Positions 1 to 41,950 of a stretch of DNA of 41,950 nucleotides are shown in pieces. A program made the translations under genes and the position numbers. Origin of the DNA: a bacterium (GTDB taxonomy: Bacteria > UBA9089 > JAHJRX01); the NCBI GenBank assembly GCA_030017825.1, contig JASEGW010000002.1, positions 1 to 41,950 on the forward strand, read 5' to 3'. Each line of letters begins with the position of its first letter. Position 1 is the first letter of the stretch. The notes beneath the pieces were generated by a model that did not search any database, had not been told where the DNA came from, and saw only the letters and a program-made list of their open reading frames with translations.

Positions 1-1660
1 TGGATCCTTATCTTGGATTTTAACCATGATAAGAAGTGGAATTAAATATCCTTTTGGTTATGGATATTGGGGTCCAAATGGTCACGATGGTATTTGGCAT
101 ATAGCTCTTTCCAATAGTTTATCCAGAGGATCATTGGAAAATCCTGTATTTTCAGGAGAGATTTTAAAAAATTATCATTTGGGATTTGATATCATTCTGG
201 CATTTTTACATAAATTAACGAGTATTCAAATTAGTATTTTATATTTTCAGGTTCTACCAGTTATTTTTTCTTTACTGGTAGGTATTTTGGTTTATAAATA
301 TGTGTGTCTTTGGAGAGAGTCTAAAAATGAGGCTTTATGGGCCACCTTTTTTGTTTATTTTGGCTGTGGTTTTGGGTTTATAGTAACTTTTTTGAGAGAT
401 GGTATTTTTACTGGTGAGTCGATGTTTTGGTCACAACAGTCATTTTCTACTTTAGTTAATCCACCGTTTGCACTTTCATTAATTTTTGTACTGTCGGGAC
501 TTATTTTTTTACTTAAATATTTAAAAGATCCAAGTATTAAATACTACTTACTAGCAATAATAATTTTTGGGCTATTAATTCAAATTAAAGCTTACGCTGC
601 AATTTTAATTTTAGGGGGATTATTTTTTGCGAGTATATATACCTTTTTGAAAAGTAAAAACTTTTCCATATTCAAAGTTTTACTTGGTTCATTATTTTTA
701 AACCTATTTTTATACTTATTATTTAAGTCAGATGGTGTAACAAATGTTTTTGTTTGGCAACCATTTTGGTTTTTAGAAACTTTAATGTCCTATTCTGATA
801 GATTTGGTTGGGAAAGATTCTATTCTGCAATGACTACATATAGAATGGGTGAATTATGGCTAAAAGCATCGTTATCTTACGGGATAGCATTTATAATTTT
901 TTTAATTGGAAATATGGGTTTAAGAGTAGTTGGTTTTTTGCTTTTTATTAAAATATTTAAAAATAAAATTAAAATAAATGGATTTTTAGTTTTAATGGTT
1001 TCTATGGTTTTTATAGCTGTATTAATTCCAATGTTTTTTGTTCAAAACGGTACACCATGGAATACTATTCAGTTTTTTTATTATTATTTATTTTTCTTTT
1101 CAATATTTGCAGGAATATCAATAAGTTGGTTAGTGGAAAAATCCAAACCACTAATTAAAACAGTTTCAACATTATTGATTTTAATCTTTATGGTTTTAGG
1201 TGCTTGGTCAACTCTCCAACATTATTTACCAAAATTGCCACAATCAATGGTTTCAAACAAAGAATATGATGCATTAAGCTTTTTAGCTAGTAAACCGATA
1301 GGTGTTGTATTAACATATCCGTTTGATAAATATAAAGCTCGAGAGGCAGAAAATTTTCCACCCAGACCACTTTATTTATATGACTCAACGGCCTATGTTT
1401 CAGCTTTTACAAATAAGCCGGTATTCTTGGAAGACGAGGTAAATTTAAATATAATGGGTTACAGATGGAAAGACAGATTACTTGAGATAGAAAACTGGTA
1501 TAAAGAAAAAGATCAAGTAAAGGCAAGAGATTTTTTGAAAATTAATAATATTACATATGTTTATTGGTTAAAAGGTCAAAGAGCCTTTTTTGGGGAAGGG
1601 CAACTTGGTTTAACTAAAATTTTTGAAAATTCCACTGTAGACATATTCCAGGTCGAATAG
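1..1660 (+). CDS. Polytopic membrane protein, GT-C-like, unassigned family. The 5' end is cut by the window edge. Paralog of 14270..16108.
   Basis: The frame is open from nt 2, with no stop before the ATG at 26. The paralog has about 70 more N-terminal residues before the shared motif, so this gene starts upstream of the window. Shared motifs: GHDGIWHIAL vs GHDSTWHIAL, NPVFSGEILKNYH vs NPIFNGERLLNYH, and C-terminal YVSAF...MGY...LTKIFEN vs LTKFFEN. Many hydrophobic segments. Confidence 0.6.
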   Translation, partial: GSLSWILTMIRSGIKYPFGYGYWGPNGHDGIWHIALSNSLSRGSLENPVFSGEILKNYHLGFDIILAFLHKLTSIQISILYFQVLPVIFSLLVGILVYKYVCLWRESKNEALWATFFVYFGCGFGFIVTFLRDGIFTGESMFWSQQSFSTLVNPPFALSLIFVLSGLIFLLKYLKDPSIKYYLLAIIIFGLLIQIKAYAAILILGGLFFASIYTFLKSKNFSIFKVLLGSLFLNLFLYLLFKSDGVTNVFVWQPFWFLETLMSYSDRFGWERFYSAMTTYRMGELWLKASLSYGIAFIIFLIGNMGLRVVGFLLFIKIFKNKIKINGFLVLMVSMVFIAVLIPMFFVQNGTPWNTIQFFYYYLFFFSIFAGISISWLVEKSKPLIKTVSTLLILIFMVLGAWSTLQHYLPKLPQSMVSNKEYDALSFLASKPIGVVLTYPFDKYKAREAENFPPRPLYLYDSTAYVSAFTNKPVFLEDEVNLNIMGYRWKDRLLEIENWYKEKDQVKARDFLKINNITYVYWLKGQRAFFGEGQLGLTKIFENSTVDIFQVE

Positions 1661-1672
1661 TTACACCTTCTT

Positions 1673-1681
1673 TGGTACAAT
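1673..1681 (+). promoter_or_regulatory. Extended -10-like element TGgTACAAT, 7 nt upstream of the ATG at 1689
   Basis: TGGTACAAT at 1673-1681, then tagggtc, then ATG. No properly spaced SD. Confidence 0.3.
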
Positions 1682-1688
1682 TAGGGTC

Positions 1689-2612
1689 ATGGCTAAGATT
1701 TCTGCGGTAGTTAATACATATAACGAGGAAAAGAAGCTTTCTCGCGCGCTTTCTTCTCTTAAGGGTTTTGCAAGTGAGATTGTGGTTGTTGACATGATGT
1801 CTACGGATAAAACCAGAGAAATTGCCAAAAAGTATAATGCCAGAGTATTTAAACACAGAAAAATAAGTTATGTTGAGCCTGCCAGAAATTTTGCCATAGA
1901 AAAAGCTAAATACGACTGGGTATTTATTCTAGATGCTGATGAAGAGATACCGGATGCGCTAAAGATATATCTTAAAAAGGAAATCAAATCCGCCAACCGT
2001 TGGACTGCCCCTAATTTTTACAGAATTCCCAGAAGGAATATTATTTTTGGCAAATGGATGAAACATGCTGGGTGGTGGCCGGATTACAATATTAGATTTT
2101 TTAAAAGGGGTACGGTTTCTTGGAATGAAATTATTCATTCCGTTCCGGCAACTTCAGGTAAAGGAATAGACATTCCAAGTAACGGAGAATTAGGTATAAA
2201 ACACAGACATTATTCTTCTTTGGAAGAATATATGACCAGAATGAATAGATATACAACTATTCAAGCAAGACAATTGAATAAAAAGGGAGTAGATTTTTCT
2301 TGGAAAGATTTAATAACAAAACCAACAGCAGAATTTTTAAGAAGATATTTTGCAGAGGAAGGTTTTAAGGATGGTTTGCATGGTTTAAACCTTTCTTTAC
2401 TGCAAGCATTTTCGGAAGTTGTTCTTTATTCAAAACTATGGCAAAAGCAAGATTTTAAAAAGCGAAAAATAGATGTTCGAGATGTAGAAGAAACTATCAT
2501 TAAGTCATATAAAGATTTTTCCTGGTGGATAATAACCTCAAAAATTTCAATTTCAACAAAACTCATTAATAAATTATGGTTAAAAATAAAAAGAAAACTA
2601 AAGTATCAATAA
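1689..2612 (+). CDS. GT2 family glycosyltransferase (subfamily shared with 3505..4224 and 22365..23204)
   Basis: N-terminal SAVVNTYNEEKKL, VVVDMMSTDKT and DADEEIP (DxD). Shared block IPRRNIIFGKWMKHAGWWPDYNIRFFKRG. Confidence 0.8.
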   Translation: MAKISAVVNTYNEEKKLSRALSSLKGFASEIVVVDMMSTDKTREIAKKYNARVFKHRKISYVEPARNFAIEKAKYDWVFILDADEEIPDALKIYLKKEIKSANRWTAPNFYRIPRRNIIFGKWMKHAGWWPDYNIRFFKRGTVSWNEIIHSVPATSGKGIDIPSNGELGIKHRHYSSLEEYMTRMNRYTTIQARQLNKKGVDFSWKDLITKPTAEFLRRYFAEEGFKDGLHGLNLSLLQAFSEVVLYSKLWQKQDFKKRKIDVRDVEETIIKSYKDFSWWIITSKISISTKLINKLWLKIKRKLKYQ

Positions 2613-3520
2613 TAATTTTAACTACGAATGCTTTAGTTATGATTAAAGAGCAGCTTCTTAATGTCGCAGAATTAGATTCTGGAAACTTGGATATTGAATG
2701 TTTGGTAGTCGATAATGATTCAGGTGATGGAACTGAAGAAGCAATCAAAAATTACAAACTTCCCAATATGAAATATAAGTTTATTCAAAGTGGAGCCAAC
2801 TTAGGATTTGCTGGAGGGAATAATGTGGGGATTAAAGACTCTATAAAACGAAAAGTTGACCACATTATTTTGATGAATAATGATTTAATTTTACCAAAAG
2901 ATGTTGTTACTAAACTTGTTAAGTATATGAACGAAAATCCAGATGTTGGAATTACTTCTCCAAAAATGTATTTTGCAAAGGGATATGAATTTCATAAAGA
3001 TAGATATACAGATAAGGAAAAGGGAAATGTTATTTGGTATGCCGGTGGAGTATTAGATCGAGAAAATATCTATTCGACTCATAGGGGCGTAGATGAGGTG
3101 GATTGTGGACAATATGAAAGAACTGAAGAAACAGATTTCATAAATGGGGCCTGCGTAATTGTTAGAAGGGAAGTATTTGAAAAAGTTGGACTTTTAGACG
3201 CGTCATTTTTCTTGTATTGGGAAGATGCTGATTTTAGTATGAGAGTTAAAAGAGAAGGATTTAAGGTGATGTATTTTCCTAATACTTGTATGTGGCATAA
3301 AGTATCGGCCTCAACAGGAGGATCAGGAAGCCCTACAAATGATTATTTTTTGACTAGAAACAGATTTACTTTCGCATTAAGATATGCAAAATTAAGAACC
3401 AAGTTTGCAGTTTTTAGAGATACAATAAGGCTTATATTTATTGGTCGCACATGGCAAAAGTGGGGAGCAATTGATGCATTATTAGGAAGGCATGGAATGG
3501 GGCAATGGAAACATCGTTAA
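2576..3520 (+). CDS. GT2 family glycosyltransferase (rhamnosyltransferase-like group)
   Basis: VSIIILTTN, VVDNDSGDGT, GFAGGNNVG, NND, INGACVIVRREVFEKVG, YWEDADFSMRVKREGFKV. Overlaps the upstream gene by 37 nt. The first beta-strand motif requires this start. Confidence 0.85.
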   Translation: MVKNKKKTKVSIIILTTNALVMIKEQLLNVAELDSGNLDIECLVVDNDSGDGTEEAIKNYKLPNMKYKFIQSGANLGFAGGNNVGIKDSIKRKVDHIILMNNDLILPKDVVTKLVKYMNENPDVGITSPKMYFAKGYEFHKDRYTDKEKGNVIWYAGGVLDRENIYSTHRGVDEVDCGQYERTEETDFINGACVIVRREVFEKVGLLDASFFLYWEDADFSMRVKREGFKVMYFPNTCMWHKVSASTGGSGSPTNDYFLTRNRFTFALRYAKLRTKFAVFRDTIRLIFIGRTWQKWGAIDALLGRHGMGQWKHR

Positions 3521-4224
3521 GTGTAATAATATTAATAGGAGAAAAAGTAGATAAGGTTTTATATAAAAAATGTTTAGCTTCAGTTTCTTGGGCTGATGAA
3601 ATAGTTAAGATTGAAACAAAAAATGAAAAAGGGGGCTTTTCGGATTGGAGAAATTTAGGGTTTAAAAAGGCAACTAAAGATTGGATTTTATATATTGATA
3701 CAGATGAAGAAGTAACGAAAGAATTAGAAAGGGAAATAAAAAAGGTTATTAGTAATTCAACAATAAAAAATTCCAGTTATGCAATACCAAGAAAAAATAT
3801 AATTTTCGGAAAAGAATTTAAACATGGGGGGCAATATCCTGATTATCAAAAAAGACTTTTTTTAAAGAAAGATTTTATTAAATGGTTTGGAAATCTTCAT
3901 GAAGAACCAAAATTTAAAGGTAATCTAGGACTTCTTAAAAATCCCATTATCCACCACAAGGACTTAAATATAAATCAAATGTTGGAAAAAACTAATATGT
4001 GGTCTGAAATTGAAGGTCAATTAATGTTTGACACAAATCATCCTCAAATGAATATTATTAGGTTTTTTTCAGCAGGAATAAGAGAATTTTATTTAAGAAT
4101 GATAAAACAAAGGGCCTTTTTAGATGGTGCAAAGGGAGTAATATATGCATTCTATCAAGTGTATAGCAGGTTAATTTCATATTCAAAATTATGGGAAAAG
4201 CAGCAATCTACAACCCGTATCTAG
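3505..4224 (+). CDS. GT2-like protein, a degenerate paralog of 1689..2612
   Basis: Retains DTDEEV and IPRKNIIFGKEFKHGGQYPDYQKRLF and C-terminal YSKLWEKQ. The paralogs' VVD-x-S-x-DKT segment is replaced by IVKIETKNEKGGFSD. Confidence 0.6.
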   Translation: METSLSVIILIGEKVDKVLYKKCLASVSWADEIVKIETKNEKGGFSDWRNLGFKKATKDWILYIDTDEEVTKELEREIKKVISNSTIKNSSYAIPRKNIIFGKEFKHGGQYPDYQKRLFLKKDFIKWFGNLHEEPKFKGNLGLLKNPIIHHKDLNINQMLEKTNMWSEIEGQLMFDTNHPQMNIIRFFSAGIREFYLRMIKQRAFLDGAKGVIYAFYQVYSRLISYSKLWEKQQSTTRI

Positions 4225-5228
4225 ATACCCTTGGGGGGGGAGAAAGGTACACCTTATCTTTTGCTAAAGTTTTAGCAGAAGAGGGTTTTAAGGTAGATAT
4301 ACAATGGAAAGAAAAATCTATAAAAGAAAAAATTCAAGCAAGGTTTGGAATTAAATTGGACGATAGAATTGATTTTATTGATGATATTAAAAGAGGTGAA
4401 AATTATGATACTTGTTTTTGGGTAAGCGATGGAAGTATCCCCACCCTTAGGTCCAGATCTAATTTTATTCATTTTCAAGTTCCGTTTAAAGATGTAGACG
4501 GAAAAACATTGCTTAATAAAATGAAACTTTTTAGAGTTAAAAAAATAATTTGTAATTCGAAATTTACTAAAAAAGTAATCGACAAAGAATACGGAGTTAA
4601 TAGTTTGGTTATTTATCCTCCGGTTGATCTAAGTTCTCTTAAACCCAAAAGAAAAGAAAAAACGATTCTTTATGTTGGCAGATTTTCAAATCTGGTCCAA
4701 AGCAAGAGTCAGGATGTTCTAATTAATTCTTTTAAAAATTTAGTTAAAGAAAAGTTTTTTCAGAATTATAAATTAATTTTAGCCGGAGGAGTTGAGATTG
4801 GAGTTGGAGATTATTTAAATAAATTAAAAAAATCAGCCGGAAATTATAATATTGAATTTATTGAAAGCCCTGATTTTAAAACATTAAAAGAAATATACGG
4901 AAAAGCAAAATTTTTTTGGTCGGCAGCGGGCTTTAATGTAAATGAAATAAATAACCCCGAAAAAGTTGAGCATTTTGGCATAACTTTAATTGAAAGTATG
5001 GCGGCAGGTTGTGTTCCCATTGTGTATAATGCCGGGGGTTACAAGGAAATAATTACCAGTGGAGAAAATGGTTATTTGTGGAAAAATAAGAGAGATTTAA
5101 TAAAGATAACAAAAGAAGTAATTGAAACCTCGGGACTTTATAAAAATATTTCAACAAAAGCCAAAAAGTCTTCCGGTGAATATGATTACGAGGTTTTTAA
5201 AATAAATATATGTCAAATATTAAGTTAA
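4191..5228 (+). CDS. GT4 family glycosyltransferase
   Basis: N-terminal LGGGERY. C-terminal EX7E motif EHFGITLIESMAAGCVPIV. Confidence 0.85.
   Translation: MGKAAIYNPYLDTLGGGERYTLSFAKVLAEEGFKVDIQWKEKSIKEKIQARFGIKLDDRIDFIDDIKRGENYDTCFWVSDGSIPTLRSRSNFIHFQVPFKDVDGKTLLNKMKLFRVKKIICNSKFTKKVIDKEYGVNSLVIYPPVDLSSLKPKRKEKTILYVGRFSNLVQSKSQDVLINSFKNLVKEKFFQNYKLILAGGVEIGVGDYLNKLKKSAGNYNIEFIESPDFKTLKEIYGKAKFFWSAAGFNVNEINNPEKVEHFGITLIESMAAGCVPIVYNAGGYKEIITSGENGYLWKNKRDLIKITKEVIETSGLYKNISTKAKKSSGEYDYEVFKINICQILS
4233..4240 (+). repeat. G8 homopolymeric tract inside codons 15-17 of the GT4 gene
   Basis: ctt ggg ggg gga encodes LGGG. This is the longest G/C run I saw in the window. Confidence 0.9.
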
Positions 5229-5884
5229 ATAAAAATTCAAAAGGAACAAAAGCCGTTGAACTGCATGAACATGTCCCCGCCGATTGGTATTATGAATCTT
5301 TAAGGGTTGATATGTTTCAAAGATTTTGGCATAAAACCAGATTTAGAGAAGTAATTAAAGTGTCTGAAAAAGCAGGGAAGGTGTTAGACATCGGTTGTGC
5401 CGATGGAGTGTTTCCAGAAGTAATATTTGATGCCACAAAGGCAGATTCTTTAATTGGAATTGATGTTATTAAAACTTCAGTAGAATGGGCAAAGAAACAC
5501 TGGAAGAAAAAAAAGAAGATGAAGTTTTCGGTTGGCGATGCTCAAAATTTAAAATTTAAGGCAAATGAGTTTGATGCGGTTTATATAATGGAAGTGTTAG
5601 AACATGTTGAAGATCCCTTAAAAGTTTTGTTGGAAATAAAAAGAGTTTTAAAAAGAGGTGGGTATGGAGTATTTTTAATACCGTCCGATAATGATTTATT
5701 TAAGATAGTATGGTGGTTATGGCTTCATTTTTACCCAAGGGGCTGGGTTTGGAGGGAAACCCATATTCAAACATTTAGGGGTAATTTTCTTCCTTCAGTA
5801 TGCAAAAAAGCCGGTTTTAAAATTGAATTGAACAGGAAATTTAATCTAGGAATGCTACACTTAGTAAAAGTAAGAAAAAAATAA
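5210..5884 (+). CDS. Class I SAM-dependent methyltransferase
   Basis: Motif I VLDIGCADGVF. FDAVYIMEVLEHVEDP. LKRGGYGVFLIP. Confidence 0.8.
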   Translation: MSNIKLNKNSKGTKAVELHEHVPADWYYESLRVDMFQRFWHKTRFREVIKVSEKAGKVLDIGCADGVFPEVIFDATKADSLIGIDVIKTSVEWAKKHWKKKKKMKFSVGDAQNLKFKANEFDAVYIMEVLEHVEDPLKVLLEIKRVLKRGGYGVFLIPSDNDLFKIVWWLWLHFYPRGWVWRETHIQTFRGNFLPSVCKKAGFKIELNRKFNLGMLHLVKVRKK

Positions 5885-5885
5885 T

Positions 5886-6776
5886 ATGAAAGTTTCAGTC
5901 GTAATGCCCAGTTTAAACGGTAAAACTATTTTGGAGAAAAATCTTCCGAAACTTCTTATTGCCTCCGAAAACCCGAAAAATAGCATTTGTGAAATTATTA
6001 TCGTTGATGATGGGTCGTGGGATGACAGTGTTTCTTTTTTAAATAATAATTTTAAAGATAAAATTAAACTGATAAAACATACCAAGAACAGGGGATTTTC
6101 AGCCAGTGTTAATATCGGAGTGAGGGCAACTAAGGGAGATTTACTTCTTTTAATTAATATTGATGTTATTCCTGAAGTTGATTTTTTGGAATCTGCTTTA
6201 AAACATTTTAATATTAAAAAAGTTTTTGCGGTTTCACTTCACGAAAAAGGATATGGGTCGGCCAAAAGTTATTTTGGGGATGGATATATTCAAATTGCAA
6301 TGGGCGAAGAAAATGAAAAGACCCATCCAAGTTTTTATGTGAGCGGAGGAAGCGGTCTTTTCAGAAAATCTATTTGGAAAGAATTAGGTGGAATGGATGA
6401 AAAATTACTGTCCCCATTTTATTGGGAAGATATTGATCTTTGCTACAGAGCTTTAAAACGAGGTTATATAAACCTTTGGGACCCAAACGGTAAAGTCCTC
6501 CACCATCACGAATCTACAATTTCAAAATTTCCCAAAAAATATGTCGGAAGAATAAAAGAAAGAAATCAACTTTTAGTTATTTGGAAAAATATTCATAGTA
6601 AATCATTAATTAGAAAACATATCCTAGGTGTTATATCGAGAACTCTTAAACATCCGGGCTATTTAAGGGTTGTGCTTATGGCTTTAATGCGCCTTAAGAT
6701 TGCGATGAAAGCCAGAAAGAAAGAAATTAAGGAAGGAAAAGTTGGTGATGAAGCAATTTTTTCAATGTTTTCATAA
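5886..6776 (+). CDS. GT2 family glycosyltransferase
   Basis: VSVVMPSLN, IIIVDDGSWDDS, NIDV, YWEDIDLCYRALKRGY. Confidence 0.85.
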   Translation: MKVSVVMPSLNGKTILEKNLPKLLIASENPKNSICEIIIVDDGSWDDSVSFLNNNFKDKIKLIKHTKNRGFSASVNIGVRATKGDLLLLINIDVIPEVDFLESALKHFNIKKVFAVSLHEKGYGSAKSYFGDGYIQIAMGEENEKTHPSFYVSGGSGLFRKSIWKELGGMDEKLLSPFYWEDIDLCYRALKRGYINLWDPNGKVLHHHESTISKFPKKYVGRIKERNQLLVIWKNIHSKSLIRKHILGVISRTLKHPGYLRVVLMALMRLKIAMKARKKEIKEGKVGDEAIFSMFS

Positions 6777-7603
6777 TGGAAATAACACTTTCAATAGTAA
6801 TTGTAAATTTAAATACTAAGGATTTAACCGTAAGGTGCATTAGATCAATTCAAAAAGAAACCGGTAATTTATCTTTTGAAGTTTTGCTAACCGATAATGG
6901 GTCAAATGACGGGTCTGTTGAAGCATTTAAAAAAATAAAAAAAGAGGCTTTTTGGAAAGATAGATTTACCTTAATTTTAAATGACAGTAACACTGGTTAT
7001 GGTAAGGCAAATAATCAAGGGATAAGAAGAGCAAAAGGAAGATACCTTTTACTTCTTAATAACGATACGGTGGTTCATAAAGACGCTTTGCAAAATTTGG
7101 TTAAATTTGCCGAAAATACTCCCGATGCGGGAGTTGTTGGCAGTAAACTTTTAAATATTGATGGAACTTTGCAAATGTCCTGTTTTAATTTTCCGACGAT
7201 TACAAACGCCATCAAAGAATATTTTTTTGGCAAGAAGGGATTGTTTGATAAATTTGCCCCGAAGGGAAAGTTACCTGTAACTGTTGATTCAGTTGTTGGG
7301 GCAGTTTTCTTAATTACACCAAAAGCAAGAAGATTGGTTGGAATTTTGGATGAGAGATATTTTGCCTATTTTGAAGATATTGATTATTGCAGACAGGTTT
7401 GGAAAAAAGGTTTAAAGGTTTATTATTTGCCTGGTTCCGTAATTACTCATCACCATGGCGCAACGTTTAAAAAATTGGCAGATGAAAGCGAAAGATGGAA
7501 AAAATTAATTCCATCAAGCAAAATTTATCACGGTTTAATTAAACATTACATAATAAATATGGTTATTTGGTCAGGTCAAAAATGGCAAAAACTCATAAAT
7601 TAA
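6776..7603 (+). CDS. GT2 family glycosyltransferase
   Basis: LSIVIVNLN, LLTDNGSNDGS, GYGKANNQG, NNDT, YFEDIDYCRQVWKKGLKV. TAATG junction with the upstream gene. Confidence 0.85.
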   Translation: MEITLSIVIVNLNTKDLTVRCIRSIQKETGNLSFEVLLTDNGSNDGSVEAFKKIKKEAFWKDRFTLILNDSNTGYGKANNQGIRRAKGRYLLLLNNDTVVHKDALQNLVKFAENTPDAGVVGSKLLNIDGTLQMSCFNFPTITNAIKEYFFGKKGLFDKFAPKGKLPVTVDSVVGAVFLITPKARRLVGILDERYFAYFEDIDYCRQVWKKGLKVYYLPGSVITHHHGATFKKLADESERWKKLIPSSKIYHGLIKHYIINMVIWSGQKWQKLIN

Positions 7604-7606
7604 AGT

Positions 7607-9271
7607 ATGAGTAAATTTATCAAAAATAAAAATAAGTTTTTTTGGATTCTTTTAGTAATTATTTTTACTATTCCAGCATGCTCAAATTTACTTCGTTCTG
7701 GTTTTTTCTCAATGCAAGATGATTTACAAGCATTTCGTGTGCAACAACTGGATAAATGTTTAGACGATGGTCAAATTCCTTGTCGATGGGTTCCCGATGC
7801 GGGTTATGGGTATGGATATCCTCAATTTAATTATTACCCACCATCTGTGTATTATTTTGGAGCTATCTTACATAGAGTTGGTTTTGAGTATATAGATACC
7901 GTAAAAATCCTCTTTATTTTAGGTTATATTGCTTCAGCTATAGCAATGTTTGTCTTGGTGGATTCATTAATTGGACACTGGTCGGCATTTGTTTCCTCAG
8001 TTCTTTATACATATGTTCCATATAAAGCGGTTGAGGTATATGTTAGGGGAGCAATGAGTGAATTTTGGGCTTTAACTTTCTTTCCATTAATATTTTGGGC
8101 TATATATAAGTTTATAAAAACTGAAAAGAAAAGATATTTTATCTGGTTTTCATTTTTTTTATCACTTTTATTAACAACTCATAACTTGATGTCTTTAATA
8201 TTTGCACCAGTCGCAATTGTTTGGACAATATATTGGATAGTTTTAGAGAAAAAAATAAAATTATGGTCAAGAATTACAATGTCGGGTTTATTAGGTGTCG
8301 GTTTAGCCGCATTTTTTACATTACCCGTGTTATTTGAAAAAAAATTTGCTCATGTTGATTCTGTTTTATCGGGCTATTTTGACTATAGAGCCCATTTTGT
8401 CAGTCTTTATAAAATTTTTATATCTCGTGAATGGGGTTATGGATCATCGGGTTTTCCCAATGAAAAATTAAATTTATCAGTAGGTATTATCCAATGGGTA
8501 GTGGGTATTGGCGCAGTGGTACTTGCGTTGATAAATTATAGAAAAAACAAAAAGTTTTCTGTTCTCACTTTATTACTTTTTATCTTATCACTATTTACTG
8601 TGTTTATGATTCATATGAAATCAAGTTTTATTTGGGCCCAACTACCTGTTCTTTGGTGGTTGCAATTTCCGTGGAGATTTTTATCTGTAAGTATTTTTCT
8701 TTTGGCAATACTTTCTGGTTTAGCAGTTTACCTTTTCAAAAAATTTAAAATAATTTTGGGAGTTTTTTTGATCTTTTTTAGTATAATATTAAATATTGAT
8801 TTTTTTGTTCCCAAAGATTGGTTAAATATTACTGACCTTGATAAATTTTCTGGAGCAAGTTGGCAAAAGCAAATGACAATTAGTATTTTTGATTATTTGC
8901 CAATATATGCCCAGTTTCCTCCAATTAATGAAGCTCCGGATTTGCCTGAAATTTTAGATGGAAATGCTTTGATTAAGGATTATCAAAAAGGAAGTAATTT
9001 CCAAATTGGTGAAATCGAAGTTTTAGAAGATGCAACAATTAGAATTCCTCTATATGATTTTCCAGGAATGCAGGTTAAAGTAGATAATAAAAAAATAGAT
9101 CATTATAATAATGATTGCAGAGGGCAAGAGTTTTGCTATGGATTAATAACTTTTAAACTATCAAGAGGTGAGTATCAAATTGAAACAAGATTAACAGACA
9201 CACCTGTTAGAAAAATTGGCAATTATTTAACGTTAATTAGTATTTTTATAATTATATGGCTAATTTACTAA
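7607..9271 (+). CDS. Large polytopic membrane protein of the '6-pyruvoyl-tetrahydropterin synthase-related' (PF10131-like) / YfhO-like GT-C type, copy 1 of 3
   Basis: GFFSMQDDLQAF, CRWVPDAGYGYGYPQFNYYPP, YKAVEVYVRGAMSEF, LQFPWRFLS. C-terminal non-membrane domain. Confidence 0.65.
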   Translation: MSKFIKNKNKFFWILLVIIFTIPACSNLLRSGFFSMQDDLQAFRVQQLDKCLDDGQIPCRWVPDAGYGYGYPQFNYYPPSVYYFGAILHRVGFEYIDTVKILFILGYIASAIAMFVLVDSLIGHWSAFVSSVLYTYVPYKAVEVYVRGAMSEFWALTFFPLIFWAIYKFIKTEKKRYFIWFSFFLSLLLTTHNLMSLIFAPVAIVWTIYWIVLEKKIKLWSRITMSGLLGVGLAAFFTLPVLFEKKFAHVDSVLSGYFDYRAHFVSLYKIFISREWGYGSSGFPNEKLNLSVGIIQWVVGIGAVVLALINYRKNKKFSVLTLLLFILSLFTVFMIHMKSSFIWAQLPVLWWLQFPWRFLSVSIFLLAILSGLAVYLFKKFKIILGVFLIFFSIILNIDFFVPKDWLNITDLDKFSGASWQKQMTISIFDYLPIYAQFPPINEAPDLPEILDGNALIKDYQKGSNFQIGEIEVLEDATIRIPLYDFPGMQVKVDNKKIDHYNNDCRGQEFCYGLITFKLSRGEYQIETRLTDTPVRKIGNYLTLISIFIIIWLIY

Positions 9272-10854
9272 AAAAATATAAGCATAGCTTGCCACTTCGT
9301 GGTTGGATTTTAATATTAATCACGGTACTCGGTGTTTCTGTTTCGTTACCTCTTTTGAGATCGGGTTATTTCTCACATCAGGACGATTTGCAAGTAATGA
9401 GAATTTTTGAAATGAGAAAGTGTTTTTCTGATTTCCAAATTCCATGTAGATGGGTACCTGACATGGGTTGGGGAAATGGTTTTCCGCTGTTTAATTTTTA
9501 TGGGGTTTCAACCTACTACTTAGGAGCAATTATTAGTTTTTTCGTAGGTTTTTTGAATGCTTCCAAAATTTTGTTTTTTATTTCTTTAACTGCTGGTAGC
9601 TACGGCGTTTACGCGCTTGTGCGCGATTTATGGGGAAAATATGCTGGATTAACTTCTGCAGTTTTATATTTATTTGTTCCCTATAAAGCCTTGGATGTAT
9701 ACGTACGCGGCGCACTTTCAGAAAGTATGGCACTTGCCCTGATACCATTTGTTTTGTATTTTGGCTACAAAAAAAGTTATAAATTATTCGTTCTAACCTT
9801 ATTCTTATTTTTGATAACTCATAACATAATGACGATTATATTTCTTCCGATTATTTTATTGTGGATGATTTATTGGAATGACTTGCGAATTGTAATAATA
9901 ACTTTTGTTATTACTCTTGGTTTGTCATCCTTTTTTATCTTACCTGCATTTTTTGAAAAAAGTTTAGTGCAAACCGAAAGTCTAACTAGATTTGAACTTG
10001 ATTTTAGAGCTAATTTTATTAGTATAAAACAATTATTTTTTAATAGAGTTTGGGGATATGGCACATCAATCCCAGGGCCAGAGGGTAGGATGAATTTTCA
10101 AATAGGGTGGCCACACTGGATTCTTACTGCCTTGTCTTTAGTTATTGTTCTATTTAGAAAAAAAGAAAAACACATGTTACTTGTTACTTGTTGCTTGTTA
10201 CTTTTTATATTTTCGATATTTATGACTCACAACAAGTCTTCGTTTATTTGGGAAAATATAAATATTTTAGAGTATTTTCAATTTCCATGGAGGTTTTTGT
10301 CACTTTCTGTTTTAACTTCATCTATATTGGGCGGCTTTGTTGTTTTGGTTGTTAAAGAAAAATTTCAGAAGTATTTATGTGCTTTAATAATAATTACAAC
10401 AGTTATACTAAACTGGAATTATTTTAAACCTAAAGAGTATTATAAAATTACTGACAAGCAAAAACTATCTGGTGAACTTTGGGAACAACAAAGAAAAGGA
10501 GCGCTTTTAGATTATTTACCAAAGACTGCGCTAGAACCAAGAGAAGGTGCAAATACTACTTTGACAAATTTCGTAAGCCATTCAAATAAATTTTCATTTG
10601 AAATTAATCTTGATAAAGAAACTCAAATTGAGGTTCCAGTTTTTTATTTTCCAAATTGGGAGGCAACTGTTAATGGAAAAGTCTATCCATTAACGCATGA
10701 TAACATTCTTGGTAGAATTTCTATTCTCTTACCTGAAGGAAATCATAAAGTGGTTGGAAAGTTTAAAAATACAGCGCTTAGAACATTTGCAAACACGATA
10801 ACTTTAATTAGTGTAATTGGTTTTATCTTAATATGCAGAAAAAAATATATTTAA
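9256..10854 (+). CDS. PF10131-like GT-C-type membrane protein, copy 2 of 3
   Basis: GYFSHQDDLQVM, CRWVPDMGWGNGFPLFNFY, YKALDVYVRGALSES, FQFPWRFLS. Confidence 0.65.
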   Translation: MANLLKKYKHSLPLRGWILILITVLGVSVSLPLLRSGYFSHQDDLQVMRIFEMRKCFSDFQIPCRWVPDMGWGNGFPLFNFYGVSTYYLGAIISFFVGFLNASKILFFISLTAGSYGVYALVRDLWGKYAGLTSAVLYLFVPYKALDVYVRGALSESMALALIPFVLYFGYKKSYKLFVLTLFLFLITHNIMTIIFLPIILLWMIYWNDLRIVIITFVITLGLSSFFILPAFFEKSLVQTESLTRFELDFRANFISIKQLFFNRVWGYGTSIPGPEGRMNFQIGWPHWILTALSLVIVLFRKKEKHMLLVTCCLLLFIFSIFMTHNKSSFIWENINILEYFQFPWRFLSLSVLTSSILGGFVVLVVKEKFQKYLCALIIITTVILNWNYFKPKEYYKITDKQKLSGELWEQQRKGALLDYLPKTALEPREGANTTLTNFVSHSNKFSFEINLDKETQIEVPVFYFPNWEATVNGKVYPLTHDNILGRISILLPEGNHKVVGKFKNTALRTFANTITLISVIGFILICRKKYI

Positions 10855-12506
10855 CCGCGAAGTGGCAAGCTTTGCTTACAATATTGGCACTTTCTATTCC
10901 TGCAGTTAGATATCTTTTTGTAAACGGATTTTTTGGTGTTTCAGATGATCTTCATATTGGATGGTTATTTGAAATGGATAGGGTTATTAAGATGCTGCAA
11001 TTTCCACCTAGATTTGTTCCAGATTTAAGCTTTGGATTCGGATATCCACTTTTTACTTTTGTTTATCCACTCCCTTTTTATATTGCTGAAATATTTCATC
11101 TAATTGGTTTTTCATTAGTTAATAGTGTGAAGCTTGTGTTTGGTCTTTCAATTCCTTTTTCAATGTTTTTTATGTACAAATTATTAAAAAATTATTTGAC
11201 CGAAGAATTATCTTTAGCTGGTGCAGTACTTTATATTTATGCCCCTTATAGGGCTTTGGAGATTTTTGTAAGGGGAACGATAGGGGAGATAGTTGCTTTT
11301 GTGTTTTTTCCTTTAATAATACTTTCTTTTATTAAATTAACTGAAAGTAATTTTTCAAAAAAATGGATAGGAATTGCAGGAGTTTCAACCGCGGCACTTA
11401 TTCTATCGCACAATATTATGGCGTATATGTTTATCCCCTTTTTGATAATTTTTGTAATTGCCCGGATTGTTTGGATTTCTAAAGAGAAAAAAGAAGCAAT
11501 TTTAAATACTTTTAAAGGATTATTTTTAGGATTACTTTCATCAATTTATTTTTGGTTTCCAGCCATTTCCGAAAGTGGACTAATGCACTACAGTACTGTG
11601 TTTAATTTTTATGACCACTTCCCCGCATTAAAACAATTCATAACTCCATATTGGGGTTATGGAGCATCGGTACCTGGTAATTACGACACAATGTCTTTTT
11701 ATATGGGTCTTGTCGGTTTAATAGTAGTGATACTTGGTTTTGGTGTATTTTTATCAAAGATTAAAAAATTTTCCAAAAACGAAAAAATATTTGTTGGTTG
11801 GGGAGTATTTGTGTTTTCCCTTTCTGTTTTTATGATGAATTTTAGATCCGTTTATCTTTGGAGGACTCTTCCTCTTTTACCTTATTTTCAATTTCCATGG
11901 AGATTTATCGCAATGACTACTTTAGTAAGTCCATTATTTTTAATTGGGTTTTCTAAATTTCCAAGTAAACTTATGAAGATTATTTCTTTGATAATAATTT
12001 TTCTAGCAATTTTATTAAATTTTAACTATTTTAAAACAAGCGAATATTTAGGAAGAATGGACGATTACTATATAGATAGGTTTATTCCTGTGCCTGTTGC
12101 AAGTGAAGCGTATAAAAAAACTTCAGAGGAATATTTAAGACTTCCTGTTAATAATGAAATTAGACCAAATGAAAATTACCCCAGAGCTTTTACCGATGAT
12201 AATTCAGTAAATATTGAGATTCGGGAAACGAATGCTTTAAATGCAAAAATTGTTACACATAGCGATAATGAATTTATACTAAATTATAATAAGTATTATT
12301 ATCCTGGATTCATTGCCAAAATTGATGGGGAGTTAGTAGAAATTACACCAGGTAGGCCATTTGGACAAATTTCATTCGTGGTTCCAGGTGGTAGTCATAT
12401 TGTTGATGTTGTCTACAGAGAATCGCCAAATAGACTTATATTTGATTTAGTTTCATTGGTTACTATTAGTTATTCTATTTTTTTAATACTTAGAAAAAAC
12501 AAATGA
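10833..12506 (+). CDS. PF10131-like GT-C-type membrane protein, copy 3 of 3
   Basis: GFFGVSDDLHIG, RFVPDLSFGFGYPLFTFVYP, YRALEIFVRGTIGE, FQFPWRFIA. Confidence 0.65.
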   Translation: MQKKIYLTAKWQALLTILALSIPAVRYLFVNGFFGVSDDLHIGWLFEMDRVIKMLQFPPRFVPDLSFGFGYPLFTFVYPLPFYIAEIFHLIGFSLVNSVKLVFGLSIPFSMFFMYKLLKNYLTEELSLAGAVLYIYAPYRALEIFVRGTIGEIVAFVFFPLIILSFIKLTESNFSKKWIGIAGVSTAALILSHNIMAYMFIPFLIIFVIARIVWISKEKKEAILNTFKGLFLGLLSSIYFWFPAISESGLMHYSTVFNFYDHFPALKQFITPYWGYGASVPGNYDTMSFYMGLVGLIVVILGFGVFLSKIKKFSKNEKIFVGWGVFVFSLSVFMMNFRSVYLWRTLPLLPYFQFPWRFIAMTTLVSPLFLIGFSKFPSKLMKIISLIIIFLAILLNFNYFKTSEYLGRMDDYYIDRFIPVPVASEAYKKTSEEYLRLPVNNEIRPNENYPRAFTDDNSVNIEIRETNALNAKIVTHSDNEFILNYNKYYYPGFIAKIDGELVEITPGRPFGQISFVVPGGSHIVDVVYRESPNRLIFDLVSLVTISYSIFLILRKNK

Positions 12507-13723
12507 ACAAAGGATTTGTAAAATTATTAGTCTTAGCTATTTTTTTAAGACTTTTAGTATCTGCCTTTTTATTTCATCCTGATATAAAAACTTATAACTT
12601 CCAAGCTTCATTTTTAAAAAAAGGTGTAATTAATATTTATAGTTATCTAATAAACAATAAAGCAACTCTTCCAATAAAAGAGGAGTTTGTTTACTTTCCA
12701 CTAACTTATTTCACGGTTGGTGGGTATCAAGCAGTTATCTCTAGTTTTTTGGGACCTGATTTTAATACTTGGTTAACTGATGCTGGATCAAATTCAATGG
12801 TTAATAATCTTAATATTTTTAAATATTTAATTTTATTGAAATTGCCACTATTTATTATGGATATTTCCATTGCCTTTCTATTGTTGAAATTTTTTAAAGA
12901 TAAAAAAGATGGGAAGAACGCATTTACTTTATGGTTATTTAATCCTTTTACAATAATTTTAATTTATGCATTTTCAAATATTGATCTTTATGCCGTACTT
13001 TTAAGTTTGATTGCATTTTTTTATATTAAAAGAGATAAATTAATTAAAGCATCTGTTTTTATTGGACTTGCTGCATCTTTTAAACTTTATCCAATACTTT
13101 TTGTTCCATTTCTATTAATGAAAGCAAAAACTACAAAGGAAAAAGTTTTATCAGTATTGGTCCCAGTCCTGACCTTGTTTGTAGTTATAGTACCATTTTG
13201 GTCACCTGCTTTTGTGGAATCTGCTTTAGTATCAGGATTATCAACAAGAATATTTAGCCCGGGGTTTCCGATAGGATTTGGTGAGTCAATTGTTGTTGGT
13301 CTATTTTTATTGTCTAGTCTTTTTTTCACTGGGTGGATATTTGGAAAGAAAATAAAACTATTTAATTATTTTGTTACTATGCTTCTTGTTATTTTTTCTT
13401 TTTCACACTTTCATATATCTTGGTTACTTTGGATTTCACCATTTTTAGTAATACTTGCAGTTTCCAAACCCACTCTAAAATGGTTAATATTTTTCTGGGC
13501 AATTTTTGCGATTTCAATTCCTTTGTTTTATTCGGACAGGTCAATGACAATATCTTTATTTAGAATTTATACAAATTGGTATGATTTTCTACCAACACCG
13601 TTTATTATCACTCAAAAATTTTATGATCCATACAATTTTCAAAGCATTTTACATTCTGTGTTAGCGGGTTTGTCAGTAGCAATATCAATTAAACTATTAG
13701 GAAAGGAAAATAAAATAAAATAA
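12503..13723 (+). CDS. Polytopic membrane protein, DUF2029/GT87-like putative glycosyltransferase
   Basis: FHPDIKTYNFQASFLKKGV-NIY, FVYFPLTYF, FKLYPILFVPFLL. About 10 hydrophobic segments. ATGA junction with the upstream gene. Confidence 0.5.
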   Translation: MNKGFVKLLVLAIFLRLLVSAFLFHPDIKTYNFQASFLKKGVINIYSYLINNKATLPIKEEFVYFPLTYFTVGGYQAVISSFLGPDFNTWLTDAGSNSMVNNLNIFKYLILLKLPLFIMDISIAFLLLKFFKDKKDGKNAFTLWLFNPFTIILIYAFSNIDLYAVLLSLIAFFYIKRDKLIKASVFIGLAASFKLYPILFVPFLLMKAKTTKEKVLSVLVPVLTLFVVIVPFWSPAFVESALVSGLSTRIFSPGFPIGFGESIVVGLFLLSSLFFTGWIFGKKIKLFNYFVTMLLVIFSFSHFHISWLLWISPFLVILAVSKPTLKWLIFFWAIFAISIPLFYSDRSMTISLFRIYTNWYDFLPTPFIITQKFYDPYNFQSILHSVLAGLSVAISIKLLGKENKIK

Positions 13724-13728
13724 AAAAG

Positions 13729-14316
13729 ATGATTTGGTTTACAAGTATATCAATTATGTTTTTGTTGTTTATCATTCCTGGATTAATGGCAGGTTTAATA
13801 GATATGATACCCGCAGGTGATCAACCGGGCTATAGCGTTGATTCTAGAGCTTCAATATATCGAGATAGATACTTTACTCAATATTTTATTTCAAAAGATA
13901 AAAATTTAACTGCAGTTGCTACCTCAATTAAAAATCCTAATTTGAAGAATAAAAAAAATATAATCTTTAATCTTTACGACGATAAAAATGTTCTTACTAG
14001 AACTACTACATTAAACGGAATGAACATCGAAGATGGTAGTTTTATAAAAATAATATTTGAAAAAATTCCAGATTCTAAGAATAAAAAGTATCACTTTACA
14101 CTTTCTTCGCCTGATGCAGGTGAAGAAGAAACAATAGAAGTGTTTTTAACCGGGCCAACTAATGAAATATTAAACTATATATATGACGAAGTGAATAAAC
14201 CAGGTGGTACTCCAATGGTAACGTTCCATAAACCTGATAGTTCCCCAGAAACAATAAAATTAGTTTATATTAATTGGTTTTCCAAACTTCTACCTCGTCA
14301 TTTTCAAAAAATTTAG
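13729..14316 (+). CDS. Hypothetical N-terminally anchored extracytoplasmic protein
   Basis: One N-terminal hydrophobic segment, then a soluble domain (QYF...NLTAV...IIFNLYDD...FEKIPDSKNKKYHFTLSSP). From memory this resembles a module found inside some large GT-C proteins; I have not verified that. Confidence 0.45.
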   Translation: MIWFTSISIMFLLFIIPGLMAGLIDMIPAGDQPGYSVDSRASIYRDRYFTQYFISKDKNLTAVATSIKNPNLKNKKNIIFNLYDDKNVLTRTTTLNGMNIEDGSFIKIIFEKIPDSKNKKYHFTLSSPDAGEEETIEVFLTGPTNEILNYIYDEVNKPGGTPMVTFHKPDSSPETIKLVYINWFSKLLPRHFQKI

Positions 14317-16108
14317 TTAATCCAATTTCTTCTAAATCAATTTTTGGTTTTAATGCTTTCGGAAAGTATAAAATATCAATACCGGTTTCTAATAATGCAT
14401 CTTTAACTGTTTTAACGACTTCACTTTCAAATACTATTTTCTTGGTAGCAAGTCTTCGTTTATAGTCATACCCCATGATATCTACTTGTTCGTAATCATC
14501 AAAATATGTTCTTCTTGATGAGAATGCAGATACATATGAAGTGTCGAACCAATCCCAAATATCTGGAGTTACTCTCCCAAGGTTTATATGTTGGTTATAT
14601 GGCGGGGTTAGAATAACAGTGTCTTTACTTGAATTTTTATTTATAAAATCTAAAGCACTAAGTTCGAATGAACTAATTTTAGCAAATGCAGGTCGGGAGT
14701 AGAATTCATAAAGTAAACCCACTTGTGTCGGTATCATTAAAATTATAATTAATGGAATTAAAAATTTAAATTTTTTGGGTTTTGTGATTTTTGAAACAGC
14801 AATACCTGAAAGAATTCCAAATAGAAGTATAAAGTATTGTAGAAATTGACTGGTGTTACTGGCTACACCCTTTTGTAAAAATATTAAAGGAAGGACTAAA
14901 GAAAAAAGAATTGAAATTTTAAAGATATTATTTTGTTTGAGGAATTCCCAAAGTCCTAAAAACCTAACTCCCAAGTTTCCAAAGAAAAATATTAAAAATC
15001 CCAATCCTTCCAACCACACAACTCGTTTCCAGTTGTGTTCATATATATATGTTTGGCGTCTTAATTCCCAATCAAGTAAATTTAATCTTGAAGGTTCGAC
15101 TATCATTGTCCTTATATACCACCATGGTTCATATATTAGAAATGATGTAGAATTGGATGAATTGGGTAGATATAGGGAAAGGGCAAGAATTCCACTGGAT
15201 AAGGAAAGTATAAATAATCTAATATCCCTTTTTCTTATAAGTTCCCGGGTTCCGATAATTGCAAGGGTTCCAAGAAGTATTACTCCAGCATAAATCTTAA
15301 AAGACGAAATTGTTCCTAATAGCATTAGACAGATAAAAAAATATTTTATCTTTTCATTTTTTAACTTTTGATCTAAAAATACTAAGACAAAATATATTGT
15401 AGATAGAAAAAGAAAATTGGAAATTATTTGTGGTGGGTTACCACTTGAACTTTGTGGTTGTGTTGCCCAAAAAAGACTTTCACCTCCAATAGTTTTATTT
15501 TTAAGATAAGTTACCATAAAACCAAAACTTCCTGCGAAGTAAGTAAAAATAGTGGCCCAGATAGAAGCTGAAAAATTATTAGTAATTTTTTTCGTTAAAA
15601 AATAAACCGATACTCCTAAAAATAAAGAATAAATTAATGGGAATATCCTAAAATAAAGATTAACATCACTAATGGGGGTATATTTACTAAAAATTGCTGG
15701 TGCGATGTCGGAAAAGAAATGATAATTTAAAAGTCTTTCTCCGTTAAAAATAGGGTTTTGAAATGGATAACCTTTCTTCATTTCTTCCATTAAGGCAATG
15801 TGCCAAGTACTGTCGTGTCCATGTGCACTCCAAAAAACCAGGTCTCCATTTTGAAATATCCCACTGGGAGAAATAACTGCCAACTGTCCAATAATACCTA
15901 AAGAGAATACTAATAAAACTAAAAATGTTTTTAAGTTAAAGGTAATTTTTATTTTTTTAATACTCTTAATTAATTGTTTGAAACCAAATATTACTCCAAG
16001 GATAGTAACTGGTATAATTAAATCAGGAATATTTAATACCATTAGTAAGTATGAAAGAAGGGTGAAGGCACTAAAGACAAAAATTGAACCCACTAGAATG
16101 CTTTCCAT
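14270..16108 (-). CDS. Polytopic membrane protein, GT-C-like, unassigned family. Full-length paralog of 1..1660.
   Basis: GHDSTWHIALMEEMKKGYPFQNPIFNGERLLNYH. The C-terminal soluble domain ends LTKFFENDEVEVW, matching the end of the first gene. Confidence 0.65.
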   Translation of the reverse strand: MESILVGSIFVFSAFTLLSYLLMVLNIPDLIIPVTILGVIFGFKQLIKSIKKIKITFNLKTFLVLLVFSLGIIGQLAVISPSGIFQNGDLVFWSAHGHDSTWHIALMEEMKKGYPFQNPIFNGERLLNYHFFSDIAPAIFSKYTPISDVNLYFRIFPLIYSLFLGVSVYFLTKKITNNFSASIWATIFTYFAGSFGFMVTYLKNKTIGGESLFWATQPQSSSGNPPQIISNFLFLSTIYFVLVFLDQKLKNEKIKYFFICLMLLGTISSFKIYAGVILLGTLAIIGTRELIRKRDIRLFILSLSSGILALSLYLPNSSNSTSFLIYEPWWYIRTMIVEPSRLNLLDWELRRQTYIYEHNWKRVVWLEGLGFLIFFFGNLGVRFLGLWEFLKQNNIFKISILFSLVLPLIFLQKGVASNTSQFLQYFILLFGILSGIAVSKITKPKKFKFLIPLIIILMIPTQVGLLYEFYSRPAFAKISSFELSALDFINKNSSKDTVILTPPYNQHINLGRVTPDIWDWFDTSYVSAFSSRRTYFDDYEQVDIMGYDYKRRLATKKIVFESEVVKTVKDALLETGIDILYFPKALKPKIDLEEIGLTKFFENDEVEVWKTN

Positions 16109-16114
16109 TATTAG

Positions 16115-16138
16115 ATTATATAATAGTTATGACATAAT
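16115..16138. promoter_or_regulatory. Back-to-back -10 boxes in a 36-bp divergent intergenic region
   Basis: On the minus strand, TATAAT (plus 16115-16120) lies 6 nt from the start at 16108. On the plus strand, CATAAT (16133-16138) lies 6 nt from the ATG at 16145. Confidence 0.35.
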
Positions 16139-16144
16139 AAAAAA

Positions 16145-17602
16145 ATGAAAAGAAAATCTATAATTACACTTTTAGTGATACTTCTTTTAGGATCAATTCT
16201 AAGAATTCATAAAATTTCTTCAATGTCACTTTATGGAGATGAACTCACAATGGTGTATGATTCCTATTCTATTTTAAAGACTGGAAAGGATCAAACAGGC
16301 GAAGCATATCCTTTGACCTTTAAAATGGGCGCAGGAAGACCTGCGGGATATGTTTATTTCTCGATCCCCTTTGTGGCTACCTTTGGACCCAGTGTGTGGG
16401 GTGTAAGGGGATTATCTATCTTTTCGGGATTAGGAATTATTATTTTGATGTTTTTCTTTGGCAAAAAGTTATTTAATGAAAAAGTAGGTCTGGTTGCATC
16501 TTTTTTAACATCAATTTCTCTTTGGGATTTATATTTATCTCGTGCAGGATTTGAGGCACATTTTGCATTATTTTTAGCCCTTTTGGGTGTAGTTTTATTT
16601 GTTTATAAAAAATATATTCCAATGGCAGTTTTTTGGGGCCTAGCAATCTTTAGTTATCCAACATTTAAATTAACAATTCCACTATTGTTTTTAATTTTAC
16701 TATTACTTAATGGGTTTAAAAAAGTTTTTAAAAACAAAATCTTTCTTATCTCAATTTTAATTTTAGCTTCTTTTGCTGGATTTGCACTCAACGAAACATT
16801 TAAAGGTGTTTCTGAACAAAGATTTTTGAGTATCAATGTTTTTTCAGATACAAATTTAAAAGAAAGTATTATTCAGAAAATTAATGAACAAAGAAATCTT
16901 TCGACATTTCCTGAAGTTTTAAAGCCATTAATTTATAATAAGCCTCTTAAATATTCACGAATTCTTTTTGAGAATTATCTGGATAATTTATCTCCACATT
17001 TTTTATATTTACGTGGAGATGGTAATCCTCGTCATAATCCGGGGGAAACGGGCATGTTTTATTTAGTTGAACTTCCTTTATTATTTGTTGGATTGTATTT
17101 TTTGGCAAAAGGAGAAAAGAAAAAATTATGTTTATTAGTTTTATGGATATTAATAGTTCCTCTTGCAACTATGTTGACAGGAGAACCACACGGGCTTCGT
17201 AATAACTTCATTATTCCGCCATTCGTCTTAATTTCCAGTTTTGCATTAACAAAGATTTCTAAAAAATTAAGTATTATAGCTTTTACTTTAATTGGTATTC
17301 AATTAATATTTGTTTTAATGACGGTTTACTTTTATGCACCTAATAAATTCGGGAGTTTTTGGTCAGCCAGAGCACGTGATGTGGTTTTGGAAGTAATTAA
17401 TCAGAAGGATAAATACGAAACGATAGTTTTATCAACCAATATTGATAATGTTGAATATGCTTATATAACCTATACAAAGGTAGATCCAAATGAGGTGATT
17501 TTTCAGTATGGAAAACTACCCAAGAAATACGATAATGTAATAATCACTGACAAAGTTAGTCAATATATTAATACTGAAAATATCCTGATCTTAGAAGAAT
17601 GA
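16145..17602 (+). CDS. ArnT/PMT-like (PMT_2-type) GT-C glycosyltransferase, copy 1 of 4
   Basis: First-loop acidic motif YGDELTMVYDSYSILKTGKDQTGEAYPL. Multiple TM segments. C-terminal domain with YAYITYTKVDPNEV. Confidence 0.65.
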   Translation: MKRKSIITLLVILLLGSILRIHKISSMSLYGDELTMVYDSYSILKTGKDQTGEAYPLTFKMGAGRPAGYVYFSIPFVATFGPSVWGVRGLSIFSGLGIIILMFFFGKKLFNEKVGLVASFLTSISLWDLYLSRAGFEAHFALFLALLGVVLFVYKKYIPMAVFWGLAIFSYPTFKLTIPLLFLILLLLNGFKKVFKNKIFLISILILASFAGFALNETFKGVSEQRFLSINVFSDTNLKESIIQKINEQRNLSTFPEVLKPLIYNKPLKYSRILFENYLDNLSPHFLYLRGDGNPRHNPGETGMFYLVELPLLFVGLYFLAKGEKKKLCLLVLWILIVPLATMLTGEPHGLRNNFIIPPFVLISSFALTKISKKLSIIAFTLIGIQLIFVLMTVYFYAPNKFGSFWSARARDVVLEVINQKDKYETIVLSTNIDNVEYAYITYTKVDPNEVIFQYGKLPKKYDNVIITDKVSQYINTENILILEE

Positions 17603-19209
17603 AAGATAAAATTATATCAATCTTTAATATTAGAAATATATCAGTACAATTAAGATTAATTGTCTTATTAATAATTTTAGTTTTAGCTACGCTTGTAAGG
17701 TTTTATAAATTGGATAAAGTCCCGCCATCTTTAAATTGGGATGAAATGGCAGCGGGGTACAACGGATTTACAATTGCAAATTGGGGTGCAGATGAGTATG
17801 GAAATAAATATCCTATTATATTTAAATCATTTGGAGATGATAAACACCCGGTTCATATTTATTTAACAGCACTGGTTGTTAAAATTTTTGGTTTATCTGA
17901 TTTTTCAACTCGGGCAAGCAGTGCAGCAATCGGAGTGTTGGCCATACTTGCAATTTATCTTTTGGTAAAAGAATTGTCTAAAAGTGAACTAATAGCACTT
18001 TTATCTTCCTTATTTTTAGCAGTTTCCCCGTATCATATACATTATTCAAGGGGTCTTTGGGAAGCTAATTTCGCTTTATCCTTTCTAATTTTTGGTCTTA
18101 GCAGTTTTTATATCGGCTTAAGGAAAAATAATTGGTTAATTCCGCTCTCGTTTTCTTTTTTTGGATTAAGTTTTTTTTCATATCATTCAGCTAAAATTAT
18201 TGTTCCAATAATAGTTTTTCTTGTTTGTCTATTTAATTTAAAAAAATTATTATCAAATAAAAAGATATTAATCTGGTCAACACTAGTAGTTTTTATTTTT
18301 GCGGGACTTATTCTAAAAGAGCCAAGGATATTAGGGTTTGCAAGAATAAATCAAACTAAATTTTCATCAGAAGTACTAAATAAATATGGTGGAGAATTAA
18401 ATACTATTATTCATAATTATAAAGAGTATTTTACTTATTCTTATCTTTTTCAAAACGGTGACCAAAGTTCAAGAGCTTCAGTAAAGGTAGTTGGGGAATT
18501 TTATAAAATTGATCTACCACTAATGCTTATTGGTTTGTTTGCGCTTTTGCTTCGCAAAAAATGGCAGGCATTAATAATATTAATAACATGGTTAGTACTT
18601 TCTCCAATACCTGGTGCCGTATCAGCATTGGAACCAAGTGCCACAAGGGGTATTTTTATAATTGCTCCAATAATACTTTTGTCTGCAATTGGGGCCTCTG
18701 GTTTGATTTTATTTTTTAAAAATAAATGGATAAGAATATTGATAACTTTACTAGTATTACTTTTTTTAGGCAGGGAAGTTGTTAATTACACTTCATATTA
18801 TTTTACAAAATATGCAGAAAAAGAAGCAATAGAATGGCAATATGGAATGAAGCAAATCGTAGAATATGTAAGTGAAAACCCAGACTACTACAGAGTATAT
18901 ATGGATAAGATTAGACAACAACCTTACATATTTTTCTTATATTATCTAAAGACTCCTCTCCCAGAATTCTTAAGTTCGGTAAAATATGATGAAACTGAAT
19001 CAAAAAGTTATAACACCGTACTTTTCTTTGATAGATATCAATTTGGAGATTGGGATATAATAGGCAGTTATCCAAATAACAATATATTATATGTAATAAC
19101 TCCAAGTTATTATGGTGGTTTAAGATATTTACAACAGTTTGATGTTAAAAAACTTGTTAAATATCCAAATAAAAATGACGCGTTTTACATGGTTAGTGGA
19201 TATGAATAA
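17599..19209 (+). CDS. ArnT/PMT-like GT-C glycosyltransferase, copy 2 of 4
   Basis: PPSLNWDEMAAGYNGF, YPIIFKSFGDDKHPVHIY, SPYHIHYSRGLWEAN, C-terminal QPYIFFLYYLK. Confidence 0.7.
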   Translation: MKDKIISIFNIRNISVQLRLIVLLIILVLATLVRFYKLDKVPPSLNWDEMAAGYNGFTIANWGADEYGNKYPIIFKSFGDDKHPVHIYLTALVVKIFGLSDFSTRASSAAIGVLAILAIYLLVKELSKSELIALLSSLFLAVSPYHIHYSRGLWEANFALSFLIFGLSSFYIGLRKNNWLIPLSFSFFGLSFFSYHSAKIIVPIIVFLVCLFNLKKLLSNKKILIWSTLVVFIFAGLILKEPRILGFARINQTKFSSEVLNKYGGELNTIIHNYKEYFTYSYLFQNGDQSSRASVKVVGEFYKIDLPLMLIGLFALLLRKKWQALIILITWLVLSPIPGAVSALEPSATRGIFIIAPIILLSAIGASGLILFFKNKWIRILITLLVLLFLGREVVNYTSYYFTKYAEKEAIEWQYGMKQIVEYVSENPDYYRVYMDKIRQQPYIFFLYYLKTPLPEFLSSVKYDETESKSYNTVLFFDRYQFGDWDIIGSYPNNNILYVITPSYYGGLRYLQQFDVKKLVKYPNKNDAFYMVSGYE

Positions 19210-19264
19210 TAAATTTAATTCATTCAAATGTGTAAACATGGCCTTTTTAAGGCATAATTAACAT

Positions 19265-20911
19265 ATGATAAAAAAATATTTTAATATTCTTTTAGGTCTA
19301 ATTATTGTAGTTGCATTTTTTTTACGGTTTTATAAAATAACTTCAATTCCACCATCTCTAAATTGGGATGAGACTTCTATTGCATATAACGCGTATTCAA
19401 TTTTAAAAACAGGTAAAGATGAATGGGGACAGATAATGCCACTTCATTTTAAATCTTTCGGTGAATATAAACTTCCGGCACAAATTTATGCTTCGATTCC
19501 GGGAATTTTCTTTTTTGGTTTAAATGAACTTGGAGTTAGAATTACGCCGGTTATTTATGGGACTTTAACGGTATTGCTTTTGTATTTTTTGGTTGAAGAA
19601 TTTTTCAGGAAAAAACCCATTTCACTTATTTCCTCCTTATTACTAGCAATTTCACCGTGGCATATTCAACTAACCCGCGCTTCTTTTGAATCTTCTTTTT
19701 CTCTGTTTTGGGTTATTATGGGGATACTGTTTTTAGTAAAAGGTTTAAAAAACAAAAAATGGCTGGTACCATCCATATTACCTTTTGTGGTATCAATTTA
19801 TACATATAATAGCGCTAGGGTTTTTACTCCACTTTTTCTTTTTGTAATTGTAATAATATTTAGAAAATATTATTGGAAAATCAAAAAGACGTTTTTATTA
19901 GTCAGTATATTATTTATTGTTTTATTAATTCCACTTGTGCCATTTGTATTCTCTGGAGAAGCCGGTGCAAGATATAAATTAGTTAGCATTACAGATGATG
20001 CAGGTCTAATTCCAAGGATTGAGGAAAGAAGAAATAATTCAAAACTACCAATATTTTTAAATAAATTAATAAACAATAAATATTCGTATAATTCGTATTA
20101 TTTTTCTAAAAATTACCTAGCTCATTTTACTCCAGACTTTTTGTTTATTAGCGGTGCGGGTCATAAGCAACATCATGTTCAAGGCGTTGGGGAACTATAT
20201 TGGTTCCAAGCTCCATTTTTGTTGTTTGGTATTTATCTTTTGGTCAAAAAAAAGGACGAAAGTTTAAAAATAATTCTCCCTTGGTTACTTTTAACTTTTA
20301 TTCCTGTTTCGATGACAAATGATAGTATTCCAAATGCATTAAGAACATTAATTGCTGTTCCTCTTTATCAAGTTTTTACTGCAGTAGGAATTTATTATTT
20401 TTATAAATTAAGTAAAAACAAAAAAGTGGTTAATGTAATTTTATTTGTATCATTAATATTTTTTGTTATTAATTTTTCTATCTACTTAAAAAATTACTTT
20501 TACTTATATCCAATTAATTACTCACGTGATTGGCAATATGGTAATAAGCAGGTGGTTGAGTACATAAAAAATCATCAAGATGAATATGATTTAATCACTT
20601 TTACAAGGGTATATGGGGAACCACATATATTTACACTTTTTAATCTTAAATATGATCCAGTAAAATTTCAGAACAGCCCAAATTTAGATAGATTTGAAAC
20701 ATATGATTGGGTGAGGGTGCTAAAGTTTGATAAATATTATTTTCCAGATCTTGGAGATTTTGGAACAAAATATCAAGATATTATTAACACGAACCCGGGG
20801 AAGAAAATACTTTTTATTGGAAAACTCGGAGACTTTCCAGGTAGTACTGAAATTTTAGAAAAAGTAAATTTCTTAAATGATGAAGAAGCTTTTGAAATTA
20901 CAAAGAACTAA
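19265..20911 (+). CDS. ArnT/PMT-like GT-C glycosyltransferase, copy 3 of 4
   Basis: PPSLNWDETSIAYNAYSILKTGKDEWGQIMPLHFKSFGEYKLP, SPWHIQLTRASFES, C-terminal EPHIFTLFNLKYDP. Confidence 0.7.
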   Translation: MIKKYFNILLGLIIVVAFFLRFYKITSIPPSLNWDETSIAYNAYSILKTGKDEWGQIMPLHFKSFGEYKLPAQIYASIPGIFFFGLNELGVRITPVIYGTLTVLLLYFLVEEFFRKKPISLISSLLLAISPWHIQLTRASFESSFSLFWVIMGILFLVKGLKNKKWLVPSILPFVVSIYTYNSARVFTPLFLFVIVIIFRKYYWKIKKTFLLVSILFIVLLIPLVPFVFSGEAGARYKLVSITDDAGLIPRIEERRNNSKLPIFLNKLINNKYSYNSYYFSKNYLAHFTPDFLFISGAGHKQHHVQGVGELYWFQAPFLLFGIYLLVKKKDESLKIILPWLLLTFIPVSMTNDSIPNALRTLIAVPLYQVFTAVGIYYFYKLSKNKKVVNVILFVSLIFFVINFSIYLKNYFYLYPINYSRDWQYGNKQVVEYIKNHQDEYDLITFTRVYGEPHIFTLFNLKYDPVKFQNSPNLDRFETYDWVRVLKFDKYYFPDLGDFGTKYQDIINTNPGKKILFIGKLGDFPGSTEILEKVNFLNDEEAFEITKN

Positions 20912-22362
20912 TGAAAAATGTAATAAAGTTAATTAAAAGTAATTTTATTCTTATTTTAATTTTATCTTTATTTCTATCAACCCGTTTGTTTAGAATAAGC
21001 CAAATACCATCTTCTGTGTATTGGGACGAGGCCTCAATTGGTTATAATGCCTATTCTGTTTTAAAAACCGGTAAGGATGAGTGGGGAGAGACACTACCTC
21101 TTCACTTTAGGGCTTTTGGTGAATTTAAATTGCCGACATATATTTACTCGGTAGTTATTTTTGAAAGTATATATGGTCTAACACCTTATGCGGTGCGTTT
21201 ACCTGCAGTAATTTATGGTTTTTTAACTGTCTTGGGATTATATTTTCTAATTTTTTATATAAGTAAAAATAAAAAGATCTCACTACTAAGTTCTTTTTTG
21301 TTTACAATTACTCCATGGTTTTTTATTTTTTCAAGAACAGGCTATGAAGCAACTGCGGGACTGGCATTTTTTATCTACGCATTATATTTTTTACTACGAT
21401 CAAATGAAAAAAGATTAAATATTCTAATTTCAATTGTGTTATTCATGCTTTCAGCATATAGCTACAATAGTTTTCGAATATTAACACCATTAATATTAGG
21501 ACCATTTTTGTTAATTTATGGAATCAAAGCTTTTAAGAAAAAACAAAAAGGGGATCTGATAAGTTTATTTTTATCCTTGTTAATACTATTTGTGAGTATT
21601 ATCCCAATATATAAATTATATTCAAAGGACTCAGGTCTTTCAAGATTGCAGACTGTGGGAACCAATAGAAACCTGGTAAGTAATTATTTCAAAAATTTTT
21701 CATATAATTTCTTATTTGTTAATGGTGACACAAATCCAAGGAATCAGATACCTGGTAGTTCACAGCTTTATTATTTAGATGCAGTATTTATACTTTTGGG
21801 AATTATTTATATCTTAAAGAAAAAAGATATAAACAATCTTTATATCTTAGCTTTATTAATATTGGCTCCAATCCCAGCCGCAATTACGAGAGAAAACCCA
21901 CATGCTTTAAGGGCAATACTGGTAAGTCCAGTATTGGTTACAATATCTGCCATGGGAATTTATTACCTGTCAGAACTTGTTAAAAAGCGAAAAAATTTAA
22001 TATTAATAGTAGTATTGGCACTATATGTACTATCTTTCGAAAGGTATATCTATAAATTTGGTAATGAATACAACAATTTATCTTTTGATGCGTGGCAATA
22101 TCAATATAAAGAATTAATAGAGAAAAACTCCGACAATTTTTCTAAATATGAGAAAGTTTATATAACTGATAAGTATGCGCAACCTTATATATTTTTCTTG
22201 TTTTATCAAAAAGTAGATCCAAATTTATTTATCAACACAAAAACTTTAAATGATGTTTCTGATTGGGGATTTTCTACAGTTAAATCCTTTGATAAATTTA
22301 ATTTTATTAAAGATTGTGGTGTAAACTCAAATGAGAAGAGTTTGGTAATATGTCCTAAATAA
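20911..22362 (+). CDS. ArnT/PMT-like GT-C glycosyltransferase, copy 4 of 4
   Basis: PSSVYWDEASIGYNAYSVLKTGKDEWGETLPLHFRAFGEFKLP, C-terminal QPYIFFLFYQKVDP. TAATG junction with copy 3. Confidence 0.7.
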   Translation: MKNVIKLIKSNFILILILSLFLSTRLFRISQIPSSVYWDEASIGYNAYSVLKTGKDEWGETLPLHFRAFGEFKLPTYIYSVVIFESIYGLTPYAVRLPAVIYGFLTVLGLYFLIFYISKNKKISLLSSFLFTITPWFFIFSRTGYEATAGLAFFIYALYFLLRSNEKRLNILISIVLFMLSAYSYNSFRILTPLILGPFLLIYGIKAFKKKQKGDLISLFLSLLILFVSIIPIYKLYSKDSGLSRLQTVGTNRNLVSNYFKNFSYNFLFVNGDTNPRNQIPGSSQLYYLDAVFILLGIIYILKKKDINNLYILALLILAPIPAAITRENPHALRAILVSPVLVTISAMGIYYLSELVKKRKNLILIVVLALYVLSFERYIYKFGNEYNNLSFDAWQYQYKELIEKNSDNFSKYEKVYITDKYAQPYIFFLFYQKVDPNLFINTKTLNDVSDWGFSTVKSFDKFNFIKDCGVNSNEKSLVICPK

Positions 22363-22364
22363 TT

Positions 22365-23204
22365 ATGAATAAATTATCGGTAGTTCTAGCTACAAGAAAT
22401 GAAGAAGAAAACATTAAAAGGTGTTTAGATTCTGTAAAAGAAATTGCCGATGAAATAATAGTTGTAGATGAGTACTCGAAAGATAAAACTAAAGAAATTG
22501 CTGAAAAATTAGGTGCGAAAGTATACTTGGAAAAACATCATGATATTTTTCATATCACAAAACAAATTGCTTTAGAAAAGGCAACTGGTAGTTGGATTTT
22601 ACAGATAGATGCTGATGAAGTATTAACACCAGAATTAACTAAAGAGATTAAAGACACCTTGTCAGGTAAGATAAAACCAAGTGAACCTTCTAAACTATTT
22701 TTAAAACATCAGGCTATTTTAGAAGCAAGAGATGGAAAAGTGGGAAAAGATGGTGGGGAAGTAGTGGGATACTTTATTCCCAGAAGAAATATGTTTTTAG
22801 GTAAACCCTTAATTCACGCTGGAGTATATCCCGATGGGGTAATAAGACTTGTGAAGAAAGGATTTGCCAGTTTCCCTCAAAAATCAGTCCACGAACAGAT
22901 TAAAATTGAGGGAAGAGTGGGGTGGTTAAAAAATGATCTTTTACATTTTGACTCCCCTACTTTAAAAAAATATTTTTGGCGTCTAAATCGTTATACAGAT
23001 TTACATGCAGAGGAATTGAAAAACAAAAAAATATCTAAAGGTATAGTTGGATTTATAAATTATGTAATAATAAAGCCTATTTTTACATTTTGTAATTTAT
23101 ATTTTAGACACTTAGGAATACTTGATGGGGTAAATGGATTTTTTTGGAGTTTTCTCTCTTCACTTCATTTTCCTATTGCCTACTTTAAGCACTCGACCTC
23201 TTGA
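22365..23204 (+). CDS. GT2 family glycosyltransferase (same subfamily as 1689..2612)
   Basis: LSVVLATRNEEENI, IIVVDEYSKDKT, DADEVL, IPRRNMFLGKPLIHAGVYPDGVIRL. Confidence 0.8.
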   Translation: MNKLSVVLATRNEEENIKRCLDSVKEIADEIIVVDEYSKDKTKEIAEKLGAKVYLEKHHDIFHITKQIALEKATGSWILQIDADEVLTPELTKEIKDTLSGKIKPSEPSKLFLKHQAILEARDGKVGKDGGEVVGYFIPRRNMFLGKPLIHAGVYPDGVIRLVKKGFASFPQKSVHEQIKIEGRVGWLKNDLLHFDSPTLKKYFWRLNRYTDLHAEELKNKKISKGIVGFINYVIIKPIFTFCNLYFRHLGILDGVNGFFWSFLSSLHFPIAYFKHSTS

Positions 23205-23228
23205 CATCTGTTATAGTTATGTTATAAT
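23201..23228 (+). promoter_or_regulatory. Sigma70-type promoter: TTGACA, 16-nt spacer, then TGtTATAAT
   Basis: TTGACA at 23201-23206 (overlaps the stop of the GT2 gene). TG at 23220-23221. TATAAT at 23223-23228. The ATG at 23238 is 9 nt downstream, with no SD. Confidence 0.5.
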
Positions 23229-23237
23229 TATGACATC

Positions 23238-23468
23238 ATGTCGCCACAACTTATAACAATGGAAGATTTTGCGAGTGTTCAAGAGGCTCAAGCTGGAATT
23301 ACAAAACTTTTTACAAAGGCCAAGAATAAAGGTAAATTTGTAAGAGTTATGAGAAACCAAGAGCCACTTGGTGTTTTAATTCCAAATAACATATGGGAAT
23401 CATTAATTGAAGATATGGAAGCCTTATCAAGTTCCAAAAGTAATTTAATTTTAATGATGGTATTATAA
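23238..23468 (+). CDS. Phd/YefM-like antitoxin-type protein
   Basis: ITMEDFASVQEAQAGITKLF...GKFVRVMRNQEPLGVLIPNNIWESLIEDMEAL matches the Phd/YefM pattern (N-terminal beta, then 'rnnkPvaVli..eeyesl.e'). 76 aa. Confidence 0.5.
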   Translation: MSPQLITMEDFASVQEAQAGITKLFTKAKNKGKFVRVMRNQEPLGVLIPNNIWESLIEDMEALSSSKSNLILMMVL

Positions 23469-23473
23469 AACGA

Positions 23474-23482
23474 TGTTATAAT
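23474..23482 (+). promoter_or_regulatory. Extended -10 TGtTATAAT, 6 nt upstream of the ATG at 23489
   Basis: The 11-nt block ATGTTATAATT is identical to the one at 23219-23229. Confidence 0.35.
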
Positions 23483-23488
23483 TCAATC

Positions 23489-23809
23489 ATGACAGCAATA
23501 GATGAAGCAAAATTAGTGGTATCTAAAATTGTAATGTACTGTAAACCACAAAAAATAATTCTTTTTGGTTCAATCGCAAGAGGAGCTGAAAATTTTGAAT
23601 CTGATATTGATTTATTGATCATCAAGAAAACCAATAAAAGACGACCCTTTAGGGTTAAGGAAGTATTTGAAGCTATTCGAGGTATGGAAAGAAACTATCC
23701 ATTAGATCCAATTGTCTATACTCCAGATGAAATAGAAAAAAGATTAAAAATTGGTGACTATTTTGTTACTGAGACGATGACTCAAGGAAAGGTAATGTAT
23801 GCAAATTGA
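23489..23809 (+). CDS. Minimal nucleotidyltransferase (MNT, pol-beta superfamily), the antitoxin-type partner of HEPN
   Basis: G-S-x10-D-x-D motif LFGSIARGAENFESDIDLLII. 106 aa. Overlaps the downstream HEPN gene by 11 nt. Confidence 0.8.
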   Translation: MTAIDEAKLVVSKIVMYCKPQKIILFGSIARGAENFESDIDLLIIKKTNKRRPFRVKEVFEAIRGMERNYPLDPIVYTPDEIEKRLKIGDYFVTETMTQGKVMYAN

Positions 23810-24188
23810 CAGTAAGCAATTGGCTAAAGAATGGTTTGAGTCTGCATTAAGTGATTATGATTATGCACAGGTGGGTTTAAAAGAAAAAGAGACTTATCCA
23901 CAGATTGCATTTTTATCTCAACAAATTGCAGAAAAATATATAAAAGGATTTTTGATTTTAAACGGAATAAATATCCAAAAGATTCATGAACTACCAAAAT
24001 TATTAGATGAATGCGTTAAATTTAATAAAGAGTTGGAAAAATTGAGAGATGCTTGTGAGTTATTGACAGGTTTTTATACAGAAGTACGTTACCCTCCAGA
24101 TATTCCAGATTATACTAAAAATGAAATTCTAGAAGCATTTAATAATGCTAAGTTTGTAAAAGAAACCATCGAATCTTTAATCTCATGA
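23799..24188 (+). CDS. HEPN domain protein (PF05168-like)
   Basis: WFESALSDYDYAQ, FLSQQIAEKYIKGFL, IHELPKLL, YTEVRYPPD. The position directly after an MNT gene is typical. Confidence 0.75.
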   Translation: MQIDSKQLAKEWFESALSDYDYAQVGLKEKETYPQIAFLSQQIAEKYIKGFLILNGINIQKIHELPKLLDECVKFNKELEKLRDACELLTGFYTEVRYPPDIPDYTKNEILEAFNNAKFVKETIESLIS

Positions 24189-24895
24189 ACTTAAAGAACA
24201 AAATTGCAGTAGTTACAGGGGCAAGTGATGGGATAGGGAAAGAAGTTTGTTTAAAACTTGCAAAAGAAGGTGTTTCTTTAGCACTAATAGCAAGAGATGA
24301 GGAAAGATTAGACGAAGTTAAGAATAAATGTATTGAATTAGATTCTCCAAAAGTAGAAAGTTATGTTTGTGACGTGTCTGATAACCAAAAAGTAAATGAA
24401 ACAGTTAATAAAATACTAGTTGATTTTAACAACGTTGATATTTTATTAAACATTGCAGGTATCTGGCAAGAATTAAATTTACTGGAAAATATTCCAGATG
24501 AAGTAATCGATAGTGTAATAGATATTGATTTAAAAGGAATGATTTATATGACAAAACCTTTATTAAAGTACTTTAAAGAGGAAGATAAAGAAGCAATAAT
24601 ATTAAATGTATCTTCTAGGTCTGGGGTAACGGCACAGGAGGGACAAAATATATATACGGCTGCTAAATGGGGGGTAACAGGCTTTTCAGAAAGTTTAAAG
24701 GTTGATCTTAAAGATTCAAAGATAAAAGTAGCTACGATTTTTCAAGGTGGAACTAATACGGAAATGTTTAATAAGACGGGGGAACATTTTGATCAGGATA
24801 AATTTATAAAACCTGGTGATTTAGCAGACATAATTGTCTTTATGCTTTCCCGACCCCCTCAAATTTGGCTACACGATGCGAGAGTTGAGAGTTAG
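24185..24895 (+). CDS. Classical short-chain dehydrogenase/reductase (SDR)
   Basis: VVTGASDGIGKE (TGxxxGxG), NIAG, SSRSG, YTAAKWG (YxxxK). ATGA junction with the HEPN gene. Confidence 0.85.
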   Translation: MNLKNKIAVVTGASDGIGKEVCLKLAKEGVSLALIARDEERLDEVKNKCIELDSPKVESYVCDVSDNQKVNETVNKILVDFNNVDILLNIAGIWQELNLLENIPDEVIDSVIDIDLKGMIYMTKPLLKYFKEEDKEAIILNVSSRSGVTAQEGQNIYTAAKWGVTGFSESLKVDLKDSKIKVATIFQGGTNTEMFNKTGEHFDQDKFIKPGDLADIIVFMLSRPPQIWLHDARVES

Positions 24896-25533
24896 TTAAA
24901 TAATTTTGAAGTAAATTTAGTAGCTTCTGAAAATAATAATTCCTTAATTGTTTCTGGCTCGATCTTATCTTTAAGAAATTCAATATCATAATCTTCAATA
25001 TCGGTCCAATAAGTTAATTGTTCGAGGAAAAGTTTTTCGGAAAAACCCTGTTCAAATTTTTGTTTCGATAGTGACATTATTTCATCTAAAGTGAGATATC
25101 TATCCTTTATTATAAAATAGATATCGACATAATCTCGCCATTTAGGTCTTCTACCGATAATAAATGCCTTATTGGTTACGATATCTTTTATATCCATTAA
25201 ATCAATAGAATCTGTTTTTATTGATTTAAACAAAGATTTATAATCGTCTCGAAAAAAAGTCACATACACGGATGTAGAGGTAGTAATATTTAATTGATCT
25301 TCTGTATCTAAGTATCTTGAACAATTTTTACCGAGAGTATTTCTAACTTTTGTCCATAAATGACGGTCCAATTTATTAAAAGTAAATATATCAAAATCAC
25401 ATGAGACACGATGTCCTATTTGAAGAGCTAATGCCGTTCCACCACCTAAAACTCCGATGTTTTTGAAGTCTTTTAGTTTATAAAAAACTTCTAATTTGTT
25501 TTTATCTAATGATTCTAGGAAAAGTTTTGACAT
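24892..25533 (-). CDS. AbiEii/AbiGii-like nucleotidyltransferase (DUF1814-type toxin family), short form
   Basis: VLGGGTALALQIGHRVSCDFDIF matches the family signature GGTAL..R.S.D.D. 213 aa. Confidence 0.65.
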   Translation of the reverse strand: MSKLFLESLDKNKLEVFYKLKDFKNIGVLGGGTALALQIGHRVSCDFDIFTFNKLDRHLWTKVRNTLGKNCSRYLDTEDQLNITTSTSVYVTFFRDDYKSLFKSIKTDSIDLMDIKDIVTNKAFIIGRRPKWRDYVDIYFIIKDRYLTLDEIMSLSKQKFEQGFSEKLFLEQLTYWTDIEDYDIEFLKDKIEPETIKELLFSEATKFTSKLFN

Positions 25534-25807
25534 AATATCTTTTATCTACAACATTATCTGGTATTTTTAATAATACTTTTTGTACAAAATTAAAAGATCT
25601 TTCAGAATAGTCTTTTGCAGGATGTTTTATAAATGTATTTTTGATTTGATCTTGGCTGTAGTTTTTAAATACCCATTTCAAATGTTCCCAACCCCCATAA
25701 GCAAAAATTTGATGAATTATATAACTCTTATCTTTTTTGGGATCTATTTTGTTAATGTCTTTACTCCATAGAATACCTTTTAAATTCGTGGGTAGTTTAA
25801 TTGACAT
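25502..25807 (-). CDS. Small hypothetical protein in the antitoxin position upstream of the AbiEii-like gene
   Basis: I prefer the ATG at 25807 (MSIKLPTNLKGILW...). The TTG at 25861 would make the divergent GT4 gene overlap by 13 nt. Overlaps the downstream gene by 32 nt. I see no recognisable wHTH. Confidence 0.45.
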   Translation of the reverse strand: MSIKLPTNLKGILWSKDINKIDPKKDKSYIIHQIFAYGGWEHLKWVFKNYSQDQIKNTFIKHPAKDYSERSFNFVQKVLLKIPDNVVDKRYYVKTFPRIIR

Positions 25808-25848
25808 AACAGTTATATTATACAATATTTGAGGTATAATTACCTCAT

Positions 25849-26832
25849 ATGAAAATTGCAATTATAAGTGGAGATTTAAAGGATAAAGATGCAGTTAGGG
25901 GAATTGGCGTTCATACAAATGAACTAATTAAAGCATTAAAAAATGAAGCTAAAAATAAAAAGAACTTCATTTTAGATTTAAAAATGGTTAAATCTAAAGA
26001 TTATGATGTAATCCACTTTACTTCATTTAAACCGTTTGTTATCTCGCTTTCATTTATAAAACCCAGAGGTACTAGATTTGTTTTGACAATCCACGATTTG
26101 ATACCTTTAATTTACCCCAAAAATTATCCACCCGGGATAAAAGGCAGATTTAACTTTTTAATTAATAAATTATTAGTAAAAATGTATGTTGATGAGATAA
26201 TTACAATTTCTGAAACTTCCAAGAAAGATATTTGTAGGTTTTTAAGGGTTGATCCAAAAATAGTACATGTAATTTATTTAGCGCCCAAAGAAATCTATAG
26301 TAAAAAAACTGTTACAAAGAAATACAATTTACCAAAAAAATTTGCTTTGTATACTGGAGACATCAATTACAATAAAAATATCCCCAATTTAATTAGAGCT
26401 TGTGAAATTGCAAAAATACCACTTGTGATTGCAGGAAAACAAGCATTAGAAGTTGAAAAAATGGATTTAAGTCATCCAGAAACATCACACCTTAAGGGTG
26501 TGAGTTTTAAAAATGTTATAAGATTAGGATTTATTTTAGATGAAGAACTAAATGATTTATATAATCTAGCTACAGTTTATATCCAACCTTCTTTATATGA
26601 GGGTTTTGGTTTGCCTGCGCTTGAGGCAGTTGCAGTAAAAACTCCTTTAGTTGTAACAAAAACACAAGCTTTGGTAGAAATACTTGGGGATAATGTTAAT
26701 TATGTTAATCCAAATGATCCAAAAGATATTGCACGAGGAATATTAAAACCTAATATAAATATAAAATTACCAAGGGAATACACTTGGGAGAAAACTGCAA
26801 AGGAAACACTTGACGTTTATGAAAAAGCATGA
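25849..26832 (+). CDS. GT4 family glycosyltransferase
   Basis: EX7E motif YEGFGLPALEAVAVKTPLVV. A TATAAT at 25835-25840 lies 8 nt upstream of the ATG. Confidence 0.85.
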   Translation: MKIAIISGDLKDKDAVRGIGVHTNELIKALKNEAKNKKNFILDLKMVKSKDYDVIHFTSFKPFVISLSFIKPRGTRFVLTIHDLIPLIYPKNYPPGIKGRFNFLINKLLVKMYVDEIITISETSKKDICRFLRVDPKIVHVIYLAPKEIYSKKTVTKKYNLPKKFALYTGDINYNKNIPNLIRACEIAKIPLVIAGKQALEVEKMDLSHPETSHLKGVSFKNVIRLGFILDEELNDLYNLATVYIQPSLYEGFGLPALEAVAVKTPLVVTKTQALVEILGDNVNYVNPNDPKDIARGILKPNINIKLPREYTWEKTAKETLDVYEKA

Positions 26833-27958
26833 TATTTGGTTTGTATTAAAAAGCTTCGTTATTTGGAGAATTGCAATAACTTTAATAGCGGTTTTAGCTA
26901 TTAGATACTTGCCATTATTTAGTCAGAATTTTTTTGGTGGAAAATATGTTAATTATATAACAAACCCATTGTTTTGGGGTTGGGCTAATTTTGATGGGGA
27001 ACATTATCTATCAATTGCGATGTTTGGTTACAAAAATTTACAACAGTTCTATTTTCCTGTATACCCTTTTTTAATAAAAGTATTCACCTATTTTATAGGA
27101 ATAGGCTTATCATCATACCTTTGGATAGGTATTTTAATATCAAATACATCTTTATTTATAGCACTTTTGGGATTTTATAAACTAGCCTTATTTGATTATT
27201 CAGAAAAAATATCAAAACTAGCTGTTATTTTACTTTTATTATTTCCAACATCTTTTTATTTTGGAGCAGTTTATACAGAAAGTTTATTTTTATGTTTAAC
27301 GGTTTGGTCATTTTATTTTTTTAGAAAACAAAAATATTTTTGGGTTGCAATATTAGGAATGTTTGCGTCAGCTACACGTATTGTTGGAATTATTTTATTA
27401 CCAGTATTTTTATTTCATTTGATATTAAATAAAAAACCAATTAAAAAAGAACGATTATCTTTATTTTTAATGCCACTGGGTCTTTTCGGATTTATGTATT
27501 ACACGTATGTTAGTTGGGGAGGATTCTTAAAATTTTTTCAAACAGCTAGCATTTTTGGAGAGCAAAGGTCAAAAACTTTAATAATGTTACCTCAAGTTTT
27601 TTATAGATATTTTGTTAAAATATTACCTAATCTTTCTTGGGGCTATTTTCCAGTAGTTTTTACTACACTTTTAGAAATTTCAGTTGCAGTTCTGTTTTTA
27701 TACTTAATTGTTATAAGTTTTAAAAAAATACGATGGGACTATTGGCTATTTTCAGTACTTGGATATTTAATTCCAAGTTTATCAGGTAGTTTTTCATCTC
27801 TTCCTAGATATGTACTTGTTTTATTTCCACTATTTCTATTTGTTTCCCAAAAATTAATAAACACAAAAAAGCCTTTGCTTATTGGGATTTTTGTTATTTT
27901 AACCATAATTGCAGTTATTGCTCAATCATTTTTTATAAGAGGTTATTTTGTTAGTTAA
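26819..27958 (+). CDS. PIG-V-like mannosyltransferase family membrane protein (GT-C-like)
   Basis: WANFDGEHYLSIAMFGY...FYFPVYPFLIKVF matches the PIG-V family pattern WD..wY..IA..GY...FfPlyP. I prefer the ATG at 26819 over the TTG at 26810. Confidence 0.6.
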   Translation: MKKHDIWFVLKSFVIWRIAITLIAVLAIRYLPLFSQNFFGGKYVNYITNPLFWGWANFDGEHYLSIAMFGYKNLQQFYFPVYPFLIKVFTYFIGIGLSSYLWIGILISNTSLFIALLGFYKLALFDYSEKISKLAVILLLLFPTSFYFGAVYTESLFLCLTVWSFYFFRKQKYFWVAILGMFASATRIVGIILLPVFLFHLILNKKPIKKERLSLFLMPLGLFGFMYYTYVSWGGFLKFFQTASIFGEQRSKTLIMLPQVFYRYFVKILPNLSWGYFPVVFTTLLEISVAVLFLYLIVISFKKIRWDYWLFSVLGYLIPSLSGSFSSLPRYVLVLFPLFLFVSQKLINTKKPLLIGIFVILTIIAVIAQSFFIRGYFVS

Positions 27959-27978
27959 AGGTATATTACCATTATAAT

Positions 27979-28014
27979 ACCGCTATTTTGGTAGTTGACT
28001 ACCATAAAATCGGT
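27979..28014. repeat. 36-nt imperfect palindrome between the mannosyltransferase-like gene and the ATPase gene
   Basis: ACCGctATTTTGGTAG ttga CTACCAtAAAATCGGT. It contains the TTG start at 27995 that I reject. Confidence 0.6.
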
Positions 28015-28030
28015 GTTAATATATAACTAT

Positions 28031-29272
28031 ATGATTAAAAGATCAATTTTGTCTAAATTAGAAGCACATCTGGATAAACCTGAAATGACCGTTTTGACGG
28101 GGCCGCGTCAGGTTGGCAAAACATATTTAATGAAACAAATGCTTCAAAACTTAGATCATCTTGGCAAAAAAACTATTTTTTTAAGTTCAGATAATGAGGA
28201 TGATCAAAAAATGTTTGAATCACAAAGTAAATTGATTGATTATTTAAAACTCCAGTTTGGTTCTGATAAAGGTTATGTTTTTATTGATGAGATACAAAAA
28301 AAAGAAAATGCTGGGGTATTTTTAAAAGGAATTTACGATTTAGATTTACCTTATAAAATGATATTGTCAGGTTCAGGGAGTTTGGATCTTAAAGCTAAAA
28401 TTAAAGAATCAATGGCAGGAAGAAAGAGAATTTTTGAAATCGAGCCAATTAATTTTGTAGAATTTATTAATTACAAAACAGATTATAAATATGAATCCAA
28501 AATCAATGATTTTTTTAGAATAGAAAAAACAAAAGGTATGAGTTTGTTAAATGAATATTTAAATTTTGGCGGATACCCAAAAGTGATACTTTCAAACAGT
28601 TTAGAAGAAAAGAGAGCAGAAATTGGTGAAATATACAAAAGTTACATTGACAAAGATATAATAAACCTATTAAGAGTTGAAAAACCAAACTCAATTTCAA
28701 ATTTACTTAAAATTCTATCCTCTCAAATTGGTGGACTTGTTAATGTTTCAGAATTGGCTTCAACTGTTGGTATTTCTGTAAAAACTATGGAGAACTATCT
28801 TTGGTATTTGGAAGAAACATATATAATTAGAAAAATCACACCATATTATAGAAATGTAAAATCAGAAATCACAAAATCTCCAATTTATTATTTTGTAGAC
28901 TTGGGGCTTAGAAATTATCTTACAGATCTTTTTGGTTCGATATCGTTACCAACTGAATTAACAGGACATTTGTTTGAAAATTATGTTTTGAATGGATTGA
29001 GAAAAATAAATATTGGTGATGTGCATTTTTGGAGAACAAGAGATAATGCTGAGGTGGATTTTGTTGTAGAAAAAGGAATAAATCCAATTCCTGTAGAAGT
29101 TAAATATAAAGAAATGAAAAATATAAAATTGACAAGATCTTTTAAAACATTTTTAACAAAATATGTACCAAAAGAAGGATATTTTATTCATCTAGGGGAA
29201 AATATGAAAGATAAATTTAAAAATACAAAAGTTATGTTTTTACCTTACTACGGGTTAGAAGAAATATCTTGA
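28031..29272 (+). CDS. AAA+ ATPase with a C-terminal DUF4143 / PD-(D/E)xK-like domain (COG1373-type)
   Basis: Walker A GPRQVGKT. Walker B YVFIDEIQ. C-terminal AEVDFVVEKG...PVEVKY. I prefer the ATG at 28031 (MIKRSILSKLEAHL). Confidence 0.8.
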   Translation: MIKRSILSKLEAHLDKPEMTVLTGPRQVGKTYLMKQMLQNLDHLGKKTIFLSSDNEDDQKMFESQSKLIDYLKLQFGSDKGYVFIDEIQKKENAGVFLKGIYDLDLPYKMILSGSGSLDLKAKIKESMAGRKRIFEIEPINFVEFINYKTDYKYESKINDFFRIEKTKGMSLLNEYLNFGGYPKVILSNSLEEKRAEIGEIYKSYIDKDIINLLRVEKPNSISNLLKILSSQIGGLVNVSELASTVGISVKTMENYLWYLEETYIIRKITPYYRNVKSEITKSPIYYFVDLGLRNYLTDLFGSISLPTELTGHLFENYVLNGLRKINIGDVHFWRTRDNAEVDFVVEKGINPIPVEVKYKEMKNIKLTRSFKTFLTKYVPKEGYFIHLGENMKDKFKNTKVMFLPYYGLEEIS

Positions 29273-29296
29273 AAAAACTTAAAAATTTAACAAAAC

Positions 29297-29495
29297 ATCC
29301 ACTACTTAAATTCCAGTTTCAGCTAGTGTTTCAATAGTTAAATTTATTTCTTCTGCAAAAAATAATGAACTTTATTATATGGTTTTAATATTAGAAAAAA
29401 CAAATATTTATTTAAGACTTGGAATATATTTGATTTTGGCTATAATTGCAGTAGTTGCGCAAATGCTTTTTGTAAGAGGCTACTTTATATCATGA
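29297..29495 (+). pseudogene. Decayed 3'-terminal fragment of a PIG-V-like mannosyltransferase paralog
   Basis: A 61-codon open frame (29310-29492), preceded by a stop at 29307. It ends LRLGIYLILAIIAVVAQMLFVRGYFIS*, compared with LLIGIFVILTIIAVIAQSFFIRGYFVS* at the end of 26819..27958. The 5' part also matches at nucleotide level (aattccaGTTTcagCTAGTgTTTCA vs aattccaaGTTTatcagGTAGTtTTTCA). The central TM segment has degenerated. Confidence 0.6.
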
Positions 29496-30433
29496 CAATG
29501 ACAAAAAATTACTGGACAAATAAAAAGGTTTTAATTACGGGAGGTAAAGGTTTTCTTGGTACCCATTTGGTTGAAAAGTTAAAAGTGTTTAAACCAAAAC
29601 TAATTAGAATTATTGATAAAGACAAATATGATCTAAGAAACTATAAAGATTGTCTTAAAGTTAGCAAAGGTATTGATATTGTCATTCATTTAGCCGCAAA
29701 AGTTGGGGGAATTGGGTTTAATAGGGAATTTCCGGCTGACCTTTTTGATGACAATATTCTAATGGGAACCTATATGATAAAGGCCGCAAGAGTAAATAAA
29801 GTTAAAAAGTTTTTGGCTCTAGGAACGATTTGTGCGTATCCTAAATTTACTCCAATACCGTTTATAGAAGAAAATCTTTGGAATGGATATCCTGAAGAAA
29901 CTAATGCGCCGTACGGACTTGCCAAAAAGATGCAGTTGGTACAAGCAAGTGCGTATAGAAAGCAGTATGGTTTTAATGTTATTTTTCTTCTACCGGTTAA
30001 TTTATATGGGCCCGGAGATAACTTTAATCCAAATTCATCTCATGTTATTCCCTCTTTAATTAAGAAATTTGTAGAAGCAAAAGAAAAAAATGAAAAAGAA
30101 GTTATTGTTTGGGGTACGGGTAGGCCGACTAGAGAATTTTTATATGTTGAAGATGCAGTTGAAGGAATATTGTTAGCTTGCGAAAGATATGATAAAGGAG
30201 ATGCTGTAAATTTAGGGTCCGGGTTTGAGATTTCAATTAAAGATTTGGCAATTTTAATCAAAAAACTGTCTGGTTTTAAGGGAAGGCTAAAATGGGATAA
30301 AACCAAACCTGATGGACAACCAAGAAGAATGTTGGATGTATCAATGGCGCAAAAAGAATTTGGATTTAGTGCAAAAACAACTTTTGAAAAAGGTTTGAAA
30401 GAAACAATAGAGTGGTATATTAAAAACAAATGA
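29492..30433 (+). CDS. fcl: GDP-L-fucose synthase-like NAD(P)-dependent epimerase/reductase
   Basis: Co-linear with E. coli Fcl as I recall it: ITGGKGFLG, LAAKVGGI, LGTICAYP, NAPYGLAK, NLYGPGDNFNPNSSHVIPSL, VWGTGRPTREFLYVED, KPDGQPRRMLDV. Confidence 0.75.
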   Translation: MTMTKNYWTNKKVLITGGKGFLGTHLVEKLKVFKPKLIRIIDKDKYDLRNYKDCLKVSKGIDIVIHLAAKVGGIGFNREFPADLFDDNILMGTYMIKAARVNKVKKFLALGTICAYPKFTPIPFIEENLWNGYPEETNAPYGLAKKMQLVQASAYRKQYGFNVIFLLPVNLYGPGDNFNPNSSHVIPSLIKKFVEAKEKNEKEVIVWGTGRPTREFLYVEDAVEGILLACERYDKGDAVNLGSGFEISIKDLAILIKKLSGFKGRLKWDKTKPDGQPRRMLDVSMAQKEFGFSAKTTFEKGLKETIEWYIKNK

Positions 30434-31098
30434 AAATATTTATTGTTATGCCCGTTTTTAATGAAGAAAAAAAAGTTATTGATGTTTTAAAAGAACTTTC
30501 TAAAACAAAATATCCAATTATAATTATTGACGATGGTTCAACCGACAATAGTTTTAATAAGATTAAAAATTTAAAATTAAAAAAAACAATTTTACTTCAA
30601 CACAAAATCAATTTAGGTAAAGGTGCGGCGCTAAAGACCGGATGTGAATATGCTTTTTCTCATAGCGCAGACGCGGTAATTATGATGGATTCAGACGGTC
30701 AACACAAAGTATCTGATTTAAATAATTTTGTTAAAAAACTGGAGACTAATAAATGTGATGTAATTTTCGGTTCGAGAAATTTAAATTTGGGAGCACCAAT
30801 TGATAGATTTTTGGGAAATAAAATAGCTTCTGTAATTGTAAACATTATGTTTGGTATTTATGTATCTGATTTAATTTGTGGGTTTAGAGCTTTTACTCAA
30901 AAAGCATACAAAAAAATTAAGTGGAAATCGTTGGGATATGGGGTTGAAACAGAGATGGTTGTTCGTACTAAAAAAGCTAGGTTAATTCATTGCGAAGTGC
31001 CTGTGGAGACAGTATACTATGATAATTATAAAGGTGTGTCAATTCTTGATGCATTTCAAGTTTTGGGCAGTCTTTTTTATTGGAAATTAACTATATGA
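30430..31098 (+). CDS. GT2 polyprenyl-phosphate glycosyltransferase (Dpm1/GtrB/CsbB-like)
   Basis: IVMPVFNEEK, IIIDDGSTDNS, GKGAALKTG, MMDSDGQH, GSR, GFRAF. No C-terminal TM. Confidence 0.75.
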   Translation: MKIFIVMPVFNEEKKVIDVLKELSKTKYPIIIIDDGSTDNSFNKIKNLKLKKTILLQHKINLGKGAALKTGCEYAFSHSADAVIMMDSDGQHKVSDLNNFVKKLETNKCDVIFGSRNLNLGAPIDRFLGNKIASVIVNIMFGIYVSDLICGFRAFTQKAYKKIKWKSLGYGVETEMVVRTKKARLIHCEVPVETVYYDNYKGVSILDAFQVLGSLFYWKLTI

Positions 31099-31430
31099 TT
31101 ATTGGGTTACAAATAACAGGAGCAATATTTGCTCTTTTAATGATTTATCTCTCAATTGTTCATTATAAAAAGGGAAGTTTAAATAGTTTAGAAATTGCCG
31201 TGTGGCTTTCAATTTGGGTACTAGTTATTTTGGTTGTTATCTTTCCTGATATTGTAAGGGCTTATTCAATGAGTTTTTCTGTCTCAAGAGTTTTAGATTT
31301 ATTAATTGCTGGGGGATTTATACTTACCATTACAATGGTAACAAGCGCTTATATTAGGGTTAATAAATTGGAAAGAAAAATGGAAGATTTAATTAGAAAA
31401 TTGGCATTAAAAGATTCTGAAAAGAAATAG
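31095..31430 (+). CDS. DUF2304-like small membrane protein
   Basis: About 111 aa. Three hydrophobic segments, then a charged C-terminal helix (KLERKMEDLIRKLALKD). ATGA-coupled to a GT2 gene, which is the usual DUF2304 context. Confidence 0.6.
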   Translation: MIIGLQITGAIFALLMIYLSIVHYKKGSLNSLEIAVWLSIWVLVILVVIFPDIVRAYSMSFSVSRVLDLLIAGGFILTITMVTSAYIRVNKLERKMEDLIRKLALKDSEKK

Positions 31431-31690
31431 TAAAATCTCTAAAAATTTTATAGTTATTTTTTTTAAAAATAATGAATTACTATTGTAATGATGATGGCTT
31501 ATTTTTCATTTAATTTTGAAAAAATAGATAAATATAAATAAATTTGTATGGTATTAAATATTTATAACACACCAAAATTACTTTTGAGGATTAGTTATAA
31601 GACCGTCAGTAATTTTTATAATACGATTGTTAAAATACTATTAGTTATTTAGTTTCTTTTTCAATTCTATTATACTTAAAATATTAAAAT

Positions 31691-32833
31691 ATGAAAATAT
31701 TGTTTGTTTTAGAATACTTTTATCCCCATGTCGGTGGTGTTGAAACGTCATTTTTCAATTTAATTAAAGAGTTGTCCAAAGATAACGAATTGCTAGTAAT
31801 TACAACAAAAATACCAAATACATCAAAACATGAATTTTTTGATGGTATAAATATTTTAAGGGTTAGTGTACCTCCATTTGCAAGAAGATTTTGGTTCACT
31901 TTATTTTCACTAAAGGCTTTATTTGGAAATGCTGGTAAGTATGATTATATTCATACTACAGCTTATAACGCTGCTTTTCCTGCCTGGTTAGTGGCTAAAA
32001 TACTAAGGAAAAAAATCGTAATTACTGTTCCTGAAGTTTTTGGGGCAGATTGGTTTAGATTAGGAGAAAGAAATATATTTCTTTCTGCTCTTTATTATAT
32101 ATATGAACAAATATTGTTTCGACTAAATTTTGATCTGTATATTGCGATTTCTATTTCAACAAAAAATAACTTGCTAGATAATTTTAAAATATCACCTAAA
32201 AAAATTAAAGTAATATATTGTCTTTTAGATTTGGATTTTTGGAATCCTAATAAATATCATAAAAAAAACGTAAGAAAAATTTTGGGGTTTAGAAATGAAT
32301 TTTTGTATTTATATTATGGTAGACCTGGGATTTCGAAGGGTGTTGAATATCTTGTTCGAGCAGTACCCATTATTAGGAAATCTATTCCTAAAAGCAGATT
32401 GATTTTAATTTTATCTAAAGATCCCTATGATAAGTATTTAATAATCAAAAAAATTATAAAACAATTGAATATAGAAAATAATGTACTTCTTTTGGAATCT
32501 AAAAATATTAAAGAACTTCCATACTATATTGTAGCGGCGGACTGTGTAGTAGTACCATCTTTAACAGAGGGATTTGGCTATTGCGCAGTTGAATCTACTA
32601 TTATGAACAAAATCGTAATTTCTACTAGGGTTGGTGCAATTCCTGAATTAAATCCCAAAGCTTTATTTATTAAGCCTAAGTCAGAACAAGCAATTGCTAA
32701 GGCTTTAAGTTTTGTAAACATGAATAAGAAAATGAACACTGATGGAAGAAAAAATTTAATTAGAATGTTAAATAAAAGAAGAATCCTTGAAATATATAAA
32801 AAAGCTATAAAAATTATTTTATTGTCTAAATGA
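31691..32833 (+). CDS. GT4 family glycosyltransferase
   Basis: YPHVGGVE N-terminal motif. EX7E TEGFGYCAVESTIMNKIVI. Confidence 0.8.
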   Translation: MKILFVLEYFYPHVGGVETSFFNLIKELSKDNELLVITTKIPNTSKHEFFDGINILRVSVPPFARRFWFTLFSLKALFGNAGKYDYIHTTAYNAAFPAWLVAKILRKKIVITVPEVFGADWFRLGERNIFLSALYYIYEQILFRLNFDLYIAISISTKNNLLDNFKISPKKIKVIYCLLDLDFWNPNKYHKKNVRKILGFRNEFLYLYYGRPGISKGVEYLVRAVPIIRKSIPKSRLILILSKDPYDKYLIIKKIIKQLNIENNVLLLESKNIKELPYYIVAADCVVVPSLTEGFGYCAVESTIMNKIVISTRVGAIPELNPKALFIKPKSEQAIAKALSFVNMNKKMNTDGRKNLIRMLNKRRILEIYKKAIKIILLSK

Positions 32834-32885
32834 ATTATACTTGATATATAAAAGATTAATACATATCAATTACTCTTAATCTAAC

Positions 32886-33833
32886 ATGGTAAATATGAAA
32901 AGTGATTTTTGGAAAAACAAAAAGGTACTAGTAACTGGCGGAAGAGGTTTTATTGGAACTCATTTGGTGGATAAATTGAAATTTTTAAAACCTAAAGAAC
33001 TAAGGGTTCCAGTCAGAAATGAAGCCAATTTGATGTCGTTTAAAGATTGTTTAAAAATTACAAAAAATATTGATATTGTTATTCATTTAGCTGCCAATAT
33101 TGGAGACGTTAATTATTTAAATTTATATTCGGCTGAAATTTATGATGATAATGTTATAATGAGTTCAAATATAATTAGAGCTTCAATGAGATCAGGTGTC
33201 GAAAAACTAATTAATTTCGGATCTACTTATATTTATCCCAAAAGAGCCAAACTTCCATTATCGGAGGATCAAATATGGAATGGTTTACCTTCTAAGTCGG
33301 GGATGTTTTATGGTTTAGCAAAAAGATCTATTTTGTCGCAAATGCTGGCATATAGAGACCAATATGCTTTTAATTCAATTTTTTTAGTTCCTGTAAACAT
33401 TTATGGTCCTGGGGATAATTTTGATGGTAAAGATAAAAAAGTAATTCCCTCTTTAATAATCAAATTTATCGAATCGCAAAAATATAAGAATAAATCTGTT
33501 AAAATTTGGGGAACTGGCGAGGCCACACGCGATTTTTTATATATCTCTGATTTAATCGATGGTATTATTCTTGTTGCTGAAAAATATAATGAGTCATTAC
33601 CTTTGAATTTGGGTTCTGGCAAAAACATTTCAATAAGCGAACTTGCTTTTTTGTTGAAAAAAATAACTAACTACAAAGGTGAAATTCTATGGGATGATAC
33701 TAAACCAGAAGGTATTCTTAATTCAGAAATTAGTACGGAATTAATTAAGGAAAAAATTGGTTTTAAGGCAAAAGTTTCATTAGTTGAAGGTCTCACAAAT
33801 ACAATTAATTGGTATTTAACTAAATGTTTATAA
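32886..33833 (+). CDS. Divergent Fcl-like SDR (predicted NDP-sugar reductase)
   Basis: VTGGRGFIG, FYGLAK (YxxxK), NIYGPGDNF, IWGTGEATRDFLYISD. It has FGSTYIYP and KKVIPSL where Fcl has GSSCIYP and SHVIPAL. Confidence 0.65.
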   Translation: MVNMKSDFWKNKKVLVTGGRGFIGTHLVDKLKFLKPKELRVPVRNEANLMSFKDCLKITKNIDIVIHLAANIGDVNYLNLYSAEIYDDNVIMSSNIIRASMRSGVEKLINFGSTYIYPKRAKLPLSEDQIWNGLPSKSGMFYGLAKRSILSQMLAYRDQYAFNSIFLVPVNIYGPGDNFDGKDKKVIPSLIIKFIESQKYKNKSVKIWGTGEATRDFLYISDLIDGIILVAEKYNESLPLNLGSGKNISISELAFLLKKITNYKGEILWDDTKPEGILNSEISTELIKEKIGFKAKVSLVEGLTNTINWYLTKCL

Positions 33834-33849
33834 TTAAAAATTTACTAAT

Positions 33850-34566
33850 TTAAAAAATACTTTTATTTGAATAAGAAATATTTTTATTTATTACTCCTAC
33901 AACTATAGCATTTGAGTAGCTTAATATATGATTGTGTTTTAAGTTTTTTATGTGTTTATATTTAACTTGTTTCCATTGGTTTTTAAAATAAGACCTTTGC
34001 ATAAAATGTAGTTCGGTAAAATATTTAAAATTTTTTGTTAAGCTCAAATCTACAAAGGGGTTGTATCCAAGAGGTACGCTGAAAATAAGCACTCCTTTAT
34101 TTGACAACAGAGATTCTAAGTGTTTAATTGTTTTAAAAAAACAATCATTATTATTTTTACTTTTTTTTGCTGAATATAAATTTTCATTCCATCCTACATG
34201 CTCTAATGTCGAAATACTAATAATTAGATCATATTTAAATTTGGGTTTATAACTAAGAATATCCATGTTTATTATTCCAGTGGAATGATCATATTTATCT
34301 ACAATGTGATAATCTTGGTGAAAGTAATTCCATAAAGTACTTCCTACCTCTAAAATTTTACCTATTTTATATTTGTTTACAATTCTGTTAAATATTGGAA
34401 TTTCAATTGCACGTTCATTAATGAATGTATAATTTCTACGGTTATAAAAATAACAATATTTTTTACTTTGAAAAATAAATGTTTTTTTCCTGTTCTCTAA
34501 ATATTGAATAAATGGAGTTATTAAAAACTTAACAATCGATTTAGAGATACTAATAAAGTTTTTCAT
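33850..34566 (-). CDS. Putative class I methyltransferase-like protein
   Basis: ILEVGS, YDLIISISTLEHVG, LLSNKGVLIFSVP. Overlaps the upstream C-methyltransferase gene by 17 nt. Confidence 0.45.
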   Translation of the reverse strand: MKNFISISKSIVKFLITPFIQYLENRKKTFIFQSKKYCYFYNRRNYTFINERAIEIPIFNRIVNKYKIGKILEVGSTLWNYFHQDYHIVDKYDHSTGIINMDILSYKPKFKYDLIISISTLEHVGWNENLYSAKKSKNNNDCFFKTIKHLESLLSNKGVLIFSVPLGYNPFVDLSLTKNFKYFTELHFMQRSYFKNQWKQVKYKHIKNLKHNHILSYSNAIVVGVINKNISYSNKSIF

Positions 34567-35809
34567 TGTCTACAATTTCAAAATTTGGGAGAGGAAAGAT
34601 CATTTTACCGCCTTTTTGAATATAATTTTTTTCTCTTTCAATAAATTCTTTTTTGAAATGCCATGGCAAGATTAATAGATAATCAGGGCTAAGGGTTCTG
34701 GCCTTTTCTTCTGATATAATTGGTATCAAACTTCCAACGGTTTTTAATCCAAATTTATTTGGGTTTCTTTCAACAGCGGCTTTTATAATTTTATTGTTTA
34801 GTCCATAATATTGTAAAAGGGTATTTCCCTTAGTTGAAGCTCCATAAACATATATTTTTTCCAAGCGAGATTTGTTTTTAAGAAATTTAGTTGTTGTTTT
34901 TTTTAAATCCGCTATTTTTTGAGCAAAATTTTTGTATGCTTCTACAGTATTTACCTTTGTTGCTCTTTCTATTTTTAAAAGATTATTTACTTTTTTAAGA
35001 TCATTCAATGATGGCTTTGGAAACTTTGCATTTTTATGTTTTATGTATATACGAAAACTTCCACCATTTACATTGTTTAATTCAACATTAAATATTTCGA
35101 GATCATTACGTTTCATCAATTTCTCTACAGATTTGAGTGAATAATATTCAATATGTTCGTGACAAATATTATCAAATGCGTTTAACTTTAACATTAATGG
35201 TTGATACGCCATTTGAATTATAAAAAGTCCATCGTTTGCTAATATTTCTGAAATATCACCCACAAACTTATTTGGATCTTCCAAATCGTAAAACATTGCT
35301 ATTGCGGTAATAATTTTTGGTTTATTGAAATCGTATTTCTTGTAGTTCTTGGCACTAAAAAAATCATTAATTATTTTATCAGTTCCAATGACATAATCAC
35401 TTTTGAGATTTTTTGCTGGTTCAAAACCGATTCTTAGTATTTGGTTAGTTTCATATGATCTTAGCAAGGTACCATCATTTGCACCTATATCAAGTACAAC
35501 ATCTCCATCTTTCAGTTTTACAATCTTTTCAGCCTTTAAAGTAATATCTTTTAAGGCCTGTTTCATTGTTGAGTTAATCCCTGATTTATACCAGTAATTT
35601 CTGTAGAGTAAGTCAGGATTAACCCCTTTGTGGGTTAATTGTACAAGTGAACAGTTTTTACACATGGTCAGACCCAAAGGTGCTTTAATTGAATGTTTAT
35701 TACTCTTTACAAAGTCTGATATATAAAGATTTCCGAGATATAAAACATTTATCAGATTGCTAGAATGGCAAACCCTACACGAGTTAATTTTCTTATATAA
35801 TTTATTCAT
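34550..35809 (-). CDS. NDP-hexose C-methyltransferase family protein (TylC3-like architecture)
   Basis: N-terminal Cys4 CRVCHSS...CKNCSLVQL. YRNYWYKSGINSTM. SAM motif VLDIGANDGTL. A long C-terminal domain. Confidence 0.7.
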   Translation of the reverse strand: MNKLYKKINSCRVCHSSNLINVLYLGNLYISDFVKSNKHSIKAPLGLTMCKNCSLVQLTHKGVNPDLLYRNYWYKSGINSTMKQALKDITLKAEKIVKLKDGDVVLDIGANDGTLLRSYETNQILRIGFEPAKNLKSDYVIGTDKIINDFFSAKNYKKYDFNKPKIITAIAMFYDLEDPNKFVGDISEILANDGLFIIQMAYQPLMLKLNAFDNICHEHIEYYSLKSVEKLMKRNDLEIFNVELNNVNGGSFRIYIKHKNAKFPKPSLNDLKKVNNLLKIERATKVNTVEAYKNFAQKIADLKKTTTKFLKNKSRLEKIYVYGASTKGNTLLQYYGLNNKIIKAAVERNPNKFGLKTVGSLIPIISEEKARTLSPDYLLILPWHFKKEFIEREKNYIQKGGKMIFPLPNFEIVDNEKLY

Positions 35810-35890
35810 AATCGTAATTAATTTTTATTTGCTGTTGAAAGAAAATTATATATAGTATATTCTTTTCAATGAAATTATATACTAATAGCC

Positions 35891-36994
35891 ATGAAAATTA
35901 TATCTGTTACATCAATAAAAGAAAAGGGGGGAATTGGTTTTTACTCTAAACAAATAGTTAGTCATTTATCTAGATTTAAAGATATAAATTTAATAGAAAT
36001 TAATAATCATTCAAAAATACCTAATAATTATGACATACTTCATGTACAACACCATTATTCTTTTTTTGGATTACCCCTACCATTTTTCAATAAATTTAAT
36101 TCTTATCTCAAAAATACAAAACCGATTATTGTTGTTACTATACACGACCTAATAACTAATTCTCCTATTGGGGTACCGAAAGTTTTCTGTGTAGTATTAA
36201 ACTATTTAATTAAAAAATTAAATATTAAGAGTTTTATTGAACCAAATATTAATCATTTTATCATTCATTCACGAAATCAATTATATTTGCTAAATAAAAT
36301 GGGTATTTCTAAAAATAAAATTAGTTTACTTCCAATGGGTGTTCCCTTAAATTCTATCAAAAAAGTTAATTTCTCCCAGATTAGAAAAAAGTGGGATCTT
36401 GAGGGCAAAATTGTATTTTCAATATTGGGGTTTATATTTCGTAGAAAAGGGTATGAAATTGCGCTAAAAGCACTCGAAAGATTAAATGATAAAAATACTG
36501 TATTGGTTATAGCAGGTGATTTTAATCCTAAATCCACAATAGACCGCGATTATAGAAAAAATCTAATTAAATATATTAGAAAGTGTCATCTTGAAGAACA
36601 AGTCGTTATAACTGGATATTTGAGCAATAATGAATTTAAAGACCTAGTATCTGTTACAGATATTATACTTGCCCCTTTTAGGGGAAATTATGGCAGTCCA
36701 TACTCTTTGTCAACAGCTATAGGTTTCGGCAAACCAATAATAGCTTCAGATATTCAGCCTGTATTGGAAATACAAAATAGGATGAATTGTTTGGAAATTT
36801 TTAAGGATGGAAACGATAAAGATTTGGCTAAAAAAATGTCTAAATTGATGAAAGATACAAATTATAGAAAACAGTTGGCAACAAGAGCAAAAAACTATTC
36901 AAAAAAATACAGTTTTGATAAATTGGCTTTACAACACAAAAGGATTTATAATCATTTATTAAGACAGGAGAGATTGTTAAGTAAAAATAAGTAA
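35891..36994 (+). CDS. GT4-like glycosyltransferase with a degenerate EX7E motif
   Basis: GT-B layout (N-terminal GGIGFY, LVIAGD). It has GNYGSPYSLSTAIGFGKPIIAS where E-x7-E is expected. Confidence 0.55.
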   Translation: MKIISVTSIKEKGGIGFYSKQIVSHLSRFKDINLIEINNHSKIPNNYDILHVQHHYSFFGLPLPFFNKFNSYLKNTKPIIVVTIHDLITNSPIGVPKVFCVVLNYLIKKLNIKSFIEPNINHFIIHSRNQLYLLNKMGISKNKISLLPMGVPLNSIKKVNFSQIRKKWDLEGKIVFSILGFIFRRKGYEIALKALERLNDKNTVLVIAGDFNPKSTIDRDYRKNLIKYIRKCHLEEQVVITGYLSNNEFKDLVSVTDIILAPFRGNYGSPYSLSTAIGFGKPIIASDIQPVLEIQNRMNCLEIFKDGNDKDLAKKMSKLMKDTNYRKQLATRAKNYSKKYSFDKLALQHKRIYNHLLRQERLLSKNK

Positions 36995-38580
36995 TACTTG
37001 TCTAAGTTAAATATCTGGATAAAGTCATCAGTGTGATTTATTATCCTATTGGCGTCAAAACCAGGTTCTTCACGATCAAAAAAAATAAATAACTTATCAG
37101 TCTTCTTACTTTCTTTTAATGAACAGAGTCCTGTGATAGTTTCATTGTAAGATAGAGAAGAATTTTTGGCTATAAGATAGGCATTTGTTGAATATTCAGC
37201 CGTGGAATTGTAATAACCAAAGTCTTTATTTCCTTCGGAGATGTATTGTGTTACATAATATTCATAAATTGAAATATTATAATTTGGATTAGCTTGCTTA
37301 AACCAATAAAAATTAATATTGTTTATAAGTATGAGGTCATTTTGGGAAATATATTTCTGTGTCTCTTTGAATATGTTATACGTAGAGATGTTTATAGACG
37401 GCTCTCTTGATAACACTTGAGTTATTTGCTTGGGATACATTGTGATTGCAATTATTGTAAAAATAACAGCAGTTAATAATTTTGTAATGAAAGGTGATTT
37501 GTTAAGGTATGGGACTTTTCTTAAAATAATTTTGGGGATGTTAACTAGAAAATATGATGATAAAATTGCGGTTGGAAAAAAAACATATTGGATAAATCGG
37601 TCATTAAAACCGATTAATCCAGCGGAAGACATCAAGGTTAGACCTAGTGGAATAATTAAAGCTGAAATAATTAAAGATTTTTTGGTAATAACTTTATTTT
37701 TAATAAGTAAAATTATTCCCCCGATTGTAAATAAAATAATTATTGGTGTAACCCATTCAAACAAAATATTGGTAAAAATATTTAATGTGTTAAATATTGT
37801 TTGGGGGTTTTTAAAACTGTTGGAAATGTATTTAAGAAATTTACTAAAGGAATCTACCAACAGTGGTGTTATGTAAAATTCTGGGTCATTTGGACCGGTG
37901 GGGGATTTAAAGAGAAATGGGATGCTTTGGGGAAGTGAAGAAACAACTCCAACCATTATGACAAATGTATAATGAATTAGTGCCTGCGCTTTTTTAGTAG
38001 TAATTAATTTTATTAATCCATCAAATATAAATATGGAAATACCAACGATAGGTGTAAGGGTATGCGACCAAAAAGCAAGGCCTAAAAATATACCTGAGAT
38101 AATAAATTTAAAAATATTTTTTAAATTAAGTGAGATAACAGTGAAAGAGAGAATAACAAATATTTCTGAAATTAAATTATTAAAAAGATCAGTATTTAAT
38201 CGGTAATAAGTTGGGCTAATAAATACCCAAAAAATAGAAAAAATAGCAGTCTTGATGTCGAAATTTTTTTTAGCAAACAAAAACACAATAATTGGGGTGA
38301 CGCCACTCAATACGAGCACTATTATTTTTAAACTTGTTAGTAAATCTATCGAGATGCTCAATGACAATGTGGAAATAATAATTGGTAAAAGCAAAGGTAT
38401 TTGTGTACCTAAAAAACTAAATTGGTGAATTAGTTTATTTGAATAGATTAAATAGTATGGTGAGTCATAACCATATATTAAATAATGTTTTGTGAGGGGA
38501 TATGTGTACAGTAGGAGTAAAAGTAGAACAAAAGCAATAATTACTCCCCCTCTTTTTAATTTTGGTAAATAATTATTCAT
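36952..38580 (-). CDS. Large polytopic membrane protein, possible GT-C-like, with a C-terminal soluble domain
   Basis: First loop YGYDSPYYL. More than 10 hydrophobic segments, then about 150 non-hydrophobic C-terminal residues. Confidence 0.4.
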   Translation of the reverse strand: MNNYLPKLKRGGVIIAFVLLLLLLYTYPLTKHYLIYGYDSPYYLIYSNKLIHQFSFLGTQIPLLLPIIISTLSLSISIDLLTSLKIIVLVLSGVTPIIVFLFAKKNFDIKTAIFSIFWVFISPTYYRLNTDLFNNLISEIFVILSFTVISLNLKNIFKFIISGIFLGLAFWSHTLTPIVGISIFIFDGLIKLITTKKAQALIHYTFVIMVGVVSSLPQSIPFLFKSPTGPNDPEFYITPLLVDSFSKFLKYISNSFKNPQTIFNTLNIFTNILFEWVTPIIILFTIGGIILLIKNKVITKKSLIISALIIPLGLTLMSSAGLIGFNDRFIQYVFFPTAILSSYFLVNIPKIILRKVPYLNKSPFITKLLTAVIFTIIAITMYPKQITQVLSREPSINISTYNIFKETQKYISQNDLILINNINFYWFKQANPNYNISIYEYYVTQYISEGNKDFGYYNSTAEYSTNAYLIAKNSSLSYNETITGLCSLKESKKTDKLFIFFDREEPGFDANRIINHTDDFIQIFNLDKYYLFLLNNLSCLNK

Positions 38581-38651
38581 TTATGTTTAAATATGATTAT
38601 ATAATGATAAGATAGGTAATTATAACTGAATATCTAGAAAGGTAAAAAACA

Positions 38652-39299
38652 ATGTCATATTTTAAAAAAAATGCAAAATATTTTGAGACAATATTTCTTT
38701 TTTCCTTTGTTCTATATATATTAATGTTGTTGGTGGAGGGTTTTACTTGGAAAGGTGTTTTTTTTAAACATCTACATTTTTACCCAATATATTTTTTGGT
38801 GATCTCAGTTATTTCTGGGGTAGTTACCTTTAATAATTTGAAGCGGGGAGAAAAAATGACTAATAAGTATAAAAAGACTATTTTTTGGGTTTCTAAAATA
38901 ACTCCATGGGTATTTTGTTTATATATATTGACGATTTTGCTACAGCCCTTAGTTTTAGATTGGTTAATCAATAGAGGAATCCTTAGGTGGGATTGGATGA
39001 AAGACTCGTTAGGGAACATCCTTACCCTTTTGATTATTTTTTGGGTAATAAATATTAATAACAACTCTAAATTAAATGTATTAAGAAAAAAATATAATAT
39101 ATACTATTTTAGTTTTTTTGGTAATAAAAAAATCAAGATTTCATCAAATATTTACAAAGCAATTTTATTTCTTTTTCTTTTTGTTATTCTTATAAGTAAT
39201 TTTAGCTTTTTTAGTTTTATACCCATAATTGTCGCTGTCCTTTCTTCTTTACTATTGGTTTTTTTGAATGATTTGTTAATTAACGATCAATATGAATGA
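38652..39299 (+). CDS. Hypothetical multi-pass membrane protein
   Basis: 215 aa with 5-6 hydrophobic segments. No motif recognised. Confidence 0.4.
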   Translation: MSYFKKNAKYFETIFLFSFVLYILMLLVEGFTWKGVFFKHLHFYPIYFLVISVISGVVTFNNLKRGEKMTNKYKKTIFWVSKITPWVFCLYILTILLQPLVLDWLINRGILRWDWMKDSLGNILTLLIIFWVININNNSKLNVLRKKYNIYYFSFFGNKKIKISSNIYKAILFLFLFVILISNFSFFSFIPIIVAVLSSLLLVFLNDLLINDQYE

Positions 39300-39583
39300 T
39301 AAAAAAATTTATTTACATGTTTTTTTGTAATCACTTTCAGGTTTTATTTTTGATTATTTTGTGTGTCTTTGTACAGTTTTTCAATTTGGAAAATACAAAA
39401 TGCTTATATTAAGAAATACTTTCTCTAAATAAAGACCTAAAAGAAACAATTAAAAACTTACATTTTAATTTGTATTATTTTGTTAATTATAATCAGGATA
39501 TAATTATTGCTGAATATTTCTTTGATAGAAACGAAATAAAACAATTAATAATAGACTAAAACGAGCAGATAATTAGTCATTGA

Positions 39584-39592
39584 TGTTACAAT
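39584..39592 (+). promoter_or_regulatory. Extended -10 TGtTACAAT, 6 nt upstream of the ATG at 39599
   Basis: gaTGtTACAATaataatATG. Confidence 0.35.
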
Positions 39593-39598
39593 AATAAT

Positions 39599-41068
39599 AT
39601 GTTTTTAGAATATCTTTCTTTTTCCGACACTGCTAAATTTGCTTTGATTGCTAAAAATATAGTTTTAGGAAACGGTTTTACCACAGATTTTAGTTTTTGG
39701 GGTAATAATTTGTTTTCTACATATGGTGTGTTACCTTTTTTTAGTTGTATTCTAAGTATTTTTTTTAAATTTTTTGGAATAGGAAATTTCAGTATTTTTC
39801 TTGTTTCTTTTACTTTTTTTATTTCAACTTTTATATTAATTTTTTTATTAACAAAAAAATTAACAAGGAATAGTTTAATTGCGTTTTTATCTTCCATCGT
39901 TTTTCTATTTAATAATGATATGATCGAATATGTCAAAAATGGAGCTAGCGAAAATCTCTTTATTTTTCAAATTTTATTAGGAATCTATTTAATTTTATTT
40001 AAAAATAGATGGACAAAAATAGGGGCTTTTTTAGTAATTATTTTAATATATTTTACTCGACCCCAAGCCTTTATTTATATATTAGGAATTATTTTTTTTT
40101 ATTTATTAACTATTCTAAAAATAAAAAAATCTTTAATTTATTTTGGTGGTGTAATTATTATGTGTTTTCTAATTGATTTTTTTATTTTATCCATTATAAA
40201 CGGAAAACATTTTTTGTATTCAATTACAGCAAGAGGTATTAATGCGACAATTAGTCATTTGCCTAATTTTTCTGTATCGGATAGTTTACGAGGAAACATT
40301 ATTTTTGATATTGGTTTTTTGAGTGTATTTAAAAAAGTTTTATATAATCTATATAATTTTTACAAGGCTATTCCTGAAATAATGAATCCATATCTATTTG
40401 GATTATTTGTTATTGGTTTATTTGCTTGGGGTAAAGATAGATTGCAAAACAGTTTTAAAATTTCAGTTATTTTTATGACACTGGCAACCTTTTTAGTAAC
40501 AGCACTTACAATTCCTTTCTATAGGTATCTCCATCCTGTTGTTCCGCTTGTTTATATCGTTGGTGTGGCCACACTTGTTGATATTTTTAAAGACCACAAA
40601 TACAAAATTATTATTTCTTATTTCTTAATTCTTATTTTCACTGTGGGGCAGACTTTAGGAATAATATTTTTAGATTCTAGGTTTAAAGCAAAATTGGTTA
40701 ATAAAGACAAACCTCCAATATATGCAGTTATGTCTTTTAAACTAAAAGAAATTACAAAACCTGATGATGTTATAGTTACCAATCTTGATACATGGGGGAG
40801 CTGGTATGGAAAAAGAAAAACAATTTGGTTTCCATTAGAACCTTCAATGATTATTCCTGTTGAAGATAAAATAGATGCAATTTATTTAACCAACTATTTA
40901 ATTGATGATGAAAACTACTATATGGGTGAAAATTGGAGAGAGATATTTAATAATCCAGAAAATCAAACGATATTAAAGGATTATAAATATGTTGGAGAAT
41001 ACGAGTTTAAAGCAGAAGACAATTATGAAAAAGAAAATGGTAAGGCAATACTTCTTGTAAGAAATTGA
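39599..41068 (+). CDS. ArnT/PMT_2-like GT-C membrane protein, apparently lacking the usual first TM helix
   Basis: It starts directly at the first-loop-type motif FSDTAKFALIAKNIVLGNGF. YFTRPQAF. Multiple TM segments. C-terminal soluble domain. Confidence 0.5.
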   Translation: MFLEYLSFSDTAKFALIAKNIVLGNGFTTDFSFWGNNLFSTYGVLPFFSCILSIFFKFFGIGNFSIFLVSFTFFISTFILIFLLTKKLTRNSLIAFLSSIVFLFNNDMIEYVKNGASENLFIFQILLGIYLILFKNRWTKIGAFLVIILIYFTRPQAFIYILGIIFFYLLTILKIKKSLIYFGGVIIMCFLIDFFILSIINGKHFLYSITARGINATISHLPNFSVSDSLRGNIIFDIGFLSVFKKVLYNLYNFYKAIPEIMNPYLFGLFVIGLFAWGKDRLQNSFKISVIFMTLATFLVTALTIPFYRYLHPVVPLVYIVGVATLVDIFKDHKYKIIISYFLILIFTVGQTLGIIFLDSRFKAKLVNKDKPPIYAVMSFKLKEITKPDDVIVTNLDTWGSWYGKRKTIWFPLEPSMIIPVEDKIDAIYLTNYLIDDENYYMGENWREIFNNPENQTILKDYKYVGEYEFKAEDNYEKENGKAILLVRN

Positions 41069-41130
41069 CAAAATAATCTATAATACAAATAGATCATCAG
41101 GAGGAATACGAACAATAGACTATGTGTCTA

Positions 41131-41487
41131 TTAGCGACGCCCTCCATTTTTGTATTCAACCGCGCATGAATGTAACACTATTTCAGCGTCGATGTTACCC
41201 TTTGCTATACCATGATTATCTTTTACTGTAGGTTTAAAAATCAAGATATATCCGTAGGATCTTAGTGAGTTATAAAGTTTTTTATTTTGTTCTATATATC
41301 CAATAAACAAAAACGCTTTTTCAACCTTGAATTTATCTTTCAGATATTTACGAAATTTGTTGAAATCTAATTTCCAGCCTTTATAAATTAATTTTTTATT
41401 TTTGAAAATATCCTTTGAAGTGCCCAGATTTAAATTCTGACTATCAATAAAAGCATATACAATATTTCTTTTCTTTACTTTGACCAT
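41131..41487 (-). CDS. NYN (LabA-like PIN-fold) domain protein, probably C-terminally truncated
   Basis: VYAFIDSQNLNLG and GNIDAEIVL match the first NYN motifs. The ORF stops before the expected SGDxDF block. Confidence 0.55.
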   Translation of the reverse strand: MVKVKKRNIVYAFIDSQNLNLGTSKDIFKNKKLIYKGWKLDFNKFRKYLKDKFKVEKAFLFIGYIEQNKKLYNSLRSYGYILIFKPTVKDNHGIAKGNIDAEIVLHSCAVEYKNGGRR

Positions 41488-41895
41488 ATATTAAATATAC
41501 CCCAACTGTTTCCGTTTTGGAAACAATTCATTAATAGAAGTTAAGTTACAAATATTATTATCTGGCTATTTTCTGGTGATAAACTAAGTTAGTTGTAATT
41601 TAAGAATTATAAAAATGTTCATACTTATATACGATTAAAGCAAAATGAACAGATGATAATTTTCTTTGCAATAATAACAAAACCATTGCGCGATACCCTG
41701 CGTGTTAATTGCGTAGTGTGATATAGTAGACATACAATGTTTGCATCTAAATATGGGATTACAAACAAGATATTGTCCAGAATATCAAGTGGAGAATTGT
41801 AAACTTAAGTAATTTGAAAAAAATAAACTGGGAGATAAAATAATTGCTATTCATGTTTAGGACGCAATACATTTCGGACTCTATGATACAAAAAC

Positions 41896-41950
41896 ATGAG
41901 TCACGAAACAGACAAAACAAGATACATTCTTCCAAAGCTGGGAAAGGGTA
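41896..41950 (+). CDS. 5' end of an ORF running off the window. Weak resemblance to HsdR_N-type restriction enzyme N-termini.
   Basis: MSHETDKTRYILPKLGKG resembles the sEa.TR.yI.P.L..aGW pattern. Only 18 codons are visible. TATGAT lies 8 nt upstream. Confidence 0.25.
   Translation, partial: MSHETDKTRYILPKLGKG

Follow-up and report, generated by a model that had tools for sequence, protein, structure and literature searches.

A conserved Microgenomates island rich in GT-C glycosyltransferases and a possible hybrid route for surface glycan assembly

In mycobacteria and corynebacteria, LM, LAM and arabinogalactan are assembled outside the membrane by many specialised GT-C enzymes acting in series (PimE, MptA-C, EmbA-C, AftA-D, Rv3779), which use polyprenyl-phosphate sugars made by GT2 synthases such as Ppm1 and PpgS/Rv3632. 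This work provides precedent both for GT-C assembly lines and for the combination of a GT2, a small membrane protein and a GT-C (PMC3485146). The eukaryotic and archaeal N-glycan pathway starts with cytoplasmic ALG glycosyltransferases, continues after flipping with the luminal GT-Cs ALG3/9/12/6/8/10, supplied with Dol-P-Man/Glc by Dpm1/Alg5, and ends with STT3 or AglB. Campylobacter Pgl is a bacterial lipid-linked oligosaccharide route with the flippase PglK and a GT-C as final transferase, the oligosaccharyltransferase (OST) PglB. In GtrABC, ArnC/ArnT and the Streptococcus mutans Pgf system (PgfS GT2, PgfM1/PgfM2 membrane glycosyltransferases), a GT2 polyprenyl-phosphate sugar synthase is followed by a downstream GT-C.

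Here we describe a locus from an uncultured Microgenomates (CPR) bacterium with a tiny genome of about 1 Mb and no mycolate envelope. The window analysed is an entire contig of 41,950 bp and represents 41 kb from the middle of an island that is larger still: in one relative it spans at least 65 kb. It is kept, with recurring gene order, across Woesebacteria, Daviesbacteria and relatives within the Microgenomates, and such a GT-C-rich island appears to be undescribed.

The GT-C gene set

The first-pass annotation listed 13 large polytopic GT-C-like proteins with an acidic first-loop motif, several with a C-terminal soluble domain, covering about 20.1 kb or 48% of the window. All 13 ORFs are present and intact and sum to 20,065 nt (47.8% of 41,950), with two corrections: gene 1 is cut by the left end of the contig, and the ATG at 26819 lies 9 nt inside an ORF that starts with TTG at 26810. 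A Kyte-Doolittle scan finds 6–11 hydrophobic segments in each protein; the loop-1 motifs (DD, DE, HxD, N[FY]DG, FSDxAK, GHD), counted for the genes other than 36952, are kept in at least 81% of homologues and mostly in 93–100%; and C-terminal soluble domains occur in the families designated A, B and C below. Pfam, hhalign and paralogy, with AlphaFold and Foldseek for family A, support a GT-C identity for all 13, which are glycosyltransferases and not transporters. HMM matches or paralogy assign ten to the ArnT/PMT-like or GT87 groups; of the other three, one is PIG-V-like and two form family A. Most have characterised family members that use polyprenyl-phosphate sugars on the outer side of the membrane, as had been proposed.

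Family B (PTPS_related/PMT_2-like; coordinates are on the plus strand unless marked) comprises three genes. The protein of 7607..9271, whose C-terminal part comprises an extracytoplasmic domain and a TM segment at the very end, has a sub-threshold PF10131 match (E 9e-6) and a DD motif conserved in its homologues, and is 29–37% identical to the products of 9256..10854, assigned by paralogy, sub-threshold Pfam and conserved motif, and 10833..12506 (PF13231 PMT_2, E 1e-7, above threshold). The GT87 (PimE-like) gene at 12503..13723 also exceeds its threshold (PF09594, E 4e-7) and has the HxD motif in 91/91 homologues. Family C (ArnT/PMT-like) includes 16145..17602 (PMT_2 E 2e-4, with a DE motif conserved in homologues and its paralogue 19265 at E 2e-52), 17599..19209 (PMT_2 E 8e-15), 19265..20911 (PMT_2 7e-9, PMT 2e-8) and 20911..22362 (PMT_2 1e-6), the last three above threshold. 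The family C profile matches ArnT (5EZM, E 3e-6) and aligns to family B at 96% in hhalign. The members below Pfam threshold in these two families (7607, 9256 and 16145) are BLASTP paralogues of the above-threshold set at E 1e-27 to 1e-111.

Three further GT-Cs lie outside family A. The 26810..27958 protein has no direct Pfam match and a weak NF046093 match, and is assigned as PIG-V/GT76-like through a 54%-identical ortholog with PF04188 (PIG-V family); its N[FY]DG motif is found in 10/10 sequences. The gene at 36952..38580 (minus strand), in the variable part of the island, encodes a divergent PMT_2-like protein (E 4e-5, sub-threshold) that aligns to the family C profile at 94% (hhalign, E 1e-7) and has homologues in none of the 84 related loci. 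The ArnT-like protein of 39599..41068 (PMT_2 2e-3) belongs to a subfamily mostly without TM1: among 120 homologues listed, 113 have a precomputed PF13231 match, and in about 80% of homologues the FSDxAK motif lies inside the first 12 residues. Between these two genes, 38652..39299 encodes a 215-aa protein with 4 TM segments and no family match. At the right end of the window the gene order is PMT_2 - NYN(-), the same as in the related locus L085.

The first-pass impression of an unusual GT-C density was borne out. GT-C genes make up about a third of the window (13 of ~40), and 61 related loci longer than 20 kb hold a median of 10 (range 4–13) in the roughly 22 kb made up of a family A gene and 10 kb on either side; the density is not due to chance, and the island of one relative encodes at least 22. 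Identity to positional orthologs in locus L001 is 54–87% for the window GT-Cs that L001 covers (all except gene 1, 36952 and 39599), compared with 28–41% to their own neighbours. To judge from these values, the paralogues diverged long ago and are specialised rather than newly copied.

Cytoplasmic glycosyltransferases, tailoring enzymes and donor synthases

The accessory tally made earlier (7 GT2, 4 GT4, 3 methyltransferases, 2 Fcl-like enzymes) was right, one methyltransferase being a weak match. GT2 genes with PF00535 matches lie at 1689..2612 (E 1e-19), 2576..3520 (E 3e-18), 5886..6776 (E 4e-20) and 6776..7603 (E 5e-26), with a partial domain match in the GT2-like 3505..4224 (E 1e-6, 29.3 bits vs a cut-off of 23.3), and the GT4 genes (PF00534) lie at 4191..5228 (E 6e-24), 25849..26832 (E 9e-23), 31691..32833 (with PF13439) and 35891..36994 (E 8e-23). 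The tailoring enzymes comprise a SAM-dependent methyltransferase (5210..5884, PF08241 E 2.5e-22), a short-chain dehydrogenase (24185..24895, PF00106 E 5e-48) that has a counterpart at the equivalent position in L001, two Fcl-like NDP-sugar epimerase/reductases (29492..30433, NF047922 E 1.5e-86, full length but below the equivalog cut-off; 32886..33833, E 4e-69), a putative methyltransferase (33850..34566, minus strand, sub-threshold PF13489 match, E 6.5e-4) and an NDP-hexose C-methyltransferase-like protein of Methyltransf_13/23/14 architecture (34550..35809, minus strand, PF08484 E 1.5e-45). Tailoring cassettes vary among relatives in the manner of O-antigen loci.

The other two GT2 genes may serve donor synthesis. 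The GT2 at 22365..23204 (PF00535 E 2e-18), with C-terminal TM segment(s) predicted at residue 227, ends the four-gene family C run ('2CCCC' order) in almost every Woesebacteria locus and could have a lipid-linked role as a polyprenyl-phosphate sugar synthase. The product of 30430..31098 is PpgS/Dpm1-like (NF058614 PpgS, E 1e-30, full length) and also matches AglJ (1e-25) and a Dol-P hexose transferase model (3e-11), all below equivalog cut-offs. The adjoining 31080..31430 gene encodes its partner, a small DUF2304 membrane protein (PF10066 E 5e-19), in a layout resembling Rv3631/Rv3632 (PMC3485146), and together the two would make donors for the GT-Cs. ArnC/PgfS/AglJ-like GT2s lie directly 5' of PMT_2 genes in relatives. 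Carrier lipid has a likely source in most Microgenomates, in which a mevalonate pathway is syntenic with a cis-prenyltransferase (PMC6107057).

Family A, flippase linkage and a proposed route

The two family A genes, 1..1660 (m2 type, 5'-truncated by the contig end, about 20 codons missing) and 14270..16108 (minus strand, m14270 type), have no Pfam, NCBIfam or PDB sequence match. Orthologs of gene 1 are ~570 aa and 52–82% identical, and the AlphaFold model of an 82%-identical one, P0122 (pLDDT 86.4), retrieves STT3 as all of its top 10 Foldseek matches (E 2e-9, TMq 0.55–0.58), with AftA 21st. The m14270-type protein is highly conserved (63–86% identity over 119 other protein clusters among the matches listed), has a GHD motif that is invariant in homologues, and its model (pLDDT 84.8) matches STT3/PglB/AglB (E ~2e-7), AftA and ArnT, AftA having the top TM-score (0.53). 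Both models retrieve only GT-C enzymes, PglB among them at E 7e-7 to 1e-5, and as modelled the family A fold has its best structural matches in the oligosaccharyltransferases STT3, AglB and PglB. The likeness to OST folds is moderate (TM 0.47–0.58, rmsd 8–14 Å), and AftA, DPY19 and ArnT, which use monosaccharide donors, match likewise; the OST motif WWDYG is absent from family A, and similarity to PglB is not detectable in sequence. Family A is also remotely related, at the profile level, to the ArnT/PMT-like proteins (hhalign 94% to the PMT_2-like profile), so its donor need not be of the OST type. Next to the m14270-type gene in 39/86 cases lies a gene for a 195-aa protein with one N-terminal TM segment, an extracytoplasmic domain and no family match (13729..14316 here; its L001 ortholog is 87% identical).

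The window encodes no WecA/WbaP-type transferase, Wzx, Wzy, ABC exporter, nucleotidyltransferase or Gmd, in agreement with the first-pass annotation. Synteny in relatives, which share the island order, would place a Wzx flippase just off this contig: in the two closest long-contig relatives the start of the gene-1 ortholog shares 4 nt with a Polysacc_synt (Wzx/MOP) gene encoding 488–490 aa, and across the 84 related loci Wzx is directly upstream on the same strand in 43/54 m2-type genes (median overlap 4 nt). A second Wzx lies 1.3–3 kb past the last GT-C (39599) ortholog in two relatives, one of them L085, and a single 1,639-aa sequence, on one 8.8-kb contig, combines Wzx, a further domain and family A in one protein. 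MOP flippases can transport other lipid-linked substrates too. A search of ±10 kb around all 84 loci turned up no initiating phosphoglycosyltransferase, Wzy or ABC exporter, so that a lipid-linked oligosaccharide is assumed; of the complete Wzx/Wzy or ABC pathway that had been considered as a possible neighbour of the window, relatives thus show the flippase alone.

We propose, with a probability of roughly 60%, that the island serves to build a complex cell-surface glycan along a hybrid route of cytoplasmic assembly, Wzx flipping, a family A step and GT-C extension outside. Judging from family membership, the two Fcl-like enzymes, the C-methyltransferase, the SAM methyltransferases and the SDR would tailor NDP-sugars in the cytoplasm to unusual 6-deoxy or methylated forms, and the 7 GT2 and 4 GT4 enzymes would build an oligosaccharide on a polyprenyl carrier, initiated by a phosphoglycosyltransferase encoded elsewhere. 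The Wzx/MOP flippase, whose gene synteny suggests is translationally coupled to the first gene, would flip this intermediate, and the two family A proteins may then transfer or polymerise the flipped lipid-linked glycan onto an acceptor; candidates are surface or S-layer proteins, pilins, lipoglycans and wall polymers. The PpgS-like GT2 with DUF2304, and ArnC-like GT2s elsewhere in the island, would load single sugars onto polyprenyl phosphate. The 11 other GT-Cs (three family B, four family C, one GT87, one PIG-V-like, 36952 and 39599) would each be responsible for one defined residue, added on the outer face, in an assembly line comparable to mycobacterial LM/LAM/arabinogalactan synthesis and to the ALG reactions on the luminal side in eukaryotic N-glycan synthesis.

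The first-pass annotation had instead favoured a purely extracytoplasmic, stepwise decoration over a classical pathway, each GT-C adding a polyprenyl-phosphate sugar directly to an envelope protein or polymer without a lipid-linked oligosaccharide, flippase or en bloc step. Its GT-C part stands: 11 of the 13 belong to families whose known members use polyprenyl-phosphate monosaccharides, and the PpgS-like synthase in the window, the resemblance of family A to DPY19, AftA and ArnT, and the missing initiator, Wzy and exporter all suit it. Its premise that flipping and donor-forming steps are lacking does not, given the Wzx genes that in relatives lie beyond either end of the window's gene set and the PpgS-like synthase with DUF2304. 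It would also leave without a role the 11 cytoplasmic GT2/GT4 genes of the same operons, whose layout is like that of a Wzx-dependent operon, and we regard this scheme as quite unlikely.

We give a little more credence, while still thinking it unlikely, to a mycobacterial-type wall polysaccharide or lipoglycan, in which a lipid or peptidoglycan-linked primer receives a long heteropolysaccharide that the GT-Cs polymerise and branch, family A is an AftA/Emb-like priming or elongating transferase using polyprenyl-phosphate sugars, Wzx exports the primer only and the product is a polymer, not a glycoprotein. The AftA TM-score of the m14270-type model, the GT87/PimE-like and PIG-V-like enzymes and the LM/LAM precedent (PMC3485146) argue for it, but the Wzx-coupled m2 type ranks STT3 far ahead of AftA, and polymer-specific genes (LCP ligases, ABC exporter) were not seen nearby in related loci. 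In many lineages m2-type proteins carry an N-terminal domain similar to DUF3863/3LM3, which we take to be a glycoside-hydrolase/deacetylase-like fold and which would suggest polysaccharide handling; this similarity, however, is weak (E 1e-3 to 0.07). We consider it highly improbable that the island is a fast-evolving locus for surface variation in which redundancy or decay affects many of the duplicated GT-Cs, so that their count overstates the functional steps. Gene content does differ among relatives (extra GT-Cs of 540 aa and 394 aa in L001, a second GT87 in L003, a different tailoring cassette in L085) and toxin-antitoxin genes are inserted within the window, but all 13 ORFs are intact with the catalytic loop-1 motif retained, and the ortholog identities, the conservation of the m14270 type across many genomes and a gene order kept from Woesebacteria to Daviesbacteria argue against it.

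Comparison with described systems

As we reconstruct it, the hybrid route shares with the mycobacterial system the use of many specialised GT-Cs in series outside the membrane, fed with polyprenyl-phosphate sugars by GT2 synthases, and each includes a GT87 member, along with a small membrane protein that follows a PpgS-like GT2. Unlike the scattered mycobacterial genes, those of the island lie in one locus; the sequences are only remotely related, the coupling is to Wzx-type rather than ABC-type export, and the host has a ~1 Mb genome and no mycolate envelope. With the N-glycan pathway the island would share soluble glycosyltransferases, a flippase, GT-C elongation from polyprenyl-phosphate sugars and a GT-C of OST-like fold, and it has PIG-V-like and Dpm1-like enzymes; however, it has no STT3 Pfam match or WWDYG motif, an Alg7/WecA-type initiator was not found, and nothing in it shows asparagine modification. 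The likeness to Campylobacter Pgl lies in the lipid-linked oligosaccharide and the final GT-C, whereas Pgl has an ABC-type flippase, a single GT-C and no extracytoplasmic elongation. For the small GT2s beside PMT_2 genes in the island, the best scores are to ArnC, PgfS, AglJ and PpgS, as in the paired GT2 and GT-C systems, but GtrABC, ArnC/ArnT and Pgf handle 1–2 sugars with 1–2 GT-Cs, whereas the island has 13 GT-Cs in this window.

Fold and family assignment of the thirteen membrane proteins

The first-pass annotation had proposed thirteen large GT-C-like membrane proteins in the window, and thirteen membrane ORFs do lie at those positions, their lengths totalling 20,065 nt or 47.8% of the window. 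A crude hydropathy scan detected 6–11 hydrophobic segments in every one (13/13). BLASTP grouped the proteins at 1-1660 and 14270-16108 (minus strand; 30% identity) as family A, those at 7607, 9256 and 10833 (28–37% mutual identity) as family B, and those at 16145, 17599, 19265 and 20911 (26–37% identity) as family C, with 39599 as a distant relative of the last group and 12503, 26810 and 36952 as singletons. The acidic motif predicted for the first loop is also present, as DD in family B, DE in family C, HxD in the GT87 protein, N[FY]DG in the PIG-V-like protein, FSDxAK in the 39599 type and GHD in family A, and is kept in at least 81% (mostly 93–100%) of homologues, a figure calculated from the homologue sets of the proteins other than 36952. 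The latter has YD at the equivalent place.

HMM searches and AlphaFold/Foldseek comparisons, the check proposed for telling GT-C enzymes from transporters, found similarity to GT-C enzymes and not to transporters. PMT_2 scores above the Pfam threshold in 10833, 17599, 19265 and 20911 and GT87 in 12503, the remaining members of families B and C scoring below threshold; 19265 also matches PMT (E 2e-8). Against PDB sequences, only the family C profile reached known enzymes (ArnT 5EZM at E 3e-6, STT3 at E 0.01); the family A and family B profiles had no match, and single-sequence PDB searches with 17599, 12503 and 36952 returned nothing useful. The families are nonetheless connected by hhalign, with probabilities of 96% for B–C, 94% for A–C (E 1e-7) and 94% for 36952–C. 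Alignments of the PIG-V-like and GT87 proteins with family C were not significant, and these two assignments derive from Pfam and orthology: 26810 has no direct family match, its 54%-identical ortholog having PF04188 (PIG-V family). PF13231 occurs in 113 of the 120 homologues listed for 39599, and several databases name these proteins GT39 or ArnT-like. A transporter identity was rejected, as Foldseek matches of the family A models to transporters stayed under 0.25 in probability and under 0.2 in TM-score.

The protein at 39599-41068 and its homologues (P0242-P0360) form an ArnT-like subfamily in which the first TM helix is mostly missing. The FSDxAK motif starts no more than 12 residues from the N-terminus in about 80% of the 120 homologues, which would place the N-terminus outside the cytoplasm, an unusual arrangement among GT-C enzymes.

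The island in the window and in related genomes

The window is AT-rich (24–33% GC in 2-kb windows) and tightly packed, with 34 ORFs of at least 150 aa and six smaller ORFs with family matches; a search of it for tRNAs and Rfam families found none. The first-pass counts of accessory genes (7 GT2, 4 GT4, 3 methyltransferases, 2 Fcl-like enzymes) were right. The copy of one window protein made by the gene caller lies on a contig of exactly 41,950 bp, which makes the window an entire contig; exact-match searches for two window proteins in an assembly index and for a 51-nt DNA string in genome and metagenome contigs had no match. Since its orthologs are about 570 aa long, gene 1 lacks roughly its first 20 codons. 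The divergent family A gene (14270-16108, minus strand) and the first family C gene (16145) are 36 bp apart (16109-16144), leaving very little space for two promoters. Toxin-antitoxin or defence-like genes interrupt the glycosylation island at 23238-25861 and 27995-29272: a Phd-like antitoxin (23238-23468), an MNT nucleotidyltransferase with HEPN (23489-24188), an AbiEii toxin with a DUF6922 protein (24892-25861, minus strand) and an AAA_14/DUF4143 ATPase (27995-29272). The closest relative (L001) is without the Phd-like, MNT-HEPN and AbiEii-DUF6922 modules at the matching site, and the ATPase position falls outside its locus. In the stretch 41131-41950, directly after the last GT-C gene, a minus-strand NYN-domain gene occupies the same place as in another relative, L085, which shares the PMT_2–NYN(minus) arrangement of the right end. 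The last ~460 bp before the contig end hold no convincing ORF.

Comparison of synteny, suggested in the first pass, identified two long contigs that hold the same island, with positional orthologs 54–87% identical and in the same gene order; the island of one relative covers no less than 65 kb, with 22 or more GT-C-like genes. We extended this to a census of 84 loci from Woesebacteria, Daviesbacteria and other Microgenomates, in which genes were classified by jackhmmer seeds from the window, and obtained a median of 10 GT-C genes per ~22 kb (range 4–13). The recurrent order is 2-CCCC-A-s-7-BBB-A-W in Woesebacteria (2, GT2; s, a 195-aa protein; 7, GT87; W, the flippase Wzx) and BBB-W-A-A-C in Daviesbacteria. 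The operon in relatives runs Wzx, family A, three GT2, GT4, methyltransferase, two GT2, family B genes and GT87. The largest unclassified cluster in these neighbourhoods is GT4-like by sequence motif and the next is SDR-like. The sugar-tailoring cassette differs between relatives, with two Fcl-like enzymes plus a C-methyltransferase in the window and FdtA plus a DegT aminotransferase in L085, a pattern that suggests glycans varying from strain to strain around a conserved scaffold. Several GTDB representative records with the island (L078 and many others) bear the title 'uncultured Gammaproteobacteria bacterium', and another reads 'Bathyarchaeia archaeon'; their gene order points to placeholder titles or mis-binned contigs.

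The reported absence of flipping genes probably reflects where the contig ends. The window itself has no Wzx, but relatives have one directly upstream of the gene-1 ortholog and one past the right-end position, and the contig ends short of both. The left-hand gene encodes a Polysacc_synt/MOP flippase of 488–490 aa and overlaps the gene-1 ortholog by 4 nt; across the census, Wzx lies directly upstream of the gene-1 (m2) type of family A in 43 of 54 interior cases. To the right, relatives with a 39599 ortholog carry a GtrC-like gene and, 1.3–3 kb past that ortholog, another Wzx, with more GT2, PMT_2 and GT4 genes after it; Fic is also found among the genes there. The reported absence of initiation genes stands for the phosphoglycosyltransferase: no WecA/WbaP-type enzyme was found in the window, among the recurrent clusters within 10 kb on either side of the 84 loci, or in loci L004-L006 and L085. 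It had, however, overlooked a PpgS-like donor synthase. Neither the window nor the loci of relatives had matches to Wzy_C, O-antigen polymerase or Wzz, and an ABC exporter is not recurrent in the neighbourhoods of the 84 loci.

The donor synthase in question, at 30430-31098, aligns with PpgS across residues 3-212 of its 222 (E 1e-30) and also matches AglJ (1e-25) and a Dol-P hexose transferase (3e-11), all three scores being below the equivalog cut-offs. A DUF2304 gene lies directly downstream, as in the Rv3631/Rv3632 pair of mycobacteria, in which Rv3631 is PpgS and Rv3632 a small membrane protein, with Rv3779 as their GT-C partner (PMC3485146). The gene at 30430-31098 thus combines the full-length similarity and the small membrane partner expected of a polyprenyl-phosphate sugar synthase. 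Beyond the left-hand Wzx, relatives have three further PMT_2 genes; in two cases the gene immediately before is a small GT2 whose best scores are to ArnC, PgfS, AglJ, PpgS and Dol-P hexose transferases. From these co-located PpgS/ArnC-like GT2 genes, we infer that the GT-Cs would use lipid-phosphate-linked donors outside the membrane.

Family A and its oligosaccharyltransferase-like fold

Family A comprises 1,634 clusters at 50% identity (E ≤ 1e-3), with homologues in 'Candidatus Woesebacteria', 'Microgenomates' and 'Patescibacteria' assemblies, which places the source of the window among CPR bacteria of the Microgenomates class. The type encoded at 14270 is unusually conserved, with 63–86% full-length identity in 119 of the 119 other clusters listed. 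Profile searches of Pfam, NCBIfam and PDB sequences returned no match for either paralogue, and neither a Pfam STT3 nor a PDB sequence match places the family in GT66, the family of oligosaccharyltransferase (OST) catalytic subunits. AlphaFold models (pLDDT 84.8 for the 14270 type and 86.4 for an m2-type ortholog; pTM 0.88) predict about 12–14 membrane helices, and with both types Foldseek retrieved GT-C enzymes alone at high probability. OST catalytic subunits are the best matches in both cases, over full-length alignments. For the m2 type, STT3 takes all of the top ten places (E 2e-9 to 9e-8, TMq 0.55–0.58), followed by DPY19, AglB, PglB and AftA; for the 14270 type, STT3, PglB and AglB match at E ~2e-7, AftA has the highest TM-score (0.53), and ArnT follows. 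In overall fold the models agree with the OST plan of a 13-TM GT-C core plus a C-terminal alpha/beta domain, the latter matching the AglB-S2 globular domain weakly (TMt 0.45–0.57), and the invariant GHD motif opens the first extracytoplasmic helix. Family A is thus a genuine GT-C family whose architecture resembles that of OSTs; by sequence it falls outside GT66.

The WWDYG motif of OSTs was rejected for family A, as it is not common to both paralogue types. In a manual comparison with OST sequences, the 14270 type has IWDWFD at what is possibly a comparable place, and the m2 type LYLYD/ES. Only the downstream portion of the region (Y, plus near-invariant T, V, S and A) is conserved in both.

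The coupling to Wzx provides circumstantial support for family A transferring an oligosaccharide en bloc from polyprenyl-PP to the Asn of a sequon. In Daviesbacteria and other Microgenomates loci (L038-L083, e.g. L057:6471-7853), the form of family A coupled to Wzx measures about 1,100 aa. Its N-terminal ~470 aa make up an extracytoplasmic domain in which many residues are invariant and which resembles DUF3863/PDB 3LM3 only weakly; the window does not encode this domain. In P0398 (1,639 aa), Wzx, this N-terminal domain and family A are fused, which, as a single sequence on one contig, lends weak backing to the Wzx–family A link. Family A may instead have a role with a monosaccharide donor, which its likeness to AftA, DPY19 and ArnT would fit.

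Next to the 14270-type gene, a 195-aa protein (13729-14316) has one TM segment and no known family match. Its gene and the convergent family A gene overlap by 47 nt at their 3' ends, and its place beside the 14270-type gene is conserved in many loci of both Woesebacteria and Daviesbacteria. From this conserved adjacency, the protein could be an accessory subunit of family A.

A proposed extracytoplasmic assembly pathway

Judged from gene content, the layout most likely combines parts of a Wzx-dependent pathway for lipid-linked oligosaccharides with parts of a polyprenyl-P-sugar decoration system. Soluble glycosyltransferases would assemble an oligosaccharide, Wzx would flip it, and family A would transfer or polymerise the flipped product. 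The other GT-Cs would each add one residue, with donors supplied by the PpgS-like GT2 with DUF2304 and by ArnC-like GT2s. The first-pass reading, stepwise decoration outside the membrane in a locus devoid of flipping genes, is retained for its extracytoplasmic GT-C assembly and probably does not hold for the absence of flipping. A bolder version of the combined layout is that Microgenomates run a pathway in the style of eukaryotes and archaea, with cytoplasmic assembly, Wzx flipping, GT-C elongation and en bloc transfer to surface proteins by family A as unrecognised OST-like enzymes; we consider this unlikely, at perhaps one chance in five. If true, family A would be a new type of bacterial OST, and these ultra-small cells, which are probably attached to hosts, would have a heavily glycosylated surface as a core trait. 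Heavy use of carrier lipid would agree with the mevalonate pathway that most Microgenomates keep and that is linked to cis-prenyltransferase (PMC6107057).

CPR/Patescibacteria have genomes of ~1 Mb and are missing most biosynthetic pathways; to our knowledge, almost nothing is known of their envelope chemistry. The island takes up more than 40 kb here and no less than 65 kb in one of the relatives, roughly 4–6% of a 1-Mb genome, and about 60% of its genes are glycosyltransferases, one third GT-C. Its retention in so small a genome points to a surface glycan central to the biology of these bacteria, with possible roles in host attachment, phage evasion or envelope integrity. In the part of the literature that we covered, we found no publication on the island or family A, or tying Patescibacteria/Microgenomates to GT-C enzymes or OSTs. 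The analysis also defines family A, a large group of GT-C proteins so far unannotated that combines an OST-like fold with a conserved Wzx link and offers a candidate to express and assay. The ordered, conserved GT-C paralogues would form a compact natural assembly line for extracytoplasmic glycans outside Actinobacteria and the eukaryotic ER. The proposed scheme resembles mycobacterial LM/LAM synthesis, with its PpgS-like GT2, small membrane protein and GT-Cs, and it also parallels the half of the eukaryotic N-glycan pathway that takes place in the lumen.
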